From Nemertoderma westbladi (taxonomy: Eukaryota > Animalia > Xenacoelomorpha): a DNA stretch of 64,000 bases. The position numbers were made by a program, and so were the translations under genes. Location of the stretch: positions 62,001 to 126,000 of the forward strand of contig JAUCBJ010006701.1 of NCBI GenBank assembly GCA_032718475.1. The letters are read 5' to 3'. This document shows positions 1-64,000 of this stretch, piece by piece (position 1 is the first letter of the stretch; every line of letters begins with the position of its first letter). A model generated the notes under the pieces. The model saw only the letters and a program-made list of their open reading frames with translations, was not told the DNA's origin and did no database searches.

Positions 1-16
1 AGCCGCAGTTTCCCTA

Positions 17-2104
17 TTGGAGCGGCCTTCTATTGACAAACAACCAGATACGTTACCAGACGTATCGCCAGACACATTACTAGACAGTCGACTAGACATT
101 TTGTCAGAAACATCACAAAATGTTCTACCGGACATTAGTAATGTATCAACTAACAGTAAAGCCGCAGTTTCCCTATTGGAGCGGCCTTGTATTGACAAAC
201 TACCAATTTTGACACACTTGAGCAACCATAAGCACAGTGAAACCTCATGTATTACAGATGTGGGTAGTACCTACGCTAATGTAAATACAGGTGTTACTTT
301 GCGCTCAAGAGACATACCGAACTTGCAACCTATGGTGAGACCTGGGATTAATGTCGGCAGGAAAATTAGTTTACCGAAACCCACTGACCCCATAGAGTTC
401 AAACCACCATTAACGATCGACTTACAAGGTACCGACAATCAAGGTAAGAAGACAAAGAAGGACAAATTACTTGTAGACCCGGACGGATCAACAGTCAACA
501 AGGGAATACTTACCGGCGGACCCGTGGGCCCTTCTAGTAATTCAAAACCTTCCAAATTCTCAATTGACTTACCTGATGACGTCACAAATACTCATGTCGA
601 CCGTATTGTAAACCTAACAGATTCTTGGTCAAACGCTTGCCGAAAATTAGCGTGGATTGTACGTTTTGTACAATACGTTAAAGGCAAACGCGACTTTACA
701 CGTCGACTTACATTGGCTGAGATTGACAGGTGTGAGATTAAATTAATTCGCCATTATCAACTGCGATATTTCGCGCGCGAATTCACATCTATACATCAAG
801 GTCAACCAATCAAGTCGTCACCAATACTGAGTTGGAGTCCGATTATTTATAATGGCTTAATTTGTCACAAATCTCGGCTTCAAAACATTGACTTTAACAC
901 AAACTTTAGGTACCCAATAATAATACCGCAACATCACGAACTACAACGTGCAATGATACTGGACGCACATTTACATCTGAAACACGCTGGAAGACACCAC
1001 TGTCTTTCCTACTTACGTACTAGATTTGTATTAATTAGACCCAGTAAAGCATTAAGTTCAGTGACACGTACGTGTATTATTTGTAAAAAGGTACATTCTA
1101 GAATAGGTACCCAAGAAATGAGTGAACTACCACAAGCACGACTTCAAGCATTCAGACCACCTTTTACAGAGACTGGAATTGATTGCTTTGGTCCCATACA
1201 TACGAAACGTGGACGTATACTAGTAAAACGCTGGGGACTGATTTTCACATGTATGTCCAGTAGGGCAGTTCATATTGAACGTGTGATGGATCTATCCACC
1301 AACGCGTTTATACTAGCACTGCGGCGATTTATCGCTAGACGCGGACTAGTAAAATGCTTGTACTCAGACCAAGGGACAAACTTTGTTGGTGCTCGGAATG
1401 AGATTGCTAGAGCCTTTAAGAAATTAGATCATGATCAAATCTCGAACGAACTACAACCTCACAAGATTGTTTGGAAGTTCAATCCTCCAGATAGTCCTTG
1501 GAGAGGCGGAGTCTGGGAGAGACTGATTAGATCTATAAAGACAGCCATGGCAAAGGTCATTCCAGTAAACCACATATTAACAGACGACCAACTGACAACA
1601 TTGTTTGTTGAAATCGAGGCAATACTAAATACTAGACCAATAGTATTAGTACCCGATGACAAACAATCTCAGTTTGCTTTGACACCGGCACACCTGCTTA
1701 TGCAGGCACCGACCACATTGACGCCAATTTCCATTCCAATGGAAAGCGACAGCTACGGTAGAAAAGCGTGGAAAATCACGCAACTACTGGCTACCAAATT
1801 CTGGGAAATATGGCAAAACCATTATTTGCCCTCTATTTCTGCCAGAACAACTTGGTACAATAACACTCGCGCATTAAAGCCGGGAGATCACGTGCTGTTA
1901 GCGGAAGTGAATCTAAAAAGACGCTTCTGGATAACAGGTGTAATTTTAGCCACACATCCATCTATGGATGGAGTGACAAGGACTGTGACGGTACGGACAA
2001 TTGACGGTCGTACAGTAGACAGACCGACTCAACGTCTCGTACTTCTTGAAGAGACTCGTAACGAGTCTGGAGACTACAAATCTCCACCTAATACTAGTAA
2101 ATAA
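17..2104 (+). CDS. pol: BEL/Pao Pol C-terminal part: low-complexity linker, HHCC zinc-binding domain, integrase core, C-terminal DUF5641-like domain
   Basis: Motifs HLHLKHAG...CIIC, GIDCFGP, SDQGTNF, GGVWERLIRSIK, FWEIWQNHYL. The frame continues from upstream of the window. Confidence 0.95.
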   Translation: MERPSIDKQPDTLPDVSPDTLLDSRLDILSETSQNVLPDISNVSTNSKAAVSLLERPCIDKLPILTHLSNHKHSETSCITDVGSTYANVNTGVTLRSRDIPNLQPMVRPGINVGRKISLPKPTDPIEFKPPLTIDLQGTDNQGKKTKKDKLLVDPDGSTVNKGILTGGPVGPSSNSKPSKFSIDLPDDVTNTHVDRIVNLTDSWSNACRKLAWIVRFVQYVKGKRDFTRRLTLAEIDRCEIKLIRHYQLRYFAREFTSIHQGQPIKSSPILSWSPIIYNGLICHKSRLQNIDFNTNFRYPIIIPQHHELQRAMILDAHLHLKHAGRHHCLSYLRTRFVLIRPSKALSSVTRTCIICKKVHSRIGTQEMSELPQARLQAFRPPFTETGIDCFGPIHTKRGRILVKRWGLIFTCMSSRAVHIERVMDLSTNAFILALRRFIARRGLVKCLYSDQGTNFVGARNEIARAFKKLDHDQISNELQPHKIVWKFNPPDSPWRGGVWERLIRSIKTAMAKVIPVNHILTDDQLTTLFVEIEAILNTRPIVLVPDDKQSQFALTPAHLLMQAPTTLTPISIPMESDSYGRKAWKITQLLATKFWEIWQNHYLPSISARTTWYNNTRALKPGDHVLLAEVNLKRRFWITGVILATHPSMDGVTRTVTVRTIDGRTVDRPTQRLVLLEETRNESGDYKSPPNTSK

Positions 2105-2774
2105 TTAGGAGTTTACAAATAGATTTCCACGTACCTGTACACCGTAGTAAGGACAGCGGTAGAATTCCATTGTCTTTATATGTGAACATTGAGGGTAGTA
2201 CCCTTATGTGTCACATAGGAGCGGGATTTGTAGGTATAAGAAATGGAATTCTACTTGGAACTCACAATATTGAGACATTTTCGAAATTTTAGACAATCCA
2301 TTTGGATTTGAAAAATTTTTAAAATTTTCTCCAGTGAATAGATTTCAGGGTACAGTCGGGTGGAACTTAAAATTAGAGAAACAAGAGAGGAAGACTTGCG
2401 AGCCTTTCTTAAAATTTTAATTAAATTTTACACGGTCTTGTTTCAATAAGTTACGTCAAAATAGACTCCCCTATATTTATTACTAGCTCTTGACTGCTTA
2501 TTTTCTGATAATAGTTTGGGATCAAAAAGTGAGTATTTTAGACTCACGGCCAGTTTAGCCCAAATTCGTTTTTACTTCGGCAAAAAAAAAAAAAAAATTT
2601 TAGATAAGAAGCAGCGTGTCATTAAAGAAACCCTAGATCTTAGGCTATGGGTAGGGGGTTAGAGCGTTGTCGAAGCCCAAAAGGCAGACGAAACTCTCAC
2701 GTCTCCTCACAACTAACCACAAACTCTGTTGTATTCCCTCTAGTAGTAATGATTATGTAACTACACCTCTAATT

Positions 2775-4477
2775 ATGGAGAAAGGGATACAAGGAGAGCC
2801 GAGATGGGGATATGATATCCAAGAGGAGGCGGCAGCTTCATTCGAACGATTTGGAGCAAAAGACTACACTATATTTGGTATAAAGGAATTATCAGAAAGT
2901 ACAGCGAAGCTCGCAAAGACAGCAATGCCTTTACTCGAGCAGGATTTAGTATATTTCGAGACGTGTATCTTCGCTGTGCGGGATCTCTTATCGAAAGACC
3001 ATCTATGTTTACATTGTTACCCTATGAAGGAGAACGTATTGTGGAAATTACGGATGAATCACGGCAGACGCGCGCGCCTATCGGTCACCTTGGTGATGAA
3101 TTCGAAGTAACTACTACGATCGCCGACGATCCTTTAGAGGAACTTCTTGAGATAGAAAGGAACCTCCCGAAGAAATCTCAGACGGAGATTCGACAACTTG
3201 AAGCAACAGATGCTATAGTTTGCATACAACCTTCAGAAACCTACCAACCCATAGACCCAGATGATTACGATTATAGTATGGGAGGAAGCGCTCGACCGAT
3301 TGGAGATCTTATATACGAACGAGTGTGGTACCCTGCCAATACGATGTGTAGTAAATGTGGCGTCGCTGGACATCATATGGCAAAGTGCAGTGGAAAGCAC
3401 ATTACTACGACTCAGCTAATCTGTGGATGGTGTGGGGATCAAGGGTCTCATACCTTTTATACTTGCTGGAGATTTATGGCTCAGTGTACTTATTGCAATA
3501 TAAAGGGACATCGAGCATCTGAATGCCAACTAAGGGACATACCTTATGAACACGAATCTGTAAAACTCGTGAGGAAGTTATTTGATGAGTGGGAAGATTT
3601 AGCCGACGAACATGTATCGGCACAAAGAAGACGGTTTCCGATGAGGGCGCATCTTGGATTTTGGGCGGTAAATCCTCAAACGATGATGTCGGAAGGATAT
3701 ATCTCCGCTATGCCCCAATATGACGAACTTATCGAGGTTGTCGATATTTTGCCCCACGACAGCGGATTCCGAGTGGTGCGCGAGTATCTGTTACAAATTC
3801 ACCCGGATAACAAAAACACGTGGAATTTTCAGAAAGTCGTTAATCGGATTACGTATGGTGAATTCGATCGTTTCCGAACTGAAAAGCGGAACAAGGGAGC
3901 TTGGTTAACCGTCGCATGGGCGTACCGAGCCGCGTTTTACCACAAACGTATACGAGCGAGCGTATTCGAGGAAGAAGAGGTCCTAGAGGCGACAAATATA
4001 CCAGCCACTCCGGTTGCGCCGTCTGCACGTCACCCTCGGGAGGACGGGCAGGGTAGGATCATACGGGTCCAGAAAGTGGGCCAACAATTAAAGAAAATTA
4101 TTAATGTAGAAGAACGCAAGGGAGTTGAGCCGACCATTCGAGTTACTCGGGATACGGTATCACTTCCAAGAGAACCAGTAGGAGGATCGGGACATACACC
4201 AGCTGATCAACAGGGGGCGCAAGCTACTCTTGGGTCTGCGTCGTCCGCCTTTCGCGCGTTCCCAGACGTTCTACCAACTGTAGTGACAACTGATCGGTCA
4301 CGAGGAATCGGTCGAGGTTTTGGGATGCCAAATAGACGAATTTGCGAGGAAATAGTCGCACCGTCTCTCAACGTCCCAAGTAAACCAGTGACTCGCCCCA
4401 CGAGTCCCATATCGCGAGCAAAGTCACCTGTGCGCAGTTTTCGAGGACGCGGCAGGGCTCGATCTACTAAGCGATAA
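2775..4477 (+). pseudogene. Family-A accessory ORF with an internal ~2 kb deletion; exonuclease domain lost, triple CCHC knuckle and C-terminus retained
   Basis: MEKGIQGEPRWG start matches 38120. At ~2917-2925 the sequence jumps to the equivalent of ~35943. Knuckles CSKCGVAGHHMAKC, CGWCGDQGSHTFYTC, CTYCNIKGHRASEC. Confidence 0.88.
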
Positions 4478-4492
4478 AAGGGAGGGCAAGGG
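4476..4492 (+). promoter_or_regulatory. Candidate polypurine tract of A1 (3' LTR may start at TG 4493)
   Basis: AAAAGGGAGGGCAAGGG directly after the accessory ORF stop, followed by TG. The LTR start cannot be confirmed because the other copy runs out of the window. Confidence 0.4.
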
Positions 4493-5305
4493 TGGACGGA
4501 AGACTCGTGAGCCTTTCTTATGATTTTGTGATTTATTTTGAATTATATGTTTTATATTTAGAAAGTTTTGTATTCTGGGAAAGACACAAGTGATTTAGTA
4601 AAACTTATATTTAGTAAAACTTATATTTTATATTTGTGCTTATTCCGAACTTATGCAATTTATATTGTTCCGAATGTTATGCAATTTATATTTTATAAGC
4701 AGTATTTGTATTTACAGTGAAATAGAAAGTTTTATAGATAGAAAATTTTGTGCTCAGAAAGACTCATATTTGTAATTATTCCAAACTTATGCAATCTACA
4801 TTTAGGTACGAAAGTATTTGTAATTACTTGAATTTATGCAATATTTGAGATGCAATAGTAGATGGAAGACTCGCGAGCCTTTCTTATTGTTTTCATTTAT
4901 TTGTATTTGTAATTGTTTGAATTTATGCAATATTGAGATGCAATAGATTTATATTGGTGAATTTAATTTAGATTTATATTGTACTTACTTAGTAAAGCCT
5001 TAAATACGTAAAGTTTGAATTTGTAATTATTTTTGTATTGAATCATTACGTAGAAAGGAAGTATCGTTTGAAATTTAATTGTAAATATGTAAGTACGCCC
5101 TAAGTATTCTATAGTTTGATTGATTATTGGTGAAAACCGTATATTTTATGCACGATAATATCCTGTTTTCATGGAGCGGTATAGAATTATATTCCCTAAA
5201 TGCCGTGGATTTTCAAAATTTTATTTTATTCGAATTAACTTTGTAAAGATTGCTTTGAGTTCTCATTAGTATTGGCTCTATCTATTGTGCACCTATCGGT
5301 CAAGT

Positions 5306-5392
5306 GGTTCAGTAGCTCAGTCGGTAGAGCGTTGGAAATTATATGTGTAGTAGGTATCGAGTTCGAATCCTAATAAGTGCGAATTATTTTTT
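5306..5392 (+). pseudogene. tRNA-derived Pol III promoter unit (tRNA pseudogene or SINE-head-like)
   Basis: A box and D-arm TAGCTCAGTCGGTAGAGC, B box GAGTTCGAATCC, T-run at ~5387. Acceptor and anticodon stems do not pair. Confidence 0.6.
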
Positions 5393-5588
5393 GTGCAGAA
5401 TTTCAACTCATTTAAATTAACCGCTACAAATTAATTGCATTTGTCTGTACCAATGAGACCGTAGTTATTTGATTGTAACCAATGTCGTGCAAGTTATATA
5501 TTAGCTGGACCAATAGCTATCTTTAAAACCTTGTTAGAATCTATAGAACAATCGAGAATTTTCTCGATTGATTGCGGCACAAATTTGG

Positions 5589-5736
5589 TATAAAAAGGTG
5601 CGATTTGTTCATTAGTTATCAATCTCAATTTCAAAACTTCTTCATTCAATCTCACTTGCTGATCTACCTTAACTTTCTGTCTTATTTCAGATTACATTGT
5701 TTATTGTATAATAGTTATTATATCTTTTGTAATAAA
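5589..5736 (+). promoter_or_regulatory. Putative LTR core promoter (TATAAAA plus TTAGT initiator) and AATAAA
   Basis: TATAAAA at 5589, ATTAGTT at 5611, AATAAA at 5731, with upstream CCAAT motifs. Confidence 0.5.
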
Positions 5737-5780
5737 AGTCAGAAATACTAGTCACATCTCAGCTCTTTTCTATCTGTTTT

Positions 5781-7090
5781 ATCATGGATTCACTACGGTG
5801 AACAAACTCAGGGACAGGATGGCCGGCTAGAGATCGGGCCGCAGCAATGAACGGGAACATCACGGGAATGTAGACGAGAGACAACCCGCAATACCATCTA
5901 GAGTTATTCGCCCATCGCCTGAAAGGTTAGACAGCGTTCGATCCTTGCTACCTAAGTATAAGACCAAAAGATCAAGAGGTAGACGTAGTGACACGCTGTG
6001 AGCCTAAAATTACATCATAGGGACTGTACTGTCTTGATTCAGGAAAACCCACAGTAGACCTTCACATTCCTACGGGGGGGGAGAGAGAGAGCAGAGATAC
6101 TAGTACGCAGATAGGACGTAGGCACACCGGTACAAGGCATACACATTGGTTAGGGTGCAGCAAACTGTACGCTTAACTCTTGCTAAGTACAGGTGCGTGT
6201 GCGACTATTTGCAGTACGACAGTGTCCATTGCATTAGAACTTGTAGGCTAGGGGGGTTGCTGTGTTTTCACCTGAATTGGGATTGTACCGTTCAGGCGGT
6301 AGGGCAGTTTACGCTAGGCGCAAATAAATTGAGGCTATCAGGGATACTAACATCTACCGTGTCCCCGCCAACGCCCTAATAGGAAGTTACCCGGACTACC
6401 TGGGTGACTAAAATTCTAGATAGGAGCCAGGATAGCTATTAGTACCCGTACGCCTACAGTAGTAAACTAACACATCTCTTCTTAGTATCAGGGACCTGGT
6501 ACCTAAAATTGCCGAATTCTGGGCGTAGTATTAACCTTATGCCTGAATTTGAGTCCTGGAAATACGCAAGAGGGGAAGGAACCTTATCATTCGTGAGTAT
6601 TGGACCTACAAGTTATAAAATTAGAATATTCGTAAAATGCACACCGTACCCAGTAATTATATATGTGAAGGAGCAAAACTGTTTTGACCGTTCAGAATTA
6701 ACACACGCGCGTTAGAAATTATTTAAACCTCAAAATATATAAAATTAACTTTGTCCGTACTGTGCTTTGCCCGCTAGTTAGACATCTCCAAATCTCTGCC
6801 TGTACCTAGCTAGCGTCCCTTTGCCCAAACCATATAAATCACACCGCGGCAAAGTATACGAGCCCTTAGTTCGTCAGTGAGTCAGCCTGATTTTAGGATT
6901 CGCTGCGCGGGATTTTGTTTTATCGAAGTTTGTCTGCTCGTAGACTGTTTTCTGCCTCACCGGTTATAAGAGATCGATACTGCAATATATTCGCTTACTT
7001 AGAGTTTACTGTTTTGGTGAGAAGGTCGGATTTATGATTTGATTTACAAACTTTACAGTAGGATATTGCAGGTATTGTTACCGTCTCTTC
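5781..7090 (+). repeat. Verified portion of the family-A long LTR (3' LTR of A1)
   Basis: Reverse-complement match to ~62680-63990, which lies upstream of A2 gag. Part of it also lies downstream of the A2 accessory ORF (33645-33976). Confidence 0.85.
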
Positions 7091-7094
7091 CAAT

Positions 7095-10000
7095 ATTACT
7101 AGAATCCCGTCGTTGTTGAGTTGTGGCGACAGCGTAATCAGCTCGCTGTCTCGTCAGAGGTGCTGTTGGTTACCGACGCGTTCCACCTCGTCGCCGTAGT
7201 TCTTCCGTTGTTCATAGCGGATCACTGCCTTGGCCGCTCCTTCCACATCTATGGTTGTCCTGATCTTCTTGTCCTTGCCGATTCCCGCAAGGAAATTCCC
7301 GAAGGCTCTCCAGTACGCCACTAGTTTCTTGGTCTTATACCAACTAGAACTGTAGCTGAGGAGTTTATCCGTTGGGTTATCGCATAGTTCCCTTCCTGGT
7401 TGCACGTCCCTAATCTCCCTCACCATTTGGGAGTATATCTCTTCTCCCTCTGAGTCTCCCTCTTCTCCTTCTGATACCACTTCCGAGCCCGGGTCCACCT
7501 TCCTCATCGGCGGCCAGGCCTCCCTATCGCTCAGAAATTGTGGCCCATGTTGCCACAATACTTCCTTCTTTAGGAAAGTGTGGCGTTCCACGCCCCTCGA
7601 CAGCAAGTCCGCTGGGTTCTCGTCTGTTGGGCAGTAGTGCCACCTTCCCAGTTCTGTGCTCGCCCTTATTTCATCCACTCTATTCGCGACGAATATCGGG
7701 TATCTCGTCCTTTCGTTGTGTAGCCAACCAAGCACTACCATGGAGTCCGTCCAGTAGTGTGTCTCCACTATGTTGGGAATAGTATCCACTAGGTAGGCTG
7801 TGGCTCTTACTCCTAGTCTCGCAGCTGTCAATTCTAACTTGGGAACTGATGCTGAATCTGGCGGCGTTGACTTTGCTTTGCTAGCCTTGGCTTATGAGCC
7901 CCCTCTCGTTGTACTAAGTAGAGTGCCGCTCCGTACGCTTCCAACGACGCGTCGGAGAACATGTGTAGGTCCAGATTCGTCATGTTCCCATCCGGGAAAT
8001 ACACCCTTGGCATGTTGTATGTTCCCATTTTCTCCAAGTTTCCTGTCCACTTGCTCCACTGTCTCTTGATTTCCTCTGGTACCTCTACGTCCCACTCATC
8101 TTTCAGTTTGTATACTCTCTTGAGTATCTGTTTCCCTGTGACTAGTAATGGGGATGCTAGGCCTAGGGGATCGTATATCCTTGCTATATACGATACATAG
8201 CCCCTCTTCGTGTGGATGTCTGCGCCCTCCTGGCTCAGCTGATACTTCAGTTCGTCTGTCTTCCTATCCCACACGATTCCCAATGCCTTCTGCTGAGATT
8301 CTGTTCTCTTAATCGCCATGTCCTGCCCTTTGGCTGTTGTGGGGTTATCCATGGTCGATTCTGGTTTCCTGTCCTCTATGGCTTTGATAAATTCTTCCGA
8401 ACTGGATTGGAATTTGGTCAGGTTAAAGCCGGATCCTTTTAGGATGTCGCGAACCTCGCGCCATGTATCCAGTATCTCCTTAACCGTATTCCCAGACTCC
8501 ATTCCGTCGTCTACGTAGAAGCCGCGTCGAATCATATCGACGGCCCTACTGCTGTATCTATCTTCCTTCCCCTTTACAGTGTCTCTCACTGCCATAGTCG
8601 TCGTAAATGAAGACGACTTGGCCCCCATGTTCTGTACTATCATCTTATATGCTGGTATTATCGGCGGTTCTTCTTCGCCGTTATACCATAAGAAGCGTTG
8701 ACTGTCGCTATCTTCTTCCGTTACACGGACTTGGTTGAACATGCCTTCTATGTCACACGTGAAGGCGTGTTTCCCATTTCGAAATCTAAGCAACACCTCT
8801 ATGCCCGAATTGTAAATATTTGGGCCTTCTAACAGGTAATCGTTTAAGCATTTTCCGTCGGTCTTTGCCGATGCGTCGACTACCATCCTTAGTTTACCTT
8901 TCTTTGGATCTAAAGCCACGTGCAGTGGCAGGTAATATGTTCTATCCGTGTTCGGCTCGTCGACCGGTAACTCCACGGCCCATCCTTTCTCGACGTACTT
9001 CTTAATCGTCCTGTGGATGTACTCATTCTTCTCGGGGCTCCGTTTTAGTGTTTGTTTCAGTTTCCGGAGTCTCGTGAGTACCATCCCCCTATTGTCGGGT
9101 AACGGTATCTTCGGTAGTTTCCATACCATTCCTATAGTATACCGTCCCTCATCGCATGTCATTGATTCCTCCACGCTTTGTATAGCCTGCTTGTCTTCCA
9201 CCGAGGTCCCGACCCCGGTCTCTTTCAATCCCTCGAAATCCTGTCTGAGCAGTCTTTTAAGCTGCTCCTCTGCTCCCTCATCACCCATTTCCTGCATTGT
9301 TCCCGCGAACATGCATCCTGATGTCTCCGACATCCTAAATGGTATCTTGCTCTTGATTGGACCACTCAGCGTCCACCCGAATGGTGTTAATATTGCCACC
9401 GGGTCGCTCTGCTTGTCTTCGCCGAAGACCGTTTGCATTCTTTCGTGGGCCGTTGGGCAGTCCATACCTACTATGATGGATACCTTCCTAACGTCCACGT
9501 CTGGGATTGAGAAGTCAATGTTGTCCAGGAATTTATACTGTTCGACCTCGATGTTGGTTGGCCGCCTGGCATTGATATTAATTGACTCTATCACTTGAAT
9601 GGGGTCGATAGTTGCCCCATGGTCGCATCCTGGTGCCACTGCTGCAATTGCGCACCGTCCTGTTCTCATCTCCAGGATCTCATCTTTGCTAGAGATGGTT
9701 GCTACCGCCATCCTGCTTGGCCTCGTTCTCAATCCTATCTCCTCGGCCACCCATTCCTCGACTAATGTGAAGGCAGCTCCACTATCAACCAGCATTAGTG
9801 TTGTTACTGATCGATTGCCTTCCCCGATCACTCGTACTGGTACTACTCCAAGTAGCACCGTTCCTCTCTTCTTCGCCCCTACTGTGCTCGTCGCCATCGT
9901 TTGGCCTCTCCTTTGACCAAATTTCATTGGCTTCTCCTTGCACTCCCTTGCTCTATGTCCACTCATTACACATCGCGAGCAGATTTTATTGCTGAACGCA

Positions 10001-13000
10001 TAATCTATCTGATCTTGCCTAGGTAGCGCCTGCCAGTACCTGCAGTTCATAGTTTGATGAAGCGCATTTGCGTGTAGCTGGCATTTGCTCTTTGGGTCGT
10101 AGCCCTCTTTATACAGTGCATTGCGTATCGCAGTTGCGTTCGTACCAAAGTCCCTACTATTCTTATTGTTTGGGTTTTGCCTATTGGACGTACTGGGGTT
10201 ATGTTTATTCGTGTTATTATTGTTTCCCTGTCCGTTCCATGATGTTGTCTTATCCTCGGCTAGCTGTGGACTTGCAGTCCCCTGCGTCGCTGCATATGGC
10301 AATGATTGCCTGAGTCTCGGAAATGCGTTCGATGTGTTGTGCTCTGGTTTCGGTCTATGGTAGTCTGTTTTCGGTCCCTTTCCCAGGCTGTCTTCGCTAT
10401 AGACTGGGTCAGTTATTAGTTCAGCCTCGTAGTTTAAGAAGTTTTACATTTCTTCTAAACCCGGTTCCGCACCCTTCTTATCTCGAGTGGAGAAGGCAAT
10501 TTTCCTCCACTTGTTGCGCAGCCAGTTTGGTAGTGCCTGCGCTATCGTGGTGATGTTGTTGGACGCATTGAGCTCGTACGGCGCGTCTAGCGTCTTCAGC
10601 ACGATTAGCGCCTTTTCGACTTTGTTAGCGAACGTCTTAATGCTAACAGGATTATCCTGTAGGCCACCCGATGTTATGCCCCTCAGCATCTGCCTGATGA
10701 TCTTGGCCGGGTGCCCGTATTCCCTATCCAGTGCCCGCCATGCTGTCGTGAAGCCGCCCTCTATTCCTTGATATTGCCTCACGATGTCGTATGCTGGGCC
10801 TCCCGTGTACACTTGTAGATACTTTAGGCACTCCGCCTGCGTCAAGTTTTTTGTTAGTATTTCGTTACTATACATGCGCCGAAACTGTAGATATTCTTCC
10901 GGCCTGCTCCCATCGAATTTGAATGGTTCCACGGGTGGTAACTCGATCCTCGTTTTCAACGCATCGATCAACGTGGCCATCCCTATCGCCTGCGCTTCCA
11001 ATGGATTCGATGGGTGCTGCATAGTTTCTCCTGTCTGGTGCATTCCGTCTGTCCTATTTCTTGACTTTCTCTGGCTTGGGTATGTCATCGGGGGTAGCGG
11101 CCCCCTCCATATTTCTGTGTCACACGACCTGTTTTCATCTGAGGGTCTTGTTGTTCTTGCTCCTATCGGGGTATATTGTTGATATTGTGATGGGGGAATG
11201 TCACCCTGTCCCCCCCCCCCCACCGGTATGTTTGGTACTGGGGTTGATGTTAATATGTTGGGGCCCATACACCTATCCGCAATAATTCCCCCCTCCCCTG
11301 GGTATATGTTATGTCCCTGCATGCTGTAGTCATACTGCTGTGCTGGTACCGGTATAGGCCTATCAGCTTCTGGCCTACTCGCCGGTATGTATTCCGCGAC
11401 TTCCGGGTTTAATCCCGTTGTCCACGCCATCCTATCGCCTACATTGCCTCTCTCAGTATGGCCTATGGTATGTGCAGTAAGGCCTACAGTATGTCCTACA
11501 GTCTGCATGTGTCGCTCGGGATTGAAGTTTATTCTTCTCGAATAATCCTCCCCGCGGCTACCGTATTCTCGATCGATAGGTGTATTCCGTCGGAAAGTTT
11601 CTCTTCGACCCCCCTCTCTACTATCCTCATCTTCGTACCGGTACATCGCGTACCCCTCTCTCGGCGCGTAGTGCGCCTCGCCGGGTCGCATCCCTCCGGG
11701 GCGATGGCAATATCCCGGAGTCCGACCCCACTGACTCTCCGTTCTCATCTCAACTACCGACGGCTCGCTATCCGTCCTCGCTCTTCTATCGTTCGCGCCG
11801 ATACCTCTACTACTGTCTTCTCTTCTTCTCCTTTCAGTGGAGTATTCCCGCTCGTGAGATCTCTCGTCGACCTCCCGGTTAAACCCCACTGTTCTTCTTC
11901 CCTCTTCTGATCGGGCTCGACGCTTCGTCCGCCCTCTTACGACGTCAACCTGTCTCTCTCTGCTCGGTCGCACGCCGCTGGGGATACTCGCAATCCCCCT
12001 ATTACTTTCCGTCGCCGGTTGTTGCGGTTTACCTAGTTCGGCCCTCGCATTATCCGCTGACGGCTGTGCGACACTCTCTGCCCCCCCCTTTCGCCGCTAA
12101 CCCGCTGTTGTGGGGTTCTCGTAGCCCCCCCCCATTCGCCACATCTAACTTCGCTACTCCTCACCCCGCTACTATATCCCTCTCCAGTCGACACATCAAG
12201 CCTACCGCGGTCGGGTCTATTCACCCCCGCCTCTCCCTGTGCTATTGCGTGGCCTACCAGGCCCTCTACTCCCTGCCTACCAACTATGTGGCCTACCAGG
12301 CCCTCGCTGGGTCTACCTAACCCAGCTATTCCCTGCCTACCAACTACGTGGCCTATCAGGCCCTCGCTGGGTCTACCTAACCTAGCTATTCCCTGCCTAC
12401 CAACTACGTGGCCTACCAGGCCCTCGCTGGGTATACCTAACCCAGCTATTCCCTGCCTACCAACTACGTGGCCTACCAGGCCCTCGTCTGTCTGGCCATA
12501 CACGCCCGACGCGTTTACATTAATAGCACCCGTATTGGAAACGGAATTAATTTGTTCGTTCGAAACAAAATCATTTGAATTATCTTGCGCGACTACACTA
12601 TCTGGATTATTTTGTAAATTCGGGCTCGCTGAATTATTTAAGTTATTTAGATTATTTTGTGTTATTGCATTACTTAAATTATTTTGTAAGTTCGAATTTG
12701 GGTTATTACTTTGATTAATTGGATTATTTTGCGTAGCTACATTAATATTAGAATTATTTTCTACATTAATACTAGGAACGTTCTGATTTAAATTTAAATT
12801 ACTACCACTAGGTAAAGTATTTCCTGCAATAAAGGTTTGATTAGAATTGTCCCATACGGTACTATTAATATTAACCACGTCTACTGTACCATTATCATTA
12901 TTACCCCCCCCCCCCCCCCCCCGCCCGTACGGTCACACCAGTTTTGAGTCTGTCGTGCGGTCCCTGTAAGTGGGGTATTAATAAATGTATCCACGGCCCC

Positions 13001-14401
13001 CGGCTCCTCAAAAATACTCGAGCCAGCCTCGCTCTCAGACTCCCCCATTTGCGCCAGTTCCACCTCACGCGCGTGTATAGCTTCATACTCTACGAGTTTG
13101 TCTCGCTGTTTCTCCAATTCTCTTCGCTCACGCTCCGCTTTTGCTATTTTATCCATAGCCTCCCTCTCGGTCTGCTTGGCCAATTCCACCTCTCTCCTAA
13201 TCCCCTCCCTTCGCCTCACCTCACGCGCTCTACGCTCACCCTCCTCCCTCACTTCACGCTCTCTGCGTTCACTTTTCTCTCTCGCCACACGCTCTTCTTG
13301 TTCCTTCAACTCTATTTCATCATACTCCCTAAGGCTCCTCACAGCCCTTTCGGCCCTCTCTCTTATCTCTCCCATCGACGCCATTTCCCTCTCCAGCAGC
13401 ATTCTCCCTTCCTCTAGCCGTCTACCTACTTCTCTATTACCTTGCACTGCTAGATTGAGACGGTACCTGGCGTCTATCTCTCTCACCCGTCTTTCTTTTG
13501 CGGAGGATGTAGCAGACTTATCGGTTGTGGAGGATTCCCTCCGCCTTCCCGATCTACTAGCTTTCCCCCTCCTCCCGGAACTCCCCCCGACCGACGAGAC
13601 CGAATCCGCGGGGTCAGCCTCGGATTCGCCCTCCTCAGGTCTGTTCCAACCCACTAATTTTACTCCCCGGGCATCGACCAAGTATGGCCCTATGTACACT
13701 GGTGCTACGCTAGGTTCCATACTCCCACACTCCCATAGTTCAAACAGTTCGCCGGCAACCCCTTTTGCTCTCTCCTCGGCTAGTTCTCTCTGCCCAAAAC
13801 GTATTAGGTAATTAAAGTGTTTATCCGACTCACCTAGTCGCTTTCTCAGTCTCACCTCGTCTACCTTCGCCCCTTCCTTCTTGGCGTCCTTTATTAGCTT
13901 CCGGGTCGCGTTGTAGGCCCGTCGAAGTCGCTCTGAAACCCCGACGTCCTCGTCGCCGACCTCTCCTCCGTCCCTCCGGGTTCGACGTCGTACCGGCGGC
14001 TCCACCGTCGCCGTTCCGGTGGGCCGTCCGTCGCCCTCGGCCTGTAGCTGGCCGGCGACATCGGTACCGATGTCTCCTCCGTCTCTTCGCGTCCGGCGTC
14101 GCACCGTCGGCCCCACCGTCGCCGTTTCGGTGGGCCGCTCGTCGCCCTCGGCCTGTAGCTGGCCGGCGACATCGGTGCGCCGATCTCCGTCCCGTGTCGA
14201 CTCATCTCCGTCTTCCTCCGTCTCGCTCTCCCTTCCTCTCGGCTCGACCTCTTGTTCCAGGCTCCCCTCGTCTTGAACTTCCGGTTCACCCGTTATCGAT
14301 GGCTCCGGTGTCGTGGGTCTATATCGCCTGGTTGCGGCCTCGCAGATCGTTAGGTCTTCGTCCGGGGTCTGCGTCGGTGTCGTGTCACCTGACTGACTCA
14401 T
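7095..14401 (-). pseudogene. gag-pol: Disrupted gag-pol of B (Gag, protease LVDSGA, RT YVDD, RNase H FSDAS)
   Basis: ORF pieces 12881-14401, 12033-12878, 10444-11973, 7834-10302, 7154-7831. Lesions relative to D: poly-C frameshifts, TCA>TAA at 10444, small deletion at ~7880, CGA>TGA at 7154. Confidence 0.9.
12249..12490 (-). repeat. Coding tandem repeat in B gag, 60-bp unit (EGLVGHVVGRQGIAGLGRPS), about 3.5-4 copies
   Basis: Lines 12301, 12361 and 12421 are near-identical at a 60-bp period. Confidence 0.9.
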
Positions 14402-14461
14402 CCTCTTTTGCAGGTTTCGATGGCTAGTGGTTATCGAGTTTTTATCTGGGGCGGCAGCTGG

Positions 14462-14471
14462 TTTTAGTTAC
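14462..14471 (-). promoter_or_regulatory. Non-tRNA primer-binding site of B (sense GTAACTAAAA)
   Basis: Abuts the LTR end. It is the exact complement of sense TTTTAGTTAC inside the LTR at 14635-14644. Confidence 0.75.
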
Positions 14472-15002
14472 TGTGACGGGATCCAGGAGGGATCCCGATT
14501 TATCCGGTATTTTAGTTTACGCGTCCCCGCCGTGTATAAAGAGTAAACGAAAGCAGTGAATGAGTTCTGATGTTCGGTGTATAATAACTGATGGGTATAA
14601 AATATAGATATAGATATGTGGAAGGCGGGATACGGTAACTAAAAGTCCCGTGCTCCCCTATCTAAACTAACTAACCTAAGCTAGCACTACTGCATTTGAG
14701 ATAACTGAATTACTGATTAATAGGTTACTGATTATATTACACGGTTGGCCTAATTACTACCTAATCGATGCCTTGCCCCCCTCTGATTGGTTGATACCCT
14801 TGTTGGCGCCCCGTGGAGTGTTCCCGTTCACTCCACCTGTTCTCTCTGGGTTAGGGGTTTGGCCCCTGACCCTTTATTGTGTGCTTCCTTCCCACTCTTA
14901 TTGGGATGGCACGAGTTGGTTAACTATCCAATCTCGTGGCTCCCAATATTGCTTATCGGCTTATAACTTTATGGGGTGTTAGCGGGATTGAATAAGCTAA
15001 CA
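14472..15002 (-). repeat. 5' LTR of B (531 bp, sense TGTTAG...GTCACA)
   Basis: Homologous to 46065-46602 and 59841-60388, with TG...CA termini. Confidence 0.93.
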
Positions 15003-15393
15003 AATAGGTTGTTACTATAATACATCACAGAATAATTTTTTAAAAGCATTAATTAAAAATAATATTTTAGATACATCCAATTACCCTAAGGATCACCCGC
15101 TTTATAGTAATAAAAATAAATCGAGACTTTATTACTGTAAAGACAAACTAGCCTCACGTGAAATTAAACAAGCAGTATTTTTAAGACCAAAATTATATTC
15201 AATTTTGGAATAGAATAACAAAAATATTCGTAGAGCAAAAGGTATTACAAGAGCTGTTGTGGAAACGAATATTACATATGAAGAATATTTAAAAGCATAT
15301 AACTCAAATGAAGAAATAATAAAAAACATACACAGATTTCAATCTAAATTACATCGTATTTATACCTTAAAGCAAAATAATTTGCACTCAGTA
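15003..15393 (+). pseudogene. Polinton/Maverick protein-primed DNA polymerase B, C-terminal fragment 1
   Basis: Own translation from 15004: LDTSNYPKDHPLYSNKNK...FLRPKLYSILE*NNKNIRRAKGITRAVV...FQSKLHRIYTLKQN(fs)ALS. These are typical Polinton pPolB C-terminal motifs. AT-rich, with a stop at 15211. Confidence 0.85.
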
Positions 15394-16168
15394 TGATAAA
15401 CAACCGCGACCTCTATACTAACAGCAGAACTGTTGAACAGACCAATACCCGTTAATATCCTTCTGTCAACCTAATGAGCTCTCGCCTAACCAATAAGACA
15501 CAAATAATGCTCTACTGTTAAGTAAAGGGGATCAGGAGCGTGATATTACTAAATTGTAAAGGTGGCTAAATACAAAACCGCTACTTACCGTTGGATGGCG
15601 CTAATCTGCCGTCCGCTAATATATTTTACTAAATTTACACAACTCCTGCAAAATCGCTTGTTCCTTTCTCTACCGATCGCTCGATAGAGAGCTAACTGTT
15701 CGAATCTATGAGCCACGCGGGAATAACCAAAACAATAAACCCGAGTCGGCTCCCTAAGCTTACTTAAGACGAGTGCGAGAGGCCTTGCACTCAGAGTATT
15801 CTTACGCCTAATTCTATCACTATTAAAACACGCTATTGTCTACGTCTTTCTAATCGCGAATACTGGAGGTTCCCTAACGTAATGTGTGAATGCGAGAATA
15901 TTTAAAATAATCAAAATGATACAGTAATTGTTTTTACGTGGATAGTACCACTCTGGGTCTAAACTTGCCTGCGGCTGGCTTTAGGCCAGCAAATTACTAG
16001 CGTATTGTGTGTACCGAATAGTGCGATCTAGCTGATTGCCCGCTAGTGCAAATAACCGCTCAGCGTGAATAGTTTACAGTACTCTAATTATTACCTTAGC
16101 TACTCTCCGCTATGCTGCGTACTAATTCTTAATTTTTACTAATCAATTACAGTCACAAATATTTAACA
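15394..16168 (-). repeat. Remnant of the C 3' LTR (terminal 775 bp)
   Basis: Matches 31003-31777 with about 3 substitutions. Fused by deletion directly to the accessory ORF. Confidence 0.93.
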
Positions 16169-18412
16169 AATATTCTCTAACGATTGGTTGAAGAACGGGG
16201 TTAAGAAACGCTTCATCACGTCGGATTGGATTCCCCATTTCGAGCGAACGTATTGATCTCCTCCGAATACCAATGGATGACGCTTCAAAACTCGCGCAAC
16301 GATATCCGCTAATAAACAAGTCACCGTGTTCGACTCAAGCACCAAATAATATTGTAGCGACGCACGGGGTGGGGCGCAAATGTTCCAATACACTAACGCT
16401 TGCCGCTTGAAGTGGGATTTGAACTCCGCTCCCGGTGGCGTGTTGTATTCACCATACGCCTCCTCGTACTTCTTCTGCGTCTTTAACTTAAAGTCCCAAT
16501 TATACAACAAGTGTGCTATAAAACCCATACCAGTCTTGGCAGAGTTGGGATACTCCCTATAAATTCCAATATCCTGTGCCCATAGCAACAATAGCTTGGT
16601 GTCGACAAACGGTCTCGGCAATCTATCTTCCAGATCAGTCATGGCGTTTAAGTCACTCTCCAAATCGCTCTGGACTCCCGATCCCACCTTGACGTAATCT
16701 TGGTTAAGAATAGCCTCTCTAACTTTCTTGGGTAACATCCTGGCGTCGATACGCTCCGCTCCGTGCATACCTCCTCGCCTGCATACCTCCAAAATCTGTT
16801 CCCTAGGATCCTTCCCCTTCCGATATTGTGTCGTTATGATGGGCTCCGGTCTCTCTCGATCCGCCCTCACACGCATAAACACATGAGTCACACCATCGGC
16901 CGCACGAATTTAAATACACTTGCTAGTCAAACATTCCTGATGGGACCCTCCTTCATTGTGGTAGAACATCACCCTCCAATCTTGCAGTGATTCCTCCGTT
17001 TTCCTCCCCTGACGCTGAATCTCGTCTGATGGGGTCCACATGCGCTCGATAGCCTTGTGGTCATCATATCGGGTATAAGAACCCTTCCTCCTCAGCCACA
17101 TCTGGTCTACCTCCTCGTCATCTGGGAATGTAGCCACCACGACCCATACCTTGATGTACTTATCCAACCATCCGAATAGCTTACTCTCCTTCCCCGGAGC
17201 TCCAATCTTATCCAACGTGTCGTAATCTGTGATCTGCATTGGGACATCACGCAAGAACTTCGCACATAAAACTTCCTGTAGACAGTCAACGTTCCAATGG
17301 TCCGCCATTCTTACCATCGGCAAGAATCGTATCGCTTCTCGCGATTCCGGATGATCTACTAATATCGCAGGTTCGGTGCCGTCGGAATAATACACCGGTC
17401 GGGGTTGAGATACGACCTGTGGAACAAATCCGGTCACTCTCCTCGTCTCCTCTTGATGTCTATCCGCGGTCTTATTATACTCCGCTATCCTGTTCTCAAA
17501 TAACTCTTTCGCCTTCGCCGCTCGCTCCTCCTGCCGCAACGCGTCTATGTCGTCCTGATGCTCAGGCGTGAGGCTTCTCACTCGGTGAGGTGAAGTAAAC
17601 GCAGTCCAGGGACTCGAGAGCTCCAAACCCGCGGGTTTGGTACCCGAGTCCCGCGCCGCTTCGCGCCGCGCCTCTAGATCCTTGTAGGCTCGGTACAGCG
17701 AAATGGCCGCTGCCGTCTCTATCAAACTGGGTGTCGAACAGGGTTTAATCTCCGTATACGGATCCAATGTCGTAACGGTCGGCGTAATGGGTCTCGGAGG
17801 TCGCTTTCCGCTGAAGTCGATACTGATCATCGGGTTGCTCATCGGGTAACCTCCCTCGTTGTATCTAAGGAATTGGTGAGCTGGACATCGCATTAATATC
17901 GGTTCCGGATGTTGCTCGTCTAATCGGTCGGGAATCGCCACGTCTTGTTTATTCATGCATTCACCACACTTGTAGAAGAGCTTGTATACGCTGAAGACTT
18001 TCGGCGTCTCCTGATCCTCGCCTCGAGTCCTCCGGTACAGATGCATTCCGTCAAACTGATCTCGGACTGCAGGTAGAGGCTCCTCGTGTCGTAAATACAT
18101 ATTCATATGGTATAGTCGTGCGATTTCCTCGTCCGGATCTGCGCTAATGTCACATACGTCCAAAGCGAAGTCGTAGGGATACCGCGTGCGATACTCTCTC
18201 CGCAAAACTTCCATCCGGTCCCCCAATGCTCTCATTCTTTCCCTCCGTAATTCTTTATCATAACTCGGCTTGTATTTCCCGTTTAGCTCCATCACGGACC
18301 GCCCATGGTAGTAAACGTTAGAGTCTTTACATCCTGGTCGCGCGAATGGTAGCTCCGCCTCCTCTCTGGCAGTAAATCCTCTGCGCGGTTGCGCTCTAAT
18401 ATCCCTCTCCAT
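16169..18412 (-). pseudogene. Family-C accessory ORF: N-terminal Cys/His domain plus DEDDy exonuclease-like domain; C-terminus deleted
   Basis: ORFs 16910-18445 and 16163-16891 are in frame across one TAA (CAA in family A). Motifs FYHNEG, KVGSGVQSDL, FVDTK, QYYLVLE. Alignable to the 36321-38120 protein. Confidence 0.85.
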
Positions 18413-19180
18413 TATGCCTCGCGTATATACATATATATATCCCAATAAGTGCCGTTACGTAACCAATTACACTGTGGGTAAATCAGTTAGATGTCGCCGA
18501 AGGACAGACCTCCCGAACCCCCCCCCCCCCCCCCCCCGCCTTCCAGCAGTTCAGGTTCGACTCTCTAGATCCCGTCTCTTCCTAACTAACTATCCTCTAA
18601 CCTATTCCCATGCATAGCGCAAAAACTTTGGAGATAAACTGGCCGTGACCAACTCACTTTTTGATGCCCAAACTACTCCCATTACTCGTACTAAACTACA
18701 GTAGTTAGAAAGGACCATAGCCACAATACTCGACTATACCAAACCCACAGGTTTGATAATCGAACATCACACATCCTGCAAACTACTGAGTGGGGTCCAT
18801 GTACGCCTCTGGTGCTACTAACCTTTAGCACCTTAGTTGCACTGTTGGCACCAATCTGTGGAAGTTGCTAAACTCAATTTACACTCCTACGTAATATAGC
18901 CGTCACCAAGGTTTCTAAATGCTATTTTCCAGGCTTCACGACTTTTCAAATTACTGTTTATCTATAGACGAATTCTAAAACGCGTCTATACACAGCGTCT
19001 GGAATTGTCTTGGGTTCACTTCTAATTTTAAAATTTTTAAATTTTCCAAAATTTTTGAAAATAAAATTTTGTTTTGATACCCACTAGACAAAACTCAACG
19101 CAAATCACCACAACCCCGCTCCTATGCATTTCCTTGTATTTGCATACGAGGAATGCATACGAAGTGAGTTGCGTCCAACA

Positions 19181-22100
19181 CTAATTCTGTTTTGAGGCAG
19201 GAGACAAATTATAATCTCCCGTCTCGATACGTGTCTCCTCTAATAACACAATATCTTGGACCGGTCGGTCCAAGGTGTGTAAACCATTAGTTTTACACTT
19301 TTTTGGGTGCGGACACTTGCACCAAATTTTCACAGTGACTGTGCGCACTATGTTTTGCACGTCTGGGTGTATGTGCAAGATCACTCCCGTCTCCCAATAC
19401 TTTCTCTTGACAATTGGTTCGGTTATCAATACGTAATCTCCCCTTTGGAGACTTCGAACCGTTTTGTACCACTTTGTTCTGGTGGATATGGTGGGAAGAT
19501 AATATTCCCGCCAATATTCCCAGAAAGTGTACGCCACTAATTGTGTCACTTTCCAGCTTTTACGACTATATAGGTCGGCACTAATGGGTTCTGATGCCGG
19601 CACAAGAAATGCTGGACTCTGCATTAGCAAATGATTCGGCGTTAATGCAACACCGTCTGGCAACATAGCTATCGGCCTCGAGTTTAGGGTATGCTCGATT
19701 TCAATGAAAGCTGTGACCAGTTCGTCATCGGTAAGTTGTTTGTTCACAGGCAATGTCTTGGCAATAGCCTGTTTTACAGAGCGAACTAAACGCTCCCAAC
19801 TTCCTCCTCTCCAAGGACTTTCTGGAGTATTAAATCTCCACTCTACTCGTTGCGGCAAAAGTGCTGCAGAAATTTCCTTATTCTGTGCCGCTTTATGAGC
19901 CGCGTTCAACTCGCTATTCCCCCCGACAAAGTTTGTACCCTTATCGGAGTAGAACGCCTTTACTAGTCCTCTCCTGGCCATAAATCTCTTCAAGGCCAGG
20001 AGCAGAGATTTGGTCGACATGTCTGCCACACGCTCAATGTGTATGGCTCTACTAGCCATGCATGTCAGTAGCAGACCCCATCGCTTGTGGGTCAGCCGTC
20101 CACTCTTTGCTTCAATCGGACCAAAACAATCCACCCCTGTGTTCGTAAAGGGTGGGTCATATGCCTGCACTCTCGCTTCCGGGAGTTCAGCCATCTCCTG
20201 TTCCAATACTCTGGCGTTCACCCTCTTGCAAACCAGACAGGCGTCATACATAGTGCCAACTGCCCTGCTTGGCTGCAATAGAATGAATCGCTGTCTCGCT
20301 GCCGACAAACAGTGTAACTTTCCCGCGTGATGCAACCTCTTGTGTATATCCCATAGAATCGCTCTTTGCAATTCTATTGGGTGACTAGGGATTATCACTG
20401 GGAACCGAAACTGTGAGTTTATGTCGACAGTCTGGATTCTCGATCTATGACAAATTAAACCCTTATGGATTAATGGACTCCATTTTCTAAGGGGTTTATA
20501 GAGAACTGGTCGTTGAGCCGATAATAGATGGAATTCTTTAGGGAAGGCACACATTTGATAATGTTTCAAATGCTTTAATTCCGCTTGATCAATCTCATCC
20601 TCTGTCAGAGGTTGTTTCAATTTCCAAATTCGCTCACTATTGGTGCTCAATGGTTCTCTCAAATGTTTCGAATGTTTTAAACAAAGGTACAAAATGTATC
20701 GGCTTAACCACGCAGTTCTTTTACAAATTGTCAGCCAAGAGGCAGACGAATTTAGTAATTTGTCATAAATACTACATGGCTCTAATGCCAGCGACGGTTG
20801 TCCGCTAATTAATGGAAGTTTCGAATCCAAACCCGCAGGTTTGGAAACCAAAGACTCCATTGTGTCGGTCATTTTCTGTCCGTCACTTACCAATTGTGAC
20901 TCCGGTTTAGTCTGTAAGGGTGGTTTGATGTCATAACTTACCCTTCCGGACCTAGTAGTCACGTAAGTCTGTTGGTCTGACAGGTCTCCGGGCCGCTCCA
21001 ATGACTCTTCAGGCCGCTCCAATGACTCTTCAGGCCGCTCCAATGACTTAAGTTTGGCTTTAGACTTCGACTTAGAGACTTTCTCCACCTTGACTTCTGC
21101 ATCTTCAGGCATCGGATTGGTCACTATCTTTAGTCGCTCTGGCCAATGTTCCTGTGTCCTCTTTAGAAAATCAGGTCCATGCAACCAAAACTCCTGCGAC
21201 TCTTCCTGACAGAATTCCGCCGGCATTGCACCTCTCGAAGTTATGTCGGCCGGGTTCAACACTCCCGGACAATGTCTCCATTGTTCCTTCGTCGAAAAAT
21301 CAACGATCTGAGCGCGTCTATTGGCCACAAATGTCTTTAGTGCAATATTGTCGGCCGCAATGTATACTAACACTAAGGATGCGTCCGTCCAATAGAATAA
21401 GGTCAATGTCGTGTCTAACTCCTCAGTTATTTGCTTACTTACCTCGACTGAAACTACAGCCGCCTGTAACTCTGCACGAGGGACAGTCATGTATTTGACC
21501 GGCATTGTCTTTGATCTAGAAGTCACAAAGGCCGTCTCAAACTTGTCCTGACTTACCTCTCGGCGAAGGTAGGCTACCATACCAAAGCCGGTGTCACTTG
21601 CGTCACTGAACAAATGCAGTTCGAGATCAGCTGGAAATACCAGCTGATTCGGAAAGTAGGAACGGGGTACGTCTATGTTTTTCAATAGATGTAACTCGGC
21701 TTCCCACTCCCTCCACTGCTTTGCATGTATAGGAGATATTGGTTCGTCCCACTCTAAGTCGGACAACCAAATTTTCCTCATGCACGCTCGTGCCTGTAAT
21801 ATAACCGGACTGATAAAATTCATCGGGTCAAATAGTCTACTTAATGTCGATAAGCAAATCCTCTTTGTCAAAACTTTGTCTGGGCTACTGGGCTCAAATC
21901 TAACTCTTACCTGGAACTTATCTGAGTTCGGGTTCCAAGCGAGTCCCAGTACTCGCGCCATGGGGATTGGTTCTACCCCCAATTCTATGTCTCCGCTCCC
22001 GCGATCTTTCACCGGGAACGATTCTAATAGGGCCTCCGAGTTCGTAGTGAACTTGGTTAGAGGAAATCCCCCTGTAGCCAAGCACTCTTGCAGGCCGTGA

Positions 22101-22469
22101 GCCACTTCTATGGCTTGTTCCGCTGTGTCCTTGGACACCAATCCGTCGTCCATGTAGAAGTTTCTCAAGATGGACTCAATTACTTCTACTGGATACTTAC
22201 CAATCTGGGCTGTTGCCGTTTTCTTTAAAACGAACAGCGTGCCATTCGGACTATCGCGGGCGCCAAATATCCTAACGTACATCTGGTATGTAACCACTGG
22301 GCCGGATAAGTCTTCATTCTCGTACCAGAGAAAGCGAAGGCTATCCTGGTCTGCCTTACAGGCTCTTACCTGGTGGAACATCGCCTCGATGTCACAAGTA
22401 AATGCGAATCGCCGCTGTCTAAAACGCAACAGTATTCCAATCAAATAGTTGTTCAGGTTGGGACCATCC
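19181..22469 (-). CDS. pol: C Pol 3' part (RT YMDD, RNase H FSDAS, integrase GVDCFGP)
   Basis: 1103-aa ORF. It joins 24444-29482 in frame once the LINE and one TSD are removed (8328 nt, about 2775 aa). Confidence 0.93.
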
Positions 22470-22516
22470 ATCAACTCTGAATTCAGGGACATACCTCTAT
22501 AGACTGCTGCGCAGTC

Positions 22517-24400
22517 AAACAGACTACAGCGGCCAAGAATGCAGTTAAAGCTGCATCTAGGTCCCTGAACAGGCAGTACTCTGTTAATCTACAGGAGCTA
22601 ATAAACCAACAGGTTGATGCCATCAATGATGCTGACGACAGCAGGCAATCATCCCAGGCATGGAAATCGATCAATCTGCTTACTGGGCGGAAAAGCCAAC
22701 CAACCACCAAGGTTAAGGCTGAATCACCAGCCGATCGCCTCAATGGTTGGAAAGCCCACTTTGAAAAGCTCCTCAATAATGACAGGGTATTGCCTGATAA
22801 CTTTATAGAAGTAAAAGTGTCTGAGTCTGTACTCCCAGATATTCCCATTGGCGATATCTCCTTTGCAGAAGTGAAGGCTGCTGCAAAGAGCATTAAGACC
22901 AATCGTGCCAGTGGAGTAGATGGTGTTCCCCCTGAGGTCTTTAAAATACCTGAGTGTTTAAAGCTCATCTATCCCATCATAGTAGACATGTACCGTACAA
23001 CAAGAGTCCCACAAGAAATGAAAACAAATAAGTTGGTGCCAGTTCCCAAGAAGGGCAACCTAACACTCTATGGTTCTTTTCGGGGAATCTCATTGATCTC
23101 GATTGCTGCAAAACTATACAATAGAATTCTATTAAATCGCATCAGGGATCCCATTGAGAGACTGCTACGTGGAAATCAGAATGGGTTCCGTAAAGGTCGT
23201 GGGACCATGGAGCCCATTTTGGCACTTAGAAGGATAATTGAAGAGTTATCAAAAAAGAAAGACAGGCATCTGGCTGTTATCTTTGTTGACTTCTTCAAGG
23301 CCTTTGATTCAGTCTCTCGCTCACGTATGTTCAGCATACTTTCATTATATGGGATTCCTGATGAAATTATTGCAGCAATCAGATCAGTATACGATGGTTC
23401 GACAACATTTGTGTCTACTGTTGACGGTGACACAGAACCATTTGAAGTGTTATGGGGCGTCCTCCAAGGAGACACACTTGCACCATTCTTGTTCATTATT
23501 GTGGTTGACTATGTTCTACGCATGTCCTTAGATCATCATAATGATGATGGGGTTATGATAACTCCACCTACTGGCTCCAGAAGTCGAGGAAATCCTGCCA
23601 AGTACCTAACTGATCTAGACTTTGCTGATGACTTAGGAGTACTCTCAGAATCATTAGAGGGAGCCCAGCGGCTCCTCAGCTCATTAGAACATGCTGCTTC
23701 TAGTGTTGGTCTCTTTATTAACTCCAGAAAGACCAAAATTCTGACAGTTAACTTTGAAAGTCCTCAGCAAGTCTCTGATCGGATGAGCATAAGCTCAAAG
23801 GATGGTATGCTTGAGCATGTGGACGACTTCTGTTACCTGGGATCATGGATCCGGAAGTCAGGTGAGGACCTTCGAATACGTAAGGGAAAGGCATGGGCAG
23901 CCTTGAATAGGCTTTCCAGGATTTGGAAGTCACCTAGAATTAATCGGAAACTTAAGGTCCGATTATTTAGAGCAGCAGTAGTTCCAGTACTCCTCTACGG
24001 GAGTCCATGCTGGGCTCTAACTGCTGAGGACACCAAATCTCTGGATGGCACATTCACAAGAATGCTACGCCGGGTACATTGTGTCAAGTACAATGCACAC
24101 ATCTCCAACCAGACACTATATAACATTGGAGGTGTCTCATTGGTTCCCCCAAGCTTGACACTAGAACAAAATCGCCTCCGCTTTGCAGGACATTGCTTTC
24201 GCCGTGAGGACCAGCCAGTGCATAATCTTGTACTTTGGCAGCCTCATGGAGTGAATAAGCATGGTGGACAGCCCATGACTTTCTTGAGACGCATCTTAAA
24301 GGACACTGGCCTTAAAGATGCGGATGATCTAGCAAATGTCATGGGTGATAGGGAGTTGTGGCGGTGCAATTTTGTTGACAAGCCGGCACAGCATTCTTAA
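22517..24400 (+). CDS. LINE reverse transcriptase (endonuclease domain truncated away)
   Basis: Frame is open from the first base (KQTTAAKNAV...). Motifs QNGFRKGR, FVDFFKAFDSV, GVLQGDTLAPFLF, LDFADD, RLRFAGHC. No C-terminal CCHC. Confidence 0.92.
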   Translation, partial: KQTTAAKNAVKAASRSLNRQYSVNLQELINQQVDAINDADDSRQSSQAWKSINLLTGRKSQPTTKVKAESPADRLNGWKAHFEKLLNNDRVLPDNFIEVKVSESVLPDIPIGDISFAEVKAAAKSIKTNRASGVDGVPPEVFKIPECLKLIYPIIVDMYRTTRVPQEMKTNKLVPVPKKGNLTLYGSFRGISLISIAAKLYNRILLNRIRDPIERLLRGNQNGFRKGRGTMEPILALRRIIEELSKKKDRHLAVIFVDFFKAFDSVSRSRMFSILSLYGIPDEIIAAIRSVYDGSTTFVSTVDGDTEPFEVLWGVLQGDTLAPFLFIIVVDYVLRMSLDHHNDDGVMITPPTGSRSRGNPAKYLTDLDFADDLGVLSESLEGAQRLLSSLEHAASSVGLFINSRKTKILTVNFESPQQVSDRMSISSKDGMLEHVDDFCYLGSWIRKSGEDLRIRKGKAWAALNRLSRIWKSPRINRKLKVRLFRAAVVPVLLYGSPCWALTAEDTKSLDGTFTRMLRRVHCVKYNAHISNQTLYNIGGVSLVPPSLTLEQNRLRFAGHCFRREDQPVHNLVLWQPHGVNKHGGQPMTFLRRILKDTGLKDADDLANVMGDRELWRCNFVDKPAQHS

Positions 24401-24443
24401 AAATGCAGCTGCAATGCAGCATGCCGATCCTAGTAGTAGTAGT
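22517..24443 (+). mobile_element. 5'-truncated non-LTR retrotransposon, RTE/RTE-X-like
   Basis: 47-bp TSD at 22470-22516 and 24444-24490, very short 3' UTR, (TAG)4 tail. Confidence 0.92.
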
Positions 24444-27400
24444 ATCAACTCTGAATTCAGGGACATACCTCTATAGACTGCTGCGCAGTCGTTGACTACT
24501 CGGACTTTGTCTGGCTTGTCAGGGTGAGTCACATAGTGGTGTGGAAGGTAATAAGTCTGGTCTGTCACTAAGTCAGGGTCCTCTACCTTCCCAGCAAATC
24601 CCTTGGCGAAATAGTTGTTGATCTGGGCGCAATACTTCTCCCTAATATCCGGATTCTTCAACAACCGAGCCCTTACTCCGTTTAATCTTTTCAAGGCTAA
24701 GTTGTAGTTGTTCTCCAACTTAGGTGGTTGTCGACGCCACAACATTCCAACTTCAAAATGTCCAGTCGGTAGCAGACGTATGGTATCTTCCATCATCTCC
24801 AGCGACCGTTTCTCATCAGTAGACATGGCTAGGTCATATCCACCGGGTTCCATTGCGTCCCTATCCAGCCATTCGACGGTTCTGGCTCCTGTCTCGAGGT
24901 CCTGGCGTATCAATTCCTTCTGTAATTCCTCCTCACTGTATTGGAAAATGTCTAGGTCTCGATATTTAGCCACTTGACCCTCCACTATGTCTGTATAAGT
25001 CAAAACGTTAGTCAAATAGGTAGCGTGGGCTGCTGAACCAGACCCACGGGTCTGATAACAGTAGTCCTCGGGTTCACTATCTGTCCGGTTATTGTGAAGT
25101 GGTTCCGACAACCTAACATTATCGGGAATCAACTCCTCGTCCGACTCGCTAAAGTCACTATAGTGGTCAATACAGGTTCTCCTAAACTCGTCTATGTCTG
25201 GTGGTTCTACTAACGGTGGTTGAATTATAGGCTGTAATTCGTCGTATCTGTTTATTGGCTTGTCGCCACCTGTAAACTCATAAGACATGGGTACTCGTGT
25301 ATACCAACCTAGTATGGTCCTATGGGCATGTGGTCCATTGACATGCGGCTCAGCTGGTCTCGTTTCCCATATTTGGTGTGCGATCAGCTGTTCTGCACCA
25401 ATCAACATAGAAACATTCCTATAACCTACCTGGTGTCTGGGTATCCTGAGCTTGTCAAAATACTCCTGTGCTATGGGACTCATCGGCGGCACCTTACCTA
25501 ACTGCCTGCCGAATCCCTTCATAGCTAGACACTTAAATCCGTCCAATGGCAAAGCTTTCCGTTCTTGTCGAGTATGTTGGTCTCTCGGAAGTAGGGAATC
25601 TAGTTCTACCGAAATTCTGTGTCCCTTGAGGTCTCCTACTCCATGCATAGACTTCAACTCTATTTGGATCTCCTCGGCGTCCTGGAAGCTAGAAACAGCT
25701 CTCGCCACTTCCTCGTCGATATAAGATAATGTGGACGCAGTGTCCAACATCACATATATCCGCTTTGATCCCTTATCTCCAGTGAGTTTCACCGGAATCA
25801 CGCTAAATATTTCCGACGTGGCCGATGATAAATACGTCCGCGCGCTGGTCGATGAACTATCCGCGGTGAAACCTTGGCAGGTCACTTCTCTCGCGCTCGA
25901 CTCGCCATCCTCGTCCGACGAACCTGGTTGGTAACCATCGTTCTGAATGCCAGTGTACGTATTCCTCCTTATCAATACGGGTTCTTTGCTCCCCTTCCCG
26001 TGAGGATTTCGCTGTAAGTAACGGTCTGTTGGGGTGTGGAAATCCGCATGTAGCAACTTGTGATGTAGTCTGCCGCATTCCATGCATCCGTCCTTGCTGT
26101 TCGGGCACTGCCGCCGTACATGACCTGGCGCAAGACATGCCCAACAGGTGTCCAATGTCCGCACTTGAACTCTTCTCTGTTCCGAATTTAATTCTTTGAA
26201 CCGTCTGCAACTATCTAACTTATGATCGTCAGATCTTACCTCCTTTAGTAAACAGTATTGGCAACCTACAAATCCATCCGGCAACTCCTGTTGCTTTAAC
26301 CTAGGTCTATCTAACCGCTCACCTGACCATACTCGCGAGTCTGATCTAAAGGCTGGGGTACTCGAATTATATCTGTCTACTGAGTTAAATGTCACAGTGG
26401 TCCTGTCATCATCAAAACTTACCATAGACTTACCGGTAACAGGTTTAGACTCCCTCATGTTCTCCTCTGAGAAGTTTGATTTCATCTCTGCTACTGCGTC
26501 TGTGGCTATCATGTCATGAATATGCTGAAGTGTCAATACCTTACCTTGGCCCTCCAACTTATTCTCTAATTTGCGCCATTTCTGTCGATAACGCATGTTT
26601 AAACGTCTTATTACGCTCTTTAAAACTTCGGCGTGATCACCATGATGAGGTAGATTCACCGTCCTCAAGATGTCCAATGCGTTCGAAATAGCGTTCGCTA
26701 AGTTCAACAGCTCTAACGGAGTTGTAATCCTTCCGCCCTTACCCAAGTCTTCTACTATCGACTGCGCCATCTTCGTTTTATTCCCGTAGATGTCGCTAAG
26801 CGTCTTCATCGCTAACTCGAATGCTCTCTCATTGCCAACGAAGTTATCAGCAATGGCTCTAGGTTCTCGATGGAGCATCTGAAGCAAATAGTTGAACTTC
26901 TCGTTGGGAGTAAAGGTGCTGTTGGTTAGCTGCTCGTCGACATAGGTTTTGAAAGTCCTCCAATGCTTATGGTTGCCCATAAACTTCTGGGGTTGTTGCG
27001 TCGGCAGTCCTTGCCTAGCAGCAAACTTACCTATGTCCCTAAGGGTTGTGTCGTTCCGGGTTAACAAATGGTTTAGTTCCGCAGGGTTGTTAAGTCTGTT
27101 CCTTTCCCGGTGGTTCCAACTTACCTGCTCCGCGTCGGTCCTTCTTTCCTTATAGTTTCGGGACTTCTGACGTCTCATGTCTTCCTCTTCATCGCTTGAC
27201 TCGGTGTCAGTCCTTAGCGCTCGCGATGGTTTGCGCGCCGAGGCCCTGACCCAAGCCTCCTCAATAAATCTTTCCGCCGAATTTTCGAAATTGGGATTAT
27301 GGATATTCGGGACAGGCGTTCTTACCTGAGGTCTATGTGGTATAGTCTCCTCCGATATGCGTACTCGTTGACTAGGCTGGACTTTATCTAATTCAGGCCT

Positions 27401-29482
27401 GCTGGGATTTGAATTACTTCTTACCTGGGCTGCTTCCTTTAACCGTAGGTTGCTAAGCATGTCCGTTATAGGTTGGATGTGCGGCGATATAGCTTGCGCT
27501 AAACTAGCACTTAACTCATCTCTCGTAATAAATTCCTGGCTAGGGTTCTGTTGTATAGTCGGCTCTATCTGAGTAATTCGCTGTCTCTCATATGATCCCT
27601 CTTCCGGTTTAACCCGGAAGTTCTCCGTCGAACTGGGTCGGCGCTCCGTCCGCGTATTCCAAACCCGCGGGTTCGGTTCGCCCAATACTCGGCCCGTCGG
27701 GGTTTCTCTAAACTCTCCGTTGTCGCGTTCGGTGTATAGTGGTGCGGTGTTCTGATGACGTAGATCCTGCGCGATAGGTGAAGCACTAATACCAAATGGC
27801 GTGCGATATGTAGAGAACGGTTTAGCGATCCGTGTACTCGTAATAGCTGGACCGGGTATAGGAATTCTGGTCGTCGTCGACTCGCGTATAGTCGGAGTTC
27901 TCGCTTCCTGTTCGGCCTTCTGCAGTGCGAACAGTTCTCGCAACTCAGTCCCTACACTCGCCCCACATTCTTCGATCATTCGCATCCCCTTCTCGGCGAT
28001 TTCATTCGCCTTCCTAGTCCGTTCTTCGCTCTCTAAACTTAATCTCGCACTTTCCAACTGCGCCAGTGTACGTTCTTCTTCTTCCCTCGCTCGTCTCGCT
28101 GCGCCCTCTTCTTCCACACGCGCCCTTTCTTCATACAACGCTTGTCGCTCTTTCTCGATCTCGAGTTCGCGTTCCTTGCGTTCGCGTTCAAGTTCGAGTT
28201 CGCGTTTCTTCTGTTCGTGTTCGAGCTGGAGTTCGCGTTCTTTCTGCTCGCGTTCAAGTTTGAGTTCGCGTTCCTTGCGTTCGCGTTCAAGTTGAAGTTC
28301 ACGTTCCTTCTGCTCGCGTTCCGCTCGCTCACGCTTACCTTTCTCTTCCAATTCGCGCAACTTCGCGTCTAACTTACGTGTTTGCTCCCGTTCCCGCACG
28401 GCTTCCTTCCGTGCTTCCGATGCACGCAAAACTTCCGCCTGCTGTTCGTCCAGTCGGCGTCTTCTCTCCTCCGCCGAGTTGTGAGAAACAAGAGATCTAG
28501 CACATATAACTTTCCCTCGCGCGTGACTAACCTGGTAATCGCCACTGTCTCTGGATGCGTCGTCGGGTGGAGTCAACGTCCTCTGTTGAATGTTCTCCGT
28601 CGTCGGTAGCACCTGGCCTGGTACCACCACTCCATTCTGCATCAGCCAGCTAGTAACTTCCCTTTGATACCGGCGCTCCTCTTTATCTTGGATCTCTTCT
28701 CGCTCCACTAAGTCTCTCAACTCTGCGTCACTCACCTGAGTCGCCTGCGTTTGTGATGCCCATAGCAGCCAGTTCTCCGTCCTAACTCGTCGGAATCGCT
28801 CCGATAACTCGCGATGCTCCAACAGGGCTGCCAAAACCCTATCATAAATCCTCGTCGCCACGTCGCTCGACTGAGACTCTACTGCCTTCTTCGCTAGGAC
28901 TGCAAGCTCCTCCGTCTGCTTGAATAACGCTGAGTTATATCCTCTTCTAATCTCTACTAACTCTACCCTCCCGATGTTCGCTGAGTCAGCTAACATCTTC
29001 CTTACCTTGTCCGCCGTCCGAGTTATATGTCCGGCATGCGCGCGAAGTTTCTTCTTTATCGCAATGTCTAGTTCTCTCTCGCTTACCTGACTCACACTCG
29101 GTGGACTTGAAGGATTATTTCGGGAACTACGGGTACTCCTTACAGCCGTTGGGACCACGGCACTTACCATACCCACAGGTCTGGAAACCGGGCTCCGGGC
29201 TCTCGCTTCTGCTACACTACCCTCCCTATCACTCACCTCTGTCCGGGCTGCCGTACAGTCCTTCCTATCAGTAGCGGTAGGGGATCCTAATACTATTACT
29301 TGAGGTTGTTGTTCTTCCTCACTAGTCACTGTCTCGCCCTCCTGTTCACTTACGTCAGCGTCGCTCGCTGCGTCGTCATAGTCGGCATTGTCATCAACAG
29401 TAATGTTTACGCTTTCGTCAGTCGGCGGTCCAGCCGCCGTCTCATAGCTGTCCTCTAGTGCCTCTTTGTCTGAGACACTCAT
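24444..29482 (-). CDS. gag: C Gag-protease-RT N-terminus (coiled coil, DUF1759-like capsid, Cys/His knuckles, protease MLDTAS)
   Basis: 1717-aa ORF whose last ~38 aa read into the LINE. Motifs QKFMGNHKHWRTF, CWACLAPGHVRRQC, YYLPHH. Confidence 0.92.
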
Positions 29483-30674
29483 AGTCTAAATAATGTTTGC
29501 CTTCCGGCAAAATATCTCGCAAAGGTTCGAGATATAATTATAATTTAACCGAAACACGGTCAAATTATTTGTCAAATAATCAGTTGGTCCAAAATGTCAA
29601 AATAAATTCGCAATGCAATATTGTGAATTTAATGGGGTATATAGTTATAGCAAATACTAGCACAATATTTAAACAAAAATATTATTATATAGCTACTATA
29701 TAGTATTAAATACCGGTATAGCACAAAATAACTTTGAATCTAATACAAAATATTCAAAATATACTTGCCGCCCGAATATTTCTAATTTTATATATATAGC
29801 TCTAATTAACGTAATTTTAGTTTCAAATATTATATGTATCCACTAGCACGTGGCTACATCTTCGGGTTGCGACTCTCTCTAACTCTCTCTCTAACTTGAG
29901 CGATTCAAAAAACCATGGCCGGCTAAACCTAAATATCCTAACTAATAAATTGAGTTCAGCTTCGTGTTTAAACAACCGATAATTTTTTACTGCTTCCACA
30001 AACACACCGGTGCCAACAGAACAACTAACCTTGTTTGCTGTGAGATTCCACGTCCGCGTCCAAAGATTCAGGCCCTTCGCTGATTGCAAACCGAACCCGC
30101 AGACCCACACGAACCCCAAACTCAGAAGTTCCGTCTTGCCATGTATCTCCAGATGGTATAAAATAACTAAGCGGTTACCTAACATACCGGTACAAAACTC
30201 TAGAATTTTACAAAATAATTTTGACCGAATCTCGCAAACCTAGCTAAAATTTTCAAAAACTTACTAATTACAATTTGCCCTAAGGCCTAAGGAACTGCTG
30301 TATTCGCAATTAGTAAAAACGCACTACCGTACATCCACTGTATGCAGTACAGTAAGTAAAACAGTACACCAACCTAACAGCCTAATTGATACTGTGTGTG
30401 TGGTACGGCAAACAAATGTCCTTCTACCGTACGCAGTAACAGCAATCAGCCTAATGTACTACTGTACTATTGTACGCGACCAGTGAATACAGTAATCTAA
30501 ACTAACAGCCTAAGAATACACTCAATGTTCTACTGTACGCTACAGCCTACAGCAAACAAAGCATACCTTACTGTTAAAGCAGTCAAGCAATCTAAAGTAA
30601 CAGTAGTCTAAACTAATCAGCCTAAGAATACACTATTGACCGCTGCAAGCAACAGCCAATAAAACGCATACCTT

Positions 30675-31002
30675 ACTGATACGAAGTATCAGTAATCTAA
30701 AAATACAATAATCTAAGCTAACAGCCTAAGAATACTCTATCTGCCTTACTGTACGCAGTACAGCAAAGCAATATACGCGTACTACTGATACGAAGTATCA
30801 GTAATCTAAAAATACAATAATCTAAGCTAACAGCCTAAGAATACTCTATCTGCCTTACTGTACGCAGTACAGCAAAGCAATATACGCGTACTACTGATAC
30901 GAAGTATCAGTAATCTAAAAATACAATAATCTAAGCTAACAGCCTAAGAATACTCTATCTGCCTTACTGTACGCAGTACGAAGTACAATATACGCGTATT
31001 AC
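30675..31002 (-). repeat. Three ~109-bp tandem repeats in the C 5' UTR, each carrying a PBS copy and a 9-bp hairpin; more degenerate units extend to ~30330
   Basis: Units start at 30675, 30784 and 30893. Hairpin TACTGATAC-GAA-GTATCAGTA. Confidence 0.9.
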
Positions 31003-33211
31003 TGATAAACAACCGCGACCTCTATACTAACAGCAGAACTGTTGAACAGACCAATACCCGTTAATATCCTTCTGTCAACCTAATGAGCTCTCGCCTAACC
31101 AATAAGACACAAAGAATGCTCTACTGTTAAGTAAAGGGGATCAGGAGCGTGATATTACTAAATTGTAAAGGTGGCTAAATACAAAACCGCTACTTACCGT
31201 TGGATGGCGCTAATCTGCCGTCCGCTAATATATTTTACTAAATTTACACAACTCCTGCAAAATCGCTTGTTCCTTTCTCTACCGATCGCTCGATAGAGAG
31301 CTAACTGTTCGAATCTATGAGCCACGCGGGAATAACCAAAACAATAAACCCGAGTCGGCTCCCTAAGCTTACTTAAGACGAGTGCGAGAGGCCTTGCACT
31401 CAGAGTATTCTTACGCCTAATTCTATCACTATTAAAACACGCTATTGTCTACGTCTTTCTAATCGCGAATACTGGAGGTTCCCTAACGTAATGTGTGAAT
31501 GCGAGAATATTTAAAATAATCAAAATGATACAGTAATTGTTTTTACGTGGATAGTACCACTCTGGGTCTAAACTTGCCTGCGGCTGGCTTTAGGCCAGCA
31601 AATTACTAGCGTATCGTGCGTACCGAATAGTGCGATCTAGCTGATTGCCCGCTAGTGCAAATAACCGCTCAGCGTGAATAGTTTACAGTACTCTAATTAT
31701 TACCTTAGCTACTCTCCGCTATGCTGCGTACTAATTCTTAATTTTTACTAATCAATTACAGTCACAAATATTTAACAGCGTACTAATTACTAAGAGTTCC
31801 AGAATACGTAATTCTAATTTATTACGCAACAGGTTTCGCTAGTAATAGCCTAAATTGCCGTATTACTTTGACCTAATCAGTAACTAATTATTGTAACTAA
31901 GAAATAGAAATCAATCAAAAGAAAAGGGCGCCTACCTAAACATTCATAATCATAGGCACACTTCAATAACACACCAATCAGCGTCAGAAATCACAGTTCG
32001 CAATTATGCAGTTAACTACTGTATAGCCCACAATTATGCGATTCACTACTCGTACTCTACACTCAACGTTGTAGTACGCGCAGGCCTCTCCCGGATACAT
32101 CTAGGATTCCTAACTAACCCAATTCCTGCCCCCCTAATACTAAATAGAGACAAAACCTGGATCATCAGCCCCCTAGATACTGTATCGGCGAATGGTCTGC
32201 GTGTTACAGTGCAAGTGCCCGCCCGCAACGGTGACCCCCGCCAGCGTTGCCCGCTTTGAATCCTCCGCTCTCTCCTAGTCGCTCAACCCCCCGATGTGCC
32301 CACCGCCCACTGGCACCTTAGCCCTCCATTATGCTAATAGCTACCGTAGCGGCGCATGCAAATCACAAAGTCTGACAGTCTCAGAAATCCCTTAGGATTA
32401 TTGCGCAGAAAGGAATCACATAGAACCATTAATCAAAAGTAGAAATCATAGTTCAGTTGTAATTAGCAGTAATCGAAGGAATTAATTGAGAAACACAATC
32501 GAGAGTAATCGCACTAGCAAATCATTCCAAGAAATTAATCAAAATTAGCAAATTGCAGAAAATACGCTAAAATATCCGTCAAAATTGAATAGAGACAGCT
32601 CAACAAGTACAAAGGTGATAGCAGATCATGTGAGGTGTCATGTGAGGCTCTACCGGCACACCGCCAATTTATAGGTGATCCGGATGGGGTGATGCAATAG
32701 GGTGACTCAATCGCTCTCCTATTGGCTCTCCAGTCCGCGCTAGCATTAGACCAACCTGGAAACAGTTAGTCCAATAAGGAGGCCGGATTGTAGCCCTATT
32801 GCTTGCCCAAACCTCAAATTATTACCATATATGGTAATGGTTCACGTCTCTGGCTGCTGAATGGCCAGGACAGCGTCCCTATGCTAGCCCTATCGATGCT
32901 AATATCAGCAAGCACAAAATCCAGGGTCCAAATAAACTCGCTACCCTGGAACTATCTACATATATCCTAATACAAAATTACGTAGGTAGGGCTACATACT
33001 ATACAAAATGGATGGATTCAAATATATGGGTGTTTCGATTTCCCTATCTAAATACCACTGCGTTATTATGCCTTATCTAAAATGTTATGCTGCACAACGG
33101 ACTAATATTACATACAGTATAACGGACTAATATTGCATACTGCATAACGAACTAATATTGCATACTGCATAATGACTAATATATGTGGATACAGCGCCAT
33201 ATACCGTAACA
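31003..33211 (-). repeat. 5' LTR of C, 2209 bp
   Basis: Left boundary defined by the match to 15394. Right boundary defined by CA plus TSD. Sense TATAAA at 32668-32673 and ~25-bp repeats at 33096-33180. Confidence 0.88.
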
Positions 33212-33374
33212 CAGTAGCTTTGATGATAAACTTTATTGGGTTAATAAAAATCAATCACTTCCTTGGGGGCACTATAAAACAAACCTCAAAAAACCTATAA
33301 AAATATCAAATATACCAATTTATGAAGAACCAAAAGGCGATGATGTTGATGATGAATTATCAAATAGTAAATAA
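33212..33374 (+). pseudogene. Polinton pPolB extreme C-terminus, fragment 2
   Basis: SFDDKLYWVNKNQSLPWGHYK...stop at 33374. FDDK and LPWGHY motifs continue the fragment at 15003-15393. Confidence 0.85.
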
Positions 33375-33644
33375 AAATATAAGTTGTAAGCAGATCATTT
33401 ATGGACTTAATTTAAAAGAATTAAAAAATCAATTGACAGGTAAAATTGTACTCAAACCTAATCAGTTTATATATAAGGTATTTGGTGCAACCATATTAAT
33501 GTTTACAAATGGACGAATAACAATTCTCGGTAGAAAATATAATTTTAATAAAGTGAAAAAGCATATATTCGAAAAAACAAACATTAATTTGATTTTTAAA
33601 TCAATCAATTTGTGTACTTATATTTTTAGTATCGACACCGTAAT
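33352..33644 (+). pseudogene. TBP-fold-like ORF of the Polinton, truncated by the A2 insertion
   Basis: MNYQIVNKNISC...LNLKEL...YKVFGATILMFTNGRITILG resembles the TBP repeat motif (TALIFSSGKMVCTG). It overlaps the pPolB stop. Confidence 0.6.
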
Positions 33645-33976
33645 TATTAGAAGAGATACCGTATTCCTACTAATGCGAAGAGACGGTAACAATACCTGCA
33701 ATATCCTACTGTAAAGTTTGTGAATCAAATCATAAATCCGACCTTCTCACCAAAACAGTAAACTCTAAGTAAGCGAATATATTGCAGTATCGATCTCTTA
33801 TTACCGGTGAGGCAGAAAACAGTTTACGAGCAGACAAACTTCGATAAAACAAAATCCCGCGCAGCGAATCCTAAAATCAGGCTGACTCACTGACGGACTA
33901 AGAGGCTCGTATACTTTGCCGCGGTGTGATTTATATGGTTGGGCAAAGGGACGCTAGCTAGGTACAGAGGCAGAGA
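33645..33976 (-). repeat. Remnant of the A2 3' LTR
   Basis: Direct repeat of 62648-62979. Fused by deletion to the last codons of the accessory ORF. Confidence 0.9.
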
Positions 33977-36900
33977 CGAAAACTGCGCACAGGTGACTTT
34001 GCTCGCAATATGGGACTTGTGGGGCGAGTCACTGGTTTCGTTTGGACGTTGAGAGACGGTGCGACTATTTCCTCGCAAATTCGTCTATTTGGCATCCCAA
34101 AACCTCGACCGATTCCTCGTGACCGATCAGTTGTCACTACAGTTGGTAGAACGTCTGGGAACGCGCGAGAAGCGGACGACGCAGACCCAAGAGTAGCTTG
34201 CGCCCCCTTCTGATCAGCTGGTGTGTGTCCCGATCCTCCTGTTGGTTCTCTAGGAAGCGATACCGTATCCCGAGTAATTCGAATAGTCGGCTCAGCTCCC
34301 TTGCGTTCTTCTATATTTGTTCGTTTCGTTGATTATTATATTATATTAAAATATTGATTGCATATAATTATAAAAGTAACAAAATATATTTCAATGGCTA
34401 AGGGCCAACATTGTCAATAATCCTAAAACAGTAATACTACTATATGATATAACTCTGTAAATACCTATAAAATTGAGATGTGATTGTATGATAATATAAT
34501 AATAGGCCTACAACAGTACCGGTACCAACATACGTAATGCAGTAACACATAGTGTACGGTAAATAAACTATATAAAGCACAACCTACATGTATGCAATAT
34601 TGTATGACTCCCCCCCCCCCATGTTTATTTCTATATTTTTTAATTTTGTTTAGGAATCCTCCGCCTTCAAGTACCGCTACGCTTAAATGGTCAACATCTA
34701 CTGATAGCCTTTTATTGATTGCCCGTGGGCCTAGTGATTTAATGTATAAACTTTCCAAAATCTTCTATATTAATAATTTTCTTTAATTGTTGGCCCACTT
34801 TCTGGACCCGTATGATCCTACCCTGTCCGTCCTCCCGAGGGTGACGTGCAGACGGCGCAACCGGAGTGGCTGGTATATTCGTCGCCTCTAGGACCTCCTC
34901 TTCCTCGAATATGCTCGCTCGTATACGTTTATGGTAAAACGCGGCTCGGTACGCCCATGCGACGGTTAACCAAGCTCCTTTATTCCGCTTTTCAGTTCGG
35001 AAACGATCGAATTCACCATACGTAATGCGATTAACGACTTTCTGAAAATTCCACGTGTTTTTGTTATCCGGGTGAATCTGTAGTAGATACTCGCGCACTA
35101 CTCGGAATCCACTGTCGTGGGGCAAAATATCGACTACCTCGATAAGTTCGTCATATTGGGGCATAGCGGAGATATATCCTTCCGACATCATCGTTTGGGG
35201 ATTTACCCGTTTGGGCGCCCTCATCGGAAACCGTCTTCTTTGCGCCGATACATGTTCGTCGGCTAAATCTTCCCACTCATCGAATAATTTTCTCACGAGT
35301 TTTACAGATTCGTGTTCATAAGGTATGTCTCTTAGTTGGCATTCAGATGCTCGATGCCCTTTTATATTGCAATAAGTACATTGAGCCATAAATCTCCAGC
35401 AAGTATAAAAGGTATGAGACCCTTGATCTCCACACCATCCACAGATTAGCTGAGTCGTAGTAATGTGCTTTCCACTGCACTTGGTCATATGATGTCCAGC
35501 GACGCCACATTTACTACACATCGTATTGGCAGGGTACCACACTCGTTCGTATATAAGATCTCCAATCGGTCGAGCGCTTCCTCCCACACTATAATCGTAA
35601 TCATCTGGATCTATGGGTTGGTAGGTTTCTGAAGGTTGTATACAAACTATAGCATCTGTTGCTTCAAGTTGTCGAATCTCCGTCTGAGATTTCTTCGGGA
35701 GGTTCCTTTCTATCTCAAGAAGTTCCTCTAAAGGATCGTCAGCGATCGTAGTAGTTACTTCGAAATCATCACCAAGGTGACCGATAGGCGCGCGCGTCTG
35801 CCGTGATTCATCCGTAATCTCCACGATACGTTCTCCTTCATAGGGTAACAATGTAAACATAGATGGTCTTTCGATAAGAGATCCCGCACAGCGAAGATAC
35901 ACGTCTCGAAATATACTAAATCCTGCTCGAGTAAAGGCATTACACTGAGCGTCGGAGTTGTAGAAGGGTTCAAGGAATCGTCTAAACACGTCGGTATGAA
36001 TTCTCCCTTCCATGTAGAACGTATGATCTTCTCCGAGACAAAGTGGATGTCTTTTGAGAGTCCGAGACACAATGTCGGCGATTAGGCAAACATTCACTGA
36101 CGACTCTATTGCTAAATAATATTGTAGGACCGCTCTTGGAGGTGACGTAATAGCCCAATACACGCATCCTCTCCATTTAAGCTGTGATTCAAACTCACTC
36201 ATATCTGGAGTATCACCTTCTCCATAAGTCTCAATATACTTGTTTCTCTTACTTTCCTTATAATCCCAATTGAATAACAGGTAGGAAATGTATCCAGTTC
36301 CAGTCTTCTGAGTATTATACTCACGAAAATATCACAGACCACAAAATCATAGACCACAAAATAAGAGGTCGAGTGTCGACGTAAGGTGTCGGTAGTCGGT
36401 CATCGCTGTCCGTCATGCCGGCGAAGTCGCTAATTAAGTCCTCCCTTACTCCTGATCCAATCTTTACAACAGTTTTATCTAAAATCATGTTTCTTACCAT
36501 CTTCGGTAGCATTCTAGCGTCGATATTACAAGCTTGGTCCATCTTCTTTACTATGTCAGTGATAAGATGGTGTCGCTTTGTAGTCGCTGGAGGTATCGGC
36601 ATTCGTTTGTCGCTCCTCTGTCTACTGAAAACGTGCAGGACTCCGTCCGCCGCTCTAATTTGTATAGTCTTAGAAGTCAAACTCTGCTGATGACTGCCGC
36701 CCTCGTTATCGTAAAACATGTAACCATTTTCCTGAAACGATCTAAACGTTCTATTCCATTCATCCAACAATTCTTCCGAAGGTTGCCAAATCTTCTCATT
36801 GTCCTTATCATCTTCGAAACGAATAACCTTACCTCGCCAATCTGCAGCAATATCTGTATCCGACTCGAAGGTTCCGGTTCCAATCCATAAACGAATCGTC

Positions 36901-38120
36901 TTGGTTAAATATCCTTTCAAATTACTCGGAGCTATATCGGCACCAGCTCTATCCAGTTCCTTAAAGTCTTGAATATGAGGTGGAACGTTGTACACGACCT
37001 TTTGAGTAATATGTCTACGTAAATCATATATCTTACTCATATCGCTGAAAACAACTGCAGGAAGAAACTCCAAGTTTGAAATGATTTCTGGATGATCCAC
37101 GATGGGTATTTCGTTCGTCGTATCCTGTCGGACTGGTATACTAATAGGAAAATTGAGTGTCGTACTCAATGGTTTCGTAGTTGAAGTACTATATGGTTGC
37201 ATTTCTCTTGTCCTCTCCGGGGATGCAATCTGTAGTCTCTGAATAACGTTTTGAGCAAAGTTTATGCTCTCGAAAACTTCCGGTGTCATCTCCTTAGCTG
37301 GAGTTTGATCGTGTGACGTCCAATGGTAAGGTAGGCTCGCGAGTCTTCCGCCCCATTCTTCCATCTCACCTTTCTCGAAAGCCTTGTAGGCTCTGTATAG
37401 GCTAAGAGCTTCTTTCTTTTCGCGGGTTGACTGATTTGCCTCGTCCAGCATAAGTTCAAATACATCGGGTTCAACAACCTTAGGTGGGTAAACGACAATT
37501 TCTCCCGCCTTTGGTCCGGTCATAGCAAATGAATGATATGGGTTCGATAAAGGATACCCTCCTTCCTGGTAGCGTAGTTGTTGATGGTTCGAACACCTCG
37601 CCAATATCGGTTCGGGATTTTCCTTATTCAAACGCATTGGAATCGCATTTCGTTGTTCGCGCATACAAGAACCGCATTGATAATAAAGTTTATAAACTGA
37701 AAATGCTTCCTTGGTTTCTCTATCGTCCCCTCGAGTTCGTCTGTAAAGGTGCATTCCATCGAATTCGTCTCTTACCGCGGGCATAGGTTCGTGCGCCTTT
37801 AGGTATTGCATGGTATGATACAAACGACTAATTTCAGTATCGGGGTCTTCGCTAATGTCTCCCGTATCACACAAAGCGTCGTACGGGTAAAGTTCGTTGA
37901 AGGTTTTGCGCAAACTTTCGATTCTTTCGTTTAATGCATTTTGTCTTCTCTTTAATACATTCGAGTCATATTTAGTTCTCGCGAGTTTCGCTGTACTTTC
38001 CGATAATTCCTTTATACCAAATATAGTGTAGTCCTTGGCTCCAAATCTTTCGAATGGCGCTGCTGCCTCCTCTTGGATATCATATCCCCATCTCGGCTCT
38101 CCTTGTATCCCTTTCTCCAT
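33977..38120 (-). pseudogene. Family-A accessory ORF (about 1200 aa reconstructed): Cys/His N-domain, DEDDy 3'-5' exonuclease, three CCHC knuckles, Arg-rich tail
   Basis: Motifs FYDNEG, LPKMVRNMILDKTVVKIGSGVREDL, YVDTR, QYYLAIE. Frameshift from a short duplication at ~36330-36365; insertion at 34318-34760. Confidence 0.88.
34318..34760. other. 443-bp AT-rich foreign insertion flanked by an 11-bp duplication
   Basis: TCTTCTATATT at 34307-34317 and 34761-34771. The insert is absent from A1. Confidence 0.85.
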
Positions 38121-38779
38121 AATTAGGGGTGTAGTTACATAATCATTACTACTAGAGGGAATACAACAGAGTTTGTAGTTAGTTGTGAGGAGACGTGAGA
38201 GTTTCGTCTGCCCTTTGGGCTCGACAACGCTCTAACCTCCTACCCATAGCCTAAGATCTAGGGTTTCTTTAATGACACGCTGCTTCTTATCTAAAATTTT
38301 TTGCCGAAATAAAAACGAATTTGGGCTAAACTGGCTGTGAGTCTAAAATACTCACTTTTTGATCCCAAACTATTATCAGAAAATAAGCAATCAAGAATTA
38401 GTAATAAATATAGGGGAGTCTATTTTGACGTAACTTATTGAAACAAGACCGTGTAAAATTTAATTAAAATTTTAAGAAAGGCTCGCAAGTCTTCCTCTCT
38501 TGTTTCTCTAATTTTAAGTTCCACCCGACTGTACCCTGAAATCTATTCACTGGAGAAAATTTTAAAAATTTTTCAAATCCAAATGGATTGTCTAAAATTT
38601 CGAAAATGTCTCAATATTGTGAGTTCCAAGTAGAATTCCATTTCTTATACCTACAAATCCCGCTCCTATGTGACACATAAGGGTACCACCCTCAATGTTC
38701 ACATATAAAGACAATGGAATTCTACCGCTGTCCTTACTACGGTGTACAGGTACGTGGAAATCTATTTGTAAACTCCTAA

Positions 38780-41700
38780 TTATTTACTAATATTAGGTGG
38801 AGATTTGTAGTCTCCAGAATCGTTACGAGTCTCTTCAAGAAGTACGAGACGTTGAGTCGGTCTGTCTACTGTACGACCGTCAATTGTCCGTACCGTCACA
38901 GTTCTTGTCACTCCATCCATAGATGGATGTGTGGCTAAAATTACACCTGTTATCCAGAAGCGTCTTTTTAGATTCACTTCCGCTAACAGCACGTGATCTC
39001 CCGGCTTTAATGCGCGGGTGTTATTGTACCAGTTTGTTCTGGCAGAAATAGAGGGCAAATAATGGTTTTGCCATATTTCCCAGAATTTGTTAGCCAGTAG
39101 TTGCGTGATTTTCCACGCTTTTCTACCGTAGCTATCGCCTTCTATTGGAATAGAAATAGGCGTCAAAGTCGTCGGTGCCTGCATAAGCAGGTGTGCCGGT
39201 GTTAATGCAAACTGGGATTGTTTGTCATCGGGTACTAATACTATTGGTCTAGTATTTAGTATTGCCTCGATTTCAACAAACAATGTTGTCAGTTGGTCGT
39301 CTGTCAATATGTGGTTTACTGGAATGACCTTTGCCATGGCTGTCTTTATAGATCTAATCAATCTCTCCCAGACTCCGCCTCTCCATGGACTATCTGGAGG
39401 ATTAAACTTCCAAACAATCTTGTAAGGACGTAGTTCGTTTGAGATTTGATCATGATCTAATTTCTTAAAGGCTCTAGCAATCTCATTTCGAGCACCAACA
39501 AAGTTTGTCCCTTGGTCTGAGTACAAGCATTTCACTAGTCCGCGTCTAGCGATAAATCGCCGCAATGCTAGTATAAACGCGTTGGTAGAAAGATCCATCA
39601 CTCGTTCAATATGAACTGCCCTACTGGACATACATGTGAAAATCAGTCCCCAGCGTTTTACTAGTATACGTCCACGTTTCGTATGTATGGGACCAAAGCA
39701 ATCAATTCCAGTCTCTGTAAAAGGTGGTCTGAATGCTTGAAGTCGTGCTTGTGGAAGTTCACTCATTTCTTGGGTACCTATTCTAGAATGTACCTTTTTA
39801 CAAATAATACACGTACGTGTCACTGAACTTAATGCTTTACTGGGTCTAATTAATACAAATCTTGTACGTAAGTAGGAAAGACAGTGGTGTCTTCCAGCGT
39901 GTTTCAGATGTAAATGTGCGTCCAGTATCATTGCACGTTGTAGTTCGTGATGTTGCGGTATTATTATTGGGTATCTAAAGTTTGTGTTAAAGTCAATGTT
40001 TTGAAGCCGAGATTTATGACAAATTAAGCCATTATAAATAATCGGACTCCAACTCAGTATTGGTGACGACTTGATTGGTTGACCTTGATTTATAGATGTG
40101 AATTCGCGCGCGAAATATCGCAGTTGGTAATGGCGAATTAATTTAATTTCACACCTGTCAATCTCAGCCAATGTAAGTCGACGTGTAAAGTCGCGTTTGC
40201 CTTTAACGTATTGTACAAAACGTACAATCCACGCTAATTTTCGGCAAGCGTTTGTCCAAGAGTCTGTTAAGTTTACAATACGGTCGACGTGAGTATTTGT
40301 GACGTCATCAGGTAAGTCAATGGAGATTTTGGAAGGTTTTGATTTACTAGAAGGGCCCACGGGTCCGCCGGTAAGTATTCCCTTGTTGACTGTTGATCCG
40401 TCCGGGTCTACAAGTAATTTGTCCTTCTTCGTCTTCCTACCTTGGTTGTCAGTACTTTGTAAGTCGATCGTTAATGGTGGTTTGAACTCTATGGGGTCAC
40501 TGGGTTTCGGTAAACTTAATTTTCTGCCGATATTAATCCCAGGTTTCACCATAGGTTGCAAGTTCGGTATGTCTCTTGAGCGCAAAGTAACACCTGTATT
40601 TACATTAGCGTAGGTACTACCCACATCTGTAATACATGAGGTTTCACCGTGCTTGTGGTTGCTCAAGTGTGTCAAATTTGGTAGTTTGTCAATACAAGGC
40701 CGCTCCAATAGGGAAACTGCGGCTTTACTGTTTGTCAATATGTTACTAGTGTCTGGTAGAACATTTTGTGACATGTCTGGTAAAATGTTTCGCGGAACAT
40801 CCGGCGAAATATCTAGTGACGTGTCTGGCAAAACGTCTGGTTGACCGTCTAGTAACGTGTCTGGCGATACGTCTGGTAACGTATCTGGTTGTTTGTCAAT
40901 AGAAGGCCGCTCCAATAGAGAAACTGCGGCTTTACTGTTTGTCAATGCGTTACTAATGTCTGGTAGAACGTCTGGTTGACCGTCTAGTAACGTGTCTGGT
41001 TGACTGTCTAGTAACGTGTCTGGTTGACCGTCTGGCGATATGTCTGGTGTAGAAAGGCTCGCAAGTCTTCCGTTCTTGACCTTTGAAGTTATATCTTTCC
41101 ATTTCGCCTTCGGTTTCTTCTTGAGTTTAGCCGCCGTCTTTTTCTTTGCTTTCCCTTTCTTTGGTTTTTTGATTTCCGCGTCTTTAGGGATAGTGTTAGA
41201 CTTGTTGTCATATAGTGGTGGCCAATCTTGTGTCGATTTCTGCAAGAATTGGGGTCCATGTTGCCAAAATTCTTTGTTCTCCGGTTTACAGAATTCCTCA
41301 GGCATCATTCCTCGCGACGCAATATCGGCTGGGTTTTGTGGTCCGGGACAATGTCGCCAATCTTCCTTTATTGAACGGTCTAGAATTTCCGCGCGACGGT
41401 TAGCTACGAATGTCTTGAATTCAAGTGTGTCGTTGTTTATGTAAAATAAAACCAACGTCGCGTCAGTCCAATAAAATATCTGTAAACTTGACTGTAGTTC
41501 TGTCTGTATAAGGTTCACGATGGTGGTTGACAGGGTTGCAGCTTGTAGCTCAGCTCGTGGTGTCGTCATATACTTAGTAGGCATTGTTTTTGCCTTAGAA
41601 GTAATGAGCGAAACATCGAATTCTTCTGAGTCTACTTGTCTGCGCAAGTACGCAGCCACACCAAAACCGTTGTCACTGGCGTCAGAAAAACAGTGTAATT

Positions 41701-44700
41701 CCAAGTTGTCAGGAAATGTTGTTTGTAATGGAAAGTAGACTCTGGGTATGGAATAATCCTCTAGCGAAGATAATTCCGCCTCCCAGGTCTTCCATAAGTC
41801 CACTTGGTCTGATGAGATCGGCTCGTCCCATGTCAGTCCATCCTTCCAAATACTGCGCATATAAATGCGGGCTTGCAGTATTATTGGACTGATGAATCCT
41901 AATGGATCGAACAATCGGCTCAATTTTGACAAGCATGATCTCTTTGTCAGTGTGTTTTCTTGACTGTCCAGTCTCACCTTCACTCGAAAGTTGTCCGTGT
42001 TTGGGTCCCAAAAGAGCCCCAACACCTTGGTCGTCGGTAGTGGTTCGAACTCTAGGTCTATGTCACCACCTCCACGCTCAGTCGTTCCGAATGAGTCTAC
42101 TAATTCGGCACTGTTTGAGGCGAATTTGGTGAGGTTAAAACCTCCGCCCGCTAAGCAGTCCCGTAATTGATGTGCTACTGTTGTAGCACGTTCTACTGTG
42201 TCGCAACTCTGTAAACCGTCGTCGACGTAAAAGTCACGCTCCACAATCCTAATTATCTCTGGGTCATATAAATGTTTCTGATCCCTAGCGGCTTGTTTTA
42301 GGGCGTACATCGTACAGTTTGGGCTGTCTCTGGCACCGAAAACGCGAACTTGCATTTGGTAAGTCGCCGGTGGTAGACTTAAGTCTCCTTCCGGATACCA
42401 GAGGAACCTCAAACTGTCTCTGTCTTGCTCTAACGCTCTCACTTGGTGAAACATAGCTTCAACGTCACAAGTAAAAGCTACTTGACGCTGACGGAAGCGC
42501 ATAATCACCCCCATAAGATAATTATTCATGTTTGGTCCATCCATCAACTCGCTATTGAGGGACATTCCCTCAAACAGAGCCGCACAGTCATTGACTACAC
42601 GTACTTTGTCTGGTTTGTCGGGGTGTCTCACATAGTGATGTGGCAGGTAGTATGTCTGGTTAGTCACTATCTCTGGGTTAGTCATTCGGATAGCGTATCC
42701 CTTAGTCAAATACGTCTCCATCTGAGTGTTGTACTGCAGATGGGCTTTCTCGTCCTTTAATAGACGTTGTCGTATTGAGTGTAGACGTCTTAAAGCTAGT
42801 GGGTAGTTATTTATAAGTTTAGGACTTTGGCTACGCCATAACATCCCCACCTCATAATGTCCGTCTTTCGTCTGGCGGATAGTATCTTCCATGATCCTCA
42901 AAGATTGTTTCTCCTGTTCCGACATACATGGTTCGTAGCTACCAGGTTCAGCTGTATCTTGTTCTAACCACCTGATAGTCTTCTCCGTTAATTCTTTGTC
43001 CAATGCAGCTTGTTCCACTTGATGATTTCTCAACGCGTCATCATCGATATCGACGGGCATTGTTGAGGTTGTTGGGGTAGGTAGACTCGCAAGCCTTCCG
43101 GCGTTATCATCTGTCGTCGATGGAATCTCTAGCTGACTCGTCTTCTCCCCAAGTTCTAAACTCACCTGGTGAATTAGCTGCTCCTTGTGACTTATCATAC
43201 TAGTTACACGTCTGTCATGTTTTGTATGTAAGGTAGTATGGTCCACGTCGTGTGAAAAGGAATGAATTGAATTTGTAGTTAATAAACTACATGTACTTTG
43301 TACATCGTCTTCCTCGTCACTTATGTCCAGTGTGCGCACAGGCGCTCGAGTATACCACCCTATCGGCGTTCTACAGGCGTATGCGTTTCCCGCTACGACT
43401 GCCGATGGTCTGGTTTCCCACACTTGATGTAGGTTGAATTGGTCTGTCCCGATCAGCATGGCTACCGATCTATAATTGACAGGACATTCAGGTACACCAA
43501 GGTGTCTGAAATACTTACGGTCCTCCAAGGATTGTTCTGGGACAGGACCTAGTAGGTTACTAAAGTCTTTTGTGGCCGCAAAAGTCAAATCCTTGAAGGG
43601 TAACAAAGACCTCTCCTTTTCGCTGTGTTGCGATTTTGGAAGAAGAGTGTCTAAGTTTAACTTAACTCGTGTCACTGGTATTGCACGTTGTCCGTGCATA
43701 CTACTCACGGTGTAACTGACGCGCTTACCTTGTCTGAGATCCGTCACTACATCAGCTATCTGCTCATCCACGTAGCTGTGAGATGAGGCTGAATCCAGGA
43801 TAGCGTAGATTCTCTTGCTCCCCTTTGTGCCAGTAATCTTAATCGGAATTACACTGAATCCCTTTAGTTGGTCAGTCGTCAGAAGCGCGATCGATGGTTG
43901 TTCGTCTCCATCAGAATATACGTCGTCGTCTTCTGACTCTTCGTCCGACGATCCGGATTGTTCTGAGAAGCAATCCTTTATATGTGTCACAAAGGTTGGA
44001 GTCGTTTTCGATTCTCGATTTTTGTAGGCCGCATCACATCTCGCTGCTGCTTCCGGGTGTTCCCTGGCGAAGCGTTTTGTCGGCGTGTGGCTGTCTGTGT
44101 GGAGCAGACCGTCGTGGTTGCGTCCACAGGATGGACAAGTGTCGGTATTTGGGCAATCTTTACGGACGTGTCCGTGTCGCGTACACCGCCAACAAGAGTC
44201 CAATGGCCGTATCTGCAGCCGTCGTTCTTCCGAGTTTAACTCGCGAAACTGTCGACAACCTCTCAACTTGTGACCGATATACCGCTTGCCCAAATGCTCG
44301 CAGTATTGGCAGCCGCTGAAGTCGGTACCGAGTTGCTGTCTAGTCTGTTTTGTCCCAATGGGCGCAGATACCCTACTACCGTCCGAGAATTGTCGGGTTT
44401 CCGTCGGTGTGGCGTAAGTGGCCGTCTTGGTGGATGTTGTCTGGGGTTTTTGTCGGTTTGAGGATGGCAAGGTGATTCCTTCTGCCACGATGTGCTGGTC
44501 AGTGTAGTTGGATCGAGTTTCTACCACTGCTTCCCTGGATATCAAAAGGTACACATCCTCCAGTTTTAAGAATCCACCCCGCTCTTCCCGCTGGTATTCA
44601 ATCTTCCTCCACTCCCGACGAAGTCGATGGTGGAGTCGTCCTATGATCTTTAATAGGACTGTAGGGGTATTCCCGTAGTCAAGTTGTCCAATGGATCTCA

Positions 44701-46064
44701 AAGTAGTGATAGCGTTCTTTATCTCGTCAGCCAGTTTCAATAAGTCTACGGGTTTAGTAATAGCCCCTCCCTTACAGAGTTCCTCTATCACTGACCTGGC
44801 CATGCTGACTGTACCTCCGTAGATCGAAGTTAAACGATCGTACGCTAGTTCGAAAGCGTCCGGTACACCAACGAAGGTCTCCGCCAAATGTTTAGGTTCT
44901 CCTGACAACGTTTGAAGCAGGTAATTAAACTTCTCCCGTGATGTAAAGGCGCACACGGCGATCTGAGATTCGATATAGTCTACGAAAGTGTGCCAGTGTT
45001 TTGAACTACCGGAAAACTTCGGTGGTTGTTGTACCGGCAATCCCTGTCTGGCTGCGAATTTCGCTATCTCCTCGGCAACGTTCAGAGTTTCGCGTCCTTG
45101 GTTGGTAATCTGGTTGATATCCCTTCTTGGCGCTTTTCCCTGATACGATGTGTGTTTTGAAGGTACCGGTCTTTGTGGTTCCTTCGGGTGTCTATTGTGT
45201 TCGAATTCAGTGTTCCTCGAACTATCGGTTTGAACTTCCTCCAGACGTTCCTCAATCTGAGCCAACTTGTTAACAACTGGTCGCAGGATGTCGGCGAACT
45301 GTTGTGTACTGATTGCGTCCGTTGGTTGTAACGCCTTCTGTGTTGGTGTATTCTGTGGAGGATTGTCTACAAAGGAGTTGTCTGAACGCTCGCGTTTATA
45401 TTCATCGGCCGCCCCTGTTCTAAATACCTCGCGTTTCGGGTAATCCGATTCGCTCGAAGTACTACTATCATCTGGATATGGTGGTCGACGTGTTCGCGTC
45501 CGTTGCGTCGTCCGAATTCTAACGTTTCGTTTCGGAACATCGTCCACTGATCTCCGTTGTTCGGTAGGCTCACAAGTCTTCCTCGAAGTCGTAGATTGCG
45601 ATGTAAATTGGTTGAACGGTCGCGTATCCACTGGTCTCCGTTGTTCGGTAGGCTCACAAGTCTTCCTCGAAGTCGTAGATTGCGATGTAAACTGAACCGG
45701 TGGGCGAATGACAGCATTTGAATCAACTGGCCTTGTAGGTCGAAACGTCATTGGGTAAGCGTAGTGTGTAACGGGTTTAGGTGTCGACGGTGGACTCACC
45801 TGTTTAGTCGTCAGTAGTGCAGGTCCGGTCAATAAACTACTACGATCTGTAATCGGTGGGTTACTTACCTTGACTTTCAAAATAGGCGACGACGTTGCTC
45901 TTGGCGGTGTAAACTTGTCCGGAATAACAAACCTGTGTTCCGTCACACCATGGATAGGAGAAATATCACTACTACCCGCAATCGAAACAGGTTTCTTAGT
46001 CATAATTGGTGCAAACATAGGAGTTACTTGTGGGAATCGTTGACACAAGTCTTTTACTAATTGT
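38780..46064 (-). CDS. gag-pol: A2 Gag C-part, protease (ILDSAS), RT (YVDD), RNase H, integrase
   Basis: 2470-aa ORF whose first ~43 aa derive from the D LTR. It rejoins 60389-61838 in frame (RERQ-LVKD), about 2909 aa in total. Confidence 0.95.
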
Positions 46065-46602
46065 TGTGACGGGCTCCAGGAGGGATCCCGATTTATCCGA
46101 TGTGGTAATTTAGTCCACGCGTCCCCGCCGTGTATAAGGGTGAAATAAAGTGACTGAGTTCTGAAGTTCGGTGTATAATAATAATAGGGCATAGGATATA
46201 GATATAGATAATGTGTACAAGGCGGGATACGGTAACTAAAGTCCCGTGATCCCCTAACTAAACTAATTGGCTGTACCCTACGCTAGCACTGCTGCACTGA
46301 GATAACTGCATCACTGATTAATAGGTTATTGGTTATATTGCACGGTGGCCTTACTGCTACTCAATCGATGCCGTTCCCCCCTCTGATTGGTTAATACCCT
46401 TGTTGGCGCCCCGTGGAGTATTCCCGTTCACTCCACCTGTTCTCTCTGGGTTAGGGGTTTGGCCCCTGACCCTCTGTTGTGTGCTTCCTTCCCACTCTTA
46501 TTGGGAAGGCACGAGTTGGTTAATTGCCCAATCTCGTGGCTCCCAATATTGCTTATCGGCTAATAACTTTATGGGGTGTTGGCGGGATTGAATAAGCTAA
46601 CA
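46065..46602 (-). repeat. 3' LTR of D
   Basis: Homologous to 59841-60388 and preceded in sense by the PPT. Confidence 0.95.
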
Positions 46603-46611
46603 CTCCCCCCC
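46603..46611 (-). promoter_or_regulatory. Polypurine tract of D (sense GGGGGGGAG)
   Basis: Abuts TGTTAG of the 3' LTR. Confidence 0.85.
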
Positions 46612-47306
46612 ATGCTATCTTCCCGGTAAGAAGATAGCATCAACCAAAAAAAGTGCGCTACAATCCCGCTGGATCCCGATCTAGTATCGGGTGTGGGGTG
46701 GAATTCTTTTCTCTTGGAGCCGGCTTTCCAGGCCGCCCCCTATGGGTATGATAACGCTACCCTGTGTGCCTGGCGTCTCATGTCGGGCCGATCGCGCTCA
46801 CCTCTTCACACGACTTTTGTTTCCCCAACACTTTCGCCCTATCTCACCTTCACTCTCACCCTAACTCTCTCACATTCGGACCTCCTCGTCCCTTACTCAG
46901 CCTCTTATTCCCCCCCCCCACACTGGAATTGCATCGGCACTCTCTCCGCACTCCGCACTATTATTCCGTCCCTCAACCTCACATCGACTGTCTCTTTCCT
47001 TCTGACGAATCTCCCCCCCCTCTCGTGCCGTCGCACTCAAGAAGTGTGAAATTGTCTGGCGTCTCGTCCATAGTGCCATAGTCAGTTATCCCCCAGTCCC
47101 ACTAGCTAGTTGAGAAAGGTTGTATGACTATAGTACTTACTCCGATCGTGTATTTTACTGCTAATTACTACGTATGTACATACGAATTGCACTTATATGG
47201 TTATTTGCATTAATTAAATTTATACTTAATAGTTCGTACGTTACATGCGGCGCCTTCCAGGCGCACCACGTCCCAGTCTCAGCCTCATTCCCTCGCCTCC
47301 GGGAAC

Positions 47307-49850
47307 TTATCTGTACCTCCTCACGTCCTCCTCCCTGGCCCGTTTCTTGGTTATCACCGCTCCTCTGGCATCATCCGCTTTCTGCTTCCGGACCTTTGCC
47401 GCCACTTCCTTGCTGATCCCGGTCGTCGGCTCCTTGGGCGCTGGTGTTATTAAAGCCCGATACCGCTTCGCCGGTGGCCCCTCAGAATGGCCTGGTTGTT
47501 TCCCTCGTGTGGCGTCCCATAGGATCATCTTCATTGCCTTTGGTACGTGTTCCGCCAAGAAATCCCTAAACTCCCTCCGGTTCTCTGGTGTCCACCTGTC
47601 CAGGTACCGTTGCGTGTTCATAACTCCGGCGAACGATGCCGCCGTAGCTACCTCTTGATAGGTAAACGGTAACCTTCGCTTTATGATTTCCATGTGGGTC
47701 TCCTGGTTTATGAGGAAGAAACCCCACTTGAACTCTTGGGCCTTCATGCGCTGGCGCGTCATGGCCCCGACGTCGGCCCACTCCTCGAACCTCGTGAACT
47801 TCTCCTCGTCGCTCATCCAGTCGCACTCGCGCCCGTAGTGTCCCCGAAAGTGGCACTTTGGACATCGGTTATGCAACCGTGGACACGCCCCCATCCTGTG
47901 ACTTGGTTCTCTACAATAGAGACAAAAGGTTCCCCGTTGGAACCGGTATAGGCAGCTGCTTTCCTGATGGGTCTGCCTCCCACAGTAGTCGCAGCCGAGT
48001 ACCAATGTCTCGCGTCCCACCTCGTCCTTCGTCCCAAGCGATCTCCGCGGTCTATGGAGTCGCTGGTAGGCAAACTTCTCCACGTTGCTCTCCCTGTTTA
48101 CGTCGATCTCTCCGCCCCTCTCGGGCATCGTCTCCCCGAATACTATCCGTGGTGCCGTCCCCGGTTGCTCGCCCAACCTGATGGTGCTCCCCGCGAAATC
48201 CATCGCCGGCCCCTCGTGCACCCAGGTCCGCTTGCCGGATCTGTTCCAGAAGGCCCTCGCCCCACTGGCCGTCACCACCCTTCCGCCAACCCAGTCCGTG
48301 TCCGAGTGGCCTATCCTTTCGATGGGCGGCATCTCTCCGAACTCGTCGTCGTCGTCCTCCTCTTCTGGTAGTGTCTCCAATCCCGGTATCCCGATGGATC
48401 CACTATGTCCCTTCCCGCCTTGGCTCTCGCCCGTAGCTCTCCATCCCTCTAGCTCCCTTAACTTCCTTGGCGGTTGGTCGCCCTCGGCGCCCGCTGGTAT
48501 GGGCATCGCGTGCAACCCCGACGTCGACTGTTTCGGCGATCCCACCGTCCATCCCAATTCTCGCCCTAGAGACTCCCCCGAACTCCCCGACGAAGTCCAA
48601 TGAAGTTCGTCTAGGCCCGCCTGTTCCTCGAAGCCGTAACTCTGTGCCCTGGCCTCCTCTTCCCTCTCCTCTGCTTCTATCCTCTCCCGTCTAGCGACTT
48701 CTTCCAGTCGCTTTGCTTCCCGTCTATCCATCTCTAGCTGCTCCCATCTCTGATACGGTGTATCCGTCTCCCCATCTACCAGATGTCGGCTGTTGTAGTA
48801 CACCGACTCGCCCTTCAGCCCCGGGTGGTCTACCAGACCGTCAAAGGCCGTCTTAAAGGCTCTCCTGTAGCTTAGGGGTGATCCCGATAACAGAAATGCC
48901 CCTGGTTCCCTCTCGATAACTACGGTCATGAATAAGTTAAGTAAACTTATCATCATCCAGTCCTCCTGCAGGATATATCGCTTCTGATATACCTTTATCG
49001 CTCCTCTGCGAAACTGATATACCTCCTGCTTTCCCGGTCTCGCTCCCCACTTCAGCGAGTTCGCTAGTTCTGCTCCGTATTCTTCCCTAAACTTCCCCCA
49101 ATCCATCGGTTTGTGGCATACGAGCCCCAATAATTGGCCCATCGCCACCGCCCCGCATTGGCCTGTGTTCTCGACCACCCCCAATCCATCCGGTGCCGTC
49201 ATAGCCATAAAGACTTTCTGCATGTCCAGGAGGTTGGTGGCGTCCGGACCGATGATCCTCTCCGCATCCTCGCGAATCGCCGATCCCACTTTCGTCGTCG
49301 ACTTCTCTCTTACTAAGACTTGTACCGCTTTCGGCAGTCGGTCTAATTTCGGCCCGTCCTTCTTCCCATACGTCCCTAGATCGAATAAGAAGATGTCCCC
49401 ATTCGGCGCGGCCAAATGTAGGAGTATGGTCCTGGCCGACCCTGCCGTTCCTCGCCTTGAACCCGCTTCGTCTTCCACGGTTCCCTCGTCATCTAGGATC
49501 ATATATCCTCCTCTGTTGACGGACTCTATGAATCTTTTCCAGTCCTTCCTCGGCGATTCCCTCGGGTACTTCGGAATCCCGAACTTCGCTTCGTCTCCTT
49601 TCACCACGTAGTGGAAGTGTTGGAAGATCGCGTTGTCCAGCGACGGCGTCCCGTAGGTCCCGACCAACCGCTGTTCGTGCGCCTCCCGGAAGTGATCCTG
49701 CAGCGCTCGTGCCGCGTGACCCCTTTCCAACCTCTCGTAGTATCCTCTCGTCTTCTCCTCCGGGTGTCTTTCGGTGAAATCCACCAATATTTCTTTTCCT
49801 CCTGACTCCGCCTTTCTCTTCCTGATCAGCTTACTCGCCATTCCGAACAC
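47307..49850 (-). CDS. Intact accessory protein of D: WRN/RNase D-like DEDDy exonuclease plus triple CCHC zinc knuckle (first ATG at 49841)
   Basis: ExoI YMILDDEG; LLHLAAPNGDIFLFDL; LPKAVQVLVREKSTTKVGSAIREDA (ExoII); LLDMQ; QKRYILQED (ExoIII-like). Knuckles CDYCGRQTHQESSC, CLYCREPSHRMGAC, CPKCHFRGHYGREC. Confidence 0.88.
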   Translation of the reverse strand: MFGMASKLIRKRKAESGGKEILVDFTERHPEEKTRGYYERLERGHAARALQDHFREAHEQRLVGTYGTPSLDNAIFQHFHYVVKGDEAKFGIPKYPRESPRKDWKRFIESVNRGGYMILDDEGTVEDEAGSRRGTAGSARTILLHLAAPNGDIFLFDLGTYGKKDGPKLDRLPKAVQVLVREKSTTKVGSAIREDAERIIGPDATNLLDMQKVFMAMTAPDGLGVVENTGQCGAVAMGQLLGLVCHKPMDWGKFREEYGAELANSLKWGARPGKQEVYQFRRGAIKVYQKRYILQEDWMMISLLNLFMTVVIEREPGAFLLSGSPLSYRRAFKTAFDGLVDHPGLKGESVYYNSRHLVDGETDTPYQRWEQLEMDRREAKRLEEVARRERIEAEEREEEARAQSYGFEEQAGLDELHWTSSGSSGESLGRELGWTVGSPKQSTSGLHAMPIPAGAEGDQPPRKLRELEGWRATGESQGGKGHSGSIGIPGLETLPEEEDDDDEFGEMPPIERIGHSDTDWVGGRVVTASGARAFWNRSGKRTWVHEGPAMDFAGSTIRLGEQPGTAPRIVFGETMPERGGEIDVNRESNVEKFAYQRLHRPRRSLGTKDEVGRETLVLGCDYCGRQTHQESSCLYRFQRGTFCLYCREPSHRMGACPRLHNRCPKCHFRGHYGRECDWMSDEEKFTRFEEWADVGAMTRQRMKAQEFKWGFFLINQETHMEIIKRRLPFTYQEVATAASFAGVMNTQRYLDRWTPENRREFRDFLAEHVPKAMKMILWDATRGKQPGHSEGPPAKRYRALITPAPKEPTTGISKEVAAKVRKQKADDARGAVITKKRAREEDVRRYR

Positions 49851-50349
49851 TACACTCGCTCACCTGTAGGGTGGTGCCTTACCAAGGCGCAATACAGATG
49901 AGTGATGTATTAAGATGTTTCGTACAGTTCGATAATGGCCTACTTTTCTACTTAACTGCGCCTTTCAAGCTTAATTTAATCTAATTAATTTCGGAGCTAG
50001 TAAATCAGCCTAATTTACAATTTCCGTCCGTTACTTTTATTATGTTCTAGAACGACTTTCTTTGTGTTACCACTATTTTCCGATTTTAGCCCTATTCTAT
50101 TTATTTGTTTATTTTGCTTTGATTCTACTGTCCTACTACTTACTACTGCCTATGGATTTATTCTATTCTCTCTCTGATCCATATTCTGGCCTACTCAGTG
50201 GGCCTATGCAGTACAGCAGTATGCGTCGTGTGGCCACACGATTTATCCAGCTGCACTCATATGCCCCCCTCTCGCTACTAACTCTACTTACTGCTAACTA
50301 ATATCTATATCCTATTTACCCCTTTTACCTCTTACTCTCTCTCTCTAAC

Positions 50350-51212
50350 TAATGGTACTACGTACCCTCTAACTCTAACTCTAACTAGGTACTACGTACC
50401 TACCAACTCTCTAACTATCGGTACTACGTACCCTCTAACTCTAACTCTAACCAGCGGTACTACGTACCCTCTAACTCTAACTCTAACTAGCGGTACTACG
50501 TACCTACTAACTCTCTAACTAACTCTAGGTACTACGTACCTACTAACTCTCTAACTAACTCTAGGTACTACGTACCTACTAACTCTCTAACTAACTCTAG
50601 GTACTACGTACCTACTAACTCTCTAACTAACTCTAGGTACTACGTACCTACTAACTCTCTAACTCTAGGTACTACGTACCTACTAACTCTCTAACTAACT
50701 CTAGGTACCACGTACCTAGTAACTCTCTAACTCTAGGTACTACGTACCTACTAACTCTCTAACTCTAGGTACTACGTACCTACTAACTCTCTAACTAACT
50801 CTAGGTACTACGTAACTACTAACTCTCTAACTCTAGGTACTACGTACCTACTAACTCTCTAACTAACTCTAGGTACTACGTACCTACTAACTCTCTAACT
50901 CTAGGTACTACGTACCTACTAACTCCCTAACTCTAGGTACTACGTACCTACTAACTCTCTAACTCTAACTAGGTACTACGTACCTACTAACTAACTAACT
51001 CTAGGTACTACGTACCTACTAACTAACTAACTCTAGGTGCTACGTACCTACTAACTCTCTAACTCTAACTAGGTACTACGTACCTATTAACTAACTAACT
51101 AACTAGGTACTACGTACCTCTTAGCTAATTTCTGCCTACTAACTCTCTAACTAACTCTAGGTACTACGTACCTACTAACTAAGTAACTAACTCTAGGTAC
51201 TACGTACCTACT
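50350..51212. repeat. Minisatellite of about 25 units (mostly 32-36 bp), each with the palindromic core TAGGTAC-TAC-GTACCTA
   Basis: Directly visible. Linkers are built from CTAA/CTCT modules. Confidence 0.95.
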
Positions 51213-51329
51213 ATGTACTATTATTTTTATTTTATTTTTATTTTTATTTGTGTGGGAAGGGCGTCTCGCCCTCAATCCCACCCCCCTCAGTCCAAAACTT
51301 GGACGACTAAACTTCACTCTAACTCCGCT

Positions 51330-54300
51330 TTAAGGTGCCCCTTCTAGAAGACAGCATTTACCTACCGCTCTCCTGTAGGTTTTTCTGTCCTTCGCACCTA
51401 TCTTTCCACCTATCCGCACTTCTACCGATCGGACTCTTCCGTCCTCGTCGGAGTAGGTGCCTACAACTCTCGCCAACCGCCACTGGTTGTTGATGATAGT
51501 ATCATCCGTGACGATTACGAGATCTCCCTCTCTTAACTCCCTGTTCGGCTTCCTCCACTTGCTCCGCTTATGGAGTGTGGGTAGGTATTCCTCTACCCAC
51601 CTCCTCCAGTATTCTGCGCTAATTGCTTTAGCTACTTTCCAACTTTGGCGGGAGTGTATATCATCTGGGTCTACACCCCGCATATCGATGGTCGCTGGCC
51701 TTTCCATCAGGAAATGGCTAGGTGTTAGCACGTCTAATGACTCAGGGTCATCATTCTCTGGATATAGCGGTCTGCTATTAATGATCCCCTCGCACTTCGC
51801 AAGTACTGTCCGTAAGACGTCTTCAGTGACCATGTGGGTGTTCATCAGCTTCGTCATTAGACGTTTTGAACTGCCCACCAGTCTCTCGACGCATCCTAGT
51901 GTATGTGGTGCATACGGCGTCCTTCTCTCCCACTTCACTTGTCGTCTTCTCATGGCCGCCCTGACTTCTTCTCCCTCCAAGATGTCTAAGGCCTCTGCCA
52001 TCTCACTCTCTGCGCCCACAAAGTTGGTGCCGTTGTCGCTATATATCACTGCGATCGTCCCACCTTTGCGGTCCCTAAACCTTTCTAAGGCGTTAATGAA
52101 TGCTGATGCGGTTGCATCTTGGGCGAGTTCTATCCCTACCGCCCGCGTATTGTTGCATACGAAGATAATACCGTAGCGTTTCTCCGTGTGTCGCATCACC
52201 TTGATCTTTATCGGCCCGAACATGTCCACACCGCAATGCGTAAATGGCGGGTCGTGCTGTCTTACCCTACTCGCCGGTAGTGGCGCCATCTCCTGTACGG
52301 CTCGCTCCTTCTTCGCTCGTCGGCAGGTCTGGCACTGCCCCACTACCGCTTTCACCTTCTTCCTTAGTTGTTTGACCCAATAGGTCCTCCTTATCTCTGT
52401 GAGGGTTCGGTTGGTGCCCCCATGCAGTATCGATTTGTGGGAGTCCCATATGATCTGGTGGACTATAGGCGATCCTGTGGGAATGATGATGGGTTTCGGT
52501 GGCACGACTATACTGTTGTTATATCCCACCCTAGAATTCATTACTAGAATCCCATCCTCGTTGAGTTGTGGCGACAGCGTGATCAACTCGCTATCCCGTC
52601 GGAGGTGCTGTTGGTTACCGACGCGTTCCACCTCGTCGCCGTAGTTCTTGCGTTGTTCATAGCGGATCACTGCCTTGGCCGCTCCTTCCAGATCTATGGT
52701 TATCCTGGTCTTCTTGTCCTTGCCGACTCCCGCAAGGAAATTCCCAAAGGCTCTCCAGTACGCCACTAGTTTCTTGGTCTTATACCAACTGGAACTGTAG
52801 CTGAGGAGTTTATCCGTCGGGTTGTCGCACAGTTCCCTTCCTGGTTGCACGTCCCTAATCTCCCTCACCATCTGGGAGTATATCTCTTCTCCCTCTGAAT
52901 CTCCCTCTTCTCCTTCTGATACTGGTTCCGAGCCCGGGTCCACCTTCCTCATCGGCGGCCAGGCCTCTCTATCGCTCAGAAATTGTGGCCCATGTTGCCA
53001 CAATACTTCCTTCTTCAGGAAAGTGTGGCGTTCCACGCCCCTCGACAGCAAGTCCGCTGGGTTCTCATCTGTTGGGCAGTAGTGCCACCTTTCCAGTTCT
53101 GTGCTCGCCCTTATTTCGTCCACTCTATTCGCGACGAATATCGGGTATCTCGTCTTTTCGTTGTGTAGCCAACCAAGCACTACCATGGAGTCCGTCCAGT
53201 AGTGTGTCTCCACTATGTTGGGAATTGTATCCACTAGGTAGGCTGTGGCTCTAACTCCTAGTCTCGCAGCTGTCAATTCTAACTTGGGAACAGATGCTGA
53301 ATCTGGCGGCGTTGACTTAGCTTTGCTAAAGGCTAGTCTGGGCTTGTGAGGCCCCTCTCGTTGTACTAAATAGAGTGCCGCTCCGTATGCCTCTAACGAC
53401 GCGTCGGAGAACATATGTAGGTCCAGATTCGTCATGTTCCCGTCCGGGAAATACACTCGCGGCATGTTGTATGTTCCCATCCTCTCCAAGTCTCCTGTCC
53501 ATTTGCTCCACTGTTTCTTGATGTCTTCTGGTACCTCTACGTCCCACTCATCCTTCAACTTATATACTCTCTTGAGTATCTGTTTCCCCGTGACTAGTAA
53601 TGGGGATGCTAGGCCTAAGGGATCGTATATCCTTGCTATATACGATACGTAACCCCTCTTCGTATGGGTGTCTGCGCCCTCCTGGCTCAGCTGATACTTC
53701 AGTTCGTCTGTTTTTCTATCCCACACGATTCCCAACGCCTTCTGCTGGGATTCCGTTCTCTTAATCGCCATGTCCTGTCCTTTGGCTGTTGTAGGGTTGT
53801 CCATGGTCGATTCTGGTTTCTTGTCTTCTATTTCCCTGATAAATTCTTCTGAACTGGATTGGAATTTGGTCAGGTTGAAGCCGGATCCTTTCAGGATGTC
53901 GCGAACCTCGCGCCCTGTTTCCAGTATCTCCTCAACCGTATTTCCAGACTCCATGCCGTCGTCTACGTAGAAACCGCGTCTGATCATATCGACGGCCCTA
54001 CTGCTGTATCTATCTTCCTTCCCCTTTACCGTGTCTCTCACTGCCATAGTCGTCGTAAATGAGGACGACTTGGCCCCCATATTTTGTACTACCATCTTAT
54101 ATGCCGGTATTATAGGCGGTTCTTCTTCGCCGTTATACCATAAGAAGCGTTGACTGTCGCTATCTTCCTCTGTTACTCGGACTTGGTTGAACATGCCTTC
54201 TATGTCACACGTGAAGGCGTGTTTCCCATTCCTAAATCTAAGTAGTACTTCTATGCCCGAATTGTATATGTTTGGGCCCTCTAGTAGGTAATCGTTTAAG

Positions 54301-56618
54301 CACTTTCCGTCGGTCTTTGCCGATGCATCGACTACCATCCTAAGTTTACCTTTCTTTGGGTCTAAAGCTACGTGGAGTGGCAGGTAGTATGTCCTGTCCG
54401 TGTTCGGTTCGTCGACCGGTAACTCCACGGCCCATCCTTTCTCGACGTACTTCTTAATGGTTTTGTGAATGTACTCGTTCTTCTCGGGGCTCCGTTGTAG
54501 TGTTTGTTTCAGCTTGCGGAGTCTCGTGAGTACCATCCCTCTATTATCGGGTAGCGGTATCTTCGGTAGTTTCCATACCATTCCTATTGTATACCGCCCC
54601 TCATCACACGTCATCGATTCCTCCACACTTTGTAGAGCCTGCTTGTCTTCTACCGAGGTCCCGACCCCGGTCTCTTTCAGTCCCTCGAAGTCCTGTCTGA
54701 GCAGTCTTTTAAGCTGCTCCTCTGCTCCCTCGTCACCCATTTCCTGCATTGTTCCCGCGAACATGCATCCTGATGTCTCCGACATCCTGAATGGTATCTT
54801 GCTCTTAATTGGACCACTCAGCGTCCACCCGAATGGCGTTAATATGGCCACCGGGTCGCTCTGCTTGTCTTCGCCGAAGACCGTCTGCATTCTCTCGTGG
54901 GCCGTTGGGCAGTCCATGCCTACTATGATGGATACCTTCCTAACGTCCACGTCTGGGATTGAGAAGTCAATGTTGTCCAGGAATTTGTATTGCTCGACCT
55001 CGATGTTGGTTGGCCGCCTGGCATTGATGTTAATTGACTCTATTACTTGGATGGGGTCGATGGTTGCCCCATAATCGCATCCTGGTGCCACTGCTGCAAT
55101 TGCGCACCGTCCTGTCCTCATCTCTAGGATCTCGTCTTTGCTAGAGATGGTTGTCACCGCCATCCTGCTTGGCCTCGTTCTCAACCCTATTTCTTCGGCT
55201 ACCCATTCCTCAACTAATGTGAAGGCAGCTCCACTATCAACCAGCATTAGTGTTGTTACTGATCGATTGCCTTCCCCGATCACTCGTACTGGTACTACTC
55301 CAAGTAGCACTGTTCCTCTCTTCTTCGCCCCTACTGTGCTCGTTGCCATCGTCTGGCCTCTCCTTTGGCCAAACTTGACCGGTTTCTCTTGGCATTCCCT
55401 GGCCTTGTGTCCACTCTTCACACATCGCGAGCAGATTTTATTGCTCGACGCGTAATCTATCTGGTCTTGCCTCGGTAGCGCCTGCCAGTACCTGCAGTTC
55501 ATGGTTTTATGAAGCGCATTTGCGTGTAACTGGCATTTGCTCTTTGGGTCATAGCCCTCTTTATACAATGCATTGCGTATCGCAGTTATATTCGTACCAA
55601 AGTCCCTACTATTCTTATTGACTGGGTTTGACCTACTGGACGTACTGGGGTTATGTTTATTCATGTTGTTATTGTTCCCCTGTCCGTCCCTTGATGTTGT
55701 CTTATCTTCGTTTGTCTGTGGACTTGCAGTCCCCTGCGTCGCTGCGTATGGCAATGATTGTCTGAGCCTCGGCAATGCGTTTGATGTATTGTGCTCTGGT
55801 TTGGGCCTGTAATGATCTGTCTTTGGTCCCTTTCCCAGGCTATCTTCACTATAGACTGGGTCCGTTATTAGTTCAGCCTCGTAATTTAAGAAGTTTGACA
55901 TTTCTTCTAAACCTGGTTCCGCACCCTTCTTGTCTCGGGTGGAGAAAGCGATCTTCCTCCATTTGTTGCGCAGCCAGCTCGGTAGTGCCTGCGCTATCGT
56001 GGTGATGTTATTGGACGCGTTGAGTTCGTATGGCGCGTCTAGCGTCTTCAGCACGATCAGCGCCTTCTCGACTTTGTTAGCAAACGTCTTAATGCTAACG
56101 GGATTATCCTGTAGGCCACCCGATGTTATGCCTCTCAGCGTTTGCCTGATGATCTTGGCCGGGTGCCCGTATTCCCTATCCAGTGCCCGCCATGCTGTCG
56201 TGAAGCCGCCCTCTATTCCCTGGTATTGCCTCACGATGTCGTATGCTGGGCCTCCCGTGTACACTTGTAGATACTTTAGGCACTCCGCCTGCGTCAAGTT
56301 TTTTGTTAGTATTTCGTTACTATACATTCGCCGAAACTGCAAGTATTCTTCCGGCCTGCTCCCATCGAATTTGAACGGTTCCACGGGTGGTAATTCGATC
56401 CTCGTTTTCAACGCATCGATCAACGTGGCCATCCCCATTGCCTGCGCTTCTAATGGATTCGACGGATGCTGTATAGTTTCCCCTGTCTGGTGCGGTTCGT
56501 CCGTCCTATTTCTTGATCTTCTCTGACTCGGATATGTCATCGGGGGTAGCGGCCCCCTCCATATGTCTGTATCACACGACCTGTTTTCGTCCAAGGGTTT
56601 CACTGTTCTTGCTACCAT
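51330..56618 (-). CDS. gag-pol: D Gag capsid/knuckles, protease, RT, RNase H, integrase (uninterrupted 1762 aa)
   Basis: Motifs PFKFDGS, CSRCVKSGHKAREC, LVDSGA, FYVDD, FSDAS, HGG...CQTC, GVDMFGP, SDNGTNF, YWRRWVEEYL. Confidence 0.96.
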   Translation of the reverse strand: MVARTVKPLDENRSCDTDIWRGPLPPMTYPSQRRSRNRTDEPHQTGETIQHPSNPLEAQAMGMATLIDALKTRIELPPVEPFKFDGSRPEEYLQFRRMYSNEILTKNLTQAECLKYLQVYTGGPAYDIVRQYQGIEGGFTTAWRALDREYGHPAKIIRQTLRGITSGGLQDNPVSIKTFANKVEKALIVLKTLDAPYELNASNNITTIAQALPSWLRNKWRKIAFSTRDKKGAEPGLEEMSNFLNYEAELITDPVYSEDSLGKGPKTDHYRPKPEHNTSNALPRLRQSLPYAATQGTASPQTNEDKTTSRDGQGNNNNMNKHNPSTSSRSNPVNKNSRDFGTNITAIRNALYKEGYDPKSKCQLHANALHKTMNCRYWQALPRQDQIDYASSNKICSRCVKSGHKARECQEKPVKFGQRRGQTMATSTVGAKKRGTVLLGVVPVRVIGEGNRSVTTLMLVDSGAAFTLVEEWVAEEIGLRTRPSRMAVTTISSKDEILEMRTGRCAIAAVAPGCDYGATIDPIQVIESININARRPTNIEVEQYKFLDNIDFSIPDVDVRKVSIIVGMDCPTAHERMQTVFGEDKQSDPVAILTPFGWTLSGPIKSKIPFRMSETSGCMFAGTMQEMGDEGAEEQLKRLLRQDFEGLKETGVGTSVEDKQALQSVEESMTCDEGRYTIGMVWKLPKIPLPDNRGMVLTRLRKLKQTLQRSPEKNEYIHKTIKKYVEKGWAVELPVDEPNTDRTYYLPLHVALDPKKGKLRMVVDASAKTDGKCLNDYLLEGPNIYNSGIEVLLRFRNGKHAFTCDIEGMFNQVRVTEEDSDSQRFLWYNGEEEPPIIPAYKMVVQNMGAKSSSFTTTMAVRDTVKGKEDRYSSRAVDMIRRGFYVDDGMESGNTVEEILETGREVRDILKGSGFNLTKFQSSSEEFIREIEDKKPESTMDNPTTAKGQDMAIKRTESQQKALGIVWDRKTDELKYQLSQEGADTHTKRGYVSYIARIYDPLGLASPLLVTGKQILKRVYKLKDEWDVEVPEDIKKQWSKWTGDLERMGTYNMPRVYFPDGNMTNLDLHMFSDASLEAYGAALYLVQREGPHKPRLAFSKAKSTPPDSASVPKLELTAARLGVRATAYLVDTIPNIVETHYWTDSMVVLGWLHNEKTRYPIFVANRVDEIRASTELERWHYCPTDENPADLLSRGVERHTFLKKEVLWQHGPQFLSDREAWPPMRKVDPGSEPVSEGEEGDSEGEEIYSQMVREIRDVQPGRELCDNPTDKLLSYSSSWYKTKKLVAYWRAFGNFLAGVGKDKKTRITIDLEGAAKAVIRYEQRKNYGDEVERVGNQQHLRRDSELITLSPQLNEDGILVMNSRVGYNNSIVVPPKPIIIPTGSPIVHQIIWDSHKSILHGGTNRTLTEIRRTYWVKQLRKKVKAVVGQCQTCRRAKKERAVQEMAPLPASRVRQHDPPFTHCGVDMFGPIKIKVMRHTEKRYGIIFVCNNTRAVGIELAQDATASAFINALERFRDRKGGTIAVIYSDNGTNFVGAESEMAEALDILEGEEVRAAMRRRQVKWERRTPYAPHTLGCVERLVGSSKRLMTKLMNTHMVTEDVLRTVLAKCEGIINSRPLYPENDDPESLDVLTPSHFLMERPATIDMRGVDPDDIHSRQSWKVAKAISAEYWRRWVEEYLPTLHKRSKWRKPNRELREGDLVIVTDDTIINNQWRLARVVGTYSDEDGRVRSVEVRIGGKIGAKDRKTYRRAVGKCCLLEGAP

Positions 56619-59600
56619 CGGGGTATATTGTTGATATTGTGATGGGGGAATGTCACCCTGTCCCCCCCCCCACCGGTATGTCTGGTACTGGGGTTGATGT
56701 TAATACGTTGGGGCCCATGCACCTATCCGCAATAATTCCCCCCTCCCCTGGGTATATGTTATGTCCCTGCATGCTGTAGTCATACTGCTGTGCTGGTACC
56801 GGTATAGGCCTATCAGCTTCTGGCCTACTCGCCGGTATGTATTCCGCGACTTCCGGGTTTAATCCCGTTGTCCGCGCTATCCTATCGCCTACATTGCCTC
56901 TCTCAGTATGGCCTACGGTATGTGCAGTAAGACCTACAGTATGCCCTACAGTCTGCATGTGTTGCTCGGGATCGAAGTTTATTCTTCTCGAATAATCCTC
57001 CCCGCGGCTACCGTATTCTCGATCGGTAGGTACATTCCGTCGGAAAGTTTCTCTTCGACCCCCCTCTCTACTGTTCTCTTCTTCGTACCGGTACATCGCG
57101 TACCCCTCTCTCGGCGTGTAATGCGTCTCACCGGATCGCATCCCTCCGGGGCGACGGCAATCTCCCGGAGTCCGACCCCACTGACTCTCCGTTCTCATCT
57201 CGATTACCGACGGCTCGCTGTCCGTCCTCGCTCTTCTATCGTTTGCGGCGATACTTCTACTACTCTCTTCCTCTCTTCTCCTATCAGTGGAATATTCCCG
57301 CTCACGAGATCTCTCGTCGACCTCCCGGTTAAACCCCACTGTTCTTCTTTCCTCCTCTGATCGGGCTCGACGCTCCGTCTGCCCTCCCGCGACGTCAACC
57401 TGTCTTTCTCTGCTCGATCGCACGTCGCTGGGGATACTCGCAATCCCCCTATTACTTTCCGTCGCCGGTTGTTGCGGTTTACCTTGTTCGGCCCTCGCAT
57501 TGTCCGCTGACGGCTGTGGGACACTCTCTGCCCCCCCCCCTCTCGCCGCTAACTCTCTGTTGTGGGGCCCTCGTAGCCCCCCCCCACTCGCTACATCTAA
57601 CTTCGCTACCTCTCTCCCCGCCATTATATACCTCTCTAGTCGACACATCAACCCTACTACAGTCGGGTCTATTTACCCCCCCTCTCCCTCTGCTATTGCG
57701 TGGCCTTCCAGGCCCTCTACTCCCTGCCTACCAACTACGTGGCCTACCAGGCCCTCTGCTCCTTGTCTACTAACTACGTGGCCTACCAGGCCCTCTTCCG
57801 GCTGGTTATGTAGGCCCGACGTGTTCACATTAATAGCACCCATATTGGAAACGGAATTAATTTGCTCGTTCGAAACAAAATCATTCGTATTATTCTGCGC
57901 GACTACGTTATCTGAATTATTTTGTAAATTCGGGCATGGATCATTATTTAAATTATTTGGATTATTTTGCGTAATCGCGTTATTTAGATTATTTAGTAAG
58001 TTCGAATTTGGGTTATTATTTTGATTATTTAAATTATTTTGCGTAATTACATTAATATTAGAATTATTTTCTACATTAATACTAGGATTGTTCTGATTTA
58101 AATTTAAATTACTACCACTAGGTAAAGTATTTCCTGCAATAAAGGTTTGATTAGAGTTATCCCATACGGTACTATTAATATCAACAACTTCTACTGTACC
58201 ATCATTATTACCCCCCCCCGCCCGTACGGTCACACCAGTTTTGGGTCTGTCGTGCGGTCCCTGTCAGTGGGGTATTAATAAACGTATCTAGGGCCCCCGG
58301 GTCCTCAAAAATACTCGAGCCGGCCCCGCTTGCAGACGGCGACGCTTGCGCCAGTCGCAGCTCGTGCGCCCGTCTAATCTTATGTTCCGCAAGCACACTT
58401 TGGCGTCTCTTTATTTTCTCTTGCTCTCGCTCAGCCTCTGCCCTTCTCTTCTCACACTCCTGGGTGTCCCGACTGCCCGACTCTACTATACTCCTAGCGC
58501 TCTCCCTTCGTCTCGCCTCACGCTCTTTGCGTTCCTTTTCCCTTCTCGTCTCATATTCCTTGCGTTCCTTTTCCCTTTTTGCCTCACGTTCCCTGCGTTC
58601 CCCGTCCTCCCTTTCCTCACGCTCTCTGCGTTCCCTTTCCTCCCTTTCCTCACGCTCTCTGCACTCATTTTCCTCTATTTCGTCTCTCTCCCTAAGGCTT
58701 CTCAAAGCTCTTTCGACCCTCTCTCCGGTCTCCTTAATCAATTCCGCTTCCCTCATTAACCGCACTCTCCCCTCCTCTAACCGTTCCTCCATTTCCTTCT
58801 GACCTTGCTCTACCACGTTGAGACGGTATGCGGCACCTATCTCTCTCACCACTCTTCCTTTCGCGGAGGATGTAGCAGACTTATCGGTTGCGACGGACCC
58901 CCTCCGCCTTCCCGACCTACTAACTTTCCCCCGCTTCCCGGAACTTTCTCCGACCGACGAGGCCGAATCCTCGCGGTTAACCTCGGATTCGCCCCCCTCA
59001 GGTCCCCTCCAACCCACTGGTTTTACTCCCCGGGCATCGACCAAGTATGGCCCTATGTACACTGGCGCTACGCTAGGTTCCATACTCCCACACTCCCATA
59101 GTTCAAACAGTTCGCCTGCAATTCCCTTTGCTCTCTCCCCGGCTAGTTCTCTCTGCCCAAAACGTATCAGGTAATTTAAGTGTCTGTCCGACTCACCTAG
59201 TCGCTTTCTCAGTCTCACCTCGTCTACCTTCGCCCCTTGCTTCTTGGCGTCGTTTATCAGCTTCCGGGTCGCGTTGTAGGCCCGTCGAAGTCGGTCAGAA
59301 ACCCCGACGTCCTCGTCGCCGACCTCTCCTCCGTCCCTCCGGGTCCGACGTCGTACCGGCGGCTCCACCGTCGCCGTTCCGGTGGGCCGCTCGTCGCCCT
59401 CGGCCTGTAGCTGGCCGGCGACATCGGTACCGATCTCTCCTCCGTCTCTTCGCGTCCGGCGTCGCACCGTCGGCCCCACCGTCGCCGTTTCGGTGGGCCG
59501 CTCGTCGCCCTCGGCCGGTAGCTGGCCGGCGACATCGGCGCGCCGTTCTCCGTTCCGTGTCGACTCATCTCCTTCTCCCTCCGTCTCGCTCTCCCTTTCC

Positions 59601-59761
59601 CTCTGCTCGACTTCGGGTTCCAGACCCTCCTCGTTCTGGACTTCCGGTTCGCCCGTTATCGATGGCTCCGGCGTCGTGGGCCTGTATCGCTTGGTCGCGG
59701 CCTCGCGGATCGTTAGGTCTTCGTCCGGGGTCCGCGGCGGTGTCTCGCCCGATTCACTCAT
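56619..59761 (-). pseudogene. gag: D Gag N-terminal ~1000 aa (acidic/coiled-coil, Asn-rich, disordered), frameshifted at homopolymer runs
   Basis: ORF pieces 58208-59761, 57673-58233 and 56653-57651 break at poly-C runs near 58211, 57676 and 56662. Colinear with B. Confidence 0.85.
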
Positions 59762-59831
59762 CTCGTCTGCTCGGTGGAGTTCGACTAGCTAGCGTGGGGT
59801 TCTTTGAGTTTAACTAGGGCGGCAGCTCGGA

Positions 59832-59840
59832 TTTAGTTAC
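59832..59840 (-). promoter_or_regulatory. Non-tRNA PBS of D (sense GTAACTAAA)
   Basis: Complement of LTR sequence at 60008-60016. Confidence 0.75.
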
Positions 59841-60388
59841 TGTGACGGGATCCAAGAGGGATCCCGATTTATCCGGTTGTGGTAATTTAGTCCACGCGTC
59901 CCCGCCGTGTATAAGGGTGAAATAAAGTGACTGAGTTCTGAAGTTCGGTGTATAATAGGATAGTTCATAGGATATAGATATTGTGAATGTGTACAAGGCG
60001 GGATACGGTAACTAAAGTCCCGTGATCCCCTATCTAAACTAATTGGCTATTATCCTACGCTAGCACTGCTGCACTGAGATGACTGAATCACTGGTAATAG
60101 TTACTGCCAAGTGGCTATACTGCACGGTTGGCCTTACTTACTACCTCAATCGATGCCGTTGCCCCCCTCTGATTGGTTGTTACCCTTGTTGGCGCCCCGT
60201 GGAGTATTCCCGTTCACTCCACCTGTTCTCTCTGGGTTAGGGGTTTGGCCCCTGACCCTCCGTTGTGTGCTTCCTTCCCATTCTTATTGGGATGGCGCGA
60301 GTTGGTTAATTGCCCAATCTCGCGGCTCCCAATATTGCTTATCGGCTAATAACTTTATGGGGTGTTGGCGGGATTGAATAAGCTAACA
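59841..60388 (-). repeat. 5' LTR of D (548 bp)
   Basis: TG...CA termini, followed by the TSD. Confidence 0.95.
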
Positions 60389-61838
60389 ATTGTCGTTCCC
60401 GTCCGGGTGCTCCTACGCTTCCTTCCTTCTTCCGTTCCTGAATTTGGCGATGTCTTACCTCTAACTGATCCAAATCATGTCCGTCACGAGATCTCATTGA
60501 TCGATCGCGGGCCTTTTGATCCAGATCCTCCTCGGCGTTCGCTAATTCTCTCGCCTTCTTCTCGAGTTCGAAATGAAGTTTAGCTGTCTTCTCTCGTTGT
60601 TCCGTTTGTTGTCGTTGCGCCTCAAACTCCGCTTGTCGTATAGCGGATTGAGCTTTTATTTGCCGTGTTTTCATTTCGGCCCGCGCTTCCGAAACTAACC
60701 TTTCTCATTCTAATTCCGCCGCTGCCGTTTGTCGCTCTAATTCCGCCGTTTGTCGCTCTAATTCCGCCGCTGCCGTTTGTCGCTCTAGTTCGGCCGCTGC
60801 GTTTCGTTGCGCTAAATCAGCCGCTGCCGTTCGTTGAGCAATGTCTACCTCTAACCTTTCTACTTCAGCTGCTTCTAATTCAGCTTGTTCCTGTAGATGA
60901 GAGATTCTCGCTACATTCGCAACGCGTAGCTTCTCTTCTTCTACTGCTGCCTGCATCACTAGAAGTTGAGCTTGTTCCTCCATTTCTCGTCGTTGTCGGT
61001 AGAATTCTTGCTGTTTTCGAGCAACTTCTGACGTAACCATACTTCCCTCGCCAATTTCGCTACGAATACTTACCAACGATTGATCCAATATTCCCGTTGC
61101 CGATTCGATTCGTACGGGTGAAGTTTCCCTCGTATATTCCGGCACGGTTTCCAAATCGCCGACGTCTTCGCCGCACATACGTAAGTGATCCGTCAGGTGT
61201 TTCAATTGTCCATCCAGTCGGTACAGTTCCTGTTCTTCCTCGGGTTGTAATAATTCGTCCGAAACTGACTCACCTAACAACTGGTCTGCTTGTTCCTGTT
61301 GTATCTGCCTAATCGTCGACTTAAACTGAATCAGTTTCTCTCTAGCGATCATTAGTTTCTCGAGGATTCTAAGTTGAGTATCCATGTCCTGTCTCTGTCT
61401 AGCTAGATCTTGTAGACCAATTAGGTTATCTACGGACTTGTGTACTCTACTTTGTACTCTAACCTGGAGGGTGTAGAACTCGAATCGAGACATCGGAGCG
61501 GTCAACTCGTTTAATATGCGTTGGCCTTCTCCAATACTCCTGGTTATATGCGCCATGTAACCTCCGACGCTTCTAACCACACTTTCTGTGCTTCCTGCTG
61601 AACTTACCAGGTCCGTTTCCCTGTATCTAGGTTGCGGAACAGTTAGAAAGTCCTCGGTCCTGCCGTCGCCTCGTACTACGGCATCCGGTACTCCCGTTGG
61701 ATGTACTGGTGACGCGCACGGTGTAGGTTCGGTAGGCTCGCGAGTCTTCCCCTGTTGTTCTTCCGCTGCTGACTTATCCGCGTCACATGAGTCATAGTCG
61801 GTTTGTGTATTCTTCGTATAGTCTTGTTTGTCACTCAT
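60389..61838 (-). pseudogene. gag: A2 Gag N-terminus (coiled coil, ELERQTAAA repeats) with one in-frame TGA
   Basis: ORFs 60705-61838 and 60339-60674 are in the same frame. MAHITR resembles AGHITR in C Gag. Confidence 0.88.
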
Positions 61839-62636
61839 TTCGGTAGTTGTAAGTCAAGTAAAGTGAGTGTCAAAGTATCAAACTTACCGTATTTTATCTA
61901 AACGGTACTAATTACAGTCATATAAAATTAGCCTACCGGCCGATTTTATAGCAGATGGATAAAATTAGCCTAAACGGCCAATTTTACAGCAAATAAATGT
62001 CACGGAATAAGTATATAATAAAATTAGCCTAGCGGCCAATTTTATAATAAATAAATCGGATAACGATATGCGTTATCAAAAGGTAAATTAAATACAATAA
62101 TTACGGACTAATTCAGCAATGAACAAAGAAATCATACGGAATGCATAAATACTTGAGACAGTGGAACCCACAATAATTTTAACTAATACGGTAATGCCTA
62201 ACTTATTTATGCAACTTTTCGAACTCACCCACTCCAATAATTCTCCAGAAAAACAGATTCCCACATACAAACCGGACGTGAACCTTTCCGTTTTCAGCGT
62301 TGCGGACGAAACGCGATTTTCCCAACCAAAGTTGTTGAGTTATCTATCTCCCAAACTTGCTAATCACGGTCTTGCTCCCGTTACAGTCTAGAAATGAGTT
62401 CTGAATCCTGAAAAACAAAAGAGTTAGGTTTTGCTTTTACGAAAATTTTGTACCGGTACAATATGGTATTTAAACCCTTTTAAACACCGGTATTCAATTC
62501 CAAAAATATTTTACACGCGGTTCAAATCAAATTTTATTTCAAAAAATTAGCACTTAGCTAATCAAATATAAACTTTTACCTCAAAATACAAAATTTTCAA
62601 ATAACTTTAGTCCTACCGAACCGTAGTTCAGTAAAA

Positions 62637-62647
62637 CATATTCCTAC
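62637..62647 (-). promoter_or_regulatory. Non-tRNA PBS of A2 (sense GTAGGAATATG)
   Basis: Abuts the LTR end at 62648. Exact 11-nt complement of LTR sequence at 63701-63711. Confidence 0.78.
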
Positions 62648-64000
62648 TATTAGAAGAGATACCGTATTCCTACTAATGCGAAGAGACGGTAACAATACCT
62701 GCAATATCCTACTGTAAAGTTTGTGAATCAAATCATAAATCCGACCTTCTCACCAAAACAGTAAACTCTAAGTAAGCGAATATATTGCAGTATCGATTTC
62801 TTATTACCGGTGAGGCAGAAAACAGTTTACGAGCAGACAAACTTCGATAAAACAAAATCCCGCGCAGCGAATCCTAAAATCAGGCTGACTCACTGACGGA
62901 CTAAGAGGCTCGTATACTTTGCCGCGGTGTGATTTATATGGTTGGGCAAAGGGACGCTAGCTAGGTACAGAGGCAGAGATTTGGAGATGTCTAACTAGCG
63001 GGCAAAACACAGTAAGGACGAAAGTTAATTTTATATATTTTGAGGTGTAAATAATTTCTAACGCGCGTGTGTTAATTCTGAACGGTCAAAAGCAGTTTTG
63101 CTCCTTCACATATATAATTACTGGGTACGGTGTGCATTTTACGAATATTCTAATTTTGTAACTTGTAGGTCCAATACTCACGAATGATAAGGTTCCTTCC
63201 CCTCTTGCGTATTTCCAGGACTCAAATTCAGGCATAAGGTTAATGCTACGCCCAGAATTCGGCAATTTTTAATTTACCAGGCCCCTAATACTAAGAAGAA
63301 ATGTGTTAGTTTACTACAGTAGGCGTACGGTTACTAATAGCTATCCTGGCTCTTGTCTAGAATTTTAGTCACCTAGGTAGGCTGGGTAACTTCCTATTAG
63401 GACGTTGGCGGGGACACGGTAGATGTTAGTATATCCCTAATAGCCTCAATTTATTTGCGCCTAGTTGTAAACTGCCCTACCGCCTGAACGGTACAATCCC
63501 AATTCAGGTGAAACACAACGACCCTCCTAGCCTACAAGTTCTAATGCAATGGACACCGTTGTACTGCAAATAGTCACAGACGCACCTGCACTTAGCAAGA
63601 GTTAGGCGTACAGTTTGCTGCACCCTACCAATGTGTATGCCTTGTACCGGTGTGCCTACGTCCTATCTGCGTACTAGTATCTGCCTGCTCTCCTCCCCCC
63701 GTAGGAATATGAAGGTCTACTGTGGTTTTTTCCTGAATCAAGACAGTACAGTCCCTAAGATGTAATTTTAGGCTCACAGCTTGTCACTACTTCTACCTTT
63801 GATCTTTGGTCTTACGCTTAGGTAGCAAGGCGTCGAACGCTGTCTAACCTTTCAGGCGATGGGCGAATAACTAAGGTGGTATTGCGGGTTGTCTCCTGTC
63901 TACATTCCTTTGATGTTCCCGTTCATTGCTGCGGCCCGATCTCTAGCCGGCCATCCTGTTCCTAAGAGTGTTCACCGTAGTGAATCATGGTGAAAAGAAA
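62648..64000 (-). repeat. 5' LTR of A2 (partial, >1.35 kb)
   Basis: Matches 33645-33976 directly and 5781-7090 inverted. Confidence 0.87.

Follow-up and report, generated by a model that had tools for sequence, protein, structure and literature searches.

Four LTR retroelements of the BEL/Pao type in the window analysed here, a stretch of 64,000 nucleotides from Nemertoderma westbladi, carry directly after the 5' LTR a primer-binding site (PBS) whose complement lies inside the LTR of the same family, and we consider it somewhat probable that these elements (D, A2, B and C) prime minus-strand DNA with their own LTR RNA, cut at the edge of the duplex. Directly visible in the letters are the pairing itself, its onset right at the first base behind the LTR, and the way PBS and site vary in concert from one family to the next. 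According to the textbooks, LTR elements are primed by tRNAs, and the exception on record is Tf1/sushi. The features of these elements and of A1 are as follows.

59841..60388, minus strand: D 5' LTR, 548 nt, TG...CA; element D is flanked by the target duplication ATTGT
59832..59840, minus strand: D PBS, 9 nt, adjoining the LTR
60008..60016, minus strand: D LTR site complementary to the PBS (putative primer), its 3' end 167 nt short of the LTR end, predicted pairing 0.97
59897..60007, minus strand: D stem predicted by RNA folding, beginning directly 3' of the site, arms 60007-59997 with 59906-59897
46065..46602, minus strand: D 3' LTR, 538 nt, with a purine tract in front of it and the same site at 46232-46240
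47307..49859, minus strand: D extra ORF2, 850 aa, open, with an exonuclease-like domain (aa ~100-340) and a zinc-knuckle cluster
51330..59788, minus strand: D gag-pol in three frames, with a 1789-aa part carrying BEL/Pao domains (Peptidase_A17, DUF1759, DUF5641)
14472..15002, minus strand: B 5' LTR, 531 nt, same family as D
14462..14471, minus strand: B PBS, 10 nt, one A more than D
14635..14644, minus strand: B complementary LTR site, one U more than D
31003..33211, minus strand: C 5' LTR, 2209 nt, TATAAA at 32673, single AATAAA at 31823, target duplication CAGTA
30993..31002, minus strand: C PBS, pairing 9/10
30674..31007, minus strand: C leader tandem repeat, 3.1 x 109 nt, with 10/10 PBS copies in units 2 and 3 (30885-30894, 30776-30785)
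32071..32080, minus strand: C complementary LTR site, 248 nt before AATAAA, the sole site in the C LTR with <=2 mismatches
15394..16168, minus strand: C 3' LTR remnant, 775 nt, without the site, 3 substitutions versus the 5' LTR
16163..18454, minus strand: C ORF2, with an in-frame stop inside and the 3' end cut off
62648..64000, minus strand: A2 5' LTR, extending past the window edge, ending in AATA, not CA, with AATAAA at 63455
62637..62647, minus strand: A2 PBS, 11 nt
63701..63711, minus strand: A2 complementary LTR site, 246 nt before AATAAA, predicted pairing 0.98
62664..62712, minus strand: two relic units of LTR end plus PBS-like sequence in the U5 of A, first bases 62712 and 62673
33645..33976, minus strand: A2 3' LTR remnant, 332 nt, without the site
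34739..38231, minus strand: A2 ORF2 in two frames, with exonuclease-like motifs and zinc knuckles
38780..46282, minus strand: A2 gag-pol, downstream of the nested D element
4493..7095, plus strand: A1 3' LTR, its start placed from a purine tract and unproven
Within the A1 3' LTR, plus strand: TATAAA at 5589, AATAAA at 5731 and 6323, site variant at 6063-6073

The PBS and site positions and letters given in a preliminary description of this DNA were all correct on re-reading, with 11/11 positions paired in A2, 10/10 in B, 9/9 in D and 9/10 in C, whose tandem duplicates pair at 10/10. Likewise, no TGG occurs in the 45-52 nt read behind any of the four 5' LTRs; the first three PBS letters are GTA in all, and the putative primers end in UAC. 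The pairing is bounded exactly by the LTR end, as had been claimed, the matches of A2, B and D peaking at leader position +1 (11, 10 and 9 nt versus 6, 5 and 4 nt when starting one base earlier), and four host-flank junctions used as a control match for 4-6 nt only. The fit is best within the own family (11 nt for the A2 PBS versus 3-5 nt in other families; 10 versus 3-5 nt for the C duplicate). PBS and site differ across families, and between B and D they have changed jointly, the one-base A/U difference being present at both partners.

The chance of 1e-3 to 1e-4 per family that had been estimated does not hold for every family. Dinucleotide shuffles reached the observed match in 2/5000 cases for the 11 bp of A2, 4/5000 for the 10 bp of B and 19/5000 for the 9 bp of D, whereas C is far weaker, with 172/2000 (one mismatch allowed), its duplicates giving 3/2000. 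The C pairing is weaker than first claimed and, taken alone, not significant; the first C PBS is mismatched although the C LTRs are 99.6% alike. Three families do carry the pairing (A, C and B/D), but B and D, whose RTs are 96.5% identical, count once, and hence there are three tests only, two of them on families (A and C) related at 60%. That the site lies inside the own LTR is true of all four 5' LTRs, although the C site falls outside the 775 nt common to both C LTRs and is placed inside the 5' LTR because that LTR extends to 33211, as shown by the 5-bp target duplication CAGTA. In the 3' LTRs of C and A2, deletions span the complementary site, and the 3' and 5' LTRs of D differ by 26 substitutions. 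The A1 copy of the site is one base off and matches the A2 PBS over 8 nt only, A1's own PBS falling outside the window.

Assignment to BEL/Pao rests on protein domains; the 18-nt PBS for tRNA-Arg or tRNA-Gly given in the ICTV 2021 profile of Belpaoviridae/Semotivirus (PMC8742986) is absent, no TGG following any of the 4 LTR ends. The domains are present in the order PR-RT-RH-IN, Peptidase_A17 being matched in all four elements (B, C, A2, D) at E 1e-28 to 1e-42; DUF1759 and DUF5641 are also found, and the closest database relatives carry the same domains. The best of these relatives are up to 40% identical to the D RT/RH, and one 7-residue motif also occurs in a Nematostella Sinbad family. Domains, domain order, 5-bp target duplications (ATTGT in D, CAGTA in C) and the purine tract before the 3' LTR (D) agree with the ICTV description, whereas the lack of TGG, the 2.2-kb C LTR and the 14.3-kb total span of D differ from it, the ranges in the profile being 0.2-1.2 kb for LTRs and 4.2-10 kb for genomes (PMC8742986). 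The earlier statement that BEL/Pao elements are generally described as tRNA-primed is confirmed by this profile, which calls their replication poorly understood (PMC8742986). A single, independently evolved lineage, as had been proposed, is compatible with the data but goes beyond them: in a tree of 44 hand-picked rows without P0095, SH-aLRT 93 (unstarred) supports a group of the four window RTs in which B/D has a long branch, and a first FastTree RT tree of 124 rows put this long-branched outsider inside the window group at support 0.97.

In the self-priming route that we favour, transcription would start upstream of the site, as suggested by TATA-like motifs 474 nt (A1), 593 nt (C) and 94 nt (B) upstream of it, and the site would hence lie inside R. 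These motifs argue against the site being the 5' end of the RNA as in Tf1; it probably is not, and seems to be internal to R. The distance from site to AATAAA is 250 nt in A1, 246 nt in A2 and 248 nt in C, and that to the LTR end is 1022-1068 nt in the three. B/D have no canonical AATAAA 3' of the site, and A1 has an additional one at 5731, upstream of the site, use of which would place the site in U5, where a cut in cis would leave no R for transfer. Folding of the RNA would bring the site onto the PBS, aided by a second helix just 3' of the site, and a cut directly behind the terminal UAC would follow, most likely made by the RNase H of the element, as happens in Tf1. D, A2 and C all have the YxDD motif of RT as well as RNase H motifs, the RNase H activity itself being predicted. 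From the 3'-OH, RT would then copy U5 and what is left of R (~270 nt in A and C), and this part of R would be used in the first strand transfer. During plus-strand synthesis the primer would be copied back, which would hold PBS and site in agreement. Self-priming, already put forward in the preliminary description, stands as the best reading of a family-specific pairing anchored at the LTR end, with priming itself a step beyond that pairing. Both A2 LTRs end ~27 nt beyond that of A1, behind a duplicated end-plus-PBS unit, and the LTR end therefore follows the better-paired copy.

Predicted site:PBS pairing reaches 0.98 in A2, but is 0.0 if folded from 64000, when a relic unit captures the site, and in D it is 0.77-0.97 in 6/9 windows and 0.0 in 2/9 (37 C). 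B folds to a decoy in U5, with site:PBS pairing of 0.00-0.08 in 18/18 folds, and the C fold is window-dependent (0.6-0.87 when started at 32080; a start at 32100 yields a local hairpin). The four first PBSs form duplexes of only modest energy (-7.3 to -13.7 kcal/mol). A second helix starting just 3' of the site is predicted in A and B/D; the D stem arms are identical in B and in both LTRs of D, and an 8-bp helix between purines 3' of the site and the LTR end retains 8/8 pairs in A1 and A2 despite three changes. Among 947 aligned contigs, 31 substitution rows at 27 positions fall within 59858-59995, none of them in site, PBS or stem arms, which is weak evidence; 12 of the 59 indel rows of this alignment over 221 nt were read, and 40 of the 1186 substitution rows of an 8-kb alignment, which were uninformative about the sites. 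Two further candidates were rejected: extended pairing past the core was no better than with shuffled flanks (267-729 of 1000), and a spliced primer, with the PBS pairing to an exon-exon junction, gave 8 nt at best (A2, B) and <8 nt in C and D versus 9-11 contiguous nt.

Tf1/sushi elements lack a tRNA site and have, beside the 5' LTR, a PBS of ~11 nt that pairs with RNA of the element's LTR (PMC7175516, PMC10085805, PMC4600332). With Tf1 and Tf2 of Schizosaccharomyces pombe, Tj1 and Tf1/sushi, the window elements share the missing tRNA site, the pairing of PBS and own LTR (9/10 in C) and, as predicted, neighbouring helices. They differ in being BEL/Pao and not Ty3/gypsy chromoviruses, a chromodomain match being absent, and in the extra exonuclease-like ORF. 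Whereas Tf1 forms a pretzel of three duplexes, a central duplex plus one flanking helix is predicted here for A and B/D, the B and C folds being ambiguous; the 8-bp A1/A2 helix resembles one of the pretzel duplexes (PMC10085805).

A self-made primer might instead arise by trimming, the putative ORF2 exonuclease shortening the 3' tail of the PBS partner, a short LTR transcript or the 3' R copy of the genomic RNA, to the duplex edge. We regard this as unlikely, and equally so the scenario of a lineage that swapped the host tRNA for a mid-R LTR primer with its 3' end made by a captured DEDDy exonuclease. The extra ORF in all three families resembles, as a lead only, a zinc-knuckle-bearing DEDDy 3'-5' exonuclease: motifs read by eye are D-x-E (H-x-E in C), K[VI]GS...D and YxxxE, homology links the domains of D and A2 (E 3e-06), and Atlas searches, which cover D and A2, pointed to PF01612 3'-5' exonuclease clusters for D (0.94, family on 34% of members) and A2 (0.92, family on 17% of members; top cluster mostly rotifer). 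Trimming would also suit a site internal to R with AATAAA ~250 nt downstream in A and C, and retroelement DEDDy ORFs have been suggested to process the 3' ends of element RNA (PMC5408684). However, ORF2 has no match in Pfam or among PDB sequences, and its two structure models (pLDDT 37-40) gave no significant fold match, the model at pLDDT 40 reaching E 0.13 against EXD2, and RNase D appearing with Z 3.7 and rmsd 4.7 over 104 aligned residues at rank 17 amid unrelated rows. In searches for ORF2 relatives 0/1643 candidates scored, and 1.84 billion representatives gave one match, of low complexity. Furthermore, A1, A2 and C each have a broken ORF2, the helix directly 3' of the site would hinder an exonuclease, and the DEDDy ORFs of bdelloid Ty3/gypsy and Penelope-like elements have no stated link to priming, the terms 'priming' and 'PBS' being absent from the paper on them (PMC5408684). 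Bdelloid Juno/Vesta LTR elements and Athena do resemble the window elements in an extra downstream DEDDy-like ORF (ORF3 there), but they are Ty3/gypsy and Penelope-like, and the window ORF is longer and adds zinc knuckles (PMC5408684).

Doubtful as well is a reading of the pairing as a structural switch acting in packaging, translation or poly(A), with priming by a non-CCA host RNA such as a tRNA half. Internal tRNA-iMet priming occurs in copia and Ty5. PBS-like decoys are found in each LTR (the relic units of A, a U5 stretch in B/D that also varies in A count, and an 8-nt direct match in C), B folding to its own, and the common GTA is what a shared host primer end might give. However, three unrelated PBSs would need three different host RNAs, each mirrored in the LTR too, and a switch would work without a start at precisely base +1. 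Were the primer a tRNA 5' half with its end at a UAC anticodon, PBS positions 4 and 5 would have to be purines (U33/Y32 rule), as they are in 1/5 PBS versions (A2). The window has no match to tRNA and Rfam models, and 4400-7200 has none at E up to 1. Caenorhabditis elegans Cer7, a BEL-type element, carries its own primer as an element-borne tRNA and has an ordinary tRNA-type PBS; the window elements differ in that no tRNA was found in the window. Least credible, and very improbable, is a functionless pairing born of chance or left by a past inverted duplication, since A2 and B/D are each significant with different letters, their matches begin at +1 and the A and C sites keep an equal distance to AATAAA, even though C alone falls short, the families are related and all lie in one window.

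Pattern searches for related loci gave 77 matches in viral contigs and 11 in prokaryote genomes, with 0 confirmed in either, and the D LTR-end/PBS pattern is absent from viral contigs; in metagenomes 6/115 were confirmed, all of 1.1-5.0 kb and too short to reach the LTR. A literature search found no description of BEL/Pao self-priming, in line with the earlier supposition. If true, host-independent priming arose at least twice, BEL/Pao being a large animal group, and the primer need not be the 5' end of the RNA. This would explain elements overlooked by tRNA-based PBS annotation and provides a simple sequence test for such elements. An exonuclease-trimmed primer, if true, would be a route unlike both tRNA priming and the Tf1 RNase H cut, and would give retroelement exonuclease ORFs their first function; the role of retroelement DEDDy ORFs is thereby made testable.

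Self-comparison and target duplications, on which the placements of A1, A2, B, C and D rest, revealed a nest of BEL/Pao elements in the window.

Elements in the window, with the strand of each
A1, ending at 7095, forward strand: family A element, apparently inserted in B
14472-15002, reverse strand: 5' LTR of B
31003-33211 and 15394-16168, reverse strand: 5' LTR and 3' remnant of C
22481-24400, forward strand: LINE-type (non-LTR retrotransposon) reverse transcriptase (RT) fragment inserted in the RT of C, in opposite orientation to C
From 62648 (running off the window) and 33645-33976, reverse strand: 5' LTR and 3' remnant of A2
46065-60388, reverse strand: D, nested in the gag of A2

Peptidase_A17, DUF1759 and DUF5641 were found in these elements (Pfam), whose named relatives reside in cnidarians, echinoderms, crustaceans, a mollusc, an arachnid and fish (32-40% identity). 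RT/RNase H identity is 96.5% between B and D, 60% between A2 and C and 32-36% between those two pairs, and therefore three families can be distinguished, as had been proposed in the preliminary description. The tree (SH-aLRT 93, unstarred; long branch) is compatible with, but does not demonstrate, one origin of A/C and B/D. Tandem arrays are present between pol of D and ORF2, an extra ORF preceding the 3' LTR (50277-51213, 32-36 nt units), and inside the A2 pol between RNase H and integrase (40676-41050, 12-nt units). In the 3' LTRs of A2 (33976-33977) and C (16168-16169), U3 and R are deleted, with deletions beginning inside ORF2; the A2 junction is without splice-site letters, and this one window thus contains two similar deletions. 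The D LTRs (59841-60388 versus 46065-46602) differ at 26 positions and by indels although the target duplication is perfect, and over one stretch the 3' LTR is closer to B than to the D 5' LTR, which suggests recombination or conversion. The AT-rich flanks at 15003-15393 and 33212-33644 encode, upon translation, fragments that look like pieces of a protein-primed DNA polymerase B and of a TBP-like protein, as in a Polinton-type element that may have hosted the LTR-element insertions.

The primer-binding position (PBS) directly after the 5' LTR was initially described as lacking the TGG start and as pairing with a stretch within the LTR of the same family (the site), a putative primer ending in UAC-3'. 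Every pairing listed for A2, B, C and D is indeed present, TGG is absent after all four 5' LTRs and pairing stops at the LTR boundary, a start one base earlier leaving a match of only 6 (A2), 5 (B) or 4 nt (D). Dinucleotide-shuffled LTRs reached the anchored match in 2/5000 (A2), 4/5000 (B) and 19/5000 (D) cases, and for C in 172/2000 with one mismatch allowed (duplicate 10-mer, 3/2000). Within the first 400 leader positions, equal match length is attained by just 2 (A2), 1 (B) and 1 (D), position +1 always among them, and four host-flank junctions reach 4-6 nt only. The C site is the sole match with at most two mismatches in 2209 nt and lies 248 nt upstream of the single AATAAA of its LTR, the corresponding distances being 246 nt in A2 and 250 nt in A1 with different site letters. 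Judged from these sequences, PBS-site pairing is a real, non-random feature.

Beyond the initial GTA, PBS letters of A, C and B/D are unrelated, and each matches its own LTR. The reported one-A difference between B and D was borne out at both partners: relative to D, B has an additional A in the PBS and an additional T in the site. A1 and A2 sites differ by one base, the A1 PBS lying beyond the window. Alignment of 947 public contigs (four runs, at most three samples) to 59815-60035 gave 31 rows of substitutions, which cover 27 positions and all fall within 59858-59995. None of these rows affects the D site, PBS or either arm of the site-adjacent stem, which lends weak support, with PBS and site near the stretch ends, divergent contigs clipped and 12 of 59 indel rows listed.

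In the U5 of family A, an LTR end followed by PBS-like sequence occurs twice as a relic unit (62712 and 62673). A1 has only the first, its LTR ending at 7095. The two LTRs of A2 extend through the second as well, terminating about 27 nt further on, immediately ahead of the 11/11 copy. We infer that the unit was duplicated and that priming then shifted to the downstream copy, lengthening the LTR. The C leader has 109-nt repeats, each starting with the last five bases of the LTR, which look like an earlier stage of this process. This LTR-end history shows that the sequence behaves as a PBS and by itself does not identify the primer. Family A LTRs terminate in AATA, not CA, at all three ends examined (62648, 33645 and 7095), and because the two A2 LTR ends differ at 1 of 329 bases, this non-canonical end appears to have integrated recently.

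TATAAA with an upstream CCAAT precedes the site by 474 nt in A1 and 593 nt in C, and B has a TATA-like box 94 nt upstream. Because AATAAA follows about 250 nt after the site and TATAAA is upstream, the A and C site would lie inside R, far from the presumed start, with start and poly(A) predicted from motifs, whereas in Tf1 the first 11 bases constitute the primer (accessible part of PMC7175516). Counting against R-internal placement are a second AATAAA in A1 at 5731, upstream of the site, and the occurrence of only ACTAAA and GATAAA variants after the B/D site. At 5665-5691, between TATA box and first AATAAA, the A1 LTR has what look like a strong branch point, a pyrimidine tract and an AG, a possible sign that an LTR transcript is spliced or trans-spliced. 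A splice-built primer, tried on the window elements, fails. A tRNA-like stretch in the A1 3' region (5300-5385), resembling A-box and B-box, gave no ARAGORN or Rfam matches.

Folding predictions provide mixed evidence on site:PBS pairing. For D, pairing is predicted at 0.97 with a 10-bp stem from the very next base. Of nine D windows folded at 37 C, six give 0.77-0.97, one gives 0.47 and two give 0.0. A2 pairing is 0.98 with 1074 nt folded from 63730, yet 0.0 from 64000; predicted C pairing varies with the folding window, and the B site pairs with a PBS-like U5 decoy in 18/18 folds. Pairing extended beyond the core is no better than with shuffled flanks. In family A, the LTR end is predicted to pair with a purine tract that follows the site (8/8 pairs in A1 and in A2), a helix similar to one of the flanking duplexes in the Tf1 pretzel (accessible part of PMC10085805). 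The number of A residues in the PBS-like U5 stretch (B 14510-14520, D 59885-59895) differs between B and D, and the difference runs the same way as in PBS and site; this stretch may serve as decoy or switch.

An element-encoded primer, whether produced by RNase H cutting or by ORF2 trimming, is probable overall. Somewhat better than even are the chances of fold-back self-priming, in which the RNA would fold back, the site would pair with the PBS as primer and RNase H of the element would cut the primer RNA after UAC; this is favoured because of the analogy with Tf1 and because a helix sets in directly at, or close to, the base that follows the site. In Tf1, the cDNA often keeps a PBS copied from the primer (accessible part of PMC11042837), and copy-back of this kind would keep PBS and site linked. 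A bolder variant, trimming of the primer by ORF2, seems unlikely. Every family has ORF2, which is uninterrupted in D but disrupted in A1, A2 and C; the versions of D and A2 have in common a domain with acidic motifs (E 3e-06) and a cluster of zinc knuckles (E 2e-06), and both match 3'-5' exonuclease (PF01612) clusters in Atlas, an identity that Pfam, PDB and fold searches did not confirm. Bdelloid retroelements carry DEDDy ORFs, for which 3'-end processing of element RNA is offered as a possibility (accessible part of PMC5408684). It is likewise doubtful that the pairing is a structural switch with priming by a non-CCA host primer. A tRNA half ending at the UAC anticodon suits only one of five PBS versions under the U33/Y32 rule, in a comparison confined to such halves among tRNA fragments. 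Chance origin of the pairing is very improbable, even if the C pairing taken alone would not convince.

According to the ICTV profile (PMC8742986), BEL/Pao elements use a host tRNA-Arg or tRNA-Gly as primer, and their replication is poorly understood. No self-priming in BEL/Pao was found in the literature searched, whose scope excluded subscription papers and Repbase reports and leaves absence unproven; 'BEL Pao' with 'self-priming' gave no match, although this phrase may miss papers that spell the name with a slash, as is usual. In their accessible parts, PMC3601003, PMC4600332, PMC5443660, PMC13524379, PMC3286476 and PMC3587641 connect self- or hairpin priming with Tf1-type elements or leave the subject aside, and PMC3118150 and PMC554778 (Sinbad) are without a PBS or tRNA passage. 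From the earlier proposal of an independently evolved self-priming lineage, the non-random pairing stands, and a single origin would be compatible with the tree. These elements most likely represent a new form of self-priming within a superfamily for which tRNA priming is described.

Follow-up and report, generated by a model that had tools for sequence, protein, structure and literature searches.

A candidate LTR-encoded primer, probably internal to the transcript, and an RNase D-like accessory ORF in three related BEL/Pao families of Nemertoderma westbladi

The window that was analysed is a stretch of 64,000 nt of Nemertoderma westbladi (assembly GCA_032718475.1, contig JAUCBJ010006701.1, positions 62,001-126,000 of the forward strand), and it holds three related BEL/Pao families, A (copies A1 and A2), B (copies B1 and B2) and C. 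Coordinates are those of the window and refer to the minus strand unless marked (+). DUF1759 gag, protease, RT, Peptidase_A17 (the RNase H region), integrase H2C2 and DUF5641 were found in A2, B2 and C, and by this gag-PR-RT-RH-IN polyprotein and the Pao-specific domains in it the three families are BEL/Pao (Belpaoviridae). The 5' LTR of A2 (62648..64000) ends in AATA and runs beyond the window edge; no position was assigned to the LTR start in A, where the LTR is at least ~2 kb long. The gag-pol of A2 (38783..46064), whose gag contains a stop, lies downstream of the B2 insertion. B2 consists of a 5' LTR (59841..60388), a gag-pol in several open frames (51333..59788), one of which (56699-51333) encodes RT, RNase H and integrase, and a 3' LTR (46065..46602) that is preceded by a polypurine tract and in which the primer site described below ends at 46232. 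The 5' LTR of B1 is at 14472..15002 and that of C at 31003..33211 (2209 nt). TG...CA LTRs and 5-bp target duplications were seen in B (ACAAT for B2) and in C (TACTG).

In A, B and C the PBS starts with GTA, lies immediately 3' of the LTR end and is complementary to a family-specific LTR site that ends in UAC, and at 4 of the 4 5' junctions this match starts exactly at the LTR boundary. The A2 PBS (62637..62647), with its GTA abutting the LTR end, makes 11 Watson-Crick pairs at offset 0 with the candidate self-primer core (63701..63711, ending in UAC); the primer site in the 3' LTR of A1 is at 6063..6073 (+). At the same offset there are 10 Watson-Crick pairs in B1 (core 14644-14635, PBS 14471-14462) and 9 in B2 (core 60008..60016, PBS 59832..59840), where three more pairs follow past a bulge and then a further imperfect rod. 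In C the candidate core (32071..32082, ending in UAC) and the PBS (30991..31002) are complementary over 12 nt including one mismatch and one G-U. The leader of C also has repeats of ~109 nt (30486..30899) which carry copies of the LTR end and PBS (30894, 30785), and these PBS copies pair with the primer better than the first PBS does; PBS-like copies in A2 and B are in U5. The observed score was reached by 12 of 2000 dinucleotide-shuffled LTRs for A2, 41 for B1, 40 for B2 and 83 for C, and the A2 PBS matched the A1 LTR more weakly (237/2000). Every PBS had its best score, 10-11 of 12, on an own-family LTR, compared to 6.5-9 across families. Two differences separate B1 from B2, one T in the primer run and A/T at PBS position 10, and both copies keep the pairing. 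Pairing also continues 5' of the core, in A2 as a second helix of 7 bp (63716..63722, whose partner is leader sequence directly 3' of the PBS) that reaches 22 nt upstream and in B as a rod of ~55-70 nt; when scored without the core, this upstream pairing was not above shuffles in A2 and C and was modest in B (21/500 and 9/500). The first-pass annotation of this DNA had proposed a self-encoded primer, and both the own-family complementarity and its continuation 5' of the core support that proposal. It had also placed the primer site 1.05-1.07 kb from the LTR end in A and C, which holds for A2 (1053 nt) and C (1068 nt) but not for A1 (1021 nt); in B the distance is 163-167 nt.

The bases that follow UAC are themselves predicted to be paired, +1..+11 in B and about +5..+14 with the U5 end in A. 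In A2 a G/A-rich segment just 3' of UAC (63688..63700) pairs with the last U5 bases (62648-62663), and the +1..+20 segment was the one that pairs best with the final 16 nt of U5, with 0 of 1211 other LTR segments equal to it. The same segment of A1 was beaten or tied by 1/1849, and at one position of this flanking helix A1 has G-C where A2 has A-U. In B2 the R-U5 region is closed by a stem (59897..60007) in which +1..+11 past UAC (60007-59997) pairs with 59906-59897, and the primer:PBS helix (P 0.89-0.98) runs directly into this stem (10 paired bases, P 0.73-1.0), which B1 forms also (P 0.8-1.0). The B2 +1..+12 segment was the top partner of its U5 mate (0/340 others equal). One flanking duplex of the Tf1 type is predicted, top-ranked in A and B and not significant in C (127/2067). 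When junction windows were compared to distant LTR windows, that of A2 ranked above all 1167, the first junction of C was unremarkable (335/2023 equally good) and its leader-repeat copy ranked first (0/2009); in a 50-nt junction scan B1 and B2 were not first (32/345 and 87/362 as good). In global folds the primer:PBS helix was absent in A2 and C (P 0.0), and in B1, where the PBS-like copy in U5 competes, it had P 0.03 and forcing it carries a penalty of 2.7 kcal/mol. What the DNA itself shows is the LTR-PBS complementarity, its family specificity and the flanking pairings, as well as the accessory ORF described below and the purifying selection on it.

In A1 a TATA box (TATAAAA, 5589..5595 (+)) lies 474-484 nt before the primer site. 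Out of 7 TATA-consensus matches in 5100-7094 it was chosen on its context, CCAAT boxes at 5450-5510 and, at 5612, an Inr-like site. The TATA box of C (32667..32673), with a CCAAT at 32725, is the sole strict match in that LTR and lies 586-602 nt before the primer site (32082-32071). The earlier figure of about 475-590 nt is thus reproduced, subject in A1 to that choice of TATA box. No strict TATA match was found in B, where the primer site is ~70 nt after the likely start as predicted. With CCAAT-TATA far upstream in A and C and pairing that extends 5' of the core, the primer site in all three families is probably not 5'-terminal on the transcript, in agreement with the earlier view that it is not at the cap. 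At the other end, AATAAA is found 250 nt past UAC in A1 (6323..6328 (+)) and 248 nt past UAC in C (31818..31823), in the same sequence context. This would put the primer site inside R, and the RNA's own 3' end could then reach that site. In B2 A[AT]TAAA is absent from both LTRs, which implies that the 3' end of B2 RNA is made in some unusual way.

The reading that we prefer, and to which we give an even chance of being right, is self-priming from an internal cut, likely made by RNase H, with the exonuclease-like ORF of these elements doing something else. The primer would be the element's own RNA, by way of the LTR-internal sequence complementary to the PBS. The 5' part of the transcript would fold with the UAC site paired to the PBS and the bases that follow UAC paired next to it, and this Tf1-like junction would close a loop of ~165 nt in B and ~1.05 kb in A and C. 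RT/RNase H would then cut at the junction after UAC and thereby give the primer its 3'-OH; all three families have the acidic motifs of RNase H, with a DAS motif as described for Sinbad. Such a primer would exceed the 11 nt of Tf1, at ~70 nt in B and, unless it is spliced, several hundred in A and C. The minus-strand strong-stop DNA would jump to the 3' R, whose end in A and C would lie ~270 nt past UAC; with the primer copied into the plus strand, LTR site and PBS would stay matched. The exonuclease-like ORF would be a separately acquired accessory gene that acts on other RNA ends, such as host small RNAs or released RNA fragments. ARAGORN and Rfam (E up to 0.5) matched no tRNA and no ribozyme in the whole window, which leaves a tRNA-like primer encoded by the element, or a known ribozyme that cuts itself, unsupported.

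A simpler possibility is that the geometry is just that of Tf1, the transcript starting at the first base of the primer, or having its cap spliced near to it, and RNase H cutting after ~11 nt. The perfect match does stop at 9-11 nt, near the 11 nt of Tf1, and the 5' end of the A primer may resemble an initiator. However, none of the primer sites has a TATA ~30 nt upstream, the CCAAT-TATA arrangements of A and C being ~480-600 nt upstream, and pairing reaches from 22 nt (A2) to ~55-70 nt (B) upstream of UAC. Nor does splicing of the cap fit well, since A1 and C have no strong splice donor in the stretch from TATA to primer and the primer cores are contiguous in the DNA; a splice-built primer was set aside for this last reason. 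The contigs of one run that may derive from RNA had no splice joint in the LTRs and did not cover the A primer site, and since RNA ends are not visible in contigs they count neither for nor against these readings. We consider this simpler geometry unlikely.

In addition to gag-pol, A, B and C each have an accessory ORF that resembles an RNase D-type exonuclease; CCHC knuckles were seen in those of A and B. The only intact one in the window is the 850 aa open frame of B2 (47310..49859), with an RNase D-like domain at ~49600-48850 and CCHC knuckles at ~47990-47820. That of A2 (34742..38231) has an uncharacterized N-terminal domain, an exonuclease-like domain and CCHC, and is frameshifted near 36324-36370; that of C (16166..18454) has an in-frame stop (16910-16912) and a deleted 3' end. 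The A and C ORFs share an uncharacterized domain of ~470 aa. ExoI DxE and ExoII D are present in A and B, a His replaces the first acidic residue of ExoI in C, and ExoIII is Yx3E and not Yx3D in all three, so that the acid pattern of the A/B-type ORF reads D-E-D-E. ESM Atlas assigned PF01612 with 0.94 (B) and 0.90 (C), the DnaQ epsilon match had E 0.0076, and hhalign to a 10-sequence RNase D/PolA profile gave E 5.4e-4 and a probability of 30% in the ExoII region only. When the RNase D/PolA profile was run over the window in six frames, the exonuclease regions of C and B came top among 516 segments at values that were not significant (E 0.38-2.7). Pfam and PDB searches with the ORF gave no match, and fold searches were uninformative, the two AlphaFold models (pLDDT 33 and 36) being too low for fold comparison. 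We hold the exonuclease identity of the ORF with moderate confidence from these comparisons. As judged from A1 and A2, the ORF is under purifying selection, with dN/dS of 0.09-0.11 compared to 0.14 for the integrase region. No exonuclease homologue was found among 2228 and 7984 candidates (0 in each) and none in phages, one match having been discarded as repeat-driven. Viral contigs contained no related loci, and the 6 related loci in metagenome contigs (1.1-5.0 kb) were judged too short to hold an LTR-PBS junction together with ORF3. The argument that exonuclease-dead copies had transposed was dropped, as the ORF lesions of A2 and C may postdate insertion, in A2 because its gag also carries a stop, and trans complementation is possible.

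The first-pass annotation had joined the two traits, speculatively, into one system and had pointed to their occurrence together in 3 of 3 families. The count is true but the families are not independent. In a quick-search tree in which B2 was flagged as a long branch, A2, C and B2 lie on one side of a branch and 60 relatives on the other (SH-aLRT 96), and the sister families A and C are 59% identical in RT-RNase H. Compared to database proteins RT-RNase H is at best 38% identical, and the matches are mostly elements of aquatic animals. With A, B and C on one side of the branch, the co-occurrence of self-primer and exonuclease may be a single inheritance. No member of this clade was found to lack either trait, and the two traits may therefore not be independent.

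In the system that had been proposed, the PBS is bound by the 3' end of the genomic RNA or by an RNA from the LTR, and the exonuclease trims the annealed RNA to UAC, possibly after a nick downstream. Besides the shared presence of both traits and the purifying selection on the ORF, it would draw on R, which in A and C would include the primer site and so place it at the RNA 3' end, on the unusual 3' end formation expected for B2, and on the suggestion of Rodriguez et al. 2017 (PMC5408684) that DEDDy ORF3s might process the 3' ends of element RNA. Against this, trimming would come to a halt 11-14 nt short of UAC where the bases past UAC are predicted to be paired, and in A and C ~270 nt plus poly(A) would have to be removed. 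Related DEDDy ORFs occur in Terminons, which are not LTR elements, the Tf1 precedent requires RNase H only, and the three families may share one origin. A nick followed by trimming would still be compatible with these points. We regard trimming by the exonuclease as quite unlikely to be the source of the 3'-OH at UAC, so that of the earlier account the observations mostly hold and the causal link between primer and exonuclease does not.

In the least probable alternative, priming is by a host RNA (a tRNA fragment or small RNA) and the pairing between LTR and PBS serves regulation or packaging; according to ICTV the PBS of belpaovirids is 18 nt and pairs with the 3' terminus of a host tRNA, tRNA-Arg or tRNA-Gly, and the PBS-like copies, which B and A2 have in U5 and C in the leader, might be switches, but all four PBSs here begin with GTA and not with the TGG of that type, those of A and C share only GTA and each fits its own LTR, which one host RNA cannot explain, and the match begins exactly at the LTR boundary.

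In the open-access literature we found no report of self-priming in BEL/Pao or of an exonuclease that matures a retrotransposon primer. If internal-cut self-priming is correct, a BEL/Pao lineage with an internal primer would extend self-priming to another retrotransposon family, and the internal site raises the question of how RT selects an internal cut. A coupling of primer and exonuclease would be a surprise, and the evidence leans against it; if true, maturation would be the first known job of a retrotransposon DEDDy ORF3 and a new start for reverse transcription. B2 offers a compact (~320 nt) and well-folded test RNA together with an intact exonuclease-like ORF, which makes both priming and the role of DEDDy ORF3 testable in vitro.

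When compared to known systems, the accessory ORF most resembles the RNase D-like ORF of the Juno/Vesta LTR elements of bdelloid rotifers and of Terminons, which also takes the env position and likewise has an altered acidic motif. Gypsy-like elements of rotifers acquired DEDDy ORF3 on at least two occasions, and it is also found in Terminons (Rodriguez et al. 2017, PMC5408684), in a paper that mentions PBS or priming 0 times. The acid pattern of the Juno/Vesta ORF3 is DEED whereas that of the present ORF is D-E-D-E, and the latter is in BEL/Pao and has CCHC in A and B. The LTRs of Belpaoviridae are 0.2-1.2 kb, unlike those of C (2.2 kb) and A (at least ~2 kb). For Cer7 of Caenorhabditis elegans, an env-bearing member of the BEL/Pao group, a self-encoded primer has reportedly been proposed, in the form of a separate tRNA-like sequence. 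In the Tf1/sushi group, as in Tf1, Tf2 and Tj1, ~11 nt of the element's own LTR can pair with a PBS by the LTR end, just as in A, B and C, and Tf1, Tf2 and Tj1 also have flanking duplexes between PBS-adjacent sequence and the LTR 3' of the primer, one of which is here predicted in A and B. A, B and C may work like Tf1 but are not members of Tf1/sushi, whose pol is that of Ty3/gypsy chromoviruses, since theirs is BEL/Pao. The self-primer of that group is 5'-terminal and 11 nt long, and in Tf1, where it is the first 11 bases, it is released from a three-duplex 'pretzel' fold by RNase H cleavage alone. In A, B and C, by contrast, the primer is apparently internal, the predicted start being ~70 to 600 nt away, the R-U5 loop in A and C would be up to ~1.05 kb, and an extra exonuclease-like ORF is present.

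The window is made up of nested BEL/Pao LTR retrotransposons, and these elements form an unusual lineage that combines a likely internal self-primer with an exonuclease-like accessory gene. Of the three families, called A, B and C, family B supplies a complete copy, B2, which has its LTRs at 60388-59841 and 46602-46065 and the target duplication ACAAT. It is inserted in the gag of A2, whose 5' LTR extends beyond the window edge and whose 3' LTR is cut down to 332 nt. C has a 5' LTR of 2209 nt (33211-31003), a 3' LTR cut down to 775 nt and the target duplication TACTG, and of A1 only the 3' half is present, on the + strand within B1. The RT-RNase H regions of A and C were 59% identical, that of B was 33-35% identical to either, and the closest database identity was 38%. 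C and A2 look young, with LTR differences of 3 in 775 (15394-16168) and 1 in 332 (33645-33976), respectively, and in both of them an internal deletion has removed U3, the primer site and the PPT from the 3' LTR. Between the two LTRs of B2 (59841-60388 vs 46065-46602) there are 29 substitutions and several indels, yet its target duplication and long ORFs are intact, a pattern that points to recombination or gene conversion. C gag-pol contains, in antisense orientation at 22481-24397 (+), a fragment of a non-LTR-type RT (RVT_1, DUF6451).

At all four 5' junctions the PBS begins with GTA and abuts the LTR. It is complementary to an LTR site ending in UAC, the candidate primer site, over 11, 10 and 9 Watson-Crick pairs in A2, B1 and B2, and over 12 nt including one mismatch and one G-U in C; 12, 41, 40 and 83 of 2000 shuffled LTRs equalled the observed scores in A2, B1, B2 and C, respectively. 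With the A2 PBS set against the A1 LTR, 237 of 2000 shuffles did so. The LTR terminus of A is AATA and not CA at three junctions, and at the LTR end of A2 (62648-62690 and 33645-33690, -) there is a duplication, absent from A1, that consists of an LTR-end variant, 9 nt of PBS and a second LTR end. A near-copy of the PBS is found inside the B U5 (14510-14521 and about 59885-59896, -) and co-varies with the true PBS; in B1 it is predicted to fold onto the primer and tie it up, and it is possibly a switch or decoy.

Our favored reading, to which we give about an even chance, is that an RNase H-type internal cut makes the primer and that the exonuclease is independent of this step. The acidic motifs of RNase H were found in all three families. 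In B1 and B2, part of U5 is predicted to form a stem with the first 11 nt beyond UAC (pairing probability 0.73-1.0, one A bulged), and in B2 this stem runs on from the primer:PBS helix (0.89-0.98), forming a junction. In A, a G/A-rich segment past UAC was the top partner for the final 16 nt of U5, with 0 of 1211 segments in A2 and 1 of 1849 in A1 as good, and one position of this helix is G-C in A1 vs A-U in A2. Against an internal cut, the flanking helix after UAC was not significant in C, global folds gave the primer:PBS helix a probability of 0.0 for both A2 and C and of 0.03 for B1, and B1 and B2 were not top-ranked in a 50-nt junction scan. When C was scanned, its first junction was unremarkable and the sole top rank fell on a leader-repeat copy.

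The first-pass annotation had placed the primer site of A and C about 1.05-1.07 kb from the LTR end. The 1053 nt measured in A2 and the 1068 nt in C agree with this, whereas the distance is 1021 nt in A1 and 163-167 nt in B. The TATA boxes it had reported in A1 and C are borne out by the sequence, although A1 has 7 TATA-consensus matches and B has none. In both 5' LTRs of B, a CCAAT box and an Inr-like site would put the transcript start about 73-78 nt upstream of the primer site. AATAAA occurs at +250 in A and +248 in C from UAC in matching local sequence, no significant nucleotide similarity being found between the A and C LTRs, and A[AT]TAAA was not found in B2. If AATAAA is the poly(A) signal, the primer site lies within R and hence at both RNA ends, so that on paper the primer could come either from an internal cut at the 5' end or from the RNA's 3' end. 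Upstream of the core, a second helix of 7 bp carries the predicted pairing to 22 nt upstream of UAC in A2, but pairing in this region was no better than in shuffles in A2 and C; in B the pairing is prolonged into a rod, imperfect and some 55-70 nt long (without the core, 21/500 and 9/500 shuffles as good). A plain or splice-assisted Tf1 geometry is unlikely, though it deserves some weight. Upstream of the A1 TATA box there is a tRNA-like stretch (5306-5379, +) with motifs resembling an A-box and B-box; ARAGORN and Rfam made no tRNA call there, and a contig from run X1 spans 5224-5591 with 10 differences, so the stretch is present in another copy too.

Homology links the accessory ORFs of all three families, and their exonuclease part is about 50% identical between A and C and 22-26% in B. 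Convergent sequence signals give modest support for a domain of RNase D type: ESM Atlas PF01612 clusters (B, 0.94, 24/30 matches; C, 0.90), an NCBIfam DnaQ epsilon hit across the ExoI region of A (E 0.0076), and an hhalign match to a 10-sequence RNase D/PolA profile across ExoII and the next DT motif (E 5.4e-4). Pfam and PDB searches gave no match to the domain, and AlphaFold models were uninformative (pLDDT 33 and 36). ExoIII reads Yx3E in all three families. The ORF is intact only in B2, where a tandem-repeat tract (50277-51213) separates it from pol; the A2 copy is frameshifted, a 2-kb deletion cuts across the domain in A1, and the C copy contains a stop as well as a His in ExoI. The parts flanking the domain are under purifying selection (A1 vs A2 dN/dS 0.09 and 0.11, compared with 0.14 in the integrase region). 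A and C share a conserved N-terminal domain of about 470 aa (36822-38231 and about 17075-18454, -), which is 39% identical over 512 aa and had no Pfam match.

The proposal that this exonuclease matures the primer rested on the co-occurrence of both traits in 3 of 3 families. Both traits are indeed present in A, B and C, but a quick IQ-TREE search, covering 63 rows of which 60 came from a set of 120 homologues and the rest were A2, B2 and C, separated these three from all the others by a branch with SH-aLRT 96 (B2 flagged as a long branch), and therefore a single inheritance would be enough to explain the count. Homologue searches and related-locus scans of viral and metagenome contigs yielded no usable further clade member. 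A trimmer working 3'-5' from downstream would also be expected to halt at the predicted stems, 11-14 nt short of UAC. Dependence of primer maturation on the exonuclease is therefore doubtful. Priming by a host RNA is improbable; PBS scores were 10-11 within a family and 6.5-9 against the others.

Our search of the open-access literature found nothing on BEL/Pao self-priming or exonuclease-matured primers. Caenorhabditis elegans Cer7 has reportedly been proposed to encode its own primer. Belpaoviridae are primed by tRNA-Arg or tRNA-Gly (ICTV, PMC8742986). In rotifers, Juno and Vesta carry DEDDy ORF3s that were gained at least 2 times and are common to Terminons; the authors propose that these ORFs process 3' ends or act in silencing, with no mention of PBS or priming in the passages covered (PMC5408684; PMC6431247). 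For Tf1, RNase H is described as cutting between bases 11 and 12 (PMC7175516). The predicted flanking pairing in B (and A) matches the arrangement in Tf1, where a central primer:PBS duplex is accompanied by PBS-adjacent duplexes with the LTR downstream of the primer (bioRxiv 10.1101/2022.12.06.519325).
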